Made by a program: the position numbers and the translations under genes. A DNA stretch of 62,900 bases, the filler included, from Hausera hauseri (taxonomy: Eukaryota), in the NCBI GenBank assembly GCA_046269625.1. It is 11 parts of 11 records of this genome, joined end to end, with 100 filler letters (N's around TTAATTAATTAA, not from the genome) between each part and the next. Parts side by side here need not be neighbours in the genome. Positions count along the whole stretch, not along the records: positions 26,278 to 30,628 come from JBJURY010622554.1; positions 30,729 to 34,852 come from JBJURY010746654.1; positions 34,953 to 42,092 come from JBJURY010036445.1; positions 42,193 to 50,053 come from JBJURY010900425.1; 7 more parts are not named here. One strand, written 5' to 3'. The notes beneath the pieces are model-generated. The model was given only the letters and a program-made list of their open reading frames with translations, was not told where the DNA came from and ran no database searches. How positions within the stretch are numbered: position 1 is the first letter of the stretch; each line of letters opens with the position of its first letter. This document shows, in pieces, positions 1-62,900 of this stretch.

Positions 1-441
1 TTTGACTCGATGGCCCCTTCCGAGAGTCGTCTAATTCCGACACGGCGAATGATCTCCAGCTTCGGGGACTCTCCGTTGCCACGTCGTCGTCGCCGACTAT
101 ATCCGGACACTGAAGCACCAACCGACCCCAGTTCGGACGATGCTTTGAATTGCCCATATCGTCCCACGAGAAACGATCCGGCCCTCTCTTCGACGGAGAA
201 CTCGTACGCCTCAATTGACTCGTCGAATGAAAATTGTGTTGACAATAACGTTCCAAACATTATTTGTTTCTTTTATTCCTATTGTGGTTCATTTTTCACT
301 TTGTGTTTTTATGTGGTAATTTTATTAAACACAAAACAACCAAAACGTCCATCAGTGAAATGTTTGAATTGCAAAGGACACGGACATTTTCTAAATCAGT
401 ACCAGACTAGAAGACCAGGCAGAGTAAACAGAATCGACTAA
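1..441 (+). pseudogene. Family C retroelement leader/gag-like fragment with a hydrophobic segment and a degenerate CCHC knuckle
   Basis: Homologous to 58699-59274 (PSESRLIP/PSESQLIP, PALSSTENS/PSLSSTEES, hydrophobic run ending in LLN). Ends in CLNCKGHGHFLNQY, a C-x2-C-x4-H-x4-(C>Y) knuckle. Confidence 0.55.
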
Positions 442-780
442 CGAGTAGAACAGACCAACCTAAAAGGGAAGGGCAAGCAAAATGCGAAGTTGAAATTGAA
501 TATAATTATCTTTCATACGAGAGTTCAATATAAGGAAACCAAAGAGCTCTGTCGTCCACAGAGTCAATTAGGGCATTTTAAGTAATTATTCTTTTAGTCG
601 ACAAAATGTTATTAAATACTTTTGTAGTAGTGCAAGTTTTCTACAAATATTTCAACAGCGTGTGTACGTTTGTAATCATATTATTTGTGTCGTCTTGCGA
701 TGTCAATTTGTTTGACTTTTTGAATTGTAGTGATGGATAGTTTCACAAAGTCTTAACCAAAGCTACGACATCGGACCCGC

Positions 781-1722
781 TTATAAAGAAAAAATAGACT
801 GATATTTATTTTTCCAATATTGATACAATGTATGTGTGCCTAATGAGGAATAATTATTTGCTGCTCGTAAGACGGGACTTTCTTGTAACTGATCATGAAC
901 TTTTTCTGTTGGATGTGTATGGTTGAGCGGCGGGATTCCATATATGCACTGAAATTCTAAGTGTGATTCAAATTGCAAAGTGAACACCGCACATGTGTAG
1001 CAAATCACTGGTTGATAAAACCCCCAAATGGAGATCCGATCCTGACAAAAGCTCTGAATCTCCTTTGACATCGCATGTCATGCTCTGACGAGAGAATCTT
1101 CCAATTATTGCTCTTTTCATCTGTCGTAAATCTCTAAGAAAATAATGCCAATCCAATCATTTCATTGGAATGATACCAGAAACGATTCTGCATAGCAGGC
1201 TTTGAAACTGCTAATTTCTGGAGCAATAGCTGCAAACTTGTCAAGATCCAACCAAAGCTGCAGATCATTTACGGGGGCATCAACTTAATCTTAGCTTGGG
1301 TCCACACCTTTGCTGTAGCTCTAGATATTGTGAGAGCCCCTGGATCATGACCAAGTACAACTGTAGTAATCAGTCTAACAGCATAACGATCAGCGAGCTT
1401 ATGTCGATCTCATGCACCCACAACATGATCACTGAATTTACGTTTCAATTCATTTGCGCGACATTTATCTTGTGACAATCTAGGAGATTTTGCTGGTGTA
1501 TATTTATCTCTGAAATCTGCCATTGTATCATTCCTCTAGTTTTTGTTGTCTCGCCGAGTGTGTTGCTGATAAATCCCTCCATATTCTCTCTTCTTTTAAT
1601 TTTCTTCCACTTGACCTCTGTTTATTTTTCTGTAGATCTTTGTCTACTGTTGACATATACATTGATAATGAAACCTTTTTCCTCTTAAATTTTTGTCGAC
1701 AGCAAATTATCAATATATGCAC
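781..1722 (-). mobile_element. Degenerate, internally deleted DNA-transposon transposase remnant (superfamily uncertain)
   Basis: Manual translation gives MSTVDKDLQK..R, GA*DRHKLADRYAVRLITTVVLGHDPGALTISRATA, DAPVNDL and FWYHSNEMIGLALFS. I recognise these as motifs of one invertebrate cut-and-paste transposase family. Many stops and frameshifts; the catalytic middle is missing. Confidence 0.55.
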
Positions 1723-2231
1723 CTCCTGCAGTTTTTTACGACTCTGAAGAACATACTTTGTTCTTTTTCATTAGACGCCACTGAAAGTTTTCCAGTTTTT
1801 CTATCACATGATCCTTTCGTGTCTAACTTATTTCAAGTACACGAATTACTGTATTATGCCTGATCTGATCTATGGAATGTAGCCACCGGAACTGTTAGAT
1901 AAAATTAATCATCATTAAGTCAACCGTTACAGCCTAATTAATATTGAGGTTTAAATATCCTAATTTAGTCACAAACTACAGGGTTACATACCTGTGAGAT
2001 TTTGGAGAAGTTTTGTGTTAATTTCTACAGTTTTGTACAAGATCTAAACGATGAATCTGAATAATTTAAATTATTATAATTTATTACAGTAAAAAGCTAG
2101 CTTAAAAGTGCACCAATCAAAAAATGAGAATAAAACTGGTTTTAACTATAGTCTTAACAATGGTGTACGAAGAAGTCAATTGAGCTTCATCTGGTTGACC
2201 CATGGGGCTGACTTTTTGCAGCAGGTACTTT

Positions 2232-3600
2232 TTAGTAAAATTTTGGTAAGATGAAGGATAATTTAGCCGTGCCAGAAATGTACAGCGGTTGACCTAAAGC
2301 GGTGTATAAGGGTTTAATTCTGAATGGTGAATTTTGTACAGGGAAAGATTGTGGTAATAAAGAAATCGCTACACCTGTATCAATGAGGAAGTCAACGGAT
2401 TGCGTTGTAGGAGCGGTGATTGCAACCTTTAGAGTAAAGACAGCAAAAGAGGCGTGTCGGTATTCAGAAAGTGAAGTAGAGCCTTTGCCAGAGGTTGCCG
2501 TGACTTCTGGCGGCAAATTTAGTTTTTTTTGAAAGGGTAAATTAGGACGACTATCAGAAGAAAAGATAATACGTCCGTCGTATGTGTCTGGTTTGAAGGT
2601 GCAGCCTGGAATGTATTTACGGGCTTGATTTTTAAACTTTGCGTGGTAAATGCAAACAACGGCGTTGAAAAAAACTTTTGTTATAAAATTTGCACCCTAG
2701 GCAGCATTTCTTGGCATTCGTATTGAATCCGCTATGATAATAGCAGATTGACGACCGCGCAGGCGATGGTGACCGGTTTCTAGATGCAGGTGGGGCGCGG
2801 TCAGTAGCAAAATCCTTTCGCCGGAACAGGGAAAACTCGTTTAATTTGTTCTTTTTATTGCTAATTGTTGTGTGTAGTGCAATATTTTCATCGCGAAGCT
2901 AATTGAGTTGTTCTATTGATATGTTATTGGTTTGAATATTGTTAGGGTCAACTGCCGCCGAAACGACTGGTGGGGAATGTAAGTGTAGAACATCATGTGT
3001 TTTATTGGCTAATTCGGCCAATTTTTCAAGAGCCGTGGAGTTTTCCACCATGGTAAGTAGTGCCCGGATTTGGATATGTAACACGTTAAGAAAGTAATAA
3101 TGCAGTATTTTGGGGTTGTGTTCTTTAGTGACGCCGAGTGTGCAGATGTGCCAAAGACGTGAGTAAAAATTCTCATGGTTGTTGTGTGCCTATAGCATTG
3201 TTGTAAAAGAAGCGTCGTATGATCGTGTCCATTAAAGTTTCTGTTATTTTAAGAACAGCGTTGGAGAGCTGTGAGTATGGGTCAGGAAATTCAAATATTT
3301 CAAGGATGTTGTGAATTCGTATCTTAATGTTGTTAGAGAGTAAGAAGAGGAAATTTTGCTCCTTGGTTAAAGGGTCGATGATATTGTTTGCCTGTAGCCA
3401 GAGTTGATGGGATTTTTTGCTGGAGCCTTGGTTGTCAATGCAGAATTCGGTGCAATTAAGGAAAGGAGATGAAGAGGTAGTAAATGAAGTATTATTGGTG
3501 GAAGCAAGAGTGCGTTTTTGAATTAGTATGACAGATTTGAGTTTCGTGGTAGTTTTATCCATGGTGTCTATGGTGGGCGATGAATTTATGCCACCACGGA
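2232..3600 (-). mobile_element. Family A Ty3/gypsy remnant: gag plus aspartic protease N-half
   Basis: DFLIDTGVAISLLP protease motif, RSPSPA, tandem CYYH/CIYH knuckles. Homologous to 4985-5880, 9691-10850 and 51214-52700. Confidence 0.9.
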
Positions 3601-4051
3601 TGCGGAATTGTATGTGGAGGTGAAAATAAGTTGAAGAAGGTTGCAGAGTCCCAACGAGAGGTACCGTGGCATCGTGGTGTGTGAGGTAAAAGTCAGGTGG
3701 TGATGATGAAAAGTGGTGATGATGTTGTAGATAATAGCAGTGTTTAAGTGTGTTAATGCATTTGTGCAAAAATGTTTATTATTTAAAAAAAGAAAAGGAA
3801 ATGCAGAGAGGCCGTGTAACCGGGGGCGTGTCGTGGGGCGTCAGCGAACGGTGCCGCCTGACCCAGTGGTATAGGGTGGGTGACTGGGACTTCGGTCCCT
3901 CCGCGGTGGACCGCAAATTTCGGGGTAGCCGAGGTCCCCGCATGTAATGTTTCTTCATCGGTCACTCCATGTTCGCTACGCAACAAGTCCATTTTACAGA
4001 CCAATGACGAATTTTTCTCATAATCCATTCGCAATGGATGCGACTCAACGA

Positions 4052-4884
4052 TTACTCAATTTCTGGTTCATTAATCAATGAAATAATTTTCCCATGAACA
4101 CTAAATGATGCACGAATTGTCCGAATGGTCATTTCCTCTGCTATTCCTTCAATCATTGTACGTAAATAGTATTTTCCTGACAAAAAATTACTAAATTGAA
4201 ATTTCCCATCATTATTCGTGAACCCATTTTGACGGAAATTATCACTAATCATCGACAACAAAATACCCGGCACTGATTTACCCGTATTGTTATCGACGAC
4301 AGTCACAATCAATTTTGCTAATTTGTATCCTGTGTATTTCTGTGATTCGCCTATCTGGACAAATTTGTATCCGGGTTTTATAAAGACGAGTTCGTATTTG
4401 CCGACATTCGGTAAACAGGTTTTCCATAATCCTCTGGGGATCTGTAATAGATCAATAAACAATTTTGAGTTGTCACCATTAGCGATATAATAATAATAAA
4501 TATTGACGAGATGAGATGGCGAAATGGGCAGCGAGAATCCAATTTGCTCAAATACAAGACTCAAGTCGACATCCTCATCAATTATTGTCTGGGCAATTTG
4601 CATTTTATTCTAGCACCAAAGATCATTAATAAGTGGTATATTACTATTACTGGATGTTAATTCAATTTGATAATTAGTTGACATAATATTAAAGAGGATT
4701 ACCTTTATGGGCATATCCGAATGGTACAGATTTTTCTGACACCATTTATTATGTCTTTCGTATGAAACTTTCAATTGATTGAGATATTTGATTGATTCTG
4801 GTAAGAAATAATACCTAAACGGAATTTCCGCAACACGTTCACATTTATTTCTGCTAGACAACACGTCATCTTCCACAATACTGT
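4052..4884 (-). pseudogene. NOMO: Nodal modulator (NOMO)-like fragment with a stop and internal deletions
   Basis: FEQIGF..SH, CLPNVGKY, KPGY, KLA, PGILLSMISDNFRQNGFT..GKFQFSNFLSGKYY and G.IISLINEPE match NOMO1 motifs. WC* replaces the expected WCW. Confidence 0.75.
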
Positions 4885-4984
4885 NNNNNNNNNNNNNNNN
4901 NNNNNNNNNNNNNNNNNNNNNNNNNNNNTTAATTAATTAANNNNNNNNNNNNNNNNNNNNNNNNNNNNNNNNNNNNNNNNNNNN

Positions 4985-7900
4985 TGCGCTCCTTTCCTTC
5001 TACTTACGCCACTACTTCCTCAACGCGTTACCCATCAAAATTCGGGCTCTACTTACTCCACAGCTCTTGAAAAACTGGCTGAATTAGCCGACAAAACACA
5101 TGACGTTCTACACTTAAACACCCCAGCAATCGTTTCGGCGGCAGTTGCCGCTAAAGATATCCAAAACAACACATTAATAGAGCAACAGCTAAATCAGTTA
5201 CGTGCCCAAAATACCTCACTACATGCAACAATTAACAATATAAACAAATTTAATGAACTTTCCTCGTCTCACCGAAGGGATTTTGTCGCTGACTCCGCCC
5301 ATTCTGCATCTAGAAACCGGTCACAATCACCTGCGCGGTCGTCTATCTGCAATTATCACAGCAGATTCAATAATAGTGCCAAAAATGCTGTCTAGGGTGC
5401 AAATTTTATAATTTTTTTTCATATACCGTTGTTTGCATCTACTATGCAAGGTTTAAAAACCAAGCTCGTAAATGCATTCCGAGTTGCACTTTCACACCAG
5501 ATACGAACGACGGACGTGCTACCTTTCCTTCTAATAGTCGTCCTAGTTCACCATTTCAAAAAAAAACTAAGTGCCGCCAGAAGTCACGGCAAATTCTGGA
5601 AAAGGCACTGCTACACTTTCTGAATGCCGACACGCCTCTTTTGCTGTCTTTAATCTAAAGACTGCAATCAACGCTCCTACAGCGCAATCCGTTGATTTCT
5701 TCATTGACACAGGTGCAGCGATTTATTTATTACCAAACTTTTCCTGTACAAAATTCACCATTCAGAATTAAGCCCTTATACACTGCCTCAGGTCAACCGC
5801 TGCCCATTTCCGGCATCGCTAAACTATCTCTTATCTTACCAAAAATTCCTTCACCTTTCCACTGGACGTTCAGTTGCTAACGTCCAGACGGCAATTCTAG
5901 AGTCGGATTTTCTATCACATTAAAATTTATTGATAGACTGCAGTCAACGATGTCTGAGGAGCGGCATCACTGGAAGCATTACTGAACATATAAATAGCAT
6001 TTCGACTACCGCGCAGTCGATCGGGATGCGAAGACCAATTTTGAGAAAATCAAAAACTAATTCGAATTTCCATAACAGTAATTCATTCCGTAAAATTTTA
6101 AATCATAGTATTGACATTCAATCGAGGTTCGATGTCGTTAATTGTGGTTTTGTCACAAATCTTAATTCACTCGACAAAATCACTTCATCCAACACCATTT
6201 TCAATTCTACTATCTTGCACCAAATACCACTTGACTGCACATCACCAAACAATTCACAAAATCCATCCACTACTACTCAAGCCGCTTCACCATCACCGAA
6301 TCTCTCACAACTGCCTACAACTTTATAGCAATTCGTCAACACATCATATCCACGAATACTCAAAAAAGATCGTACGTTTACTCGTGCAAACAGCACTATA
6401 CATGACATAATTACACAGCATCAACGACCAATACGTCAAAAGGTACCACCACTGTCACCTAATAGTAAGCAGGCCGTAGAAGCCAAATTTCTTGAACTAG
6501 AACGCCCCAGCATTGTACGCCATTCCAAATCTCCTTGGTCGTCACATCTACATATTGTACAAAAAAGGACGGAACTTTTAGACCATGCGGTGATTACCGA
6601 CAGTTGAACAACTTAACCACCATGGATGCGTACCCCTTGTCACTCATCAAGGATATCTTGCATCGCCTTAATTCAACTGCTTTTTATCATACAATCGATT
6701 TGGCCAAAGAATACTACCAAATACCAGTTGCATCCGAAGACAAAAAAACTGCTCTCAGTACTCCTTTTGGCCTCTACGAGTACTTGTTTATGCCATTCGG
6801 TTTGCAAAATGCCAGACTTTTCAGCGACATATCGACTCAATTCACTCAGATTTCCCGTCTGCGCACCCTTACATTAATCATATTCTGATCGTTTCGCCTT
6901 CGGCCAAACAACACGAAGAACCTCTTCGCGCAATATTCCAACGCCTTAACCACCATAATATCGAAGTCAATTTCGACAAATTTTATTTCTTCAAAATACA
7001 TACCAACTTTTTAGGCCACGTTATTTCACCAGACGGCCACTCTCTTCAACCAGACCGAGTTAAAACACCTAAAAATATCCCGTTATCACGTACGACCACT
7101 GAAATGCGCAGTTTCCTTTCTTTGTACATAAATATGTACCATATTGCTCTGAATTGACAGCACCATTTGCGCACTTAAGCGGCGGTAAAAAACAGCCAAT
7201 CCAGTGGACACCTGAATTGGTTGACAAGTTTGATAAGCTACGCGAAGGAATTAAGACCGTCGACATTCTCGCTTTCCCCAAGCCTTATGCAGAACTCATC
7301 CTTACTACAGACTCTTCAACCACTGCAGTAGGTGTTGTGCTCCGCCAAATCCATAAAAGAGAAAATCAACCACTAGAATTTTTCTCTCATAAGCTAACAT
7401 CCCCTGAAACCAGATATTCAACGTTCGATCGAGAACTATTGGCCATCGTTCTCACTTTAAAGCATTTCTCCCACCTCCTTGTCGCTCGCCATTTTACCAT
7501 ACAGACCGATCACAAACCCTTACTTAACATCATGGCTTTGAAACATCCTTCCACACGCCAAGAACGACAGATATTATACTTATCAATATTTAACTTCGAC
7601 ATAAAACATATTAACGGGGTTAATAATTTGGTTGCCGACTTTTTATCTAGGTCGGTTAGTTTGATTAATTTTTCACCGATTTTTATGCAAGCTCAACTTC
7701 AACAGAACCAGCCACCTCAGAATATGATTTATTCTTTTAAGTCTTGCACAATTGTTGATTGCGTGGCTTTAGACACTTCCAAACCAGGTCATTGTGTAAT
7801 AATTCTCACAACACCCTTGCAAAAACATGCATTCAACAGCGTACATTCACTACACCACCATGGTGATAAGCCACTTTTCGTTTACTCCACCGACAAGTAG

Positions 7901-9417
7901 TTTGGTCGTCAATGCGTTCTGATGTGCAGGCATGGGTTAAGGAGTGTGGTGGCTTGCCAAAAATACAAAACAACTAAGCATTTAAAGCCACCACTATTCC
8001 ACTTCCCCTGCACATCGCGTTTTGAATTCGTGCTTATCGACATCGTTGGCCCTCTTCCCCCAGACAACGGACATCAATTCACCCTCACCATGATGGACCG
8101 TTCCTTGCGATGGCCAGAAGCCATCCCTCTGCGGAGCACTAATACCGACACTATAGCTGACCTTTTTATGCATACATGGATTAGCAGGTTTGGATCACCT
8201 CGTTTCATCATCACGGACCAGGGTCCACAGTTTGAATACAACCTATTCAAATCCCTTGTTAACCGATTGTGGATCCATCACATTCATACTATGCCTTATA
8301 ACCCCCAATCGAATGGCCTTCTAGAACGTTTCCACCGAACATTGAAAACGTTACTAAGAATTTTGGCAGAGTTCAACACTAGTTGGACGAATCTTCTTCC
8401 GTTTGTTCTGCTTGGCTGGCGGAACACTCCGTCTAGTTCTACAGGATGCTCACCTACTGAAGCGTTATTCGGAGCTCCTTCACGATCATTATTCAAACTA
8501 ACTGCCTTAGACGATACTTCTACAGGTGAAACGATACGGGCGGCGCAAAATCCCCTCGTTACGGTTAGCAAAGATTCGTTCTGCAGGTTACTTCATAAAG
8601 ACAAAACATATTTGTCCTAAGATTTTCATTCGGCAAAATTCGTATGGCTAAAGAATCAAACACCGTGCGGTTTCCAACCGCGGTATCAGGGGCCCTATAA
8701 ACTTATACAGCTGCATTTGTACAACGCTATTATCTCTAAGACGGCAAAGAACTTATAGCGCACATTACCAACTTAAAGCCCGCCTTCTTCGTCGACGACA
8801 CTTCACCAATCGACACGTCAACCTCTTTCTCACTCCGACACCTCCTGCTATCCCTATATCTGTTGCTACACCTGTTCCACCTCCTCCTTCTGCTCCTATT
8901 TCTGCTTCATCATCTTCCACACCTTCTACGTCTATTCCTATCTGTCTTCCTATCTCTACCACTACCTCTGTTTCATTTTCTACTTCTAATCTTTCGCCTA
9001 ATACACTTCCAATTTGTACTTCAACTTTCGTCTCTCCTCCTTCATCCGCCACTACACCTTTTGTCAGCCCATTGTCTTCTAACATTCTCTTGAACACATT
9101 CAACCATCCGTCTCCAACAATCTCTCTTCCTCCTTCACTTTCTTCTTCTCTCCTTTCTGACAGGTCTTTGCACGACACAACACTCACAACAAAATCTGAC
9201 AATTTTTCCCCAACTTTAAACTCAGCAAGCAAACAAATCGCATACAAACAAAACACGCAGAGCCACATTTATCATGTATAGAAGGGAAAAATCAGTAGAA
9301 GGCACCCAATGTTTTGTTCACACTAAGACCAACTGACAGACGCTTTTTCGTTTGGCGATTTTTTATTTCCGTCTATTTTGCTCTTTATAGTTTCAAACTT
9401 GCTACGGAGAGGGGTAA
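4985..9417 (+). mobile_element. Family A Ty3/gypsy element (gag C-half, PR, RT, RNase H, integrase, Pro/Ser/Thr-rich tail, PPT), degraded
   Basis: FIDTGA (PR); RPCGDYRQLN and YLFMPFGL (RT); TDSS, YSTFDRELL, TDHKPL (RH); DIVGPLP, TDQG, PQSNGLLERFHRTLK (IN). PPT GGAGAGGGG at 9406-9414. Confidence 0.95.
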
Positions 9418-9590
9418 TGTGTTGCCTACCCCGGCCCGTGCGCTTCGGCCCATTTTGGTCGGGCACGGGTGTCCGTTATCGCCGTGTCGGATCCATATTC
9501 CGGCCCGATCTCTGACCCGAGAATTTCACCGCCGAACTGGTCAATGGATCCAAAAGAGAATTTGCTTCACTGATTAAACAAATAAAATTT
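9418..9590 (+). repeat. Start of family A 3' LTR, truncated by the linker
   Basis: TGT begins 3 nt after the polypurine tract and is followed by GC-rich sequence. Confidence 0.6.
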
Positions 9591-9690
9591 NNNNNNNNNN
9601 NNNNNNNNNNNNNNNNNNNNNNNNNNNNNNNNNNTTAATTAATTAANNNNNNNNNNNNNNNNNNNNNNNNNNNNNNNNNNNNNNNNNNNN

Positions 9691-10934
9691 GAAGTGTGTC
9701 GGCAGTTAGTATTAGAGACGTTGCCTTTACCAAACTCTGCCGTGAGTACTTGCGGTGAAATTAGTTTTTTGGGATCCGTGAGATCGGACGACTATAACTA
9801 GAGGAAATAGAACGCCTGTCGTTGGGGTGGTTAGCGCTGTTCTTATATGTACAGCGTGAAAGACATTTGTGAGCATGAAATCCAAATTTCGCATGATAGA
9901 TGCAAACAATCTTGTCTGAATGTAAATTTAGAGTGTAATATCTGCACCCTAAACAGCATTTATTAGATTTATTGTTAAATTTGCTATGGTAATAGCCCAC
10001 AAAAAATCATGTAGGCGATGGCGACAGGTTTCTGGCAACAGAACGAGTACGGTTAAAAATAGGAACACTTCGTCGTGATAATGAAAGATCGTTTAACCTA
10101 TTATTAATGTTATTTATTGTCTGTTTTGGTGCCAAATTTTCAGCACGTAATTGATTCAACTGTTGCTCTATTGATGTATTGAGTTGATTGTCGCTTGTTG
10201 CGACTGTGGGTAATACAATTGGTCGGGAATTCAACTGTAGCACTTGATGTGCTTTATCAGCCAATTCGGCTAATTTATCCAATGTCGTAGATTCCTCAAC
10301 AACGGTAAGAAGTGCCCTAATTTGTATAGCCAACGCGTTTAAGAAATATCGTCGCAGAACGTTTGAATTATGCTGCTTTGTTACCCCTAGCGTTTGCAGG
10401 TGAGTCGACATACGCAAGAACTCAGAAGGCTTTGTTGTTCCCATTGCTTTATCATTAAAGAAGAGATGAATTATAGAGTCCATGGACGGCTCTAAGTTTT
10501 AAAACTGCATTGTAAAGCTGAGTATAAGGGTCGGCCTACTGAAAAATATCTATTTGATGTTGTTAGGAAGGAAGAATAGAAAATTGTTAGACTTAACAAA
10601 AGAATCAGTAATGTCGCAAAATTAAGCCATAGTTGGTGAAACTGCAACCAAGATTTGCTAGAATTTTGGTTTTCAGTAAAATATTTAGTACGCTGTGATG
10701 TATTGATACCCGTTTGCTTATGCTGAGAAGTCTTATAAGGGTTTTGAGGAGTTATTGACGGTTTAAGGTTAGACTGTTTGTTGAGGTAAATGATCGATTT
10801 ATACTTAGCAGGATCGTCCGTAGTGTCAATGGTGGAAGAGGATTGCATCCCACCACGGACTCGAGGAATGATGTGAAAACAGAGGTAGTAAGACGTAAAG
10901 GCGATGTCTTGAAGACTATCAAGGACGAAGCCAT
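9691..10934 (-). mobile_element. Family A Ty3/gypsy gag remnant
   Basis: MQSSSTIDTTD start, LRRYFLNAL..QIRALL, double Cys/His knuckle. Closely similar to 51214-52350. Confidence 0.9.
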
Positions 10935-11595
10935 TGTGAATCAGGTTAAAATCGAATATATGGGTTATTGTACAAATATGGTCATATAAATTTTTAATAT
11001 CTATGATTTACTACATCTAGGGTATGTACCAATTTATTATTTAAAAAACATAAAACCAAAAGTGTAGGTAGTAGACAGCTGGTTGGGCGGTATAGCATTC
11101 CTGCGCATCGCTCTCTCCGTACCCCACGGCCGTTGGAGTAACAGCTGAAGTATTAGTTTTACTACAACGGGGTCGAAATGTGTAAAATGAACAGAGAGGC
11201 CTGTCGGAGAATCCAACCGATGGTGCTGGATGCGAGATAAAAGCGTTGTAACCAGAATCTATTACCCCACGCCAAGAAATTTGTGATCTTTCAATGTTGA
11301 TAAACGGTAGTATGGAAGTAGAATAGAAAACAAAATCCGTTGAGATAGAAAAAACGGTTGTTATGCACTAGTGTGTCGCGGTGATTGAAAATTGCGGTGT
11401 AAATGTAGAACACTGAATATTTTTTGGACGAGACGTGTAACCTTCTGATGATCAAAAAAGGCAATAACGTATCGCACCGTTCGTTACAGTAAGTTCTGAA
11501 ATATCCAGCAATGGTTCCATTGATCGAATCATGAGTGAATATAAATATATTCTGTGATAATGTAATTACTAAGAGTCGTTATATGTCTTCAAGGT

Positions 11596-12057
11596 TCAAA
11601 AATGGATATATGTCAATGTTGAATGCAATTTTTTTGTTCCATACGTATCATTTGTACCATCCGAAAAGTCTAGTTCAGTATACCATCCGGAATGGTTGCT
11701 GTTATGAATAAAAAAGAAGCTACGCAATTGGTTGAGATGTGGCTGTGAACAAAGGAAAATGTTGAAAGTTTTACGAAATATGTCCATCCATTCCAGTACA
11801 TCGAACTTTATAACAAGGTACATTTCAGCGTTATCAAACTTAATAAGTTTGTCGAAATCTGTCGTATGTTGAAGCCAGCAGACGATTTCGACTGCAACCA
11901 TTTTCTTGGACATTTGAAAAGTATCTGTATTTATAAGGGTATTAAAATGGTGAGAAGTATTAAATTCAGGAAAAACGACACGTCCACTTTGTTCACATTG
12001 GCAACGAATAAAAAACCAAAAAATAAAACTGAGAATAGGTATTGAAAACTGGCGCAC
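11596..12057 (-). CDS. Unidentified ORF with a signal-peptide-like N-terminus, possibly a gene fragment
   Basis: 153-codon ORF with hydrophobic N-terminus (FSIPILSFIFWFFIRCQC). No recognisable domain. Confidence 0.3.
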   Translation of the reverse strand: MRQFSIPILSFIFWFFIRCQCEQSGRVVFPEFNTSHHFNTLINTDTFQMSKKMVAVEIVCWLQHTTDFDKLIKFDNAEMYLVIKFDVLEWMDIFRKTFNIFLCSQPHLNQLRSFFFIHNSNHSGWYTELDFSDGTNDTYGTKKLHSTLTYIHF

Positions 12058-12499
12058 TCAACATGGAAAAGGATGTGGCAAAAATAATTCCGTGTTATCG
12101 AAAAATGACGAATAACCGTAAGAGTATATTATATTTATTACATGGCAACAAGAGATTGTATCTCATTATGTGTAATTTGGCGTAGGCCTGTTGAATATAG
12201 TCCGTTCACTTGGTCAAACTACGAATCGGCAAGTGTATGCGAAACACGCGTTGATTGAAATCTTACGGAATTGAATTTTTGCGAAAAGGGTGAATCGTAG
12301 ACAATACCCAAAAGGTGTAAATTCGGATATCGTTGGGAAGTGATGGGATCCCATTTGACCAAAGTATACAACGTTGTATTCCGTTATAAAAACAACCACA
12401 CTTATTCCAGGAATGATGGGTAGTATACCTATTTCCGGTAAAAAAAATTGGTCAACAGAAACGTAAGATTTATTTTTTACGTCATACATGTCATGCGTT

Positions 12500-13010
12500 A
12501 CTATACCATGATTATCTTCATCTACACTACCTGTTTGATGCAAATCGGCCATAATTCGTTCCTTGTGTGCATCAGCAGATGCACCAATCGATATTGAACC
12601 GGGATTGTCTTCTTCAACAGCTATTTTTGCAATAGCTGCACAAACAGCAGTTAAAACCTTGATATATTCTGATTTCAATGAGCTGACAATTAATTATAGT
12701 CCCACAGCAAAAGAACGTGCCATTTCGCCAGTATCCGTAGCATTTTCACTACACGAACAAATAGCCCAAGCTGCATTAGCCTGTACGTCCGGATTCGGGT
12801 ATTGTAACAAAGACCAAAGCAACCGTACACCATCTGGTATGTCGTAAATAGTCACTAAAAACCTGGGATCTTCCAGACAATAAATGAGTGGAGTGATGTC
12901 ACCAGTTTTTTGTAATATTGTCCAATTTGGTGGATCTTTATCCATTTTGCCAAGTGCTCTGACAACAATGACAAGAACGTTTTCCACGCGGCGAACCATT
13001 TTGATTATTT
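12500..13010 (-). pseudogene. ODAD2: ARMC4/ODAD2 (armadillo-repeat outer dynein arm docking protein) fragment
   Basis: [70 protein letters not shown] matches ARMC4. An in-frame TAA sits where Glu is expected. Confidence 0.8.
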
Positions 13011-14661
13011 GTAATACAGAATCAACAGAGATACTCTTTCGTCTCTTCCGGTTGGTCATGCAGTAAAGAAACAAGCTCTTCGATTGTCATGGATTTATTG
13101 TAGCTATCGATTCGTCTTGGAGAACCTGGCGTTGAATTACCATCAGGTATGACCTTTGGAGGAACGGATTTCCGAAAGATTATGACATTTTGAACAGGTG
13201 TTGTCGGAATGTGTTTTTAGGACGAACTGAATCCTGGGTTTGGGAAAAGAAGTCGAATCAAAAGTTTGAACTTTAGAAACGGTATAACTGATATGTTGTA
13301 TAATACAAGTTTTTCGAAGTAATTTAATCCTTGTTTCACCTGTTCTTTCTGATAACCAAAAACCTAAGCAACACGTAAAAACAGAAGCCATTTATTCTGC
13401 TGTCCAAAATACTTAAGTAGAGTCGTGGGGAATGGTAAAACATTGAGGTGACAAAAGTATTAAACCATACTACATGAGTGAAAGATTTTGTCGAATTCTC
13501 AATAATGTCCACTGTCTAAATTTGAGATAAATATTTCTTCTAATTGAAGAAGTATGCGTTCACGATACATTCGTTTTTCAGTATTCTTAGGAGAGAGGCA
13601 AAATTTAAATACGATTATTTTCGTAAGATGATACCGAAAATCCGATGACACGTAGCTCTATGAACACTCGATATTATCGTTCTGTTGAAAAATGTATACG
13701 TGCCAATCAATTATCCATTCAATGATCATATGATAGCACGTTAACGTTTCAGTACTTGAATCAATCAATCAAAGAAGAGCAACTGATACACTAATTATTT
13801 GAGGCGAGTTAAGATTGGAAAATGTTAATTGGTAAACACTTCGATTAATGTCTCGAACAGTATCAGATGGCATACTGTGTATCTTACTACTAACGAAAAA
13901 TTCGTTAACAACACTGAAAAATGTCTGATACGGCCGTCCAAAAGCCAAATAATAAACGTAATCCAAACTACATGTGTACAAATATAGACTATTGTGTTTC
14001 ATTTGAATATCATGAAAATCTGGAATGTGCTAGCCCATGGCTGCTTTGTTCGAAAAATTATTATGATCTTGCCAGCTTAACATTGTTTTTAACGATAAAG
14101 GAAAGCCTGAACGTTTGAGAAAATAGTACAGATTAACTTCATAATATTCTTCGGTGTGTAGACGATTCGCACAAATTTTTTGGTCGAATGAGCCTATTTC
14201 GGAGATTGTCCCAGTATTTGTTCTTCACGAGAATATTTCGAATTACCGTGAGACAAAGATCAGACGACTGCGTTATTTCATCATACGTTATTCTAGAAAA
14301 CAAAGCTGCATAAACAATTTCGTCCAACTGTATCAAAGAGTAATTTTCGTTTTGACATTTTAAAATGTCATACGGGAAGATACTGCGGAACAGATCAACT
14401 TTCGATTTATATTTTACCAGAGTTCAATAATAGAGTTTTCTGTAAGCTTCTGTTCCGGGTATCATCAACTGTGACAATCAACTCGCTTGCATGATCAAGA
14501 ACAAAAAACAACGTCAATGGGAACTACACATCTGCTTCGGTTCTTAAAAGACCAAACACTGNNNNNNNNNNNNNNNNNNNNNNNNNNNNNNNNNNNNNNN
14601 NNNNNTTAATTAATTAANNNNNNNNNNNNNNNNNNNNNNNNNNNNNNNNNNNNNNNNNNNN

Positions 14662-15177
14662 GGATATATTGCGGTGTTCGATCATGGCATTCCTGTTGAC
14701 GAGTTCTTCAACTATTTCCAATTTGCCGTTGGCACAAGTCAATGACAATGCGGTATCTTTTGCTTGTTCCACCATAGCCTCGATGTCAGAAAGAGAATCT
14801 AACAAAAATTTCACAACTTCTAAATGTCCGTTCAGAACTGACACTTGTTTGTTATACGGCGGAACTAAACAGTTCTCAAGTTCGAGATCGGATTCATAGT
14901 CGGGATCATTGGTTTCTTCATTTTCCATTTCCTCAACAGCTTCCAGATTGTCAACATTGCAGCTAACTTCACCAACAATTTCACCTGATTTCTGAATGGA
15001 TATACTATCACCATTATCAATGTTTATCTTTGGCATGAATTCCAGATGATAATTTGGCGACAGAAAAACGTGTTTGCTGTTGCAGTTGTGTGCAAGATGA
15101 CATACATGAGAGGAAGAAGTGGTAGTGTTGGTAAGTACGTCGTTGGCGTTATTGCTTTTACTCATCTCATTCAGCAT
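14662..15177 (-). CDS. Ankyrin-repeat fragment, ANKHD1/ANKRD17 (MASK)-like
   Basis: NGHLEVVKFLLDSLSDIEAMVEQAKDTALSLTCANGKLEIVEELVNRNAMIEHRNIS resembles the MASK repeat DIEAQSERTKDTPLSLAC...EHRNVS. Cut by the linker. Confidence 0.7.
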
Positions 15178-15876
15178 AACATGTTGAAAGATTGCACCTT
15201 TGTTAACGGTAGTGAGACTTTTTATCAGTGAAATTAAAATCGGGATTTAAACTGCTTTGAAGGGAATCATGAATAGATGAATTTATGTTAAAAATTGTCT
15301 GTGATGTCGAAGAAATATTGAAAGAATCGATATTAATTGAAGGTTTATTATATGAACTAAGTAATGACGCAGCAGTAGAGCGGACTGTCGAAAATGGAGG
15401 CCTCTGACTCTGTTGCAGAAGCCTTTTAGGCTACGAAACCTGTTTCTGAAAAGGTGTTGATGGTGTTTGGGTTGTTATTTTCAGTTTGATTGTTGTTGGG
15501 GTAGCAGAATTGGAAAACCACTTTTTGTCATTGTGAAAATCGTAATGTGATTAGGAAGACAAATGTGAAGATTTTGTGTTATTTTCATTAAGAGAAAATA
15601 CACCAGAATTTGCAAGTGGTGTCGTTGATGGTGTAGTATTTGCATTTGAAATACAATTGGTGCCTGATGAAAAAATATTTTTCTGAGGAATCTGTGAAGT
15701 ATTGGATTTGGAAAGGTTTCTATTAAATTTCATACAATCTATGCGTGTAAGGCCAAAATCATTATAGTTCTTAAGTTGATATGAGAAATTTGAACTCTTC
15801 TGACAGTCACTATTGTTCATCATAGAATGAGTGACTGATTCGACCCCTTCTGTCGGACAACGGTGGATATTATAAT

Positions 15877-18800
15877 TTATTGAATCACCGATATCTTCTG
15901 AAAATGCTTTGTCCAAAGAGTTGCTACAAAACAGTTGAGTACAATAAAAGATTTGGAAATCAGACAGGAAAACTGAGAGGATGAAGTGAAGCTGACATTG
16001 AAGTAGCCATCACATGACGTTAATAGGGTACAAGGCTCAAAGATGCAGAGTTTAGCACAGAGGCTGAAAATAGGATGGAATTCAGTTGGGTAGTCGTTGG
16101 TGGTTATCAGCGTTGTTCTTTGAAACAAACTGTGACAATGCGCAATGAAATCCATCTGTGTTTTACTTTTCCGTTGACCAATAAAGGAATTATGTGGCAG
16201 ATTATTAGGCCGTTTGTTTTCAAAGAACTCTTTTGGTGGAGCCGGTGGCACTTCATCAAAAGAAGCATCAGTTGTGACCATTTTTCGTCCAGAAAACTCA
16301 TAACTACAACTATAATTTAGATTTGGTGCAACTTCGGTATGAATTCTATGTTTAAGTTTGGATTTTGTTGGAAACACATCAAAACTTTCGTTGGTGACCT
16401 TATGGACTGGTTTAGGAGAATGAAGTCTCATTCCATGAGAAACATCAATTAACGTGTAAGGTGCTACTCTGTAGCATCGATTTTGATTTCCGCGAATTCG
16501 GATACCTTTAGGGAACTCCTCATCACACAAAACTTCAATCCAATGATCACCATTAGACTTTGGTTCGATGCCGATGACTACACTACTAAGGCCAATCGGA
16601 ACACAATGGCATTCGGAAACAAAAACTACTCTGTCTAACAAACGAAACTCGGCGGTTCGATTCGGCTTTGCACATTGCACGGTAAAGTGAGGCACGTAGA
16701 GTTTCTTAAATTCTACTTCAACTTCATTCGTGGTTCGATCAACATTTAGTTTTTGATGTAAATTATCAGCAATAGCTTTCAATATTTCGATTAATGAACT
16801 GCGATGGAATGATGTAATTTTACAAACTCTGCCTTCCGAATGAAGGGCTTCCAAAACCAGAGTATTCTGGTCATTCGTTCTAATACCGTGTCTCATCAAT
16901 AATCGTTTACTGGAATATTCCATAAAGCACTTGAATTTCGCTTTATCGTCTTCGGAAAGTGGAGAATGCGTTACATTGTTAAATTCATCCATTCGATATC
17001 GATTTCCCCTATCTAGAATAGCAGCAATATTAGCTTCCATAAACGCAGGCCAATCGACAAATGCTGTTCGATTTAAATAGTAATCGGCAATCTTTTCAAT
17101 GGTTACTACGTCTTTCGGTGGAGTAATGGTCAGAACCATACTCTGATTTCGTGAACAACTTTCAAAGATCTTGACGTCGATATTGTCCAAGTTATATGTA
17201 TGATTAATGTAACCTAACGTCGGGAACCCTTGACAAATCACGTCCAGACGAACATTCGGAAGCCAACCGAGAACAACTTTATCGAAAGGCAGTCTGAACT
17301 CGTTCATATCAATTTCACAGCACACGAACTCAGATTTCCAATATTTGTACTTCAATGAAGGGCCGTGGATATTACGAGCTGCATCATGCGAGGACATCTG
17401 ATTTGTTTTCGTGGACATAGCATCCAACAGTCGTCGTTCGTCAATGAACGGAATCAGAACAATGGCTTCCCATTCTTGCTTTTTCCCATTTAAGTCAGTT
17501 CGAAAAACCGTTGGATAGAAATCAACAATTGGTGAACTATTATCGAGTATCAGTGGTCGGAAAACATCCGGTAACAATTCACAGCTCTCAGGGGGTAAAA
17601 CGGCCATTAACTGCTCAAACGGCAAGAAAGGAGAACCGTAATCAAAGACTATCGAATCGGATCTGTCGAATTTGAGTATGTCGGATATGAATGGACTGTA
17701 GTGCTGTGGATAGAACCAACTCCATGATGGCACTCCACAGAAATAATAGTAGCAAATCCATTGGAGTCCTTTAACATATTCGAAAGCCTGTTGTTTCAAA
17801 ATATCCTCATTGATCGTTAAACCCATCTTCGTATAATAATAATCCCGTTTGTGAGCCTGGAACTGTAGACGAAAGAAATCATCTTCATCATCACTAGTTG
17901 TATACAAATCCTTTTCGTCCTTGACTAGACATTCAATATTCTCCAACCCGTTACAAGATTTATCTGGATCAAATTCGGACAAATCTTCATGGGGTACCAA
18001 GATTTTTTCGTTGCTTACTGAGTCGACAAAATTCTCATTGTCGAAAAATGTTACGAGATCGCAATCTTTTTCATCACCATTAACATTCTTGTCATTTTCG
18101 TTCATTTCCATTTTCGATTCATTGGCTTGATCATCACTCGAATTAGCATTGGTTGTCGAACCGAGGGCTTCGAGTTTGTTTCCAATTGTCTGACCCTTTT
18201 TACCCATCATCCACTTCATATCTTCGTAAAGATTATTGAAGTGTTTCAAATCAAAACTTGACAGCTCTTTCAAGTAGATCATTAGATTATCAATGTTAAT
18301 TGTTCCATTTTCATTCATATAGCCGTTCATATTGCCGCGAGTCTTTTTGTATGTGTCCCAAAGCAACGGTAGAGCACTCAAGTGGATATGTAAATTTGGC
18401 AGATGGGGTATAAAATCGTTTCCAACCAGAAACGTCATAAGAATCCAATCCCCAATGACTTTCTGAACATCGTACTTATCGCCAAGTGTTTCCGCCAACG
18501 ATGCAAATTCGTAACTAATGTAATCGCGCAGTAGAGAAAGATGGAGTAAATAGAATTTTGATTCTTCTGCAATATATGCCCTCTTATTTTTATTCTCTCG
18601 GGAATAAATAACTTCTTCTCTAAGTAGAGATATGTACGGTTCTTGACTGGACAATCCAAGTAATATTAAATCTGCGTCCAAACCGTAAAGACAGTGTCGT
18701 GTGTTTGGATTGTAGTTAGGAAGGGTTCGGCGATATCTGATGAAATCTTGAATCTTGTGTTCCCCTTCACCGGGTGTCTATTATTTTTAAAATGTATATC

Positions 18801-18932
18801 GTCATTTATGCACTTTTGTTACCTCATGGCCTGACAGAATTATTTCAACTCCATGCCATAACGGATCACACTGTGCCTTGGATGAAATAAACAACTTAAG
18901 TGCTTGTTGCAGACGGACCATAAATTCGGTGC
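15877..18932 (-). CDS. XRN1: 5'-3' exoribonuclease XRN1, 5'-incomplete (exons 18932-18823 and 18777-15877, 45-nt GT-AG intron)
   Basis: GTEFM..L, SGHE|TPGEGEHKI, HCLYGLDADLI.LGL, GNDFIPHLP, W.WFYP.HYSP, PFEQLMAVLP, DLNGKKQEWEAIVLIPFIDE and SH3-like FRLLDRVV. No MGVPKF-type first exon is visible upstream. Confidence 0.93.
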
Positions 18933-19179
18933 CTAACATAAATTCTAATCAAATGTTTATAAATACACCATTGTAGATAAATTTAATGAAATCCAGAAAA
19001 AAAAACATATCAAGTCCAAGATAAAAGCAGCACATTATGGAATGACACATCAAATACCAAAAGTAGAAATTTACCAATCGAAAACGAATGAACGTCAAAA
19101 AAATCGTGATTGGATGATGGATTGATTTGACAAGATTCGTGTCACGATTTTCCCAATTATCTTCGTTTTTTTTCCCCTA

Positions 19180-19545
19180 ATGATTTTCGAATGCATCGGT
19201 TGGATTTACTTTATCATTTCGTACGGTATCGGGAAAACTCTTATAGAAGGAACGCAGACATGCCGGGATACGGTTTTATATCAGACGATTCAAGTCGAAT
19301 GCGATGATGTACCGACGGATTTAGAATGGGAAAGTACGTGGCAACGAAATTTTATTCACGAGCATTTCGATATTCACGAAACGGTGCATCAACTTTGGCA
19401 ATTATTTCTAACGAATTGGGTGCATAATTCTGTGAATATCGGTCCAACAGATTTCTCGAAATTTTGTATTATCGACACTTATGGCATAAATAATTTCCCA
19501 TTAAATACACACATTAGTAAACTACTTGTACAAGATCTGTCGTAA
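19180..19545 (+). CDS. Possible secreted or surface protein fragment (signal peptide plus Cys cap, LRR N-cap-like)
   Basis: Hydrophobic N-terminus followed by C..(x)..VECDDVPTDL. Weak evidence. Confidence 0.25.
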   Translation: MIFECIGWIYFIISYGIGKTLIEGTQTCRDTVLYQTIQVECDDVPTDLEWESTWQRNFIHEHFDIHETVHQLWQLFLTNWVHNSVNIGPTDFSKFCIIDTYGINNFPLNTHISKLLVQDLS

Positions 19546-19859
19546 TATTGAGTCAATTATTTGATTGATTTTCAATATCAATCGTTTCAATATCAAATGC
19601 TGTTGTGAGCTGCAATTCCTGTAAAAATAGTCACAGGATTGGCATTACTCACGTACAATTGTTGTCCTTGATATGCTAATATTGTGTTTCATACTAAGGG
19701 AACTATTTACACAAGAAAATCATCCAGGCCACAGTTTTCCCTAAAACATCTCAAATGACTTTCTCTCCAAAATTTATCATAAAAATACGAATAATATTTT
19801 AAAATAATAAAAGTATACATCATAAACAAATAAGATATTTGACATATGTTATAATATAC

Positions 19860-20297
19860 CTTATTAGTTAACAATCCCTGATCTGTTTGAGAAATGTAAT
19901 GAGACGCTTTCGTTGAATCACAGTTACACGTTTGTGAATCACCACTGCACGTTCCTTTAACCCCACAAGCACACTTTTGTAACCCCGGAATTCCACCACC
20001 CCAATAGAAAAGCGATTGCCCACGACGACCAACCCACCAACTGGATGCTTTATCATAAATAGTTGTGCCTCCACCACCACGACGTTTGAGTAACATCGCA
20101 CCGAAACACTTATAATTGATACTTTGTTCACAAGATTGGGCTCTACGAGTCAATTCACTGAGTGCGTCCCTTGAAGCAGTGTTATACACCACTGGTAACC
20201 TAAACGATCCTGGTTCGAGATACCCTTCGACTAATGTATCGTTTTCCGCATTATTGTGCACTTCAGTAAGAACAACATTCGGTACTATGAGTTTCAA
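19860..20297 (-). CDS. Neurexin-IV/contactin-associated protein (CNTNAP)-like exon
   Basis: CEQSINYKC, SWWVGR, YWGGGIPGLQKCACGVKGTC, CNCD and DQGLLTNK are typical of the Caspr fibrinogen-like region. A GT donor follows NK. Confidence 0.85.
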
Positions 20298-20394
20298 TCA
20301 AATGTTGAAAAAGAATCAGATTTTCTAACAAGAAGAAGAAAAATATGCAGATTCTCAGCTGCTATAATTTATGCCAACAGCATATAAATGTTGT

Positions 20395-20520
20395 TTACTG
20401 CAAATTAAACAGACAGAAAGGTCCAAACAAATTAAGTTTTCTGCAGATTAAACAGACAGACATCTCCGAATAAATTCAGTTTACGGCAGATTAAGCTGAC
20501 AGAATTGCCTAAACAAGTCG
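20395..20520. repeat. Degenerate tandem repeat, about 42-bp unit x3
   Basis: Recurring ATTAAACAGACAGA...AAAT(T)AGTTT. Confidence 0.6.
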
Positions 20521-20893
20521 ACAAAATGCATGCATGGGAGCACATTATCACTATTGTGAGATTGTCAATCACAGTAAAAAGACAATTCAANNNNNNNNNN
20601 NNNNNNNNNNNNNNNNNNNNNNNNNNNNNNNNNNTTAATTAATTAANNNNNNNNNNNNNNNNNNNNNNNNNNNNNNNNNNNNNNNNNNNNGATGACATAA
20701 ATGAGGTGTTCAGTGATATTTTAATTTACTAAAGTTGTTCATAAGTCAGCCTTACTCTACCAGATTTTTTCGTGTGGTCTAACAAGGCGTATCGCAACCT
20801 TTGTTGATGGTACATCTTGCCGCTCTACGGTTAGACACTGTAAATAGAAATATCTAATAGCAAAGCGCGCCGCAACGATTACAGTTTACTTAC

Positions 20894-21081
20894 GCCTTAA
20901 ATTCATTCTTGTCGATGACTTTATCTCCGTTGGAGTCAGCCTGAACGAATACTGCATCAATGTCATTCTTGGTGACTTTCCCGTCGTCGTTACGTTCAAG
21001 AAGTTTGTAGAAGGCATCTTCGTGATGTGTGATTGGAGAGATAAACCACGTGACAAACGAAAGAAGAATGATTGGATACAT
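20894..21081 (-). CDS. Secreted EF-hand protein, first coding exon (paralog 2)
   Basis: Signal peptide MYPIILLSFVTWFISP; EF loops ERNDDGKVTKND and DSNGDKVIDKNE; GTAAGT donor at the exon end. Confidence 0.7.
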
Positions 21082-21320
21082 TTTTAGTCATTGTTACTGT
21101 TATTTTACTGCAGAAATGTAAAAATGCCATAATGTTTAATCTTTAGATTTTGTTGTTGTTGTTGTTGTTGATTATATTGTTATAGTTACAGAAAGTCTCT
21201 TATGACTGTCTGCATGAGCTCTAGGCACCTCATCTTTATACACATTGTCGATTAACCATCATATGGAACTCAGGCAGTTGGATGTGATATTGAGCAATCT
21301 GGACTTTACCTCCTTCTATC

Positions 21321-21646
21321 GATAAGATAAGATAAGATGAACATTTTAACCAGGGTTGAGAAATAGGCAGTATTGCTTCTTTATATTTCTACTCTGGGGG
21401 TAGATTGTTACTAGAATTGTTGTCCGGACCGCGGCCGTTAGGCCTATTCTTTTTCGATTGTCAACTGCCAAGAGATTTTTAACGTGCACGACAATGTACA
21501 CGGACGTCCGATCTCAGTACCCAGAGACAGGGGAATTTTTGACTAGAAGGTCCAGGAGAAAAAATCCGAAGTACTTCCACAGGGATTCGAATCTCGTACC
21601 TCAAGCACTAGAGGCGGACGTCCTACTTAACCATAACTGAGCAAGC
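21321..21646 (-). mobile_element. tRNA-derived SINE with a (TCTTA)n tail
   Basis: Minus-strand head has A-box-like GCTCAGTTATGG and B-box GATTCGAATCC. The body contains TTTAACGTGCAC, a motif seen in invertebrate SINE cores. Ends in a microsatellite tail. Confidence 0.6.
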
Positions 21647-22559
21647 TTGTTTCCGTCCCGGAGCTGGATGCTCTTCAGGTTGAGACCTGGCCACTCTATA
21701 CTAAATTTCCACACAAAAAAAACAGACTAAACCTACAGACAATAGCTCGCCAACATTGCACACATCAAAATGAGATAATGGAGCTCCACCTGCTGTCTTG
21801 CCCTACACTTCAGGCCCTAAGACAGATTTTGCTACAAGACAACACAAAGACAGAGTCCTATAAACCAGCCCATCGCTGCTCGTTAAAACTGAACAAAAGT
21901 TGTGATTCAAAGACAGACACGTTGGCAAAGTACATTGTCCCGTGAAGATAAATGAAATTACTATTTGAGGGGAGGCCTAGTCCTCTTGGAAAAGAGGAAG
22001 AAATACACTTCGGTAGGGAATATATACAATGAACAACATGAAATGGGACCTTCCTTTCCAGTGTGACCCGGGCCAACTAAAAAACTTGTGTAGTCTTGCA
22101 TAAATGTATATTATGATATTCACCTGCATCAATTTATCACATTAAGAGTTTTCCGGCACAGTTGGATATTATATTATGACCGTATACTCTTACAGCCAAA
22201 TGATACATTAAAGGCTGATGTGGCTGATATCACGAGAAGCCGCCTTACAATACAACCAAAAATATCTCTGGTAACTAAATATAGCTGATGGAATTGGAGG
22301 GATGCACGGTCTCATGGTTTGAAACACTCTGTGTCTTTCAAGCTGCCTTTTGACAGGTTTTGTATCTCACACAAACCTGGTATAATTTTGACTCAATTGA
22401 TATTTAATATTGTCAACGTAAATGTCTATTTCTGTGTACTGTCCAATCCCCCGGTACATATTTTACTGTTGAAGATGATACTATTATTGATGAATATGAT
22501 TTAGATTATGGAATATAGAAATTAAATATAAATAAAACGTATCACACACAAAAAGTGAC

Positions 22560-22932
22560 CAACTTAAAAAGGCGGGGTCCATTTTATTGAGGGCGGCCTT
22601 GAACTCTTCCTCGGTAATAGCTTCGTCCTTGTCTGTTTCAGTATTCTGGCGAGAGACGTTAGGTATAAACATTAGAGAAATGGTACATCCCGTCTGATGG
22701 GATCATGGAATTTTTGACGGAATGATGGAATGTTTACATAGAATTGTGAATAATTACAAAGACTGATGGAAGGTTAACACAGAATGTTGAAATGTATAGA
22801 TTTAATGAGACAGGACTACAAACGATGGCAATTTAGGTGCACATAAAGCAAAAAAATTGATACAGATAGAAGGACGGACGGATGGACGAACGGACGGATC
22901 AACGGACAGACAGACAGACAGACAGACAGATA

Positions 22933-22963
<31 letters not shown>

Positions 22964-23115
22964 ATTACCTCAAAAAATTCTTCAATCTCAGTCTTGGTGA
23001 TCAGGCCGTTTTTGTCAGCGTCTATTTTGCCAAACAGCTTGGAGTCCAGTTGGCTGTAATTACGGGCAGACAAGCTGAAAGCTGGTAGGAAGATCAAGAT
23101 TGCATAGGAAAACAT
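22560..23115 (-). CDS. Secreted EF-hand protein (paralog 1), exons 23115-22969 and about 22645-22560
   Basis: Signal peptide MFSYAILIFLPAFSLS; EF loop DADKNGLITKTE; GT donor at 22968; CCAG acceptor then ETDKDEAITEEEFKA. Confidence 0.7.
22862..22964. repeat. Compound microsatellite (GACG/GATG)n-(GACA)n-(GATAA)n within an intron
   Basis: Seen directly. Confidence 0.9.
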
Positions 23116-23864
23116 GGTTCTGAAAGTTTAAAAAAAAAATGCATTTATCAAAACCACTTTGTTTTTAAAAGGAAATTTTGGAGTACATCACACAAAGAGG
23201 GACCTAAGGATTTAGATCTTAAGGTTTTGCAGAACGTAATTTGTGAGCAGCACCGTACCCAAATGTTATATTTTCGGTAAATCAATTGTGGCGATGCGAC
23301 AAGACCCGCATACCTCGAGTAATGTTTTTAATGGAGCCGAGCTACCGGAAATTACAGGATGTCTGATGGGATTGCTACCAAAAATAAGCATAAATATATT
23401 CGAGTCCAATAAATTCTAGAATTTTCATGTTTTGGTTTTTTTTTTTTTTTTTTCGAGAAGATACACGAGTTTAATCACCGAAATTATTTTCTCATCACGT
23501 GTATTAACACAGTCAGGCGCGAGTTAGGATAAGAGATATGGGACAGTTAGAAGGAGCAGTAGCTCACAACGACACTTATGAAACTGTGTTGCAGACGAGA
23601 ATTCACTGTGGACAGAGTTTTCGATTTATAAGTTCCTTTTTTCATCGTATGTTATTTTGATTTTTAATCTCAGTTCTATGCATTCATTTAATCCCTAGCA
23701 TCTTCTACCTTACCAACACTCGTCTGTTATTGTGCACTAAAACCCAGCTCAGCTTTATTTATTTCTTCCATTCACTTCTTCTTACACCATGTAATTCTCT
23801 ATCTCTCATTTCTTACTCGATGTAGTTGTGCATGTTGCTGTTCGCCGCGTCCTGTAAGTTTTTG

Positions 23865-23897
23865 TACCTGATGAAGACCTCGTGGTCGTAACGTAGT
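23865..23897 (+). ncRNA. Degenerate minimal hammerhead-ribozyme motif of the Penelope-like element type
   Basis: CTGATGA-A-GACC(TCGT)GGTC-GTAAC-GTA. The core GAAA is mutated to GTAA and stem I is weak. Confidence 0.4.
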
Positions 23898-26277
23898 TTC
23901 TATTTATTGTCTACTGGTAAAACTCTTTAACCCAGTTTTTGTTTTTTTTTTCAAATTCATTTTGTCTTATTTGTTTCCGGTCTTACCGCAGTCCCTCTCC
24001 TTACATAGGAAAGAATGTGCGAGGTGCGCAACAGAATCAAGCACTAAAAAGCAGCACATTGCTCGTGAATGAAAAACCCACGCAGAATTTCTAAGAAACA
24101 CAACACAGAATAACTGTAAAGGGAAGAAAAGGCAACAACGTCAAGATTGTAATACACTGAATGTCTTGCTTACGAACTGTGTATGGTGCAAGGAACGTAG
24201 TCCGAAATGAGACACCAGACTGCAAACCTTACATTTGTCTGACATCGTATCTAAGAAATATGCAAAATACGTGGACAGCAAATTACAACTACTGAAACTA
24301 TCTCAACATAGAAAAGAATCACCGACAGTTAAATCTCCAACGAAACGTAAAAGATCACATCAAATAACCACATCCACACATTTCTGGAAAATCAACATAC
24401 TTATAAGAAATACAAGCACAGGAATGTACACGTCTCTGGGAAGAATCTCGTAGTGCGTTAACTAAAAAAAGCAGGACTTAATGTAATGCTAAACTAAGGA
24501 AAGGGTTAGCAGTAATTATAAAAGTAACGTTCTGTTTACACTGAACCAGGAAAGACAAAAATGAACACTACTAACTAAAACAAGCTGGTATTAAAATGGC
24601 ATATGAGTGGGCAACAAGAAAATATTTATGAGGGATTATGGATAAATGACTGCGTGTGGGAATGAAAGAGATTATAGGAAATAATTAATTTAAAATAGAT
24701 TTGCCATTCGCATGTTTTAATACTCAGTTATAAGATGAGGCTTAACATGCAGAAAGTGACCGAAACAGCATGGGGCGGCTCATCCGCGCGTCAGGTTTTG
24801 AAACACAATATGGTCAATCATATTTTCGGCCATACAGCATACAAGTTTGAGCCAACACAAGTATCGGTCGAATCCAAAATCGGATTTGATAAAATATTTG
24901 TTGCCATACAGTTGTTCTTAGTGCCGATAGTCTATATCATTTTCCCGATAAGATTTCTAAGCCATCTTTTATTCTTGTCTTATAAAGCAGTGCAGCTGTC
25001 TATTACAAACTTCAGTGATCGGTTTGTGAATTGTAGGGGCCTAAATTCAATAATATTTCCGATAATGGTGATGAAAACATATTTTGTTGCACGTTTCTCC
25101 ATCGGTATATGTACAGATTATGTAGTAATATTAGGGAGTTGATACTAACGCGTGAATTGAGTTAGAAAGGGAAGTTAGGACAGACAGACCGAAACACATA
25201 CAGTTTGCGAAATAATGAGCGCAGTCATTTATGGAAGATTAAAGTTCGCATAAATATATCAATGATCGAACAAAATAAATAAATACGTAATCAATACCGC
25301 GATTACCCAACGTGCTTCGTTATGATATGAATGATCCGTTGACCGCCCAGCGACTCTTCCGAGGTGCTGTAGCCTTGTTAGATCGGTGATTATTTCCTGA
25401 TATATATGGCTCGTGACATACTTTCTTCCAATTCCCTTTATCTTTTCCCCAACTCTAATTACTATTTTTAAATGAAATGCTTAATCAAGAACTTTTCTAA
25501 CAACTCTGGAAAGACAACATGTCAGTGATTGAACAAGATAGTCCTTTTCTAAAACAATTGTCATTTGGGTAAGATGACATTTCATGGGATCGGGATCGTG
25601 TGTCAGTTATCTAAGAATTTTCAAAGCAAATCATAAATTACTGATCAAATTAAATAATTAAAGCATTAAATTGACCAAAATAATAACGTAGTGAATGAAT
25701 ATTCATTAAACATATTTCATTCAACAAAATTATGTATCGCAAGTCTATTCTCTGACGGACTCAATACCACAAGCTTCACGCTCAAATTTAACTAAGAGTT
25801 AGACAAAATACCAAATATTCTTCAGACAATCTCCGCTAACCTGGGAGCAATTGTGGTAGGAAACCAATATTCTCTTCTCGTGAGAACTACAGTTTCAATG
25901 AATAAAATCAATGATTAACGGTTTGCTCCTTTCTCAGTCAACTACCATCAACCTAACCGAGGTGCCCCGAATGACCCTTGGGTACACAGATCCTTCAAGT
26001 TCTATAAGGTGCCACGAATGACCCTCGAATATAAATATCTCCTAGTGGAAGCCCTCAATTAACCTCCGTGGATCGAATCCACTTTCCCTTTCACACAATA
26101 TTACACCCTGCCTTATTTCTTCTATTAAAGCAAGAATGCGAATCAATTAGTATTTCACATCTCAACCTTAAACTAACNNNNNNNNNNNNNNNNNNNNNNN
26201 NNNNNNNNNNNNNNNNNNNNNTTAATTAATTAANNNNNNNNNNNNNNNNNNNNNNNNNNNNNNNNNNNNNNNNNNNN

Positions 26278-27716
26278 TTAAACCAAAACCAATTCTTTAT
26301 TTGATGACAAAAGAACCCCATCTGTAATTGTCGGGTTATTTTATTGTAGTGATATTCTTGGGGCGCCAATTCCCTTAACTTCCTTTCAGTATGTTTAGGA
26401 CGCTTAGAACGACAATTTTTGGCAAGTGACAGAAAAATCGAAATTAATAAAATGAGAACAAACGTTGATAGTATATCCAATTGATACTATCGGTAATGTG
26501 GTTAGTTCCATTGGTGCTTGTGCTGTAACTAGAATCGTGCTTTCGTCGTCTATGTTTTTGTATGTGTGCGATTTTGCACGAATTTCGTCTAAGGTGCGCA
26601 TTATCAGTATTCAGATTTGTTTATCTTCTGCGTGTACTTGTATTGTATAACCAGATTTTAATCTTAACAAATTGCGCTGTCTGGTAAGTGTTTTTAAGTA
26701 ATGTGACAATGTGATTATTGTATGTTGTTCGGCAGTTTATATGTATATCGTAATTTAGTTTTTTTTCTACAAAGAACACAATTTTGAATCTATACGCCGA
26801 ATACTTAATAGGTATACTCTGTAATTTTCTTTTAGGCACACTGCCTTGGGTAATGGGTTTGGTAATGGTACTGACTCGAGTGGTCGGATTTTTGGTTGTC
26901 GTTTCTATTGGAATCCTCCATATTTTATTCTTCGAATAATAGGTTCGTAACTGTATGCTCGGTTTGTTTGGCCTCACTTCATATAAGTCACATTTTATTT
27001 TGAATTCCTGGTTTACTGGAAGTTTATAACATAGATGTTGCACGCCCGCACGGACGGAACAGTATTCTATTTTTGGAGTTTGTCCGTTTACCGCTTCGAA
27101 GACAATACTAATTTCTTGATTAAATTTTAATCCTGTTCGAGCATCTACTTGGATGCATTGTTTTTCTTATTTATTGAGATACTTTTTATATTTTCATCTA
27201 ATAACCGTATATCTGGGTCGGTGGATTGTAGAATCGCCGGAGCCAAGGGGGAATAACCAACTGAAGTTGTGGGTTTACTTCTATATAGACTTCTGCTGAG
27301 TCCGACAAATACATGCAATAAGTAAGGACGTAGGTATGAATAAAATCTATGTTGCAGCACTGGGTATAATCTCCGAGTTCAAAATCACAGTTGTCCTCTT
27401 TTTTGTTGCTACATCCTATAGGACAATTTGAAATCTTCCAAAGTCGTGATGCAGTCCTCAAGCTTTAAATCCAGCACACAGAGTCTGGCAAAAAGTAATG
27501 AATCATCATTGATTGTAACAATTTAGTGTCTTTTCAATTTTGGATCTCTTCCGCTGTTGGTTTATTTTCCTTTACTACGTTTTTTTGTTTTAATCCACTC
27601 TTCCAAATTCCATATACGTTCTCTCGCGTAATTTGGTCGTACCATCATTGGGTTCGTGTTTTTGGTATGTAAGCAGCAATTAATAATAACACTAAGACTA
27701 TCTGCACATACGACAT
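26278..27716 (-). pseudogene. Family B ORF-D: type I membrane protein (signal peptide, Cys-rich region, FN3-like domain, TM, tail) downstream of integrase
   Basis: ATG at 27716 gives MSYVQIVLVLLLIAAYIP. TM is STFVLILLISIFLSLA followed by KNCRSKR. Colinear with 38920-39650. Confidence 0.65.
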
Positions 27717-27752
27717 CGGTCTAGCGATAATTGAAGAAGTTTGTATCTCACG

Positions 27753-30628
27753 TCAACGTAAATTGTAACGCTTATTAGGTCGTATCTTCGTCTTAACGAA
27801 TCTTTGTACTGATGCGACTTCTTCCTTACCATTTCTGTTGATGTACACTGTAGTTGGCGTAACTTTAGTAACCTCATAAGGTCCCCTGCCTGTACGAGTC
27901 AGTTTTAATGACGTACCTTTTTTGCTAATGGGTAATGTACATAAACCCAATTTCCTTGTTCCAAAATCGTGCGGTTTTGCTTTCTTAACATTTTGCTTCT
28001 TAAACTATTCTTGATATTTTCGAGATAATTCTTTGGCGATTTTACAGCACTTTTGCAATCGTGTCTGTAGTACTTCTGCAAAATTTTGCTCTAAATCTTC
28101 GGGACTGATCACGTATGGCGTCATTCCTAAATCTGTGAGCAACACAGCTTCACGACCATACATTATGAAAAATAGTGTAAATCCTGTTGCCGGATGTGGA
28201 GTAGTATTGATTGCAAATTGAGTTCCTTCTAGAAATTCGTCCCAATATTTTTGGTCTTTGGCTACTACCGTGGATAATATACGTATAACAAATGCGTCCA
28301 TTCGTTCAACCATTCCATTCCACTGCGAGTGATGGGCGGTGGTAGTTAACTGTTCGATTTCAAATATTTTGGTAATCTTTTCGAATAGTTTACTTATTCA
28401 CCGGAGGTCCATATCGGCAAATGATTCTTCTTACTATAGCTTCGGACAAGGTTTCTGCCTTTCGATCAATTAACGCTATCAAATCGACAAAATGATTTAG
28501 TCGATCAATACAAGTTAAGATATGTTTATTGTTTTTGTGGGTCGTAGGAAGTGGTCCTACGATACGCAATGACATGGCTTGCATAGGTCTGTCGGACACA
28601 TAGATTGGTTTTAATTCCGTCATGTAATTCTTTGTCTTTTTCTGTTTAGTTGCACATACTTCGCAAGCATTTACCCAGTTTTTCACATCAATATAGATAC
28701 TGGGCCAAAAGTATTTATGCAATATTCTTTCTAATGTTTTCTTCCAGGACATGTGTCCGGCCAAATATGAATCATGTTCCTACTTTAAGACTTCAATTCA
28801 ATAAGACTTCAATAACTATCAGCTCTTTTCCCTTTCGCTCATAATATAGAAGGTCTTCGAGACCCTTGTTGGCGATATATTATTTCTTTGAGCTTACTTT
28901 TCTTCCTTACAGTTATTGCACTTATTTTGGTTTTCAATATTGATAGTGCATCGGCATCTACATGTTTATTCCCTGGCTTATACTGGAATTCTATATTATA
29001 TCTAGAGATTTCTTCAATACATCTGTTTAGTTTGCATGTCGGCTTATTTGCTTGTCCTTTTAGAGTCGTGAAGACCTTGTGGCCAGTAACAATTATAATT
29101 TTCTGCCCGTACACGTAAATGTTGAAGTATCGAAGCGCTTCCTTTACGGCTAGAGTTTCTAATTCAGTAACGGAATAGTTTTACTTTGCCTTTTTCAAGG
29201 AACGTCCTCCATTAGGAATTGGGTCTTCTAATTCTTCATCTTCTCTTTCCTGCACGAAATCATATCCAACATATTCTTTACTGGCATCTGTCTTAATTAT
29301 CAATGGTAAATTGAAGTCTGGATATCACAGAACTGGTTCGCTTTTTAAAATTCTCTTCATTTTGTAGAAATTCTCTTGCTCGATGTCTGTCCATTTCCAT
29401 TTAATTCCCTTTTTAAGTTGTCGATATAAAGGTGCATTTATTTTCGAGTTATCCGAAACATAACTGGAATAACACCCACATAAGCCTAGCCAGTGTCTCA
29501 ACTCTTTCTGATTTTGTGGATTATGCAGTCTGATATTTTGTTCAGTAATGATTTATCTGGTTTTGATCCTCCTCCAACTACATGGCCAAGGTAGGATACT
29601 TCATTTTGAGCCAATTTACATTTCTTTGGGTTAAATTTTAATCCTGCTTGTTCTAGTCTCATCAGTGTGTGCTAAATATCTTTAAAATGTTCTTCTACCG
29701 TCTTTGACTCGATCATCACATCATCTAAGTATGCAAAAGCATGAGATAGTCCCATTAGCATTTTGTTCATCATTCTTGTACAAATGGCTGGTCCGGTAGT
29801 AATACCAAATGGCACGACATTAAACTCATAGACGCTACCGTGCATTTTGAACGCTGTTTTATATCGATCATCGTCTTCGATTTCTACTTGCCAGTATCCA
29901 GATTGTATATCCAGAGTATTAAACCATTTTTCTCCGGAAAGCCTATTCAAAGCTTCTTTTACGGACGGCAGCGGAAAAGAATCTTTCATCATAATGTTAT
30001 TCAGTGTTCTGTAGTCAATACAGAATCTTTTTTTTGTATTACCTTTCTTTTTAACCATGAGGATTGGTGAGTAACAAGATCTATAACTGTGTTTAATTAT
30101 ATTGGCTTTAAGCATACGTTTGACCTCTTTTCTTATCTGGAGTCTTAATGAATGTGGAGGAGGATTCCATTTCGGCATATTTTGATCTTCAAGATATATC
30201 TCTTCATTTGAACTAGGCTTCTTTTTAAGCGGAATGGTCAATTTTAATGCTTTTGCTCTACCGATATCTTCGTCATCTTTAGCAATGATTGATTTATAGC
30301 GACACAATAATTCATAGAATCGACAGTAATATTTGAGAGTAAACTTGGTTTTGAAATGAGGTGGAAATTCTGCATACTTGTAAGGCTTTTCTTTAATAGT
30401 TATAGACGACACTTTATAAGTATTACATAAAATAGTATAAAAATGAATCTTGATGGGAGTTGGTGCATTATTTGCTATTCTGATCGGTACATGATCGGAG
30501 TGTACTCTCGTCAATATGTTACTGAGTGTTATATTTGGATTTGATGTCTCTCTTGGTTCAAAATATACCGGCTGGTCGTCATCACGTTGAATTTGTGCGT
30601 AGACTATCATTTCGGTTCTCCGTGGAAT
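27753..30628 (-). mobile_element. Family B pol: RT, RNase H, integrase with GPY/F module (Ty3/gypsy order), degraded
   Basis: RFCIDYRTLN, DIQSGYWQ, PFG, YLDD; TDAS, YSVTELE; H..GH...CEVC; NGMVER; RGPYEV. Confidence 0.95.
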
Positions 30629-30728
30629 NNNNNNNNNNNNNNNNNNNNNNNNNNNNNNNNNNNNNNNNNNNNTTAATTAATTAANNNNNNNNNNNNNNNN
30701 NNNNNNNNNNNNNNNNNNNNNNNNNNNN

Positions 30729-32154
30729 ATGAGCGACAACCCTAGCAAGATACCAAGACTCTTGACGGCCAGCCAACGTTCTAAATACTTACAAGAAATT
30801 TATTTGAAGTTGAGATGGGAACACGAATGGACCCCTAAGAACCCTATACACAATTTACGCAGCTCTATTAACCCTGAACAGATAGATGGAAAGTACAGAG
30901 GAAATATAAAACCTTATTCCCCGATTCGAACTATTCAGCCAATGGACGAACACAATCTCCAGATTACAGTACCAAAACAGAAGACTGAGAATAAGATCAG
31001 ATCACAAACGACTAAAGAAAAGGAGACATTGCAAGAAACATCAAATGCCCCACAAGAACAGAAAAAAGAAAAAAGACCAGAAACGATAAATAAAAAGATG
31101 AGATTAGAGGAGAAACCCCAACCTAGAAAAACATTATCTATATACAATTACCTATTTAAAAGACGGAAAACGGACGAGGGACAAGAAATAGACAACAATC
31201 AAAATCAACCAAGCACTTCTCAAAGTATAGAACCGTCAAAGAAGGGAATTAAGAATCCCTTAATAACAGAAATCAATACCTTGATAGGCAAAAGAAGCAA
31301 AGAAGATGTACACTATAAAACAAATCAAGAATTTCCTAGGATGTTGGTAGCCACCGAATACTATAGCAAGAAAATAATAAAGGAAGCAATGTTCTTCGTA
31401 AAACTTGCCCCAGCCAGAGAGGTATTCGAAAACACATGTGTGGGAAAATGCTAAAATCGGAACTTATTTTACCTCAATATTTCGTTCCAAGGAAACAAGG
31501 AAAATAGTAGTTCCCGTGGATAAACAAATCCGAGTGTTATTGAAGAAACAATATCAAAAGTATAAGATAGAAGGAAATATTCCTGACCTAGACAAAGATG
31601 TGATGGCAGATTGGACCCTAATCCAAGTAGATTGCGACCCACGTAAAAGCTCCATTAACCCAAAACAAAAAGTGATTCATGGCTACTTATACCAGGATAA
31701 AGACGGTCTCGTATTCGAGCCTATTGAATTAATCATCCAGGTGGATTTGGATAGAGAAGACTGGAACAAGGAAGACAGCGAATGCCCCGTTTGCGAGGCA
31801 AACCTGAGACAAGGTTATGTGGTTCTAGATAATCGAAATTGCCGTCATAAATATTGTCGAGATTGTTTAGAGAAGTGGACACTCGACAATGGGAAAACGA
31901 CATGCCCAGTATGCCGGGCCGAGGCCACAGATTTAAAGTACTATTCGGATGGAAGTTACACACGGGTTGTTCGAATAAAACCCTATCATAGTTATGATCT
32001 GGAAACAAACGTAGTAATCCGTCGAGATCAACAAAACTCCCCTTCAGACTTAACAGAGAGAATGAATCAATTGAGAGATCCTAGAACGTTGGGCGTCACC
32101 TCTTCTGACGCAATAGGCTCCTCCGAGGATGCCGCTCAGGGAGGAGAAATGTGA
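30729..32154 (+). pseudogene. Family B ORF-E C-terminal part: RING-HC (C3HC4) finger protein with one frameshift
   Basis: CPVC...CRHKYCRDC...CPVCR at 31783-31917. Homologous to 40680-42031. Confidence 0.85.
32138..32149 (+). promoter_or_regulatory. Polypurine tract of family B (second copy at 42061-42072)
   Basis: Both copies read CGAGGATGCCGCTC, then a purine run, then TGT. Confidence 0.8.
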
Positions 32155-32784
32155 GAGAATGACAAATGGAATATCGAATACCGAATAGTCGATAATTGTA
32201 AATAATTGGTGTCGGAAAGTGCAGCGGTTATAATTTTAGAATTTTGTACATATTAGAATAATGTGCGCTATTTATCAAATTTTACGATAAATCTACAATT
32301 TTGAAAATTGACTTTTAACCAAATTGGACGACTAATAAACATGTGGAATTAGAATTAAATTGAGAATAAATATTATGTTGAGATAAAGCGAGATAAAGCC
32401 GAGTATATAAGCTGAAGTCAAAATTAGAAGTGGAAGAAACATTTTTTTTGCGACTTAGGTTCGCACAGCTTACTATTTTTCTTGCGAATATAATTGAGTC
32501 AGTAATTAGTGAACAACTTAGCGTTGGTCGAAACCGAATCGATTGAACGATATTTAATTCGAGTTCGAAAGAGAAAACTAAACTTGTGACATTAACGTTG
32601 TGATCATTGGAGATCTTGTGTATCGGTGTATATTAATAAAGGTTGATTTTATTTCGTTGTTAAAATCATATAGGTTTTCTTCATCGGCCCTTAAGGCTGA
32701 TTTGCACTTCCCTAAGGTCAAAATCAGACTCAACTTAAATAGTTAAGACTAGAAGTTTTAACCTAAGGCAATTGATTTTTTACA
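32150..32784 (+). repeat. Family B 3' LTR (right boundary approximate)
   Basis: Starts TG right after the PPT; TATATAA near 32404; AATAAA near 32635; candidate TTACA end near 32784. Confidence 0.55.
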
Positions 32785-32895
32785 CGCAGTACCTGCAATA
32801 CAGTTAAATTTTTTTTAATTTATTAAGGCACAAGCAGATTACTCGAGATCGAGTAATCCTAACCTGCTCGAAGAGCGACTCTAATTCGAAGTAAA

Positions 32896-33129
32896 TATTG
32901 TTATAGTGGGAGAAGGTAAGGGCCACCCCAAACTGTAACAGTTATATTATTGCGGCTGACCGATCGAAAATATTGGATAATGATGATAAGAGTGTAGCAG
33001 GTAGTGTTATCAGTACATCGGATGTTGAAACCAGAAGCACAAACGAGGGCAAGGAATCATCATCAAGATCAACTAATCGTTGTGTTATAGTTCCGGGTGG
33101 GCCCTATACGTCTCCCAACTATAACAATA
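32896..33129. mobile_element. MITE-like element with imperfect TIRs of about 40 bp
   Basis: TATTGTTATAGTGGGAGAAGGTAAGGGCCACCC at the left end vs reverse complement TATTGTTATAGTTGGGAGACGTATAGGGCCCACCC at the right end; TA at both ends. Confidence 0.7.
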
Positions 33130-36100
33130 AATTACACTACAATTTATGATAACGATTACTATGCAAGTTCGGTTTAACGTTCTCGATCTGATTAATGTGT
33201 CTAGTCTTTTTTGCAATGCTTGTATTGAATGCGAAATTGGTAACTGTGTTTCAAACACTTCTAATCCTAATTATTTAAGATTTTACTGTGGAATCTAGAC
33301 TTAATGTAGTGAAATCCCACTTAATGGGCGATGGAAACTATAGATAAATTTACAATAAAAATTTATTATACAAACAAGTAACCAAATTTTGGACGACTTA
33401 CAATGTCGTAATCAGAATATCAATTTCAATGGAATTATATCTCGTATTTTATTTCGGAATCTCGCTTTGATAACACTGAATTCTGCAACGATTGACTTAT
33501 TTGGAATCACACTTCACCGCAATATGACTGCAATACTGATTAAGTAACTACGGTCCGCAATCTGTTCAACTTCAACACCTAATCGTCTGAAACTGTTCAC
33601 TCAACAATATTCAACTGATGTTCGTTAGTTCACTACTTATATCTGCACTGAACGTAGGTGACTTCCTCTGAGTTTGATAAATATTTATTTGTATTTGTCC
33701 GAATTTCGCATGATTTCCGTTGAATAAATTAGTATTTCCGCTGATTAATTTCCGTTGATTATATTAACTGATTAATTCTCATAAAATAAACAGTGTCATA
33801 CAATAAATACATTTTAAGTGCATTTGTCCATTTCTTATGTACATCATCCTCTATTTTCTTATGATGTTCTGTTTTCACGTGACTAGAATTTAAATTTTGG
33901 CCCCAAGCAAAAGAAAAACTTTGTCATAACCCTAATATATGTGTGTGAGTGTGTGTGTACTAATTGATTGGATATTATACAATCAAATGAATAAAACCGA
34001 ATGGAGTTGACAGTTCGTCTTCTTATGACGACATAAATGACTAAATTGGTCCTTTCATCCAACAACATCCTAAAAGTGAATAATGATATCAAATACCCAA
34101 TTTAATTAAAATTTAGTAATGTATTACGTTGGATTTTACAAATCTTTTACATTTGTTTTTGTTGGACAGCGCATTTCCAATAATTTCAAATAGAATTTTC
34201 ATTAACTAAACATTTATGTCTGGAAAAATTTCCAGTAATAAAAATTATTATGCAAAAAAATATTTCTTTGAAAACCACTTCAATTTTAATATCACATCAT
34301 ATTTCATTAATATAATTGAGAGGATTGCCACTTTCTTGGTGATGCTTGAGCATTTTACTCAGATCGTCAGTATTCTTATCCATTATTTAATTAATGGTAC
34401 TAATTATTCAGAAAATGTGAATTATGTTATTTCCATTAGATTTTTGTTATTAATTCGTAATTCTCACGTATAGGATTAATATATCACACCGCGTTAGAAT
34501 AAAGCAGATCAAGGTATTATATTTCATTAATGAATTTTTGTACAAAACATTTGTTGAAATTTGGTATGGGACGATGTTAATAATAAATAAAGTATTTAAG
34601 CCAATAATGCTAACTGATTGGTGGTATATTGTTGGTGTGTCTTACCCTGCGTTTTTCAAGTACCTACAGTGAAGCTCCGTTAGTATGAATTTCTTTCAAA
34701 TTCTCCGAGTTTCGAATTAACCGAAATCTTCCTTTGGGAGCCAAATCCCGTGCAGTAAATTCTGATTTTATTATAGAACACGTTTGCATACCATTTAACT
34801 TACAATTGATTGATTTATACACTTAATATGATGTTGCAAGTCCCTTCTTGTCNNNNNNNNNNNNNNNNNNNNNNNNNNNNNNNNNNNNNNNNNNNNTTAA
34901 TTAATTAANNNNNNNNNNNNNNNNNNNNNNNNNNNNNNNNNNNNNNNNNNNNTAAGAACTATAGGTGAATCTAATAATCAACAAGTAATCAAGGCCAGGA
35001 AGAAGTATGAAGAAAATTGGCAGCAAATGGAAGTTTATCATAGATTAAGAGAACCAAAAACAGAGTACAAAAAGGCTATAGCGCCTAGGAATACTAACAT
35101 GGCCAGAAAGGAAAACCTAAATCCAGTAGCAAAGCCGACTACGTCTTCAAGTGTAGACTTGGATGCAGATACCGAGGTCGAACCTCAAAATAATGACAAA
35201 ACAACATATGAGGTTGAGAGCAAATTCATTGGTCCACTGATACTCAAGATAACCAAATATAGAGGTAAAGGCCCTTCACTTAGGAGAAGATCAGGACTCC
35301 TTCACGATCCCCTATTAAAAAGGATGTAGAAAAGGAGGATGACTTTATCATCACTTTAAGAAATGAATGATGTATGTCCATTACCCCGTAGTGAAGAGGA
35401 ATCAAAAGAGAAAAAACCTGTTAAGTTTGGGAAGATTAGAAAATCTTGGAAAAATGCAAACGAACTAACCAAAATAAGAGACGCACTGAACGATCCCGGA
35501 AGGTCACAGGAGAGCCTACAAAAACTTCAGCAGATGAGCAAACAGTTGGATATCTCTGGGAAGGAACAACAATTCATAGAGAAGATATATAAAAAACTTA
35601 AACCCGGCCCTCACAAGGAGAAAGAAAACATACCTCACGAACTCCAAGAAACGCGGCAAGACTTGATAGGAAGTTGGAAAATAAAATAGAACTGTGGACA
35701 AAGAGTGGGATCGATTTTACGAAAATATGGTGGAATAGAAATGAGCCGTTTCTTGATCAGGTTAATCAAGCGCAAGGATTATTAGACACACTAAAGGACA
35801 ATCCAAAACTAAAACGCGTAAGACGTTATTTAGAAGGATTGATATATGAGATCGAATATGCGATAATTTCTTATCTCCATAACAAGCCAGTATATGAACT
35901 AACTAATGCCGACTTAGAGATATTGGGTATAGACCCAATCGATATTCCCCCTCTAATAGCATTGTGCAGCCTGATAAAGAATAGCCCTCGAAAATACCCA
36001 GATTTAAAAAACCGGATTGAAAGAGAAAACAAAATACAAATCAAAATTAACGACTGTAAAATCGGTGTAGTTCACCCTGGAAGAGCAGAAGCACAGAGAA

Positions 36101-37564
36101 TAATACGCGCTTATCTTCTTGAATTAGACGAGTATAAAGACGAATTCAACTACATGAAACATATCATAGAATTTGTATGAGGGCCAGATCACGAACTAAA
36201 AGAAGCTGTTGAGACATTAAACGAAATAATCTACACTAAACCGGCAATATCCAAACAATTAAAGAAGTGGATAGACTTTCTACCTTCAATAGCAGGGATA
36301 ATAAACGAAAGACTGAGGGAATTCGCCGTGGTTGAACCTATAATAAGAAACCAATTGGAGGAAATGTTACTGGATATCGGTACGATGGAAGAGGAAGCAA
36401 AATTACGAATCAAATTCGAATCATTCCGAGAACTTGAATTTATGAGAAACGACACTAACAGAGATATATAATATGATAGAAGAAAAGGAATTCTACAGAA
36501 AAAGAAGCAAGCTAAGTGATCTTCAGCGAAGTTTAGCAAATATCCGTAGGGTAGGAATACAGAGCCTAATGCAGAAACCGTTGAAGGAAATCTCAGTACA
36601 GGAAACAGAAACGTTAGAAGTATGTAATGATCACCGGATTGCTCTAGCGCAAACAATACAATATTTACAGAATCCAGCAGAATGGACGCCAGGTTTCGAC
36701 CTACATTGCCACACCGAACTAACGGAAATTAGGAAGGACCTTCAGTTGACGAGCGATGAAGCCAAGTTCATAGGCAGGCTAATAGACGCAATAGATCCGG
36801 ACGTCGAAGTATTAAATCAAACACACAAATTAATTCTACTATTAACAGAAATGGCAGAAATTGACGAAATAGTAGCCAGACGACTAACAGATCGAATACG
36901 TTTGATAAAAGAAACACGGTTACGCTCCGAGAAAAGACAGCGCGAGCTAAGCGAATTACTGAGAGAAACAGAAGTTTATAAGAACAAGTATTACCTTACG
37001 GAATCTGAAATGAACGACAAAACGGAATTTATACAGAGATGGCAAAGAGACAAAATCGCAAAAATGATTAGTTGTCGGGAGAAAGCTCTGATACAACCAG
37101 AAGAAATGTACCGATTAATAACATTGATACAGCAATCGTGCGGAAATGGAGACGGATTTAGGATATCCGTAATGAAAACATTACAACCGCAGATAAGAAA
37201 ATTACGCAAAAGAGTCCAGGTCAGACATGCGGCACTATTGAACTACGAGTTACCTGACGCAAATAATGATGCCGAGTGGGATGAATATCTCCTAGGTTTA
37301 ACCGAGCGAAGTCAAAGAACCCCAATACAAATTTATGAGTCACCTACTGGTGCCCAGAAGATGAAATTTAACGTGCAAATACTACTTGATCCTGCGCTAG
37401 CTGAAAGGGAATTGAGCGGTGCATTGAAAACAAACATAAATGAAGATAAGTTAAAAAAATTGATTCCAACTCTGACTAAGCTATACAGTGAAAATACCGC
37501 ATACAGTGCACTACCCAAGCTCCTAATAAGAGAATACGCTAAACTATTGAAAAATAAACCGAAA

Positions 37565-37790
37565 GCGGAAATTAAAGTGAAAGAATCATCCGAATGGATG
37601 AACAATGAGGAATTTGAATGTACTACCTATACCACCGTTGGGAATACAAGACAACGGATAATGGATAAAAATGGTAGGAAAGGAGTTAATTACCGACTTT
37701 ATTTCAGAGGCAGGATATTAAACGAGCTAGAATCCTTAATAAACGTAGGAATTGTACCTTCCGAGGAAAATCGAATAATAGCAATAATTG
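37565..37790 (+). other. Ubiquitin-like domain within family B ORF-A (second copy about 46965-47190, minus)
   Basis: IKVK...TTVGNTRQRIMDKNG..VNYRLYFRGRILNELESLINVGI and TSVGEIKQWIVQNSG..ENYQLYFRGRILDEPELLIDVRI align with ubiquitin [37 protein letters not shown]. No terminal GG. Confidence 0.75.
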
Positions 37791-39702
37791 TCAGTGAACA
37801 GACCAAAGACGAAGCCATAAGAAAGGCACATACAGAATCTTGCGTTGGAAAAATCATGGGGATTCAGGATGCCGCAATGTATTTCGAATACTTACAAACT
37901 GATGATGACAACCCGCAACACGATAAAACTTAGTCTCTCTAAGTGAAACCTTACTACCGATGAAGTCTAAACGACCGGTCGGAAAACCGAGAAAAAGAAA
38001 AGAAATTAACTATAATGCAGACCTAATTAGGAAATTTAGACAACTATAGGTACCAAGCCCGAGTTGAGCTAATGAAAGGCCTAATTAGGATAGTCAATTA
38101 TACCGGACTCCAAGGCGACATATTATCCGAGAAGAAAAGACTAATATATAATATAGCCCGGACAATGAAGATTTCACGATTTAAATTATCTAAAAGCATC
38201 CTCCCTGAAGAAACAGTAATTTATAGAATTATGATAGACAATACGATGGAAGAATTAGGGAAAGTCTTGATATATTTAGCAATCAGAACTTAACCACTCC
38301 GGGAAAACGAATTTGACAAGACAATTGGGTTAGCTAGAAAAGCTGCAAGAAGGGTACCTAAAGAAATAAAATGGACTAAATTGTTCGAAAAAGGGGAAAA
38401 TACAAAAGGAACTAATAAGTTAGAGGATATGATACGAAATATCTTCCCGAACAAAGGAAACGAACCCAATTGGTTAATCAACTTGCTGACGATAATGATG
38501 CTAGTAAAGCAGATAAGAACAGTTACTATATACGACTGCGACAAATTTAATGTGGATTCGAACGTTTAACCACTACCGCGTACCACCCCAAATTTAATGG
38601 AATGGTCGAACAAATGAACGCAACAGTCATTCGAATATTATCAACGGTAGTGGCCAACGACCAAAGGGATTTTGGCGAATTCCTAGAAGGGACACAGTTC
38701 GCGATCAATACGACCCCACATTCAACAATAAAATTTACACCGTTCTTTATGATGTATGAACGAGAGGCAATCTTACCCACAGATTTAGGTATGATACCGT
38801 AAGAAAAGAACCTCGAGGATCTAGAGCAAAATTTTGCCGAAATCTTATAGACAAGTTTGCAGAAGTGTCGGGAAGTTGCAAAAACATTATCATTCGAATA
38901 CCAGATACATTTTAAAAAATAATTTATACACTTATATGAAGTTCAACCGAACCAGTCGAGTATTTACCTAGGAATTTATCAATTGAAAAATCAAATTTGG
39001 GAAACTCCACCGGAAATGACGACAAGCGGAATTACGACTACAAAAATAAATATAACTATTTCTACATGCATCAAAATCGTCTAAAAGAGTGGATTGTCTC
39101 AAAAGGATTTAGAATGATTCCTATAAAGTATTGGACACAACAACATGAAATAACTTTCGTTGTGGAGGAAGCGCTTAATTACGACGTAGAAATAAGCTAC
39201 CGAACATTACATAATAACCAAAAATTAACACAGGCTAAAGGTCGCTATCAAATCAAATGTACCTAATTGAAACCCAAAACAGACTACATAATACAAGTAA
39301 GTGCAGAGAACAGACAAGATAGAACATTTACGGTACGGACTCTAAACGAGATTGTCTTAACAAAACCACTAACTAACGAGGAAACGGAAGAGGAAACTAC
39401 GATTACCGTCAAAACGAAAAAACTAACTAAATGTACAACTTTTTAATAATATCAATTATTGGATCGTCAACATTTGCTCTCATAACTTTTGTTGCGTTTT
39501 TCCGATTTATTGCCAAAAACTGCCGTAATAAGAGTCATAAAATCACCGAGAGGGAATTAAGGGTAATGGTACCGCAGGATGGAATCAATGATAGAGTAAC
39601 TTGACAATTACAGGTCGGGTTATTCCACCATCAAACAAAGAATTAATTCAGATTTAGAACAATACTTTGTTATAGGATTGACCCTTATTTTTTGTTTTCA
39701 GA

Positions 39703-42031
39703 ATGGTAAGTACGGATAGCCGAATTAGAATCGAGGAGTATTTACGGAGACAAGCTACAGTGTTTATTCCAAACACAAAATCTATTTCTAAAAGGATAAC
39801 TGAAGCATTGCAGGCAAAAATCTATGCCGAATTTTCGTAAACCAACGAAATTCCCAATGATCTAAAGGGTATTACAGAGGAAAATCACACGGTTTTCCTT
39901 TAGACAATGCGCGAAGATAACCAAACTAAAGCATATTCCCTAAGGGAATTAATCCGAAACCGACTAGCCAAAATTCAAGACATATACATCCACCTAGCCG
40001 ACGGAGAAATATATTATAGAGTAGGAAACCAAACCTGAAACTCCAATGAAGGGCATCAATATCGATTTAGCACATTTAAAATAAACGGAAAGGGTTTAGA
40101 ACGTATTGACTACGGTCTAAAATTTAGAGTATCAGCCCTTCCTGTTAAACTTATGTTCGAAGTGACCTACACAGAGGGTTGTAATCTACGCTTGCCAGCT
40201 CTAGAATTTAAACAATTTCCAACTGAGGAAAAGATGAACATCGTAAGTCATATAGACTAGTCCAAGATGGTCGTAACGTAAGAATCACCGCGATAAATTG
40301 TGGCAAAGGAAATGATGGATATGGAAGTATCTATTAGAGAAAGGGATGGGGTCGAAATATACTCCACAATCATAAACCCCCGGAAGTATGCTCAAGAATC
40401 GTACGCAGAAGTAACTGGTTTAAGAGAGCAGCTTATAAGAGGAAAAGACAGTAGACAAGTCCGTTCGGAGTTGGACCATTGTCTTTACGGTTGTATGTTG
40501 GCAGGATATAACGTGCAACGATCAGTCGAGTTACTAAAAATATCCGATGCAAATATTGCCGGAATTAGGAAAATAGCCACCCACCCAATAGTCCAAGAAC
40601 GAATGGAGGAAACCATACAAGGAAGAAATCGACCGACCGCTCCAGAAGCCATCTTCACGTTAATGATCGAAGCAATGAACAACGACTCGAGTAGAATTCA
40701 GACTTAACGGCTAGCCAACGCTACAAATATTTACAAGAAATTTATAAATCACTAAAATGGAAACATGAATGGGCCCCTGGAAACCCCATATACAATTTGC
40801 GCAGTTCTCTGAAGCCCGAACAAATAGATACCAAATATAGAAGAAACATCAAACCTTACTCTCCGATCAGAACTGTCCAGTCGATAGGCAGCCACAATCT
40901 TACAATCACCATACAAAACCAGAGGAGAATATAACGGAATTACAAACAATCGGGAAAGGAAACAAAACGCCCAATAAAACGTCAAAGTCTCTAGAAGAAC
41001 ACAAGAATTGAAGCCGAAAACAATAGTAAAGAAACAGAAAATAGAAGAAAAGCCCCAGTCCAAAAAACGCCATCTATTTATAACTACTTGTTTAAGAAAA
41101 GAAAAGATGAGAATCTAAAAGATGAAAACCAACAAATTGAACCAAGCACCTCTCAGAAGGCCAAATCCGTAAAAAATCAGTGAACCTATGATAACTGAAG
41201 TCAATGTCATTAGGGAAGAAGATCGAAGAAAATGTCCACCATAAAACAACTCAGGACTCATCAAGAATGTTGATAGCCACAGAATATTGTATCAAGAAAA
41301 TGATCAAAGAAGCTGTTTTATATCAAAGTTGCCCGGCCAGAGAAGTTTTCGTAAATACATATGTTTGGGAAAACTCTAAGTTAGGAAATTACCTTACCTC
41401 AGCCTTTCGCTCAAAAAGGACAGGAAAAATTATAGTTCCGGTAGATAAAAAAATCCGGATATTAATAAATGAACAATATCAAAGATACCGAATGGAAGGA
41501 AAAATTCAAGATTTGAACCAAGACCTTATGGCGGATTGGACCTTAATACAAGTAAGCTGTGACCCACGGAAAAGTTCCATTAACCCTAAGCAGAAGGTAA
41601 TTCATGGATACCTTTATCACGATGCGCATGGCCTTATATTCGAGCCCATTGAACTGACAATCCAGGTTGATTTAGATAGAGATGATTGGGACAAGGAGGA
41701 TAATGAATGCAATGTGTGCGATGCTAACCTGAGACAAGGTTATGTGGTATTGGATAATAAAATTTGCCGCCACAAGTATTGTCGGGATTGTTTTGAGAAG
41801 TGGACACTCGACAATGGAAAAGCGACATTTCCAGTGTGCCGAGCAGAGGCTACGGATCTGAAATATTATTCTGACGGAAATTACACCCGGGTTGTTCGCA
41901 TTAAGCCCTACCATAGTTATGATCTAGAAGCCAACCCCTCACGAAGTCAAAACCAACCGGATTCCCAAACCAACTTACGAGAAAGGATGGAACGGTTGAG
42001 GCGACCAAAGACGCTAGGCGCAACTTCTTGA
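39703..42031 (+). pseudogene. Family B ORF-E full extent: about 780-codon protein ending in RING-HC
   Basis: ATG at 39703, right after a polypyrimidine/CAG acceptor, is in frame (through several stops) with ORF 40300-40707 and continues via frameshifts to the RING at 41708-41842, where the 7th ligand is C>F. Confidence 0.65.
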
Positions 42032-42399
42032 CGCAATAGGCTCCTTCGAGGATGCCGCTCAGAAAGAAGAGATGTAACAGTGCTGGACTATANNNNNNNN
42101 NNNNNNNNNNNNNNNNNNNNNNNNNNNNNNNNNNNNTTAATTAATTAANNNNNNNNNNNNNNNNNNNNNNNNNNNNNNNNNNNNNNNNNNNNCGAATTAA
42201 CCAATCAGCATGCGAGACGCTTGTGATTGGTCAATTGGTGCGTGGGTGGACCCCCCCCCCTCCCCCCTTGTTCCAGAAACGCCTTTTTCCCCCTACTTAG
42301 GTAATATCAACATAGGCCTAGCCAATGACTTAATTCTTTTTCGTTCTCAGGCTCCATACAGTCCGAAATTTTGTTCAACAACGATTTGTCTGGCCTTGA

Positions 42400-43800
42400 T
42401 TTTCATTCTCCAACTATATGGCCAAGGTACGATACAGCGTTCAGAGCCCACTTACACTTTTTTGATTTAGTTTTAACCCAGCTTGTTATAATTTCATGAG
42501 TGTGTCTTCGATGTCCTTCAGATGCTCCTTTTCGGTTTTTGATGCAATTATTACATCATCTAAGTACGCAAATGCATGTTCCAGTCCCTTTTGCATTTTA
42601 TTCATCATGCTGGTAAAAATGGCTGATTTTGTAGTAATTCCAAATGGCATAACGTTAAATTCATACACAAATCGTGGGTTTTAAACTCCGTTTTATAATG
42701 GCCTTCATCTTAGATTTCTACCTACCAGTATCCGGATTGTAAGACCAGAGTGGTAAACCTTTTTGTTCCTGAGAGCCTCTAAAGCCTCTTTCACAGATGG
42801 TAAGTGGAAAGAATATTTCATCACAATAGTATTCAGTGCTCTGTAATCGACACAAAATTGATATTTCGTGGTACCTATTTTGACCATAAAAATGGGTGAA
42901 TACTAAGATCTAAAGATCGGCCTTATTATATCGGCCTTGTGCATTCGTTCCACTTCCTTAGTTATCTCGGGTCTCAAGGAATGTGGTGGTGGATACCATT
43001 TTGGCATCTTCTGCTCTTCCAGATCAATTTCGTCATAGGAACCAGGCTTCTTCTTAAGTGGTATAGTCAGCTTTAACGCTTTTGCTCGACCAATGTCTTC
43101 TTCGTCCATTGCAATAATGGATTTATATCGACATAATAATTCATAAAATTGACAATAGACTTCTGGTGAGAATTTAGTATCTACGTGAGGTAGAAATGCG
43201 GAATATTTATATAGTTTCGCTTCAACCGTTATTGCTGATACTTTATAAATGTGTCTCAAAGTAGTGTTGCGTATAATTTTATTAGAGTTGGCGCACTGTT
43301 CGCTAATCTAGCTGGTATACGTCATCTTGACAGATCTGTGCAAATATTAACAATTTCGTTCTGGGCGGAATCTAGGCTGTATCTAATTTCTAACCGGAAT
43401 CCATAATTCTCCGGGTTTTCTTTCTTTGTTAATTTTTGTCCCTTTTATCGGTCCAAGTTGGATTAGCTTCGCGGTGTTTAAGTCTACCGCTATGCTTGGG
43501 AGACGCCTTAGTACATCTCACCCTAATACTACGTCATCCGTTAAGTGTTCCATTATAGAAAATTCATGTTGGAATGTTTGTCCCATTATACTGATATTGG
43601 GATTCCATTTAAAGTTCGGTCTCGATTCTTGTCCAAAAGCTCCTATGCTTCCGGGATCGGTTGCTAGCGGTAAACGTAGTTGATGTCGTAATACTTTTGG
43701 TATTGATCCGTTTTTATGAACGATTTCTCTGAGCTGGTATATATTAGCGCATAAACTTCCCAATCATCAATACTGATTTTGGCGAAGGGTCTACATTATT
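42400..43800 (-). mobile_element. Family B pol 5' part: degenerate protease and RT
   Basis: RPFAKISIDDWEVYALI(Y)T(S)SEKSFI is a mutated DTG site; DDVVLG; FCVDYRALN, MPFG, YLDD. Highly similar to 29672-30420. Confidence 0.9.
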
Positions 43801-44209
43801 TTATCCTAGGCTGTTTAACGCTGGATATCTTGTGCCCATTTATACTAATTTCTGGTATGCTACTAGTATCTTCGGCTATCTGTCTCGATTCGATAATGGG
43901 ATATAATCCGCTATTTACGCAGTTTCCATCGTCCCGCTCCTGCGTACAGATTAATAATTCTCTGTTGTTTGAACAATAGAAAGAGTGAATTCGTGGATTA
44001 TCCCAAACTGACGATTTGGTTTGTACATTCCGCGAAATCCACGGGGAGTATATCACTTTGCGGTCATCTACTGATCGGTGACGTTACTCGAATTTTTCTC
44101 TATTTCCGTACATTTTCCGTAATGCATCGCATTGCTGTGTACCTTCATAAGGGTTTTTATAGTTCAAGGGTTTCATATAGTTTTACGACTTGTAAGAGTT
44201 AATTGATCG

Positions 44210-46270
44210 TTAGTTGCAGTCCTCGTATAATGGCGCCGAAGGGGGCAGCATAGGCAGAGGCGATTTTAAGACATAGTACTCCTTATGCTTGCATATTTTG
44301 GAGACCACGTCTCCTCCCTTAGGCTCATCATCATCTGAATTATTTCTTCGTAATTTCATATCCCTTTGTCCTATGAAGAATACGGGTTTTCTTTTTCGTT
44401 TTCGATTATAATAGACAACATGTCTCTCAACATCGCTTTTCCATCTGCTCTCTTCATACGTCTTCAAAAATTTTCAAAGGGCTTTATAATCGCTGACAAA
44501 ATTTTACACGAAAATCCAGTTAAGGCAAATATTTCATAGCCATTTATAACGGATTGAATTACTGACTTAATGAGTTGTACTAAAATATAGATAACTAAAA
44601 ATTCAGATGCAGCTTGTCCTCAAATTAAAAATCTTCCCCAGATCTTGTATAATATCTCCGTGGTGATTCTTTGATAATGATTGGAACCAAGTAGAAATTC
44701 CCATTTTGCTTGATAGATAGTACTATCTATTACCGTTGACATAGCTGTATTCAATTCATGTGTACGCTGACGATAGAAAGCTGGAAACTGTCTAAAAGCC
44801 TCAATTTCCTTTGGTCTGTAAATTCCTTTGCTCGCGGTATCAGAAAACTTATCATCCGTTATACCTTTTAACAAATTTGTCCCTGTTAGTTTATTAGGCG
44901 TGGCTATTATTCTTCCATTTGGCAGGCTTAGCCAATCTATCTCACTTTTACTAAACATAGGTTCGCCTAAACCTGATTTACATTCCTTCAAAATCGTTGG
45001 CTGTGTTGAATTTTCCAATAAGACTCTCGTAAGTGGCATGGCTAACCGAGGTACGTTCTGGTATAGAACTAGCAATACTTGCATACAACGTTTCTCTTCT
45101 ACGTTTATGGATACATCCCGTCTTTTGCATTCGTGTGTTAACAGAACTTCTCCGGTGACTCTTCCGAAAATACCTTCTTTTATGGGGATCACAGGCACTG
45201 CTAGATCCGAGTTGGCACATATTAAGGCCACTATGGTCCTCATAATTTCTGTGTCCAATTTACAGTTATTTGCGATTATTTTGTGACATAATTCTGCTAT
45301 TTCGGCTTGTCCTTTATAATAAAAAGAATCGTCTCTATTTTTCAAGTAATCTTCTATTCTTACCTCTTGTGTTTCCAATGAATAAGTAGTTATTGCAGCT
45401 TCTGCTACGAAAAATGCTTCATAATTGGTGGCACACATCACTACGTTACATCAGGGGAGCATTTGTTTCTTAATAAACTTTAACCCATGATCATCGGAGA
45501 TTAATATCGTTGGTGTGGAGTGTTCGGTCACATCCTTCCTTGACCGAGCATTATTATCTATCGTATCCACATATCTTTTCCCCGTGGTTTCGTTAAAACT
45601 AATCTCTTTTATTTTAATGAAATTACAGCCACTCGCAGGAAGTGGAATCCAATTAATTATTGAATTGCGGAAAGTACAGGCACCATCTTGAATATGACAC
45701 TTCTGGTTTTCGGTATATACTTTCGTAACACTATGAAACATCACCTTTTGATTTCTCATTTCTGTCTCATAAAAATCGACTACTCCTCCTCCTTCTTTTC
45801 CTCTTCCAGTATCGTATTCACCTCCCTTACAGTACCCGGTTTGAATATGTAGCTTTTTAATTGCTACTTTATATACCCTAATTATTCTTCCCTACTCCAC
45901 ATCGTCCCACCTCAATCTTCCGGTTTCTTTAACTGGTTTACACTATTGTCTGTCTAAATCCATGGTAATTAGCGGAGTAGTTGGTTTTATTATTGATGAA
46001 TGTCCGTGCATGTTCCCACAATGAAAAATGCTTCAAGATCTGCGTAACATGCATTCTATCCCGTCTACCGCAATCAACTTGCGTTGATGATACAAAAAGT
46101 ACTTTTTCTCAACGGTTACTAACTTGTGAGGTCTGGCGTCCTCGCACATTTCTAAATCCATCAGAGAATATTTCTGACCTAGCTTGAATTTATCACAGCC
46201 GTACACCGTGATTTCTCCCAGTTGTCTTATTAGCACCATGAGCGTTATTAATTTAATCATCCAATTCGGT
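44210..46270 (-). pseudogene. Family B envelope glycoprotein, chuvirus/Jingchuvirales-like (class III fusogen type)
   Basis: Signal then VYGC..YSLMDLEMC; C....FHCGNMHGHSS; C...ETG; GYCKGGEY; C...DGAC; C.LDTEI; G.FGRVTGEVLLTHEC; CMQVL.V; PLTRVL; SKGIY; W.RFL.*G...LVIYILVQLIKSVIQSVINGY TM region. The Cys spacing and motifs match chuvirus-type glycoproteins as I recall them. Confidence 0.8.
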
Positions 46271-49200
46271 TCGCTGTCTCGTGCTGAGTTGGGTGGCATT
46301 AATTCCTTACAACATCTTTAATTCTAATGGACCGCCTACTTTCGCCTTCATCATCAATTAGTTTGGACCAATTAACTTCTATAGGTATTTTCCTGGCCAA
46401 GCCAATAGTCCTATTAAATTCATTTCCCCGCGAGGAATTTGTTTTGATTGCCAAGTACAATACAACTTTTCTTAATTCTTTTTTAGTATTTTCCACCATG
46501 GTTTTCGCAATTACAACCTCATCAGGCAAGGTACTTTTATTCGTCTTGAACCGGGATGTTCTGATTATCCTCGCAGCATCGTATATCGCTCTTTCCTTTT
46601 CATCCAACATGTCACTTCTTGGTCCCGAATAATTCACTATTTTTATAAGATTTTTTATTAACTTGGTTAATTCTTCATTGTCGGAGTTAATTGTTGGCAT
46701 TGACATTTGCCTCAGTTCTCGAATTAGATCTGCGTTATGGTCGGTTTCGTCTCTTACGTTTCTTTGTCTTCCAATTGATCATTTTTGTTTCGCCGGAGTC
46801 GGAATTGCTTCTCTAAGCGGCACTAAATTCCTGTCATATTGTTCTTTATCTTCCTCATTCTAAATGTAGTCAAAATACATGGTAGGGTACCGAATTCCCA
46901 TAATGCGTCCTACACAATGTTCAGCTCGTGCTTTCCCTTATCGTTTTGTCTTTCGTCTGTTCATCAGTAATTATGGCCAGTATTCTATTGGATTCCTCCG
47001 GAATAATTCTAACGTCTATTAGTAGTTCGGGTTCATCCAGTATTCTGCCTCGGAAGTATAACTGATAGTTTTCTTCGTCTTTACCACTATTTTGTACTAT
47101 CCATTGTTTTATTTCTCCCACTGAGGTTACCGTTGTACACTCAATTTCCCTCTCGTACATCCACTCGGCTGATATTTTTACCTTAATTATCGTTTCGGGT
47201 TTAGCCCTCAAGATTTTAGCGTACTTCCTTATAAATAGTTTTGGCACGGTACTATAAACGGTATTTTCACTTGATAATTTAGTTAAGGTAGGGATTAGTT
47301 GTCTTAGTTTGCTTTCAGTTATATTTAAGTTAATTTGTTCAATTAAATCTTTCTCAGCCAGTGCAGGACCGAGCAGCATATCCACATTAAATTGTCAGTT
47401 CGATGGAAGTTGGATAGGCGTTTTAGGATTCTGGTTGTACACATCCTCCAAATAGGTGTGCCATCCTACGTCGCCTGTAACGTCTGGGAGTTCATAGTCC
47501 AATAATGTCGTGCTCGCGCATTTCACATTTTCACGGATCTTGTTTAACCTCGGCTGGACTTCTTTCATTAAGGTAGTTTGGAACTCCACTGCGTTTCCAC
47601 ACTCAATTTGGAACATTTTTAATGGTGGTCCTAATTCGTCTGCAGGAATGAGCCCTTTTCTTTCATAATTCGTTAATTCAGTAGTCACATCTGCTAACCA
47701 CCTCTGTGGAAATTCATTTTATTCGTTATCTCCGATCGAGTAAACTTACATTTATTCCTATAGATCTCTAGTTCATTGTCTAATTCATCTAACTTTGTTG
47801 CTCTCCGCTTCGTATGGATACGATGTTCTTCTATATCTCTAACTTGGGTTGTCAATTTTCGTGCTTTGTCATCATTTATTTCTGACATTGCTGATAACAG
47901 CGATATTAGTCCTTGCATTTCATTTAGAGTCTTAGAATCTGGGTCTACTTCGTCAATCAGTTTCCTTCGAACTTAGCCTCGTCCGATGTGAGTTGACTGT
48001 CTTTCTTTATTTCTCTCAATTCAGCATGGCAATTTTGGTCTGTTCCTAATGTCCATTCAGATGGACGATGTAGAAATTTTAGTATTTCTTCTAACGCATT
48101 CCGATGGTTCGGACAGATATCCAGCGTTGTTAAATCGTATATCGATATTTCATTTGTGGGTTTCGTCGTCAAATATTGTGTGCCTTCTAGGCGAACGCGT
48201 TTTAGTCCTGTAACGAAATGGGACATCATTTCCCGTTTCGTTGACAACTCTATCTCTTCGATCATCGCGTATAATCCTTCCACGAATGTTATTTCCTGAT
48301 TTTTGCTCATAAAATTTAATCTTAACAATGCGTTGAATTCAACCCGAAGGGTTGCCTCTGTTTTCAGAGCATCTAGATATCAGAGTATTTCTTTCAACCG
48401 TTGTTTGGATATTGGTTCACATATAGAATATTTCCTCAAGTGATACTTCGTTAAGTATGCTAATCTATACAACAATTCAATCCATTCCTTGTGATGGTTG
48501 TCTATTACCGGTTTCGCGTATATTACATTTTCTAGTTTTTTATAGGCATTGTTTAGTTTGTCGTCTGGACCTTCGATATATTCCATTATTTCTATAACGT
48601 AATTAACTTCATTCTTGTACTCATCCAGTTCCAGAATACACGTTTTCGTTATATTTTGCGTTTCTGGATTTTCTATTTTCGTTATTTTGTTCTTACATCT
48701 GTAAATCTCGGAGCGTCTTTTATCCTTTAAGACTATACGAATTCCTACATCCTCATATTCCTTAGGCGCGTTGAACGCGATTTTGCACATTTCCATTACG
48801 AGAGGAATATCTACCGGTTCTATTCCCAGTATTTTGAATTTGTTTTCATCCAGTTCGCTTACTGGTTTATTTTTAAGGTAATAGATTATTGTATCCTCTA
48901 TTTCTTTTATTAAATTATCTAGGTTACGCTTTGTTATCTTCTGTTTTGGTTCCGCGGCTAACATCTTTAGTAATTCCTGGGCAGTTGTCACTTTACTTCA
49001 GATTTTAATCTCCTGATTATTCAATATCTCGGTGAAGTCGATTTCCATTTTTATTCATGAGCTCAGTTTTGTTCGCCATTCTTCAATTGATTTCTCAATA
49101 GCTTCTTCTGATTATTCTAGTTCTTCGTCCCTTCTAGCATTTTCCTCAATGTACTTTTTAAATGCATTACACATTTTCTCGGCAAACTGTTGTTCCTTCC

Positions 49201-49616
49201 CGGATACATCTACTTGAGTTTTTATACTTTCCAGTTCCTCTAAGTTACGACGTAAAGTCTCCAGGTCAGTCAATAGTGTCCTAATCTATTTTAATTTATC
49301 CGCATTCTTCCAAGATTTCCTGATCCTCCATAATTTCCCGTCGAGTTTCTCAATTCGTTCCGTTCGGTCAATTTCGCCTTCGCTTATGGGTTGCCGACAT
49401 ATCTCGTTTATTTCATTGTTTCCGTCTCCTGCTTTTATAGTTATACTTGCATCATCTGTTATTTCTCTAAGCTCCACATCAGGAGTGCTAAAACTTGAGA
49501 CGTCCTCCACATCGATATCTCTGGGATTGATCCGCCCTGAATTTTCCTTTTTGAAACTAACTTTTATTAACTAGATTCTGTGAATTTTACAAAAAAAGGA
49601 ATTTGGAAAAAATATA

Positions 49617-49687
49617 CTCCCGACCGGGAATCCAACCCGGACCTTCCACGTGACAAGCGGAGATACTTACCACTATACTATCGAGGA
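49617..49687 (-). tRNA. tRNA-Asp(GTC)-like pseudogene, copy 1
   Basis: TCCTCGATAGTATAGTGGTAAGTATCTCCGCTTGTCACGTGGA... The T-loop is TTGGATT, the acceptor 3' strand is one G short, and TTTTTT follows downstream. Confidence 0.8.
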
Positions 49688-49852
49688 CTGATTAAATTAT
49701 TTTAAATTTCCATGTTAATTTAACCACATCATTCCTGCGTCAATGGCTCGACTCCACACACTTCCAATCCGTTCTTATGTCAGCGTATAGAACTAACTTT
49801 TATTAACTGGATTCTGGGCACTTTACAAAGAAAGGAATTTGGAAAAAATATA

Positions 49853-49923
49853 CTCCCGACCGGGAATCCAACTGGGGCCTTCCACATGACATGCGGAGAT
49901 ACTTACCACTATACTATCGAGGA
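49853..49923 (-). tRNA. tRNA-Asp(GTC)-like pseudogene, copy 2
   Basis: Tandem copy with a 236-bp period and additional mismatches. Confidence 0.75.
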
Positions 49924-50153
49924 CTGGCCTTTTTGTTTCCTTTTTATCGATGGGCTACGGCCTCTATTCTTCGTTATTTTAACCACTAACGGTGCTATAT
50001 ATTTACTCTTAATTTTTTCGGAAGCGGCAGTCTCTTCTCTTGTTAGTTTTTCGNNNNNNNNNNNNNNNNNNNNNNNNNNNNNNNNNNNNNNNNNNNNTTA
50101 ATTAATTAANNNNNNNNNNNNNNNNNNNNNNNNNNNNNNNNNNNNNNNNNNNN

Positions 50154-50492
50154 GACTTTTTTAAGTTAAAGAATAATAATCTATATGGTAAGACCGTAGA
50201 AAATTTATTGAAAAGGTCAATTTTAAGAATGTGCAATAATGCCAAAAAACTTGTTACTTACACAAGTAAGGCACAGTTTAAGAAAAGTATCATTATAGCC
50301 GATGACCTTGTCGCTGTTCTCCTCGATAAAGACATAGTTACTTTAGACAGACCCTCATACATTGGTCAAGCAGTACTTGATCTGTCAAAGTTAAGGATGT
50401 ATGAGTTGAATTATATAGTGTTGGAGAATTACAGACAACAGTTTAGTTGCGAAATTAATGTAATTGCTGATAACACGGACAGTTTTTTCTAA
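50154..50492 (+). mobile_element. Family-B-type DNA polymerase (pPolB) fragment, Maverick/Polinton/adintovirus-like
   Basis: FFKLKNNNLYGKTVEN (KxxxNxxYGK motif), P.YIGQAVLDLSKLRMY and D(N)TDSF (DTDS motif). Confidence 0.85.
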
Positions 50493-51213
50493 AGTGCCGT
50501 GGTGTCTGTCAAAAGGCACCAAACAGACAAGATTCGCTGGCAACCTGACAACATATAACGAACTGGTGGGTTTGTTCAAAGAGCCCTTGAGTACGCAGGT
50601 GGCTCGTAGAACTACACGACGTGAGAAAGTCGACTTGAAATGCCTACAGTGCATAACGATACTACCAACCATGGAGAAATCAGCGCACGATGAGGTGAAA
50701 TTCGTCATTGCGTTCTATTTGTCAAGCAACTATTTTTTTAATGTTCTTGTTATTAACAATTCCTTTTTCCTTTTTCTCTCTTATCTTTTTGTTCTCAACA
50801 TGTCTGGAACAACGTCACCCTTTTAAACTTAGCCCACCGTTGCGGTAGTCCTTTACATCCCATTTACCATGATAGTTCAGATTTCTGCCTATATACGTGC
50901 AACAATACTCTTGAGTAACAATAGAATCACAGTGTGACCGACTACTCAACCGTCCATCACTTCGCCATCCACTAGGGCCTGTGACACCCCTCTCGTTTTC
51001 CTTTTTCATAAATAACTCGCAAATACGGACGCACAACATAACATACCATATAGATACACTGTACTTACACAAATTTATAAAACATTTTACTACCTTTTCA
51101 GACTTTTACTTAACCCTTAATAATATACCTCTCGTTAATGTCGATGTCCGAAACTTTTTTCTTCTCGAACCCCACACCTCACTATTCATGTACATTTGCG
51201 CATACGTGGTGGA

Positions 51214-54200
51214 ATGGACTCTTCACCAACCATTGATACCACTGACAAAATTACCTCTAAAACATCACATTATGCTTTTAACCAAAAATCGTCTACCGTA
51301 ACCACGCCATCTACTTTCACCAGCTATACATCTCCACCCCGCCAGGCAAACACACTTCTTCTCAGTATATGGAGTATTTTATCGATCACAAAAAATCCAG
51401 CAAAACCTGGCTCAGCTTTCACAAACTTTGGCTGCAGTCTAATAACATTACTGATCCCTCAGCAAAAGCTCATAGTTTGCTTTGTCTCTTACCAAATACA
51501 GTTAAAACTTCTCTTCACAACATTTTAGACATTTTTCAACAATCCGACCCGTACGCACATCTCTATAACGTAGTCTTAAAACTTACCGAACCGTCTATGA
51601 ATTCCATAATCCATAGATTCTTTAATGATAACGCCATGGGAAAACTAAAGCCTTCTGAGTTCGGACGTACATTGTTGGCTCACTTACAAACTCTAAGTGT
51701 AACTAGACAGCATAATTCAGATCTTGTGCGAAGATATTTCTTAAACGCGTTGCCTATACAAATTAGGGCACTCCTTAGCGTTGTCGAGAAATCTACAGCG
51801 TTGGATAAATTGGTGGAATTAAGTAATATATCACATGAAGTGCTACAATTGAATTCCCAACCAATTGTATCAGCAGTGGTCACAACAAGCGACAATCAAC
51901 TCCATATAACAATAGAACAACAGTTGAGCCAATTACACGCTGAAAATTTAGCACTACAACAGACAATGAATAACATTAATAATAGGTTGAACGATTTATC
52001 ATCATCACGATGAAGTGTTCCTATTCATAATCATACTCGTTCCGTTTTCAAAAACAGGTCACCATCGCCTGCACGATCTTTTGTGTGCTACTATTATAGC
52101 ACATTTCATAATAAAGCTAATAAATGCTGTTTATGGTGTAGATATTACACTTAAAATTTACATTCAGACAAGATCGTTTGCATGTACCATATGAAATTTG
52201 GATTCCACGTTCAGAAATGTCTTTCAGGCTGAAATTAGAAGAACAACGCTAATTATGCTACCGACAGACATTCTATTTCCCCTAGTAATAATCGGCCAAT
52301 CTCACCAATCCAAAAAACTAATTTCGCCGCCAGTACCCACGGCAGAGTCTGGCAAAGGCAACGTCTCTAATACTACCTGCCGACACACTTCTTTTGCAGT
52401 CTTCACACTAAAGGCTTCGATAACCACACCAACTACTCAAGCCATATTCTTCATTATCGACAGAAGCGTTGCGGTTTCTTTGCTACCACTCACTCTCCCT
52501 GTACAAAATTCACCATTTAAAGCTAAATCGTTATTTACGGCTTCAGGACAACCGCTTGACATTTCAGGTACATCTAAATTGTCGTTCATCTTACCAAAAT
52601 TTTAGTCCACGTTTCATTGGACGTTTACCGTCGCTAACGTCCGCACAGCAATCCTAGGTTCGGATTTCTTATTGAACTATAATCTTTTAGTTGATTGCAA
52701 ACAACAATGTCTGAAACGTAACACTACTGGATATCTTACCGAGCAAATAAATGGTATATCCACCAAGGCTCAAACGATCTACCTGCGGAAGCCTATACTC
52801 AAAAAGCCCGTAAGTAATCCAGATTTCTTCAACAACCATTCTTCATTTCATAAATTCTTTAATGGTAATATTAATATTCAATAGAGATTTGATTCTCACA
52901 ACTATGATTGCGTTGGTTCGGTATATTCATTAGATAAACTTACCTCTTTAAACACTATTTTTAATAGTACTGTCCAACACCAAATTCCTCCTGATTTCCA
53001 TAAGTCGCAAACATATTTCGTGATAGCATACATTGACGCAACACCACAACCAACACACAATCAATCGCAATTGCCTGAAAGTCTTCGGCAATGCATAAAA
53101 AATTCATGCCCCCGCTTAATTCAGAAAGATCGAACCTTCACACCTACAAACAGCACTTTTCATCACATTATAACGCAATACCAAAGACCTATTCGTCAAA
53201 AGGTACGTCCATTGTCACCTCGTCGTAGGCAAGCTATCGAAGTGGAAATTTTAGACCTTGAACGCTCCGGAATCGTAAGCAGATCTAAATTACCGTGGTC
53301 TTTTCCTTTACACGTAGTTTAAAAAAAGATGGATCTTTCCGACCATGCGGTGATTATTGTCAGCTAAACACTTTAACTGTTATGGACGCATATCCTTTTC
53401 CGTTAATTAAGGATATTCTGCACCGGCTCAATTCCACTACAGTATATCCAACCATTGACTTAGCGAAGGCATATCATCAAATCCCTGTAGCACCCGAGGA
53501 TATCGAGAAAACTGCTGTTACGACACCTTTCGGTCTATACGAATACATTTATATGCCTTTTGGTTTACTCAACGCTGCACAGACTTTCCAACATCACATC
53601 GACTCCATCCTCTCGGATTTCACTTTCGTGCACCTATATATCGAATATATCGTGATTGACTCCTCTTCAGCCAAACAGCGTGAGAAACACCTTCATTCCA
53701 TTTTCGAACGACTTAACCACCATAATCTACAAATTAATCTTACGAAATTTTACTTCTTTCAAAAGAGTATTAACTTTCTCGGACACAACATTTTATCAAA
53801 TGGTCACTCTTCTCAGCCAGAACGTTTTGAAGCTCTCAAAAGTATACAACTATCTCGAACGACACCAGAAATGAGGAGCTTTTTTGGAACTTTGCACTTT
53901 GTTCACAAATATGTGCCGTACTGCTCTGAACTTACCGCACCATTTGCCCACCTAAGCGGCGGAAAAAACATCAGCCAATCCAGTGGACACCTGATCTGGT
54001 CGATAAGTTTGACAAGCTTCGTGAAGGAATTAAGACCGTGGACATTCTCGCTTTCGCTAAGCCTGACGTGGAACTTATTTTTACTACAGACGCTTCAACC
54101 ACTGCGGTAGGTGCAGTGCTTCATCAAATATACAAAGGAGAAAATCAACCACTAGAATTTTTTTCTCGTAAGCTGACATCCATTGAAACTCGGTATTCAA

Positions 54201-56003
54201 CGTTCGATAGAGAATTATTGACCATCGTACTCGCTTTGAAGCATTTTGCTCACCTACTGGTCGCTCGCCGTTTTACCATACAGACCGATCACAAGCCCTT
54301 GCTAAACATCATGGCTATGAAACATCCTTCCTCACGTCAAAAACGACAAATATCCTATCTGTCGACGTTTAACTTCGACATAAACATTAACGGCGTCAAT
54401 AATTTGGTTGCCGATTTCTTATCAAGAACGGTTGGTTCAATTATCTTTTCACCCATCTTCACTTAAGCACAACTCCAACAGAACCAACCACCTCAGGACA
54501 TGCTTAAATCTTTTAAGTCTTGTACAATTGTTGACGGCGTGACTTTAGACACTTCCAAACCGGGTCATTCCGTAATAATTCTCGCACCACCTTTACAACA
54601 GCAAGCGTTTAACTGTGTACATTCCTTGCATCATTCTGGTGCTAAGGCGACTTTTCGCTTACTCCACCGATAAGTAATATGGCCTACTATGGGTTCTGAT
54701 GTACAAGCGCGGCTTGCCAGAAATTTAAAATTACCAAACATTTGAAGCCACCACTTTATCATTTCCCTTGCACATCACGTTTCGAGTCTGTTCATGTTGA
54801 TCTCGTTGGCCGTCTTTCTCCTGTCAATGGCCATCAGTTCATCTTAACCATGAAGGATCGTTCCTCACGTTGGCCAGATGCTGTCCCACTATGGAGCTCT
54901 AACACGGACGCAATAGCCGACATATTAATACGTACTTGGATTAACAGATTTGGATCCCTAGATTTATTATTACAGACCAACGTACTCAGTTCGAGTACAA
55001 TTTGTTTAAATCGCTCGTTAACCGATTAGGAATCAGACATATTCACACTTTACCATATTACCCCAATCGAACAGTCTTTTAGAGAGGTTCCACAGAATAC
55101 TAAAATCGTCACAGAGAATCCTCGCAGAATACAATAGCAGTTGGACTACTTTTCTCCCGTTAGTTCTTCTAGGTTGGCGTAACACCCCCTCTACTTCCAG
55201 TGGTTGTTTACCTACGGAGGCATTATTCGGAACAGCTGTACGTTCATTATTTGAACTAACTGGCTTGGATAACACACCTACAGACGAAACTATCCGAACA
55301 GCACAGAATCACTTTGTCTCAGTTAGCAAAGATTCATTCTACAGGATACTAAATAACAATAAAACGTACCTACCGGAGGATTTATATGCGACAAAGTTTG
55401 TCTGGTTGAGAAACCAGACGCCGTGTAGTTTCCAACCACGGTACCCGGAACCTTACAAAGTCGGCTAATTACATTTCCACAATGTTATTATTCTCAAAGA
55501 TGGCAAGGAACTAGCGGTGCACACCAACAACGTAAAGACTACCTTTTTCGTTGATTATGCCCCTCAAATTGAACCACCTACGTCTTTTCTGACTCATCCG
55601 CATTTTCTCCTTTCAGTTTCTACACCTCCTGCACCCTCTCCCATTCCGACTGGTACACCTACTCCTTTACCAGAACCTACGCCAAACTCCTTTTCTACGA
55701 GCCTTCCAACCTTACTTTCCTTTTCCCCTACACCCCTTTTCCGGCTGCTTTTTTGTCTCTAAACAACACCACAACCCCAACTAAAAAACAACGTTGTTCT
55801 ACCTCAATCAACCCTGCAACCAGATTCGAAGACATGAAAAAATTGCAAATCTGTCACCTTCAGTACCTACAGTAGAGTGCTAAATACTGAAGGAATACAA
55901 CGCCTTGTACATACAAAGACCACATAATTGGTCCACACTGTTCCGTTATTGTTCGTTTTCCCTCTTACCTGTATAATTCACACCTTGTCATGGGTGGGGG
56001 TGA
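51214..56003 (+). mobile_element. Near full-length degraded family A Ty3/gypsy element (gag-PR-RT-RH-IN-PPT)
   Basis: MDSSPTIDTTD gag start; RPCGDY, YMPFGLLNAAQTFQ, TDASTTAVGAVL, TDHKPL, HVDLVG. PPT GGGTGGGGG is followed by TGT at 56004. Confidence 0.95.
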
Positions 56004-57729
56004 TGTTGTGCCCAACGAAGTCGAGTTTTATTTATTTATTTATTTTTTATTACTTGTAAATATAATATTGTTTCCTTTTCCATTATTATTTATTTGCAAT
56101 TGGCGAAGAATTGGTGCACTTTTAATGTTTTACCTAGCCGTTCCGGAATACCTCAATAGAACTACATCTACCCAAACAATCCACGGGTGCAGCGCGTACA
56201 ATAATATGCAATTAACCAATTATCTCAATTCTTGAACTAATCAATGTTACCGTTAAAGGAAATTTGAAAACTAGCAAAAGAATTGTTACTTCAAATGGAA
56301 AAATCAAAGGTTTCACCGATACTATTTTAAATTATCACTAGTGCAGGTAATCAGAACGTAAAAAATTTTGCTGCAGTACATTCAAATTTCCCGTCAAAAG
56401 AAATTGGAAAGTCGATGACAATAATGACGATCTTATTTTCGAAAATGACCGAGTTTACGTTCAGAAACATTACTGACCTCATTATCAAAAATAAAGTTAT
56501 AAAGAATTTAGCTGGCCCGTTTGCATGGCTATTTAAAGACTTATAATACTTTATTAAATCTCAAGAAATGCAGATATTTTATGGTGCATTCAGTTCCCTA
56601 TCAGTATTTCGTCCAAAATGGTTTGATAAAACCCCTCGACATCAACAGCAGTCGGAATTCGTATTCAAATCCTGTTTTATGGACTAAACAAACAAAAAAG
56701 GGCATATCATGGCCTTGACCTGTATCTATCGAACATTTCTGAGAGCACAGAGTTGTGGTAAGCCCGAAAATATCTGTTTAAATTCTAGTGATAATCTTGA
56801 ACGGAAACACTCTGTTTTTTTAATCCCCTCAAAAGAAAAAAATCTTGATGTATTTTATTTTATGTTTCAATTCTCTCGTCAGAATTATATTCCAGCGACA
56901 AATTTTGAGCTAGTATTGCTTCTAAAAGGAATGGCTAACGTTTCTACTATATTTCTGCTTTTCTCTCATAATAACAGATTTTATCAAAAGTTATGGCATT
57001 GATTGTTAGAGTTTTTATGTAACTAGACTTATGTGGCAAAAATTGATTTTTAGTTTTGAATTTAAATAAAATAATAAAACTTGTATGCTGAGGCATAATG
57101 TTTGTTAATGATTTTAATGTACTTACAAAGGAACAACAACTTAGGAGTTAGAAAGCAGTCAGAATGAACTTAACTATGTGATTGTTGAATTTAATAGACA
57201 GTGAATGTAATATAAGAAATCTTGTATTCAGTGACTTTGTTTTTATTGCCATAGAACACAAAACACAAAAGTTTTATTGTATAACAACTACATATAACAG
57301 TTTAAATACACTAAATATGCAAGTCTTAAAAATTTAGAATTTTTCTTCGTTTCGTGTCTTTCACACCAATGTTCATTATGATATCATAAATGATCATACA
57401 TGGAGTGAATAATTCAATATCTTATCGGACTCTTGTTGGTAATTGGGCTTCAGGTATAATGCTTGATTTGTGAAATATACCACTTTCAACTGTATCACTT
57501 AATTGTTTAAGAAGATTGGTAATATCGAAATCCTTTTCATAAGTGTCAATTTCAGTAGCATAGACATTAGAGTGATAGATCATTGCCAGTTGATCCGCAT
57601 ATTTATCAAACGTTTTTTGCTCTCATCTGAACTTTCACCATTTGTTGTTTTACAGTCTTCCGAACTTTCAAAATGCTATTAAAATAATTAAAGAGTATAT
57701 TGAACACAAAATTATACGTTTAATAGCAA

Positions 57730-58340
57730 TGCACAAAAATGCCACTTAGGGTGCAAATTTTAAAATCAGAGATATTATACAGATAACGTTATTTGCACAT
57801 ATCGTGCAAAATTCAGACATAATGCACGCAGATGCATTCCTGGTTGCACTTTGAAAAACAAATCTCATCATGCAAATGACGAACACACAAACCTCCCTTC
57901 TAACAGCCGCCCTGTTTTTCCTTTTTCAAAGAACTAATTTCGCCGCCAGTACTCATGGCAGAGTCTGGCAAAGGCAACTTCTATACTACTATCTGCCGAC
58001 ACACTTATTTTGCAGTTTTTTCACTAAAGGCTTCGATAACCACACCAACAACTCAATCCATAGATTTCCTTATCGACACAAGCGCTGTGGTTTCTCTGCT
58101 ACCACTCACTTTCCATGTACAAAATTCACCATTCAAAGCTAAATTGTTATTTACGGCTTCGGGAGAACCGCTAGACATTTCTGGTGTATCTAAATTGTCT
58201 TTCACCTTACCAAACTTCCAATCCATGTTTCATTGGACGTTTACTGTCGCTAACGTCCGTACTGCAATCCTAGGTTCGGATTTCTTATCGCACTATAATC
58301 TTTTAGTTGATTGCAAACAACAATGTCTGAAACGTAACAC
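57730..58340 (+). mobile_element. Family A gag end plus protease fragment
   Basis: Knuckle remnants, DFLIDTSA and AILGSDFL; very similar to 52300-52720. Confidence 0.9.
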
Positions 58341-58440
58341 NNNNNNNNNNNNNNNNNNNNNNNNNNNNNNNNNNNNNNNNNNNNTTAATTAATTAANNNN
58401 NNNNNNNNNNNNNNNNNNNNNNNNNNNNNNNNNNNNNNNN

Positions 58441-60013
58441 AAAGGTGGGAAAGGGTGTTGGAAAAAAAAAAAAGCAACACGACTCCAACATGCCAGAAAC
58501 CCAAAAACGGAATCCATCCACCCGAACTACGAAACCCGGCCGCCAAGGTACACCAACCAATACACACCAGCGAGGTGAACAAAATCGACGAGCGTACCGC
58601 CTCGATGAAACAAGCCCGGTCCGAAGATCGGAGCCACAGCTCTGCGAGCCAACTGTCCGAGAAACCTCCAAGCTCCGTGCCGTTCGTATTCAGATTATAT
58701 GACGGTACGAGAGCTACTGCAACGAAGCCGATTTGTGCGGCACCTCACCAGGTTGCCCGAGAACGACCCGTACTGTCTCCCAATTGGGCATCTCCGACGG
58801 TTTTATGCAGACGGAGACAGCCGACGTTTATTTGACTCCTCCGCTTTTCTACCGGTCTTTATAAGAGTGATGGCGGCTGCAGACCGGATGTTCGAATCAC
58901 TTGTTCCCTCTGAGAGCCAGTTGATTCCGGACCAGAGAATCTCCGTCTCCCGGCGGGTCAGGGCGTACAACTCCGACACAAACGACCAACCAATTCCTCC
59001 TCGTCGATTTCTCAGGACGGCCCCGTCTCTATCCTCCACGGAAGAGTCTCACTCGTCGGCAGACGACGATTGTAATGTTAATAAACATTATGATTCTTAT
59101 GCTGTTGTCTTCTACCGATTTTTTACATTCGCTTTTTCCTACTGTTTTTTGGTGACGATGTTGCTAAATAGGGTCAGGAACTCTAATAAAGCAATAAGCA
59201 CAAAAACGGTGGCAGCGGTTACCGCATTCACGCCCTATAGCACAAACGCAGCCGTTGAAATAAATCCGCCTTAAACACTTCACACAGCCGTTGAAATCAA
59301 TCCGGCTAAAATTCAGCGTAATCCCGTCGAAACCAATTGCGCTACACTCACTCACGTCATCACTCGAGATCACACAACACCCGCTGACAATATCTTCAGC
59401 GCGGCTATCATTCATGCAATCAGAACGAGTGGTGCTGACCAAAAGTCAAAGCCTGAACATCCAAGCCAGGTTTCACGCACCAAAACAGTCAAATCGGCAC
59501 ACAATTCCGATGACACAACAAAACTGCAAGTGATGCCATTTTTCATACGCGGATTAAGCAACACGAAAGCATATCGTTTCGTGACACACATGTCGGTTAA
59601 GGCAATGCTACAACAGTTCGCCATTTCATATCCGGGCCACATTTTTTCACAACGCGAAAATGTTGCGTCCATGGGATAGTCCAATGTCGGATCATTTCCC
59701 TGCAAACAATGCAAGACTGCTCGCTACTCCCATACTAAAAGGAGCCGTCGACACTAACACGTCTGACAAGAAAGCCGAAACTGTATCATCAGCACCGGCG
59801 AGACCTCCAAAACTAGCATGTCCAACCTTCTTCATAGGTTCGGACGGAATTCCATTGAAGCGGTTTCATGTGTTTGAAACATGGGCTACTCAATGCAGTA
59901 TCACCGGCCAAGTAAACAAGGCCTTAACACTCATTAAATACCTACAGCCAACAACGCTGGCAGCCATAAGGGATCTAGACACGCTACTTTCAGATGAAAA
60001 ACCGTTTTGTTGA
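58441..60013 (+). mobile_element. Family C retroelement 5' region: long leader ORF with a TM-like segment, then a gag-like N-terminus
   Basis: Homologous to 1-441. PKLACPTFF...RFHVFETWATQCSI...KALTLIKYL resembles the gypsy capsid N-terminal pattern. Confidence 0.5.
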
Positions 60014-60243
60014 GTTGACTGAATAACATTGTGAATGTAATTAACATTCGCACTCATTGCGTGTCTTTGATTCTAGTTTTAATTGTGATTCTGATTACAT
60101 AGACTGTGTTAAATTCAGATAAATAATCGAAATTAATTTGACACTATTTAGTCTGTCTTTGTGTAAACTTTTCAATCTTTTCACTTTTTCTTATGGACAA
60201 TGAAATTTTGTTTTCAATTTTTATGGACAATTGAATTTTGTTT

Positions 60244-60680
60244 TCAATTTTCTCCTGATGGGTCTACTAATAGTCTTTCTTCCATTGCATCCTTAAGGCT
60301 AGCCCAATCAGCTTTATCTTCTTCATCCTTTATTTGTGTATACCCACTAAGCGCCATACCTTTGAGACGCAAGGGAAGCCTCTTCATCCTGAACTCATGT
60401 GTCCAGTTGAAACTTTCGGAATACATTTCGTATTGCATAATAAATTCTGCATAATCCCGGTCATGTTTAGCCTCATATTTCTCCATTGGCAATACCATAT
60501 TTCCTAACAGATTGCTAACTAGACTTGCACTTAATCCGGAATTCGACATATTTGTAAATTTGTTTAAATCTATCAAGGGATTTGTATCAGATTCGGAACT
60601 ACTTGCCGAATCTGTAGCAGAAATTGTTTTATTATTAGCGTGTGCTTTACGTTTATTGCGTAAAGAATACGACGCCAGTG
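60244..60680 (-). mobile_element. Gag N-terminus of a further LTR retrotransposon (family D), truncated
   Basis: ASYSLRN start; EFIMQYEMYSESFNW..EFRMKRLPLRLKGMALSGY...W..LK fits the retrotransposon gag pattern. Confidence 0.8.
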
Positions 60681-60686
60681 TGCCTT

Positions 60687-60702
60687 CTCACTCGGGGCAC
60701 CA
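60687..60702 (-). promoter_or_regulatory. Primer-binding site, complementary to an elongator tRNA-Met 3' end
   Basis: TGGTGCCCCGAGTGAG begins 1 nt after a ...CTTATCA LTR end and lies just upstream of gag. Confidence 0.7.
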
Positions 60703-60703
60703 A

Positions 60704-60998
60704 TGATAAGTTTATAGGTGTAAGGAAAATTGGTCTTACGACCTAAAACTTATACGTTCGTTACTCTTGTCTGAAGGTTCTCCTTTTTCAGACTCAAATA
60801 TTAATTATCAGTCTATAGCAATTTGTGGATTGCCGATAACTTAGTTAATTTATTGCGACTTACGGTGTGAGTCTCTTCAGTGGACACACTGACGATACTC
60901 CCCCTTATTTAAGTGATTTTAGGTACCGGATTTTACTGTCCGGTACAAAAGACAGAAGGGCCCTTAAATTTGTTACTTATCCTATTTCTATAGGTACA
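60704..60998 (-). repeat. Family D 5' LTR (distal boundary uncertain)
   Basis: Its CA end abuts the PBS. A candidate TG start lies near 60998. Confidence 0.45.
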
Positions 60999-62900
60999 AT
61001 TTATTAAAGATTACTCAATTATACTACAAATATGTCTAATCAAAAACAATCAATACTAAAATAATTTATTAATTCTTAAATAAAGTTATAAAATGATATA
61101 ACAAAAACACTCTAAGAAATGATATAACAAAAACACTGACATGAATTGAACAGATGCATTACGATAAGTTGTGTTGTGTTGTGTCAATAGTTCCACTATT
61201 TATATCTTTTTAAAAGTGCGTAATTTCAGGAGAAAATTGAAAACAAAATTTCATTGTCCATAAGAAAATGTGAAAAGATTAAAAATGTGCACACGAATAG
61301 ACTAAATAGTGTCAAATTGTAGTCTATGAAATCAAAATCGCAATAAAATTACAAGTGTTATAATCACAATTTAATTCAAATTGCAAACATAGTCAACGAT
61401 TATTTCAGATTGCGAACACAATCAACGACATGAGGACAGATTACGATCACTATGATCACATTGTTATTCATTTGATTCAGCAACCCAATTGGTCGACCAG
61501 AGTTTCAATCCATACTGCGTATAAAAAATTTGTCTCGTAACGTATTCTCGTAAGATTGCTTTTATATATTACTACTTCATTCACTTGCATCGCTCATGAT
61601 ATGTCGGAAATATGTGTTAAGCGTGATACGCTGCTTCTAATGTCACTAAATGAGGTGACGCACCATTTGAGCGATGTTCTGCTTTCTGTGTTGTCTATGC
61701 ACCTGTGTTGACATTCAACAGGTATTCGCCTCAACCAGACAGGCAAGAAAGACACTTTAGGTGTATCGGGTCTTATTCGTGTCCAGAAAGTAGTTCATAA
61801 GATGGAACACATATCTCCCTGAGACCTGAGATGTGGTATATGTCGTATGATTGCAATTTCTGCTTCCGTCAGTTTCCAATTTCATTAGTCAGTTTATTCG
61901 TATGTATATCAGGGTAACAAATTGTCTTCTGTTTATGGTAATGACATTTCGAAGAGACTGTACAACTCTCTCTTTCTGTCGTCCAATCGCCGATAAATTT
62001 GACTTCCTGACCATGATCTATTTATTCATTCAAGTAGTATTCTGATGCCGTGACTGGATGCCATTTATGATTCATATGGTAGCGTTTCTTTGGTGTTGGC
62101 ACTGTGATTTCGTTAAGGGCTATCATGTATACCGGGCAAAAGTTTAAGAAATATTTCCCACAAACCAGCCAAAACATCGCCTCAACATTTCAACAAATCG
62201 ATTTTGTCACTAATATTTATTAGAGAAAATAAACTACACTTTTATTAGCGGTTTTGACTTAATTGACCTGTATTTTGATTATACATGTAATCTAATAATC
62301 CATCTAATTAATTAAAATAGCAATCACAGCTCAAACAGTAACAACTTATCGGGGATCTCTTATTCTCGAGTCTCATGATGATTTGCATTTGGTTGGGCCA
62401 TCTTAAAGAATTTATTGTACGTTTCGGGAATCAAGATAAACTAGCGTAACTATATTGTACAGTTCCGATTATGTGTGACAAATTAGACGAAGTTTGGTTA
62501 TCTGACAATTTGGTCTATACAAATTGATAAATAACTACAGAGATAGGAAAGACGACTTACCTATAAAATAATTTTTTGAAATTTGACTGAGACGTTGAGT
62601 TAAGTTTTGTTTGTCAGGTTGTATTTATACCACTCTGGTTTAATTTTTTATTCTATTGAGATTGTTATTATTAATTTCCATAATTGTGGAAGTCGGGTCT
62701 ATGCGGCGGTTTAATTCTAGAAATCGGTTTGATGCTTTAGATAAATGCTTCTCTTAGGGAACTCTTTTGGGGTAATTGATTTCAAGAATTCGATTTCATG
62801 TTCCTGTCTATTTGGATAAACTTTGCAGCTGTCGGTGTTTAGGTTTCTGTAGGGAGATTTGATTCATTTAACCAGGGGCATTTAAATAATTGTGGCAGTT

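Follow-up and report, generated by a model that had tools for sequence, protein, structure and literature searches.

Four contigs of the Hausera hauseri assembly GCA_046269625.1 probably carry decayed copies of one large family of Ty3/gypsy LTR elements, likely a flatworm endogenous virus of the Burro type. The order of modules is ORF-A, env, protease (PR), reverse transcriptase (RT), RNase H (RH), integrase (IN), ORF-D, ORF-E, PPT and LTR. The contigs (designated S6 to S9) belong to a window of 62,900 nt, the whole stretch of DNA analysed, in which 11 separate contigs are joined with N spacers.

Element class and feature map

The pol order PR-RT-RH-IN, together with the PPT and the LTR, places the element in Ty3/gypsy (Metaviridae). 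Pfam matches to RT, RH and IN follow one another on S6; the PR remnant was located by eye before RT on S9. The spacer between PR and RT is, by its sequence pattern, possibly dUTPase-like (Table 1).

Table 1. Contigs and features of the element; positions count along the window, some were counted by hand and are accurate to within a few codons
Feature	Contig	Position	Strand	Remarks
JBJURY010622554.1	S6	26278-30628		whole contig
JBJURY010746654.1	S7	30729-34852		element in left half
JBJURY010036445.1	S8	34953-42092		whole contig
JBJURY010900425.1	S9	42193-50053		whole contig
ORF-A, long helical region	S9	46300-50053	-	disrupted by stops and frameshifts; truncated at contig end; tRNA insert inside
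ORF-A, at least ~1170 codons	S8	34955-38470	+	5′ end cut off
Two tandem tRNA-Asp(GTC)-like genes	S9	49615-49924	-	inserted in ORF-A; secondary, outside the family layout
Ubiquitin-like domain in ORF-A	S8	37610-37753	+	PF00240, E 0.012, under cut-off
Ubiquitin-like domain in ORF-A	S9	47008-47133	-	PF00240, E 0.0049, under cut-off
Predicted all-helical domain, position of Burro BCL2-like domain	S9	46302-46778	-	S8 partner 38054-38450, 48% identical
Env, gB type, hydrophobic leader, membrane anchor near 44598	S9	44434-46263	-	PF24664, E 9.9e-43, residues 22-628; in-frame stops
Env start (hydrophobic leader, first residues), followed by deletion joint with integrase	S8	38470-38550	+	in frame with ORF-A
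Aspartic protease remnant, degenerate catalytic motif	S9	43450-43795	-	by eye; no Pfam match
PR-RT spacer, ~100 residues	S6	30330-30628	-	no Pfam or PDB match
Reverse transcriptase	S6	29450-30100	-	PF00078, E 2.4e-24; S9 partner about 42300-43150
RNase H	S6	28839-29300	-	PF17917, E 1e-10
Integrase: zinc finger, core, GPY/F-type end	S6	27753-28779	-	PF17921, E 5.4e-16; core again in S8, 38557-38919 (+)
ORF-D: signal-like start, then Cys-rich and FN3-like parts, a membrane anchor near 26486 and a short tail	S6	26278-27716	-	broken
ORF-D rear half: FN3-like domain, membrane anchor near 39440	S8	38932-39650	+	PF00041, E 0.0022, under cut-off
ORF-E, ~800 codons: likely dead DEDDh nuclease, basic linker, RING	S8	39703-42077	+	through PPT (42061-42072); stop in LTR start (42073)
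ORF-E rear part, intact C3HC4 RING	S7	30729-32154	+	PF13639, E 1.8e-9; through PPT (32139-32149); stop 32152-32154
3′ LTR, likely, 791 bp, TG...CA	S7	32150-32940	+	end inferred

Front polyprotein and envelope

ORF-A and env form one reading frame in S8, with neither a stop nor a frame change between 38294 and the env start. In S9 there is a frameshift at the ORF-A/env junction, and this copy, the only one spanning env to PR, changes frame near 44340. Profile searches with ORF-A gave weak helical matches only, and likeness to midasin was not found by sequence. The ORF-A of S8 contains no gag motif; the CCHC pattern was absent from the seven contigs scanned.

A weak ubiquitin-like match is present at the equivalent place before env in both ORF-A copies; the ubiquitin family makes up 57 of 60 among the PDB matches listed (single-domain E ~0.06). 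For the helical domain that directly precedes env, seven helices are predicted with a poor model (pLDDT 40), and no BCL2 match was found in Pfam, PDB or Atlas, or in fold searches of this model (best Z 4.9). In env itself, a run of five motifs in domains I-II appears by eye to be shared with six of six Schmidtea C1a rows, and was not seen in the nematode, bryozoan and branchiopod rows compared in the same way (available part of the supplement of PMC13524379). Word-index protein searches, in which a negative counts as weak evidence, returned no relatives of ORF-A or env.

This arrangement recalls the layout described for Burro, Gag...Ubi2/SUMO-BCL2-Env-PR-dUTPase-RT-RH-IN with env in frame (PMC6431247; here and below, statements on cited papers refer to the available parts of their text). 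Burro is further characterised by an N-terminal Gag with CCHC knuckles, a MATH or midasin-like region, an internal region of up to 25 kb, an RT clade of its own and a triclad host; kinship was judged here by description and by-eye motifs. The strongest competing explanation is that the element is real and represents a separate GAG-ENV-POL lineage of moderate size (16-18 kb) with its own cargo, having the env clade alone in common with Burro. Several clades have acquired the GAG-ENV-POL order (PMC13524379), so order alone is no proof of kinship. Besides the missing BCL2 match, the visible part of the element gave no Pfam match to MATH, BIR or ankyrin, and the available text of PMC6431247 describes no 3′ cargo like that found here for Burro. 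Against a separate lineage, the ubiquitin-like domain, helical domain and in-frame env stand in the Burro order, and ORF-A already exceeds 1100 codons without reaching gag. We consider such a lineage unlikely and favor the Burro-type assignment.

Overlap between copies and divergence

The four overlapping pairs of contigs produced best six-frame scores of 164-358 bits versus 25-27 bits in shuffles (eight block shuffles per pair), while pairs that do not overlap by layout (S6/S7 and S7/S9) stayed at the shuffle level, 24-26 bits. Nucleotide identity is 73% over 954 bp of the RT region (S6/S9), 73% over 349 bp of integrase and 69% over 180 bp of the ORF-D end (S6/S8), 71% over 1401 bp of ORF-E (S7/S8) and 66% over 531 bp of ORF-A (S8/S9); for the last pair amino acid identity is 38-49% over ~3 kb. 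The overlaps make a closed loop and fix the module order, in agreement with the earlier note, which had proposed four overlapping copies with a shared gene order.

The lengths between the start of S8 and the end of the LTR sum to 13,921 bases without gag or 5′ LTR. Counting the 5′ LTR gives ~14.7 kb, and the unseen gag would make the element longer still; thus the size of at least 14-15 kb claimed earlier holds. Among the window's contigs no full-length LTR-to-LTR copy of the element, and no gag, PBS or 5′ LTR belonging to it, was seen. A gag-like ORF on contig S11, considered as the missing gag, was set aside; it has no overlap to S6-S9. Other contigs of the window fuse retroelement ends to host-gene pieces.

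Run as the earlier note had suggested, the comparison of dN/dS between copies gave 0.11 for RT, 0.11 for IN, 0.18 and 0.11 for the two halves of ORF-E and 0.44 for ORF-D; in ORF-A dS is saturated. Every module is under purifying selection. The proportion of synonymous differences (pS) is 0.58-0.75 over all modules, with synonymous sites near saturation. As many as 10,830 contigs of run X1 align to S8 at ≥80% identity; X1 is possibly the source sample and hence not independent, and the depths of its contigs cannot be read as copy numbers. A related locus was not found in the viral contigs or JGI metagenomes scanned. The dN/dS values, the near-saturated synonymous sites, the X1 contigs and an intact relative of ORF-E (P0001, see below) bear out the view that the lineage is old and diversified and its complex genome stable, rather than a one-off chimera.

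With copies just 66-73% identical in DNA, the contigs could instead derive from sister subfamilies that differ in cargo, in which case no single element ever had the summed layout. Three links are indeed provided by one copy each (env-PR-RT by S9, RT-RH-IN by S6, ORF-D to ORF-E by S8), and S8 is rearranged. The earlier reading of S8 as ORF-A/env start/IN/ORF-D/ORF-E/PPT was right in order and needs correction for two deletions, one of ~5.0 kb from the env body to the integrase core and one of ~1.0 kb from the integrase end to mid ORF-D, as well as for ORF-A and env being in one frame. Still, S8 alone has all these modules, their order is matched independently by S9 plus S6, and synonymous divergence is similarly high throughout. 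A mixture of sister subfamilies is therefore very unlikely, and we retain a single family.

ORFs behind integrase

ORF-E reads through the PPT and terminates within the first bases of the LTR in both copies reaching that point (S7 and S8, each with a PPT and a TG start), and is thus inside the element. For the LTR end, position 32940 is likelier than 32784, the end given earlier, and yields the TG...CA LTR of Table 1; a rival reading, in which 32785-32940 forms the head of a second LTR in reverse orientation, is less likely.

In S8, ORF-E is longer than its RING end alone. P0001, an intact natural relative of 870 aa on a 16,242-bp contig of another collection, covers ORF-E in one open frame up to the last residues. 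The RING profile scored 38.1 bits in S7 (cut-off 27.3) and 30.8 in P0001 (cut-off 21); the RING of S8 is decayed. The front of ORF-E has a weak DEDDh likeness under curated cut-offs: Atlas gave RNase_T at 0.88, a lead only, and the PDB matches are weak (PolC, E 0.013; DnaQ, E 0.018). The PolC ExoII aspartate aligns with a non-acidic residue in S8 and, by eye, is absent from P0001 too; the fold model of this region (pLDDT 32) is unusable. Judged by these alignments, the front is likely a dead DEDDh nuclease fused to the RING.

The frame of ORF-D is that of integrase and opens one stop codon past it; ORF-D may therefore form the terminal part of the polyprotein rather than a separate gene. Of the two accessory genes claimed earlier, both do lie within the element, with ORF-D uncertain as a gene of its own. 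It is hardly credible that ORF-D and ORF-E are adjacent host genes or passively captured mRNA scraps, common as FN3 and RING are in hosts and although other contigs join retroelement ends to host-gene pieces, given the overlap of ORF-E with the PPT and LTR start in both copies, the divergence of both ORFs between copies under selection and their location between integrase and PPT in S8; the flanking host genes envisaged in the earlier note as a possible refutation are not what we found.

Possible mode of action and significance

Under the favored explanation, the unseen gag would occupy the start of a single long polyprotein. The hydrophobic leader of env would direct it into the ER; there, env would be cut out and serve as a class III fusogen in cell-to-cell spread. 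ORF-D would be a second surface protein, an attachment factor or receptor decoy. ORF-E, made separately, would join an RNA-binding dead nuclease to a RING ubiquitin ligase and mark RNA-bound host defence proteins for destruction. A fuller reading, which we offer as doubtful, is a giant flatworm endogenous virus with two surface proteins (a gB-type fusion protein inside the polyprotein and, at the polyprotein's end, an FN3 protein for attachment or as a decoy) and a dedicated counter-defence gene whose dead RNA nuclease-RING product would find and ubiquitinate RNA-bound silencing factors; encoded across the PPT, this gene would be locked to the LTR. If true, this would give invertebrates a counterpart to the accessory genes found in complex retroviruses.

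Since the element is likely of the Burro kind known from planarians, only the rear cargo genes, ORF-D and ORF-E, look new; the layout as such is already known. The novelty of architecture implied earlier is not supported: env-before-pol layouts of giant Gypsy elements are already in print, both from planarian Burro (PMC6431247) and from errantiviruses of flatworms, nematodes and bryozoans (PMC13524379). No counterparts of ORF-D or ORF-E were found in the literature examined, which took in few subscription papers. The Burro type of giant env-bearing retroelement would gain a branch whose rear cargo differs and has been maintained by selection across a divergence that saturates synonymous sites. 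Burro1's BIR-RING cargo reportedly protects the stem cells of planarians (PMC13465017, citing Lee et al. 2026), so a sister branch carrying a nuclease-like RING fusion makes a testable case of host manipulation.

Comparison with known retroelements

Like Burro1-4/GYPSM1, the element has a mononegavirus-type Env between the polyprotein front and PR, in frame with the front; with Burro1-4 it also shares a ubiquitin-like domain shortly before env, a PR-RT spacer (PMC6431247), RING-bearing cargo and very many decayed copies. In Burro1 RING accompanies BIR (PMC13465017); the RING found here lies behind integrase and is fused to what is likely a dead DEDDh nuclease. An FN3 membrane ORF is present here and not mentioned for Burro in the available text of PMC6431247; Burro is over 20 kb in size, whereas the visible parts of the present element sum to 13.9 kb.

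The Platyhelminthes GAG-ENV-POL errantiviruses (Smed_errantivirus_1-6, C1a, with HSV/gB-type env) likewise have env before pol, as seen here with PF24664 upstream of PR and RT on S9, and share, by eye, the motif series in env domains I-II; they are described with three ORFs only, none of them behind integrase, and RING goes unmentioned in the main text (PMC13524379). Juno and Vesta of bdelloid rotifers resemble the element in DEDD-family cargo behind pol (their DEDDy ORF3) and small membrane ORFs, and have a dUTPase between PR and RT, the place of the candidate spacer here. Unlike ORF-E, their nuclease retains the catalytic residues and lacks a RING, and their env, where present, is of paramyxovirus F type and lies behind pol (PMC5408684).

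Reconstruction of the element

The window consists of 11 contigs with N spacers between them. Contigs S6 (26278-30628), S7 (30729-34852), S8 (34953-42092) and S9 (42193-50053), each with a copy of the retroelement, were compared all-against-all with BLASTN and in translation. Overlaps connect S9 with S6 (PR-RT spacer and RT, 73% nt), S6 with S8 (integrase, 73%; rear of ORF-D, 69%), S8 with S7 (ORF-E, 71%) and S8 with S9 (ORF-A and env start, 38-49% aa). The four overlapping pairs scored 164-358 bits versus 25-27 for shuffled sequences, while the two pairs expected not to overlap stayed at shuffle level. The overlaps are real and their links close a loop; the colinear layout proposed in the earlier note holds, with corrections. 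S8 carries on a single contig ORF-A, the env start, the integrase core, the rear of ORF-D, ORF-E and the PPT; the two stretches missing from it (∼5.0 kb and ∼1.0 kb) are supplied in the same order by S9 and S6. Counted from where S8 begins to the end of the LTR, the lengths summed over copies give 13,921 bases; three links (env-PR-RT, RT-RH-IN and ORF-D to ORF-E) have single-copy support. Among the contigs examined no full-length copy was seen, and gag, PBS and 5′ LTR are absent from S6-S9.

Contigs of X1, a public run containing 0.68 of the S9 words and possibly the source sample, were mapped to these copies. At least 80% identity to S8 was found for 10,830 of them, a figure that is a sign of a large family and is not a copy count.

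LTR ends

Right after the PPT, 103 X1 contigs part from S7, the mark of a highly variable U3, and 61 part at about 32931-32940; summed X1 depth at 32765-32946 equals that of the PPT. A related LTR end lies inverted at 33085, and its match to S7 breaks off directly behind the terminal CA. Reverse-complemented, the terminal octamer of this inverted end gives the octamer that follows the PPT in 18 X1 contigs; it differs by one base from the S7 LTR end. The departure points, depth, inverted end and octamer match argue for the LTR placement given in the table rather than for the less likely alternative, in which the last stretch of this LTR would instead be the front of another, reversed LTR. The LTR so placed would have conserved ends and a variable middle; both ends are abundant in X1 contigs and the middle is rare.

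Coordinates of features along the stretch
Feature	Position	Strand	Remark
Putative LTR	32150-32940		S7
Related LTR end	33085-33333		tail to tail with S7 LTR, 145 bases apart
ORF-E aligned with P0001	39730-41938		S8
ORF-E aligned with P0001	30729-32151		S7
tRNA-Asp(GTC)-like pair	49615-49924	−	S9, in ORF-A
Proline-rich tetrapeptide	44231-44242	−	env tail
Second protease-like start	about 43800-43860	−	by eye
Xrn1 fragment	15877-18777	−	966 codons, uninterrupted; Pfam E 1.5e-80
Ankyrin piece	14614-15246		Xrn1-fragment contig
Presumably neurexin/CASPR-like piece	19707-20297		Xrn1-fragment contig; no Pfam match
Second, ordinary Gypsy family	2236-3800, 4985-8850, 9691-11000, 51175-55600, 57719-58340		four contigs
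NOMO-like piece	4052-4609		upstream of second-family copy
Armadillo-repeat piece	12694-13086		upstream of second-family copy
Inverted repeat	60135-61318		87 bp, 90%; around gag-like ORF
gag-like ORF	60244-60687	−	labelled by eye; no Pfam match

ORF-A, Env and Pol

Pfam matches were obtained for RT, RNase H, the integrase zinc finger and RING, and env matched the fusion glycoprotein of Monjiviricetes along 607 residues (E 9.9e-43). ORF-A (>1100 codons) had no database match apart from a weak ubiquitin-like one, which sits at matching positions in the two copies; a conserved helical domain (48% identical between copies), a hydrophobic leader and env follow. In S8 the frame runs from helical domain through leader into env without a stop or frame change; thus ORF-A and env form one polyprotein.

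The tetrapeptide in the env tail, present in one copy only and perhaps there by chance, resembles a Tsg101-binding late domain. The second protease-like start lies seemingly upstream of the protease remnant. The two tandem tRNA-Asp(GTC)-like genes inserted in ORF-A of S9 (136-bp duplication, 93% identical) are perhaps a tRNA-derived SINE.

Cargo genes

ORF-D shares the frame of integrase and begins 12 codons beyond its stop; this stop is covered by one decayed copy and may not be native. ORF-D opens with a signal-like segment, followed by a Cys-rich region, a stretch similar to FN3 (E 0.0022) and a membrane anchor, which is present in both copies.

A full HMMER search of ORF-E against 1.84 billion proteins gave, among the matches listed, a sole relative beyond RING: P0001 (870 aa, E 7.5e-63), located on one 16,242-bp contig (ENA). 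The other 149 listed (E 1.9e-16 or weaker) were nearly all confined to the RING stretch. Since P0001 spans both the S8 and S7 pieces, these belong to a single gene, ORF-E, of ∼800 codons. The front part of its product resembles DEDDh 3′-5′ exonucleases (PolC, E 0.013; DnaQ, E 0.018; Atlas 0.88, a lead only) and is missing the ExoII aspartate. The earlier note had allowed that ORF-E might be a flanking host gene outside the LTRs. This is excluded: in both S7 and S8 its frame crosses the PPT and stops inside the first five LTR bases, and the P0001 C-terminus has the same residues.

Selection on the modules

As the earlier note had suggested, dN/dS was computed per module (pairwise Nei-Gojobori; codons taken from protein alignments after a 25% local-identity filter, which biases the ratios down, with post-insertion decay biasing them up). 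Values were 0.11-0.44 where dS was measurable: 0.11 for the RT region (334 codons) and integrase (117 codons), 0.18 (178 codons) and 0.11 (254 codons) for ORF-E, and 0.44 for ORF-D (201 codons; 0.24-0.63). For ORF-A (882 codons) dN was 0.43 with dS saturated; 137 of 300 bootstraps were finite (0.08-0.22). The element has evolved under selection.

Other contigs of the window

The Xrn1, ankyrin and neurexin/CASPR-like pieces are stacked intron-free host-gene pieces. The second Gypsy family has a pol dN/dS of 0.16. Contig S10 contains a 414-bp repeat (90% identity).

Proposed mode of action

Ty3/gypsy elements use reverse transcription, PPT priming and integration. The present element has the gene order described, with ORF-A and env in a single frame and the cargo inside the LTR boundary. 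Signal peptidase would cut the polyprotein to free a class III fusion protein, which would let the element spread from cell to cell. Going by domain content, ORF-D might, quite tentatively, be a second surface protein; it is a similarly speculative guess that ORF-E could combine an RNA-binding adaptor with an E3 ligase acting against host silencing or sensing proteins.

Comparison with known elements

The element works like the giant, env-bearing Gypsy elements of Burro type and is probably one of them; that it belongs to Burro in the strict sense is somewhat favoured. The Burro polyprotein, in an excerpt of PMC6431247, comprises Gag, a MATH or midasin-like region, Ubi2/SUMO, BCL2, Env, PR, dUTPase, RT, RH and IN; its Env is of mononegavirus type and in frame, and RING, BIR and ankyrin motifs are also described. 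In the present element the helical domain before env, at the position of BCL2, gave no match in Pfam, PDB, Atlas or fold searches of a low-confidence model, and the PR-RT spacer, at the position of dUTPase, gave none in Pfam or PDB. GAG-ENV-POL elements with gB-type env occur in flatworms, nematodes and bryozoans and are not monophyletic (PMC13524379, in part). In 2 of 114 parts of one supplement file of that paper, five successive motifs of S9 env are, by eye, common to six of six Schmidtea rows and absent from the rows of other groups examined; this env match suggests a flatworm host.

For FN3 or nuclease-RING cargo no paper was found in the literature covered; the primary Burro papers may describe it. 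Rotifer elements, in an excerpt of PMC5408684, have DEDD cargo behind pol, active and without RING. The novelty of the present element is its rear cargo, ORF-D and ORF-E.

Follow-up and report, generated by a model that had tools for sequence, protein, structure and literature searches.

The window analysed here, 62,900 nucleotides of DNA from Hausera hauseri, contains a broken accessory gene that reads as the last ORF of an env-bearing Gypsy element, and the intact protein was, on balance, probably a ubiquitin ligase that used E2 enzymes of the host. Its RING finger is not a stand-alone gene but makes up the final third of an accessory ORF that measures about 800–870 aa. We compared two copies, copy 1 on the contig at 30729–34852 and copy 2 on the contig at 34953–42092. 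The window joins 11 contigs with N spacers between them, and the two copies are not genomic neighbours; the spacers share a fixed 12-base core, and repeats that cross them are artefacts. The RING-ORF region is highly repeated, with 3308 public contigs aligned in one search (run X1). We are highly confident of the architecture and the carrier as described below.

The RING finger and its accessory ORF

Copy 1 encodes the complete C3HC4 RING finger announced in the preliminary description (31783–31917, plus strand). All eight zinc ligands (8/8) are in place with the spacing C-x2-C-x15-C-x-H-x2-C-x2-C-x12-C-x2-C, a Trp lies in the central helix and an Arg follows the last Cys. The domain passed four Pfam RING models at cut-off, zf-RING_2 (E 1.8e-9) and zf-C3HC4 (E 2.3e-8) among them, and a fold search with a three-sequence model returned the RING fold at Z 5–6. 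A related protein, P0001, also has 8/8 ligands and the Arg after the last Cys, and copy 2 has 7/8, the seventh being missing. Copy 1, copy 2 and P0001 all retain the loop-1 Val, the helix Trp and the Arg after the last Cys; we take these to be E2-binding positions, with the Arg that follows the last Cys as the linchpin. The adjoining post-RING segment (31918–32007, plus strand) is 93% identical between copies 1 and 2, compared with 85% for the RING, and is probably part of the RING unit.

Ahead of the RING is a pre-RING domain of ~110 aa (31444–31779, plus strand; omega 0.05) that has no family match and is modelled, at low confidence, as a helix followed by strands. Among 138 proteins and 14 loci compared it matched P0001 alone, and no cellular protein matching it was found either there or among 1.84 billion representatives. 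P0001 predicted alone gave a pLDDT of 31, while the three-sequence structure model had a mean of 49 and was confident over the RING only. Three fold searches gave RINGs only; the model of the pre-RING domain is of low confidence, so these searches probed that domain weakly.

The accessory ORF runs in the order N-terminal domain, ISG20-like exonuclease fold, charged linker, pre-RING domain and RING. Nuclease and RING are fused in P0001, an 870-aa protein in one open frame that is ~49% identical to copy 1; the intact fusion is known from this one protein sequence. P0001 aligns in order with copy 1 at 30729–31427 and 31408–32151, and with copy 2 at 39730–40698, 40704–41030 and 41213–41938, the match covering the whole region from 39730 to the last ORF codons. 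The stretch 31405–32154, originally presented as the RING gene, turned out to be a stop-to-stop fragment: a break in the reading frame somewhere within about 31420–31445, just ahead of the pre-RING domain, separates it from an upstream, out-of-frame piece of the same ORF (30729–31454, plus strand), which is cut by the contig start and carries the end of the exonuclease-like domain, the Lys/Glu-rich linker and a kept basic patch. A programmed frameshift in copy 1 was rejected, as copy 2 and P0001 are in frame and read through at the same place. In copy 2, the N-terminal domain and ISG20-like pseudo-exonuclease (39730–40698, plus strand) contain 6 stops, and the remaining pieces (40704–42031, plus strand) include the RING at 41708–41842. 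This copy, first noted at 41204–42031, does keep the conserved peptides, but it has lost ligand 7, has 8 stops plus several frame breaks ahead of its RING piece, and its RING frame ends at a stop (42029–42031) short of the purine tract. Both window copies are decayed, and the RING ORF is broken in each.

Searches for relatives of the protein gave none of near-equal length (0/93 candidates) and one among longer proteins (P0001, from 487 candidates). Pattern matches in viral contigs did not hold up (0/5 and 0/8), nor did any metagenome contig compared with the RING alignment (0/589). The 1.84 billion representatives yielded 114 matches, namely P0001, seven proteins like its N-terminal half and, for the rest, RINGs. 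Pfam RNase_T matched 4 of these seven, and a PDB profile search with the P0001 N-terminal family found ISG20L2 (E 6e-16), ISG20 (E 7e-10) and also SDN1; the extra N-terminal domain had no PDB match. The middle domain belongs to the same fold family as the DEDDh exonucleases ISG20 and ISG20L2 (PDB 1wlj, 7yw5), but compared with these the accessory ORF adds the N-terminal domain and the C-terminal RING and lacks the catalytic acids. Both motif I acids are kept in all 11 distant-locus ORFs checked (11/11) and are missing from P0001, P0002, P0004 and P0041; the motif II acid is missing from P0001 and from copy 2, in which motif I was destroyed by stops and is hence unreadable. Motif III was compared by eye, the search pattern having matched 0/11 intact loci. 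Judged by the acids of motifs I–III, the fusion lineage is not a catalytic DEDD exonuclease. It is likewise not an intact DEDDy-type nuclease, for its best solved relatives are ISG20-type and the catalytic acids are gone. Copy 2, P0001 and P0002 form one clade (100/99). The grouping of all five acid-less nucleases reached 58/83, which falls short of showing a single origin.

The carrier element and its distant relatives

The carrier is a Gypsy-type LTR element with an env-like gene, at least about 15 kb long by summed spans. Its gene order, pieced together from three overlapping contigs that are different copies (68–73% alike in shared DNA), is ORF1 with a ubiquitin-like domain, fusion protein, pol, membrane-type ORF, nuclease-RING ORF, purine tract and LTR. 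In this family pol has the order RT, RNase H, integrase (27756–30628, minus strand), and its contig (26278–30628) has integrase and membrane-ORF sequence in common with the RING contig, which links the two. Between the integrase and the nuclease-RING ORF lies a decayed ORF, signal-like at its start and membrane-like at its end (26280–27752, minus strand); its 3' part matches 38932–39656. The contig at 42193–50053 has the order ORF1, mononegavirus-type fusion protein, RT, and the Env-like piece between ORF1 and pol (44623–45450, minus strand) falls in the Monjiviricetes fusion glycoprotein family (E 1.6e-14). A protease motif ahead of RT was a by-eye sighting only, and gag was not seen in the window pieces, which include no 5' end. 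When RT was searched, 17 of the 18 matches were unnamed entries. The contig of copy 2 (34953–42092) has two internal deletions, which join ORF1 to integrase near 38555 and integrase to the membrane ORF near 38930.

The ubiquitin-like domain lies in ORF1 on the contig of copy 2 (37562–37801, plus strand), where it is a weak match and has no di-Gly, and in another copy (46957–47196, minus strand), where Pfam ubiquitin matched below cut-off (E 0.005). Against the PDB it drew mostly ubiquitin-family matches, weak for single domains (E 0.02 or worse). It is about 4 kb from the RING, even in the internally deleted copy, and in a different ORF. We saw no E1 or E2 in the element, and the RING would therefore need host enzymes. 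The proposal that the element carries its own ubiquitin-system module is thus not supported: the ubiquitin-like domain sits in the separate ORF1, has no Gly-Gly, and no E1/E2 accompanies it. A BCL2-like helical region suspected downstream of this domain had no match. The decayed ORF1 pieces scanned, which lack the 5' part, gave no match to MATH, BIR, ankyrin, BCL2 or dUTPase.

At its 3' end the RING frame of copy 1 crosses the polypurine tract (32138–32149, plus strand; 12 purines) and stops at 32152–32154, inside an LTR that starts with TG at 32150. The early claim of an ORF ending across this junction is true of copy 1, and the RING ORF, with the purine tract and LTR at its 3' end, lies inside the LTR-bounded unit rather than outside it. 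We read 32150–32940 (plus strand) as a 791-base 3' LTR (TG...CA, with CA at 32939–32940 in the window) that contains the ORF stop codon; its middle is variable across the family and its last ~150 bases are conserved. Public contigs turn unlike at 32152 (103 in run X1, 9 in run X2), a block at about 32783–32930 is common to family contigs, and 61 X1 contigs turn unlike near 32931; run X1 is possibly the source of the window itself, and so is not independent support for the boundary. Across the LTR middle (32153–32780) contig depth drops about 80-fold, both LTR ends being shared. The LTR of copy 1 has a TATA-like motif at about 32404 and an AATAAA at about 32635, and seven frames within and beyond it gave no Pfam match. 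In copy 2 the purine tract (42061–42072) and the first 20 LTR bases (42061–42092 together, plus strand) run to the contig end. Just before the tract, a 30-base stretch (32110–32139, plus strand) is 29/30 identical to copy 2 (42033–42062) and is likely a cis signal that overlaps the ORF tail. A stable hairpin at this place was rejected, as folding was no better than in shuffled sequences (z -1.5 and -0.5).

In distant relatives of the element the last ORF still encodes a nuclease that looks intact. Scanning metagenomes with the intact-nuclease family produced 451 pattern matches, from which 14 loci were obtained. In two of the 14 (L002 and L004) a full TRAF gene and separate ORFs for RINGs lie upstream of the nuclease ORF; most of the other loci are too short to show an upstream cassette. 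The cassette (L004 1–6727, L002 54–4652) comprises a C3HC4_3 RING ORF, a full TRAF gene (RING, zinc finger, MATH) and coiled-coil ORFs, L004 also having two RING-H2 ORFs, and the ISG20-like nuclease of both loci keeps the motif I and II acids. With RING and TRAF genes thus standing beside the nuclease ORF in L002 and L004, ubiquitin ligases, as predicted from these genes, recur in the 3' cassette of such elements. Since the RINGs of the distant loci are no nearer to the window RING than unrelated RINGs are, the nuclease-RING fusion may be an independent RING capture. In L001 an LTR-like stretch comes after the nuclease ORF, and then a primer-site-like motif and a zinc-knuckle gag (1344–6784); this order suggests that the element is in tandem or circular form there. 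At the position of the purine tract before the LTR there is a C run in L001 (about 3015–3035), L002, L003 and L004, and a G run in L005. ORFs that begin signal-like and end membrane-like precede the nuclease ORF both in the window (26280–27752) and in L006 (1–1512), with no mutual sequence similarity found.

The window also holds unrelated material. On the minus strand, an XRN1 frame at 15877–18777 (966 codons uninterrupted, four Pfam domains) is an intron-poor gene or a retrocopy, and short EF-hand coding pieces at 20893–23127 are probably exons of a host calcium-binding gene. A second Gypsy family is present in several decayed copies (2236–3096, 5013–8795, 9691–10552 and 51526–58340) with RT, RNase H and integrase matches; except in RT, it shows no relationship to the RING element.

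Selection on the accessory ORF

Copies 1 and 2 are identical at 169/232 residues. The near-identical peptides pointed out earlier (ADWTLIQV. and TDLKYYSDG.) are present in both copies, the Lys/Glu-rich linker does diverge between them, and changes are concentrated at third positions as had been reported, with 42/25/102 differences at codon positions 1/2/3 over 217 codons. On the same 217 codons pN/pS was 0.21 (bootstrap 0.16–0.27), and maximum likelihood gave omega = 0.084 with 2dlnL = 130.5 against omega = 1. By part, the RING had an omega of 0.095, the pre-RING domain 0.050 and the tail 0.33. These omega values are rough, synonymous sites being near saturation (pS 0.67), and we left out the codon-model rows for an integrase control (wrong frame, 22 codons) and for runaway post-RING and pre-break fits. 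Other copy pairs of the same family served as controls, in which RT had an omega of 0.081 and the ubiquitin-like region one of 0.093; the second Gypsy family gave 0.164.

Purifying selection, as first proposed, is therefore borne out by an omega far from 1, but the RING is not special in this respect: because its omega equals that of RT and of the ubiquitin-like region, the constraint shows usefulness to the element and nothing particular to the RING. Since both copies are dead, this selection acted between subfamilies in past active lineages and predates the decay of the copies seen here.

Possible functions and known counterparts

Judged by what is established about RING biochemistry, the retained Val, Trp and Arg are consistent with an active E3 working through host E2s, and on this sequence evidence the ancestor quite likely encoded one; the linchpin Arg has been described as stabilising E2~Ub (PMC12326332). 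One could instead picture the RING as a non-catalytic scaffold for oligomerisation or a ribonucleoprotein body, with the whole protein, made up of dead enzyme folds, serving as an RNA chaperone or export factor. Its nuclease is indeed already a pseudo-enzyme, and the post-RING segment is more conserved than the RING (93% vs 85%). However, the E2-facing residues are kept in three sequences despite P0001 being only ~49% identical to copy 1, and we regard a scaffold as improbable. Still further from the data is a RING that is an unused, captured fragment of a host gene, or one that belongs to a domesticated host gene. Comparison of the element copies gives an omega far below 1, the region recurs many times (the 3308 contigs of run X1), neither copy is intact, the reading frame terminates within the LTR and the pre-RING domain had no cellular match among the sequences compared, so that this reading is largely refuted and very improbable.

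An active ligase might also serve the element's own products, acting in the turnover or sorting of ORF1, Env or the membrane protein or in particle release, and perhaps docking on the ORF1 ubiquitin-like domain; of the alternatives this comes closest to the earlier module idea. The ubiquitin-like domain and the RING share one contig (34953–42092), both are constrained (omega 0.093 and 0.095), and the element has an Env-like ORF and a second membrane ORF. Yet the two domains lie in different ORFs, the ubiquitin-like one without a di-Gly, and fusion to a nuclease fold would point to RNA complexes more than to membranes. We consider an own-product ligase unlikely.

For a ligase directed at a host protein, we propose that the dead nuclease and the pre-RING domain would bind RNA or an RNA-processing complex. 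The RING, borrowing a host E2, would then ubiquitinate a protein held at that complex, the likeliest candidate being a host factor for silencing or decay of the element's RNA. The binding step is argued from analogy and more weakly than the E3 step: the dead nuclease may still bind RNA or a partner, in the way that DEDD derivatives without activity are described as doing in piRNA biogenesis (PMC5408684). That the RING was aimed at a host defence at all is possible rather than probable. A putative anti-silencing role is plausible, although the evidence points to no silencing factor in particular, and the RING and TRAF genes of the relatives could equally suit signalling or cell-death control. 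The most specific version, an RNA-tethered degrader in which the dead ISG20-like nuclease would engage piRNA or RNA-surveillance complexes of the host as decoy or adaptor, for the fused RING to destroy, we put forward as a rather doubtful proposal.

Viruses offer one comparison. ICP0, IE2, PE38 and poxvirus p28 are viral RING E3 ligases. Like the accessory ORF they place a C3HC4 RING on a mobile element, host defences being its plausible target, but similarity is confined to the RING, with no fold match at E 0.001. Since ICP0, IE2 and PE38 score like any RING in our model-based fold searches, they appear to be analogues and not relatives.

Among retroelements, the planarian Burro/GYPSM1 elements resemble the carrier in the position of the weakly matched ORF1 ubiquitin-like domain and in a mononegavirus-type env ahead of pol, and the carrier does have such an env between ORF1 and pol; this likeness is one of layout. 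They also bear a motif named AIR1, which we take to be zinc knuckles. What the Burro review calls 'RING' is this AIR1 motif within the polyprotein, and the passages cited here name no 3' nuclease-RING ORF, unlike the RING element described here (PMC6431247). According to the same source, Burro/GYPSM1 has a ubiquitin/SUMO-like domain, a mononegavirus-type env, then protease and RT, with an internal region of up to 25 kb, and is characterised by MATH, BIR, ankyrin, BCL2-like and dUTPase domains in one ~5000 aa polyprotein (PMC6431247). Its MATH/TRAF and BIR domains count among extra domains tied to ubiquitination, and ubiquitin-like domains in giant Gypsy elements were already described there (PMC6431247). 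A MATH/TRAF accessory ORF occurs both in the distant loci L002 and L004 and in one Burro-like element (PMC6431247). The bdelloid rotifer LTR retrotransposons Juno and Vesta, for their part, are reported to carry a DEDDy ORF3 after pol that keeps its catalytic residues and has a proposed role in RNA processing or silencing (PMC5408684). They share with our element a DnaQ-superfamily 3'-5' exonuclease as an extra ORF after pol, whereas the nuclease here is ISG20/REX4-like, without catalytic acids and fused to a RING, a term that occurs 0 times in the rotifer paper (PMC5408684).

Ubiquitin-system domains in Burro elements and 3' exonucleases in rotifer elements were thus already known. A nuclease-RING fusion in a retroelement was not found in the literature searched, and the original Burro description may already contain such an ORF. 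To our knowledge, proven counter-defence proteins are common in viruses and rare in animal LTR retrotransposons. Against this background, the constrained RING with its dead antiviral-type nuclease is a small, testable candidate for counter-defence. If the degrader reading is true, the accessory ORF would represent one variety of a 3' cassette for ubiquitin ligases (RING, RING-H2, TRAF) that occurs throughout a little-known group of large Gypsy elements with env, and an element protein would play the part that Vif or ICP0 plays in viruses. Judging from the sister cassettes, which have TRAF and several RINGs, a whole clade may invest in ubiquitin ligases.

Follow-up and report, generated by a model that had tools for sequence, protein, structure and literature searches.

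A ubiquitin-like domain (UBL) without a di-glycine appears to be carried in one long, Burro-like Gag-Env-Pol polyprotein of Hausera hauseri, where, on a reading that we favour slightly, it would offer host proteins of the ubiquitin system a fixed surface to dock on. The host of this domain is a high-copy, envelope-bearing Ty3/gypsy family. The window, that is, the whole stretch of 62,900 nucleotides that was analysed, consists of 11 contigs of 4-8 kb each joined through an artificial 100-base linker; a palindromic 100-base repeat was considered as a biological feature and rejected, being the assembly linker itself. The family occupies the following contigs:

26278-30628, minus strand: contig S6, assigned to the same family by tblastn overlap
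30729-34852, plus strand: contig S7, assigned to the same family by tblastn overlap
34953-42092, plus strand: contig S8, carrying UBL copy 1
42193-50053, minus strand: contig S9, carrying UBL copy 2

Both copies of the UBL-bearing element in the window (S8 and S9) are dead, with many stops and frameshifts. In one public run, 10,830 contigs align to S8 and 6,419 to S9, with the UBL covered in both, and none of the joints listed for that run (15 of 48 for S8 and 15 of 95 for S9) skips the UBL. With thousands of contigs of the family in that run and the UBL covered, the UBL is an established component of a large repeat family rather than a one-off insertion; read depth in the public run, from which the window itself may derive, does not equal copy number and was not used for ranking the parts.

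The two motif sites singled out by the first-pass annotation are both present and have diverged, with 56% identity over 80 codons:

37565..37792, plus strand: ubiquitin-like domain, copy 1, on contig S8; Pfam PF00240 at E 0.001, with shuffle and window controls and an Atlas score of 0.93
46966..47193, minus strand: ubiquitin-like domain, copy 2, on contig S9; Pfam PF00240 at E 0.0017

The beta-grasp motif pattern proposed there holds in that LYFRGRIL is invariant, but the shared stretch past this core is longer, reading RIL.E.E.LI.V.I. The profile search that had been suggested bore out the assignment in part: PF00240, the ubiquitin family, is the top Pfam family for both isolated copies (19.2 and 18.6 bits, respectively), but both scores lie under the curated cut-off of 25.4 bits, and, the two copies being related to each other, their profile matches are not independent. 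Local alignment to the ubiquitin unit gave scores of 56 and 53; with 5000 shuffles for each copy, none reached the first score and one reached the second. The UBL frames rank 1 and 2 against ubiquitin among the 258 stop-free pieces of at least 60 amino acids in the window. A feature search of the ESM Atlas with the UBL placed the ubiquitin cluster first, with 170 shared features. The matches listed in a PDB search were almost only ubiquitin-family chains, and their E-values for the single domain are weak (0.026 at best); comparably weak scores are seen among the matches listed for viral ubiquitin, ISG15 and ubiquilin-2, and UHRF1 is absent among the 60 listed. Comparison of the UBL with polyubiquitin by hhalign returned a probability of 19% at E 0.0012.

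From these comparisons, we consider it very probable that the UBL has a ubiquitin-like (beta-grasp) fold. The structure prediction that the first-pass annotation had proposed for both copies neither confirmed nor refuted this fold; two AlphaFold2 predictions on two-sequence alignments of the UBL had a mean pLDDT of 39 and produced no beta-grasp, an outcome that is uninformative rather than refuting. When the copies are forced into alignment with ubiquitin, they agree with it at 19 and 20 of 76 residues, and core positions 3, 5, 23, 30, 43, 45, 50, 56 and 61, together with Gly47, are retained or conservatively changed in both copies. In both copies, Tyr stands in place of Ile44, Arg in place of Lys48 and Ser in place of Leu8, and the exposed strand around the Ile44 position holds the longest stretch of invariant residues in the domain, 8 in all. 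Because Tyr replaces Ile44 in both copies, ordinary binding of the UBL to proteasome receptors is not to be assumed. A di-glycine after the last strand was not found in either copy, as had been reported; the UBL is therefore not a conjugatable modifier, and its earlier description as an integral type II UBL inside a retroelement ORF gains support from two diverged copies that both lack the di-glycine.

The UBL is under purifying selection. Between copies 1 and 2, pN is 0.27 and pS is 0.68, which corresponds to a dN/dS of about 0.19, a rough value with dS near saturation, and neither copy has stops across the domain. Copy-to-copy identity, 56% in the UBL, is 63% just before it, 55% after it, and 35% and 45% farther upstream; as the value for the UBL falls within the range of its neighbours, the domain does not stand out as specially constrained.

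The UBL is probably part of one polyprotein that runs into Env, in a context composed of the following parts:

34953..37564, plus strand: upstream polyprotein region on S8, apparently helical, broken; tblastn to S9 at 39-49%, weak Pfam matches only
47194..50053, minus strand: the same upstream region on S9, broken, interrupted by two tRNA-Asp copies
38027..38440, plus strand: conserved helical domain between the UBL and the env leader on S8; 51% identical to the S9 copy
46320..46730, minus strand: the same conserved domain on S9
38471..38521, plus strand: env hydrophobic leader on S8, resembling a signal peptide by eye and sharing the frame of the domain before it
44467..46263, minus strand: class III, chuvirus/gB-like envelope on S9, with leader, broken, upstream of pol
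43667..43795, minus strand: retropepsin-like remnant on S9 with a degenerate catalytic motif, recognized by eye only
42232..43307, minus strand: reverse transcriptase (RT) on S9, broken; 59% identical to the S6 RT frame
27968..30628, minus strand: sister copy on S6, with RT, RNase H and integrase; Pfam RVT_1, RT_RNaseH and Integrase_H2C2
38551..38920, plus strand: integrase core remnant on S8; 67% identical to the S6 integrase

Along S9, the parts follow one another as a long upstream region, the UBL, the conserved domain of ~130 residues, a hydrophobic leader, the envelope, the protease remnant and RT. S6 has RT in common with S9 and extends the series by RNase H, integrase and a membrane-protein-like frame, and S8, in which an internal deletion near 38550 joins the env leader to the integrase core, continues into the end of the membrane-protein-like frame and a RING frame common to S7. 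S6 bridges S9 and S8 by homology, and we infer the full element order by homology from the four diverged copies; for the env-to-pol junction there is just a single copy, and that one is broken.

S8 and S9 both start inside the upstream polyprotein frame, and the contigs S6-S9, which are without the 5' part of the element, gave no match to Gag, MATH, BIR or ankyrin in Pfam and none to CCHC knuckles by pattern. Among the segments that scored across 35300-38560, no stop or frame change is common to the S8 and S9 copies, and translation in active lineages therefore probably runs through the UBL and on to the env leader, yielding one polyprotein. What had been called ORF-A makes better sense as the Gag-side portion of a single polyprotein continuing into Env. 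The conserved domain between the UBL and env has no Bcl-2 match in Pfam, the PDB or the Atlas. The S9 frame is interrupted by two tRNA-Asp(GTC) copies on the minus strand (49615-49688 and 49851-49924), which lie 236 bases apart and whose very high depth in the public run suggests a tRNA-derived repeat or a tandem array.

Upstream of RT on S9, Pfam Monjiviricetes_fusion (PF24664) matches 44623-45450 at E 1.6e-14, and a class III env upstream of pol, as in the gB-type GAG-ENV-POL errantiviruses, is thus present on this contig. The gypsy order of RT, RNase H and integrase is found on S6, where the RT frame matches RVT_1 at E 2.7e-24, and the protease remnant seen by eye, which has no Pfam match, precedes RT on S9; the spacer between protease and RT on S9, where a dUTPase-like region sits in Burro, likewise has no Pfam match. 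A proline-rich PSAP word, which we take to resemble a retroviral late domain, occurs between env and protease in one copy only (44213-44473, minus strand).

The 3' end of the element is represented by the following features:

41195..42031, plus strand: 3' accessory frame on S8 with a C3HC4-type RING, one Cys altered; Pfam E 4.6e-05
31402..32154, plus strand: second copy of the RING frame, on S7; Pfam zf-RING_2 at E 1.8e-09, above the cut-off
42061..42074 (also 32138-32151), plus strand: 12-base purine tract followed by TG, read from the sequence as a likely polypurine tract and 3' LTR start

The RING frames of S8 and S7 are 77% identical with a dN/dS of about 0.06, a sign of strong selection, and their N-terminal part has no family match. 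Both end at the 12-base purine tract and TG; because this is a likely polypurine tract, the RING frame probably lies inside the element. A second LTR copy was not found in the window. The broken frame after integrase (26280-27752, minus strand, and 38940-39601, plus strand) resembles a type I membrane protein, without Pfam support; it comprises a hydrophobic leader, a cysteine-rich part, beta-rich repeats that by eye resemble fibronectin type III and a transmembrane stretch. Between the membrane-protein-like and RING frames lies ~1 kb of broken coding sequence with no family match (39682-40704, plus strand).

Elsewhere in the window, a 966-codon stop-free Xrn1 exoribonuclease frame (15877-18777, minus strand), perhaps one large exon, perhaps a retrocopy, shares its contig with an ankyrin fragment near 14662-15246. 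A second gypsy family, with DUF7041 gag-like, RT, RNase H and integrase regions, spans 4985-14561 and 50154-58340 (contigs S2, S3 and S10), and no envelope or UBL was seen in it. A NOMO-like or carboxypeptidase-regulatory-like repeat fragment at 4052-4609 (minus strand) is probably a piece of a host gene.

A homologous-protein search yielded no relatives, and phmmer on 1.84 billion representatives gave 2 matches, a 150-aa unnamed piece that corresponds to the region upstream of the UBL and a polyubiquitin. Scans of viral contigs and metagenomes produced no confirmed locus; the metagenome motif scan returned 39 loci, 0/39 of which were homologous by tblastn at E 0.01. Neither these searches for relatives nor the PDB matches, nearly all of them ubiquitin variants, singled out a nearest cellular donor of the UBL. 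Our literature search found no functional study of a retrotransposon UBL, although Grohme 2018 and Lee 2026 may say more on the domain or the 3' RING, and no split UBL-RING system of this kind.

If the UBL is a docking surface, its mode of action might be as follows. The env leader would enter the ER, and the UBL, forming the tail of the Gag-side precursor, would remain on the cytosolic side; this orientation is suggested by its placement about 225 codons ahead of the leader. There, the domain would be neither conjugated nor clipped as ubiquitin would be, and its Tyr-centred patch may bind a host E2, a deubiquitinase or a degradation adaptor. Such binding could adjust how the precursor is turned over or processed, or dampen host responses, and the UBL might act alongside the family's own RING gene. 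A precedent for E2 binding is the UBL of UHRF1; on the account given in PMC6242706, an aromatic residue occupies its Ile44 position, and it assists the RING of UHRF1 by binding the backside of the E2.

The UBL could instead be real but serve a very long polyprotein only as a structural spacer or as an aid to folding, lacking any partner in the ubiquitin system, which we regard as rather unlikely. Ubiquitin fusions improve folding and expression, which counts for such a role, as do the replacement of Ile44, Lys48 and Leu8 by Tyr, Arg and Ser in both copies and a level of conservation no higher than that of the flanks. Yet the exposed strand at the Ile44 position is where the domain keeps its longest stretch of invariant residues, and a mere spacer also sits poorly with a RING gene kept under strong selection and with the Burro cargo, described as rich in ubiquitin and apoptosis domains (PMC6431247). 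A more elaborate arrangement would have the UBL and the element's own RING act in trans as a split UHRF1-like ligase, in which the UBL holds the E2 backside and the RING activates transfer. The aromatic residue at the Ile44 position, as reported for UHRF1 (PMC6242706), the probable location of the RING within the element and the occurrence of both the UBL and the RING on S8 are consistent with this arrangement, whereas known UBL-RING cooperation takes place in one chain, the frames here are separate and far apart, and the 60 PDB matches listed do not include UHRF1. We consider such a ligase improbable, and we hold to the same low expectation the proposal that the UBL, at the cytosolic end of the Gag-Env precursor, binds a host E2 which the separately encoded 3' RING protein activates, so that the retrotransposon directs ubiquitination at its own assembly site.

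Pestivirus ubiquitin insertions are cleaved by host deubiquitinases to process the polyprotein, and the UBL of the present family also sits in a polyprotein that needs processing; the lack of Gly-Gly in either copy and the identity to ubiquitin at 19-20 of 76 residues nevertheless leave a cleaved insert of this kind very improbable. We also doubt, strongly but less so, that the resemblance to ubiquitin reflects chance or another beta-rich fold. Pfam scores under the cut-off, models at pLDDT 39 without the beta-grasp helix and the hhalign probability of 19% could be taken in that sense; against this, ubiquitin ranked top in four different comparisons, the hydrophobic core is kept, and a UBL has been published in the same slot of similar elements (PMC6431247).

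The present family adds one more, distantly related member to the Burro-like giant retroelements, and its UBL has been kept under selection between lineages with nearly saturated silent sites. Should the UBL, as the docking surface that we slightly favour, bind host ubiquitin enzymes, or should it work with the RING, this would be a case of a retrotransposon that directs host ubiquitination, in the manner of large DNA viruses. Such a function, if true, would bear on the role in stem-cell survival reported for Burro1, whose RING-BIR cargo is said to protect stem cells (cited in PMC13465017).

Known systems resemble the family to different degrees. The UBL of UHRF1, as described in PMC6242706, is likewise integral and associated with a RING, and its Ile44 position is taken by an aromatic residue; unlike in this element, its UBL and RING reside in one chain, and nothing in the sequence comparisons points to UHRF1 as the donor. 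Troyka LTR retrotransposons, gypsy-related elements of aquatic animals, were rejected as a counterpart, since the account in PMC12440569 gives them no envelope and 1.5-7.7 kb inside.

The layout with a UBL before env is already published for the giant planarian 'Burro' elements, whose internal length is near 25 kb, and the family described here is a further one of that kind. A UBL can fairly be called a non-standard domain of LTR retroelements, as the first-pass annotation stated, but it is not new, given the Ubi2/SUMO-like domain described in the same slot of Burro/GYPSM1. According to the description by Arkhipova and Yushenova (PMC6431247), planarian Burro/GYPSM1 has one polyprotein of about 4,900 residues in the order Gag, MATH, Ubi2/SUMO-like domain (PF11976), BCL-2-like domain, in-frame env related to mononegavirus fusion proteins, protease, dUTPase-like region, RT, RNase H and integrase; PMC8532177 shows BURRO1 expression and, in its accessible part, adds no domain data. 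Judged by the published description, our family is like Burro1-4/GYPSM1 in placing the UBL in the Gag-side polyprotein, one domain before env, in having an env akin to mononegavirus fusion proteins, with protease, RT, RNase H and integrase after it, and, as in Burro, in its very high copy number, decayed copies and RING cargo. It differs in that the UBL matches PF00240 rather than PF11976, that BCL-2 is without a match and the conserved domain occupies its slot, that the RING, unlike the RING-BIR of Burro, is not accompanied by a BIR on these contigs and stops at the likely polypurine tract, and that integrase is followed by an extra membrane-protein-like frame. Taking these likenesses and differences together, we think it quite probable that the element is of Burro type; membership in Burro is likely, though unproven.

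GAG-ENV-POL elements with a gB-type env were described in flatworms, nematodes and bryozoans by Chary and Hayashi (PMC13524379), who list intact elements; in what is accessible of that paper, ubiquitin is mentioned in neither the text nor the supplements. Our family is like the Platyhelminthes GAG-ENV-POL errantiviruses reported there (Smed_errantivirus_1-6) in having env before Pol, and, by eye, the N-terminal cysteine pattern and short motifs of its env fit the Schmidtea 'C1a' rows of the same paper.

Follow-up and report, generated by a model that had tools for sequence, protein, structure and literature searches.

A putative Burro-like gypsy retrotransposon of Hausera hauseri with a chuvirus-type envelope gene upstream of pol

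Does a chuvirus-like glycoprotein lie upstream of pol in a gypsy-type element of Hausera hauseri (assembly GCA_046269625.1), and was it once made together with the Pol enzymes as one polyprotein? Both questions are raised by a single contig (JBJURY010900425.1) in the window, the whole stretch of 62,900 nucleotides that was analysed here. A sequence-only reading had described this contig as a gypsy-type endogenous retrovirus in which ORF-A, the glycoprotein and PR-RT-RH-IN follow one another in one chain. The features of the contig are as follows.

42193-50053, minus strand: the studied copy, one contig bounded by N spacers
46921-50053, minus strand: ORF-A, broken N-terminal part of the polyprotein, mostly helical (low stop density; colinear sister copy)
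49555-49690 and 49791-49926, no strand assigned: two 136-nt copies, 93% alike, a local duplication inside ORF-A
47002-47181, minus strand: weak ubiquitin-like domain (Pfam ubiquitin, E 0.013)
46299-46778, minus strand: helical domain directly before the Env signal, at the Bcl-2-like position of relatives (46% identical to the sister copy)
about 46266-46207, minus strand: internal signal-like hydrophobic segment before Env (relatives agree in its position and in the motif behind it)
44464-46206, minus strand: broken Env, a chuvirus/Monjiviricetes-type (class III, gB-like) glycoprotein (Pfam PF24664)
about 44625-44569, minus strand: Env C-terminal TM (hydropathy)
43796-44473, minus strand: Env tail and spacer, not Gag; decayed coding sequence that shares the frame of the protease start (stop density)
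43500-43795, minus strand: degenerate aspartic protease, split over two frames (motif by eye; tblastn)
42250-43250, minus strand: RT and the start of the connection region, broken, with the contig end soon after (Pfam RVT_1, E 4.2e-13; tblastn)

On the minus strand of this contig the order is ORF-A, internal signal, glycoprotein, tail, degenerate protease and RT, which confirms env upstream of pol in a gypsy-type element. The copy is dead, carrying stops and several frame changes, one of them between Env and its tail and others inside the ORF-A, protease and RT domains, and is itself not one open frame. No Gag was found in the contig and no LTR pair in the window, and the 5' end of the copy is missing. 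RNase H and integrase had also been placed in this contig; tblastn matches of relatives stop at about 42250-42300, and these two domains come from a sister contig at 26278-30628. The Ty3/gypsy Pol order is seen as PR-RT in the studied contig, as RT-RH-IN in its sister of 73% identity and as PR-RT-RH-IN in intact relatives, and with its gypsy-type domains it bears out the gypsy-type identity; the window RT matches gypsy-type chains, not Bel/Pao. At 90% or higher, 2876 contigs match this high-copy family, and among the contigs listed none covers the whole stretch. The family is assembled in short, fragmented contigs, the 3' half of the element being drawn from contigs other than the studied one, and the pieces, from four contigs, amount to about 14 kb in which Gag and LTRs are not included. 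The other three are the following.

26278-30628, minus strand: sister copy with RT, RNase H, integrase, a signal-like segment and a TM-like segment (DNA identity, tblastn, translation)
30729-32152, plus strand: 3' end of another sister copy, with a RING ORF and a purine tract (32138-32149), then TG (DNA identity; Pfam)
34953-42092, plus strand: sister copy with an internal deletion (translation, tblastn, DNA identity, Pfam)

The first shares 73% DNA identity with 42302-43248 over 954 nt; its signal-like segment (27710) is in frame with integrase and its TM-like segment lies at 26453. In the deleted copy, ORF-A and the Env start give way at about 38551 to the integrase core, behind which come an FN3-like stretch (38940-39449; Pfam fn3 E 0.0021, under the curated cut-off), a TM-like segment (39440), unknown ORFs, a RING ORF (41195-42031; Pfam RING E 4.6e-05) and a purine tract (42061-42072), then TG. 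This copy ties ORF-A and the Env start to the integrase, FN3-like and RING regions. The 3' end at 30729-32152 is 71% identical in DNA to 40703-42075 over 1401 nt, the likeness ending right after TG, and its RING ORF matches Pfam zf-RING_2 (E 1.5e-09); the TG behind its purine tract is likely the start of the 3' LTR.

ORF-A had been read as running into the signal. This did not hold, as ORF-A has no start and is cut by the contig end at 50053; its coding sequence shifts through all three frames, and the domain ahead of the signal does not share the signal's frame. It is colinear with 34955-37930 on the plus strand (E 1e-14 to 1e-77). Pfam detected no Gag family in ORF-A, both window copies of which are cut by contig ends, and among relatives it had no match beyond a weak one to the ubiquitin-like region. 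That region (47002-47181) gave a weak, repeated match to Pfam ubiquitin, found at E 0.013 in the sister copy as well, a match to a ubiquitin variant in the PDB (E 0.069) and a weak match to the same region of the relative P0018 (iE 0.019), whose own ubiquitin match has E 0.031. These weak single matches hint at ubiquitin-like homology upstream of Env. For the helical domain that follows (46299-46778), comparison of profiles with the Bcl-2-like domain of relatives returned a probability of 0.1%, and the PDB held no match. In 4 of 4 cases, pre-Env segments of relatives that were chosen by eye on the strength of a GGW motif gave a match to Pfam Bcl-2 (best E 2.3e-05), and Bcl-xL was matched at E 8e-4; the Bcl-2-like region of P0018 had no usable match in the ESM Atlas.

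An internal, signal-like hydrophobic segment is present before the glycoprotein as the sequence-only reading had it, NWMIKLITLMVLIRQLG at about 46266-46207. In the sister copy the signal-like segment is in frame with the upstream domain (ORF 38294-38569), and all 12 relatives shown have such a segment ahead of Env, together with a conserved [AG]-[YF]-D-C start. The glycoprotein frame (46317-44464) contains 20 Cys and 5 internal stops in 617 codons, versus 46.7 in shuffles. Env matches Pfam PF24664 (Monjiviricetes_fusion) with E 5.6e-42 over residues 22-612 and the glycoprotein of Wufeng shrew chuvirus 2 with E 3.6e-21, and a profile of the Env family matches herpesvirus gB over 74 positions (best E 4e-4), cysteines being conserved. 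These matches sustain the proposed chuvirus-like glycoprotein with class III fusogen similarity. Its length had been given as about 700 aa, a figure reached only with the tail added, and the part from signal to frame change measures about 590 aa. A word-based search with Env among longer proteins gave no match; the relatives came from phmmer, and the nearest intact ones are about 30% identical to Env.

Behind Env, the tail, spacer and ALIYTSSEKSFI site share one frame that is broken by four TAA stops (44212, 44185, 44086 and 43798), as in the earlier reading, and the stop density marks this region as decayed coding sequence. Tail, spacer and protease site together have 4 stops in 247 codons versus 17.0 in shuffles (0 of 2000 shuffles were as low), and spacer and protease alone have 3 versus 11.0 expected from shuffles (P 0.0035). 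This low density is the real evidence for a decayed reading frame, not the distance from stop to CAA; that each TAA is one substitution from sense carries little weight because the same is true of any stop codon. The claim of a shared Env-to-protease frame stands for the tail, spacer and protease and fails for the ectodomain and TM, which are in another frame, the change lying near 44490-44465. No Pfam family was detected in the tail and spacer (43796-44473). Gag between Env and PR was rejected, there being no Gag match and a spacer as long as in relatives, where some 110-370 aa separate Env from the first protease motif. By eye the spacer shows a possible degenerate C2H2 finger, and relatives have such fingers. 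The protease (43500-43795) was not detected by Pfam and its catalytic motif is broken in this copy; tblastn of P0004 and P0006 gave a match that starts in their protease region at 43595. The zone between PR and RT, where a dUTPase-like region would be expected in a Burro element, aligns with the corresponding part of P0004 and P0006 and has no Pfam match.

The relatives are the 17 best phmmer matches to Env, all of them predicted database proteins compared at the protein level only; 14 were scanned and 3 short fragments were left out. Retropepsin follows Env in the same chain in 11 of the 14 (in P0008 at E 0.0018), the other 3 end in or just past Env, and 5 of the 14 continue through RT and RNase H. 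The further chains P0153 (4844 aa), P0277, P0281 and P0169 do so too. P0019, of 2146 aa, joins capsid-like, zinc knuckle, Env, PR, RT, RH and IN regions in one chain; P0015 has Retrotrans_gag ahead of Env, and P0009 and P0018 have knuckles. Because Env and protease share a chain in intact relatives, the proposed ancestral single polyprotein of more than 3000 aa is supported, and we infer from stop density and from these relatives that Env of the broken window copy was in frame with Pol.

With the element and gene order unchanged, Pol could also have been reached by stop readthrough or a programmed frameshift behind Env, or Env could have had an RNA of its own; the shift of frame where Env ends would then be ancestral. 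We consider this unlikely. It would suit the different frames of the Env TM and tail in this copy, the lack of any sibling indel in the Env-tail zone that reached the listing threshold, and the distance of the family from all intact relatives (about 30% Env identity); however, many other frame changes lie inside domains of the same copy, so that decay is enough to explain one at the Env end, and 11 of 14 scanned relatives run unbroken from Env into protease. Diverged sibling contigs (run X1), which may come from the window's own sample, cross the Env-tail zone, with 34 differences in 323 nt, as well as the spacer-protease zone; of the four TAA stops, one is absent from the 4 sibling contigs listed.

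These contigs, in crossing the Env-Pol junction, also speak against a chance neighbourhood, in which a chuvirus-like glycoprotein gene or a second element lies beside a gypsy pol, or a high-copy contig is chimeric. Such an origin would be compatible with the short, fragmented assembly, the lack of a listed contig covering the whole stretch and a 3' half taken from other contigs. It is nevertheless very improbable, as the best Env matches are retroelement polyproteins of the same order (E 1e-82, versus 1e-21 for viral glycoproteins), RT and integrase lead to the same relatives as Env, and the spacer consists of decayed coding sequence in the protease frame. The RT of the sister copy scores best against env-upstream chains (ranks 1-3, 5 and 6 of 128), and the same goes for the pieces of its integrase (ranks 1-4 of 92 and of 83); RNase H scores show no such preference (best rank 9 of 120). 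The trees were composed of unnamed database proteins, without named Metaviridae references. In one RT tree (33 of 130 rows) the two window RTs fall on the same side of a branch as every one of the 7 env-upstream chains; this branch is long, and its support, 92/86, is below the tool's starred level. A FastTree RT tree (70 of 130 rows) places the window RTs elsewhere with weak support, and an integrase tree (28 of 84 rows) left the group unresolved (30% of bootstraps). A grouping of the RT with env-upstream polyproteins is moderately supported.

The contig thus very probably holds a dead, truncated copy of a Burro-like Ty3/gypsy element, with a chuvirus/gB-type env between an N-terminal accessory region and PR-RT and an ancestor that likely made them as one polyprotein. 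In the account of Arkhipova and Yushenova 2019 (PMC6431247), which cites Grohme 2018 and Jurka 2007, Burro / GYPSM1 is a giant planarian gypsy element of more than 30 kb with LTRs, an internal region of up to 25 kb and env in frame between gag and pol, in the order Gag, Ubi/SUMO-like, BCL2, Env, PR, dUTPase-like and RT. Going by that account, the window element resembles Burro in an Env that lies between an N-terminal region and protease and is kin to mononegavirus fusion glycoproteins, in a very long polyprotein, in a ubiquitin-like domain followed by a domain at the BCL2 position and then Env, and in accessory ORFs tied to ubiquitination, a RING ORF being present in the window's family. It differs in that the window copy is dead and fragmented, that it showed no Gag, MATH, BIR or ankyrin domain and that its pre-Env domain has no detectable Bcl-2 signature; the Burro passages of PMC6431247, for their part, mention neither a post-integrase membrane protein nor a 3' RING ORF.

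Sacco et al. 2022 reportedly described nematode endogenous retroviruses with a continuous gag-env-pro-pol ORF. Env before pol in these viruses (Sacco et al. 2022, J Gen Virol) is cited in PMC13524379 (Chary and Hayashi, eLife 2026), where GAG-ENV-POL gypsy elements with an HSV/gB-type Env are described from Platyhelminthes, Nematoda and Bryozoa, chuvirus-type env is found beside gypsy pol in many invertebrates, and ectodomains flanked by two TM segments are mentioned. The Smed errantivirus 1-6 of that study, in its Platyhelminthes C1a group, have the order and Env class of the window element and, by eye, share Env motifs with it and its relatives, whereas the nematode Env sequences in the available supplement look unlike the window's Env. 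The elements presented there are intact and come from a search with size limits, and the likeness seen to the window's Env is one of motifs. The text of PMC13524379 does not contain 'polyprotein', 'in-frame', 'single ORF', 'Burro', 'immunoglobulin' or 'fibronectin'. Bel/Pao elements with a chuvirus glycoprotein (Dezordi 2020, as cited in PMC13524379) share the glycoprotein type and differ from the window element, the RT of which is gypsy-type. Oikopleura Tor, named earlier as an env-upstream precedent, is rejected as such: in the available portion of Henriet et al. 2015 (PMC4402516) its env lies behind pol and is expressed from a separate RNA, made by splicing or from an internal promoter, and the likeness is that of an LTR element with an env gene. 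A literature search mostly outside subscription papers found none naming a continuous gag-env-pro-pol ORF and none on Burro in monogeneans. The gene order is real and its novelty is not, env upstream of pol having been published for Burro (PMC6431247) and for GAG-ENV-POL elements (PMC13524379). By its Env, about 30% identical, the window element is best described as a divergent Burro-like family, and with the layout already in print this copy mainly widens the Burro-like range to such a family in another host.

How would such a polyprotein be processed? Inferred from the sequence and from how signal sequences work, the membrane threading proposed in the sequence-only reading appears sound. Translation would start in the cytosol with Gag (not seen in the window) and the ubiquitin-like and Bcl-2-position domains, after which the internal hydrophobic segment would steer the chain into the ER. 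Cleavage by signal peptidase past this segment would free the Env N-terminus, and the segment would stay on the upstream domain as its C-terminal anchor. Transfer would stop at the Env TM, so that synthesis of protease, RT, RNase H and integrase would take place in the cytosol, with these enzymes attached to the Env tail until the retroviral protease releases them. The threading as first proposed is probably incomplete, with a second pair of membrane crossings past integrase, where a second signal-like segment would start a lumenal Ig/FN3-type protein with its own TM. Neither a frameshift nor a splice would be needed to bring equal amounts of Gag, Env and Pol to one membrane, where enveloped particles would bud. 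Such processing logic would let one polyprotein, host signal peptidase and the element's own protease place Gag, Env, Pol and probably a second glycoprotein at one membrane.

All 6 relatives that run well past integrase have another signal-like segment there, followed in 5 of the 6 by an Ig- or FN3-like stretch. The window's family has a post-integrase signal-like segment and FN3-like stretch too, and the shared pattern suggests that the polyprotein also yields another membrane glycoprotein besides Env. Likeness among the post-integrase tails of relatives is weak (under 10 bits); Pfam fn3 had no match in whole-protein scans of P0004, P0006, P0153 and P0277, and the post-integrase ectodomain of P0277 had no relatives among shorter proteins. 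A post-integrase membrane protein was not found in Burro/gypsy literature, in a search outside most subscription papers, figures and Repbase entries. We tentatively propose, as a possibility short of an even chance, that a Burro-type polyprotein makes four crossings of the ER membrane and pairs a class III fusogen, ahead of Pol, with a fast-evolving type I membrane protein of Ig/FN3 type that serves as a separate attachment protein or as a decoy receptor. In herpesviruses gD attaches and gB fuses, and the post-integrase Ig/FN3 protein beside a gB-type Env would be the parallel. If true, a retrotransposon would possess a two-protein entry system, its Pol enzymes forming a cytosolic loop between two membrane anchors, and an attachment factor of this kind would offer a handle on how gB-type envelopes of invertebrate retroelements find target cells. 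Intact copies exist in planarians, so the attachment-factor idea is testable there.

The element occupying contig 42193-50053 (minus strand), one of 11 contigs that N spacers join into the window, belongs to the Burro-like gypsy elements, in which env precedes pol; it is divergent and dead. The order claimed by the sequence-only reading is present along the contig: ORF-A, a signal-like segment, a Cys-rich glycoprotein (Env), a transmembrane (TM) segment, tail, spacer, protease site and reverse transcriptase (RT). RNase H and integrase, also assigned to the element by that reading, are absent from contig 42193-50053. Every part of the element is far poorer in stops than shuffled sequence: Env has 5 stops in 617 codons versus 46.7 in shuffles, tail-spacer-protease has 4 in 247 versus 17.0 (0 of 2000 shuffles were as low), and spacer-protease alone has 3 in 160 versus 11.0 (P 0.0035). 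The four stops of tail-spacer-protease are the TAA codons described earlier. A single frame is not kept throughout, as Env and its tail are read in different frames and the pre-Env domain and signal-like segment differ in frame in the window copy; in a deleted sister copy the pre-Env domain shares the frame of the signal. ORF-A is spread over three frames and truncated by the contig end. The glycoprotein measures about 590 aa up to the frame change, short of the proposed 700 or so, and the pieces seen total more than 3500 codons without Gag, consistent with the estimate of a polyprotein above 3000 aa. The window copy itself cannot function.

With stops read as X, residues 22-612 of the glycoprotein match Pfam Monjiviricetes_fusion (E 5.6e-42). 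A phmmer search with it found 291 proteins at E <=0.001, one named match being a shrew chuvirus glycoprotein (E 3.6e-21), and a profile built from 36 of the sequences found aligns with herpesvirus gB over 74 positions at a best E of 4e-4. At the start of Env, 12/12 relatives shown, like the window, have [AG]-[YF]-D-C behind a hydrophobic segment.

The best Env matches are long single chains of 27-31% identity, predicted proteins examined as protein sequence. Among the 14 scanned of the 17 best matches (three short fragments were left out), 11 have a retropepsin behind Env in the same chain, the remaining three ending in or just past Env; five also include RT and RNase H. Four more such chains are P0153, P0169, P0277 and P0281. 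In P0019 (2146 aa) a capsid-like region, zinc knuckle, Env, protease, RT, RNase H and integrase follow in that order. The full env-pol polyprotein P0004 is on record as HBK71150.1, a hypothetical protein from a Flavobacteriaceae MAG; animal DNA most likely strayed into this bacterial bin. In P0153, P0009, P0006 and P0277 a single polyprotein contains several protease-like copies, separated by C2H2 fingers and ankyrin repeats; P0153 has up to seven such stretches, and some copies lie after integrase.

Chary and Hayashi (PMC13524379) describe gypsy elements of GAG-ENV-POL order whose Env is gB-type, from Nematoda, Bryozoa and Platyhelminthes. In many arthropods they find gypsy pol adjoined by chuvirus-like glycoproteins. 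Their Smed errantivirus Env rows have motifs in common, by eye, with the window Env family. The proposed architecture stands; its supposed novelty does not, env-before-pol elements being already published. Tor elements, suggested as a precedent, differ from the window element in carrying env after pol, according to part of PMC4402516.

A nested insertion or misassembly could also have placed env before pol. By score, env-upstream chains rank 1-3, 5 and 6 of 128 against the RT of a sister copy and 1-4 of 92 and 1-4 of 83 against its integrase pieces; RNase H scores do not favour them (best rank 9 of 120). An RT tree (33 of 130 rows) groups both window RTs with all seven env-upstream chains (support 92/86, long branch), and these chains are the rows nearest to the window RTs in a quick mixture-model tree (40 of 131 rows). 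The integrase tree (28 of 84 rows) leaves the window group without resolution, and a FastTree run (70 rows) gives the window RTs another, weakly supported position. Diverged sibling contigs run across the Env-tail zone and the spacer-protease zone, and the four sibling contigs listed there do not share one of the four stops. These comparisons make nested insertion or misassembly unlikely and indicate that Env and Pol belong together.

Sister copies lie on three further window contigs (DNA identity 65-73%). In run X1, which may derive from the same sample as the window, 2876 contigs match the stretch at >=90%, mostly 90-95%, across all 30 bins, so the family is dispersed, decayed and high-copy. 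A 40-base stretch of the Env tail (about 44310-44351) also has a counterpart in a run X1 repeat of very high depth, whose flanks are unrelated. At about 38551 (+), an internal deletion in a sister copy fuses the first Env codons to the integrase core, with most of Env, protease, RT and RNase H gone.

Gag was not found in ORF-A, which is cut by the contig end; by analogy with relatives it probably lies beyond. Both window copies give a weak sign of a ubiquitin-like domain (E 0.013; PDB match E 0.069), and P0018 has the order zinc knuckle, ubiquitin-like, Bcl-2-like, Env. In each of four relatives the pre-Env segment, selected by visual inspection for a GGW motif, matches both Pfam Bcl-2 (best E 2.3e-05) and Bcl-xL (E 8e-4). 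The window's pre-Env domain does not match these segments (probability 0.1%) or any PDB entry.

Behind integrase, the window's family carries the following features:

27710 (-): signal-like segment behind integrase, in frame
26453 (-) and 39440 (+): TM-like segments
27710-26453 (-) and 38940-39500 (+): candidate second glycoprotein, with signal-like segment, Ig-/FN3-like stretch and C-terminal TM-like segment
41195-42031 (+) and 31438-32118 (+): RING-finger ORF shortly upstream of the purine tract (two sister copies)

Features of the candidate glycoprotein also occur in P0004, P0006, P0014, P0153, P0277 and P0281. Eight env-upstream chains have integrase and six extend at least 100 aa past it; all six long tails hold a strongly hydrophobic segment, and three a second at the same threshold. 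In a comparison set of 82 other integrase-bearing proteins, with tail lengths unmatched, 58 have a tail of that kind and three a hydrophobic segment, including one P0277 cluster-mate fragment and one pol-env fusion. Four of the six tails show Cys then L-x-P-x-T-x-Y/H, a motif written after the alignment was seen, which we take to be FN3-like; an Ig domain is present in P0281 (E 9e-05). The FN3-like stretch of the window's family matches Pfam fn3 at E 0.0021, under the curated cut-off; fn3 was not matched in four relatives scanned. Likeness among the tails is weak, and one tail used as a query retrieved no relatives. Judged from these sequence features, the region is likely a second glycoprotein, which may already appear in published figures or supplements.

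Beyond the observed order, Env family and single chains of relatives, we infer the remaining steps. The internal signal would target the chain to the ER, signal peptidase would cleave it and the Env TM would halt transfer; Pol would stay cytosolic until the retroviral protease frees it. After integrase, a second lumenal protein would arise, and enveloped particles would bud. That a four-crossing polyprotein yields both a fusogen and, separately, an attachment or decoy protein of Ig/FN3 type is a tentative proposal, which we hold to be somewhat improbable.

The element ends in two copies with the RING ORF, the purine tract and then TG. In neither copy does the RING-bearing part contain a stop, in contrast to most of the element. 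Two more decayed ORFs, with weak Pfam matches only, separate the RING ORF from the FN3-like region (39748-41198, +).

Elsewhere in the window, a fragment at 50154-50492 (+) lacks a Pfam match; by eye, it resembles in one motif a Polinton-type protein-primed DNA polymerase B. A smaller gypsy family, unrelated to the element, has several copies (51282-55360, +; 4985-8749, +; 2232-3775, -; 9766-10498, -). An uninterrupted XRN1 frame of 966 aa at 15877-18777 (-; Pfam XRN_M, E 1.5e-80) is a very long exon or a retrocopy.
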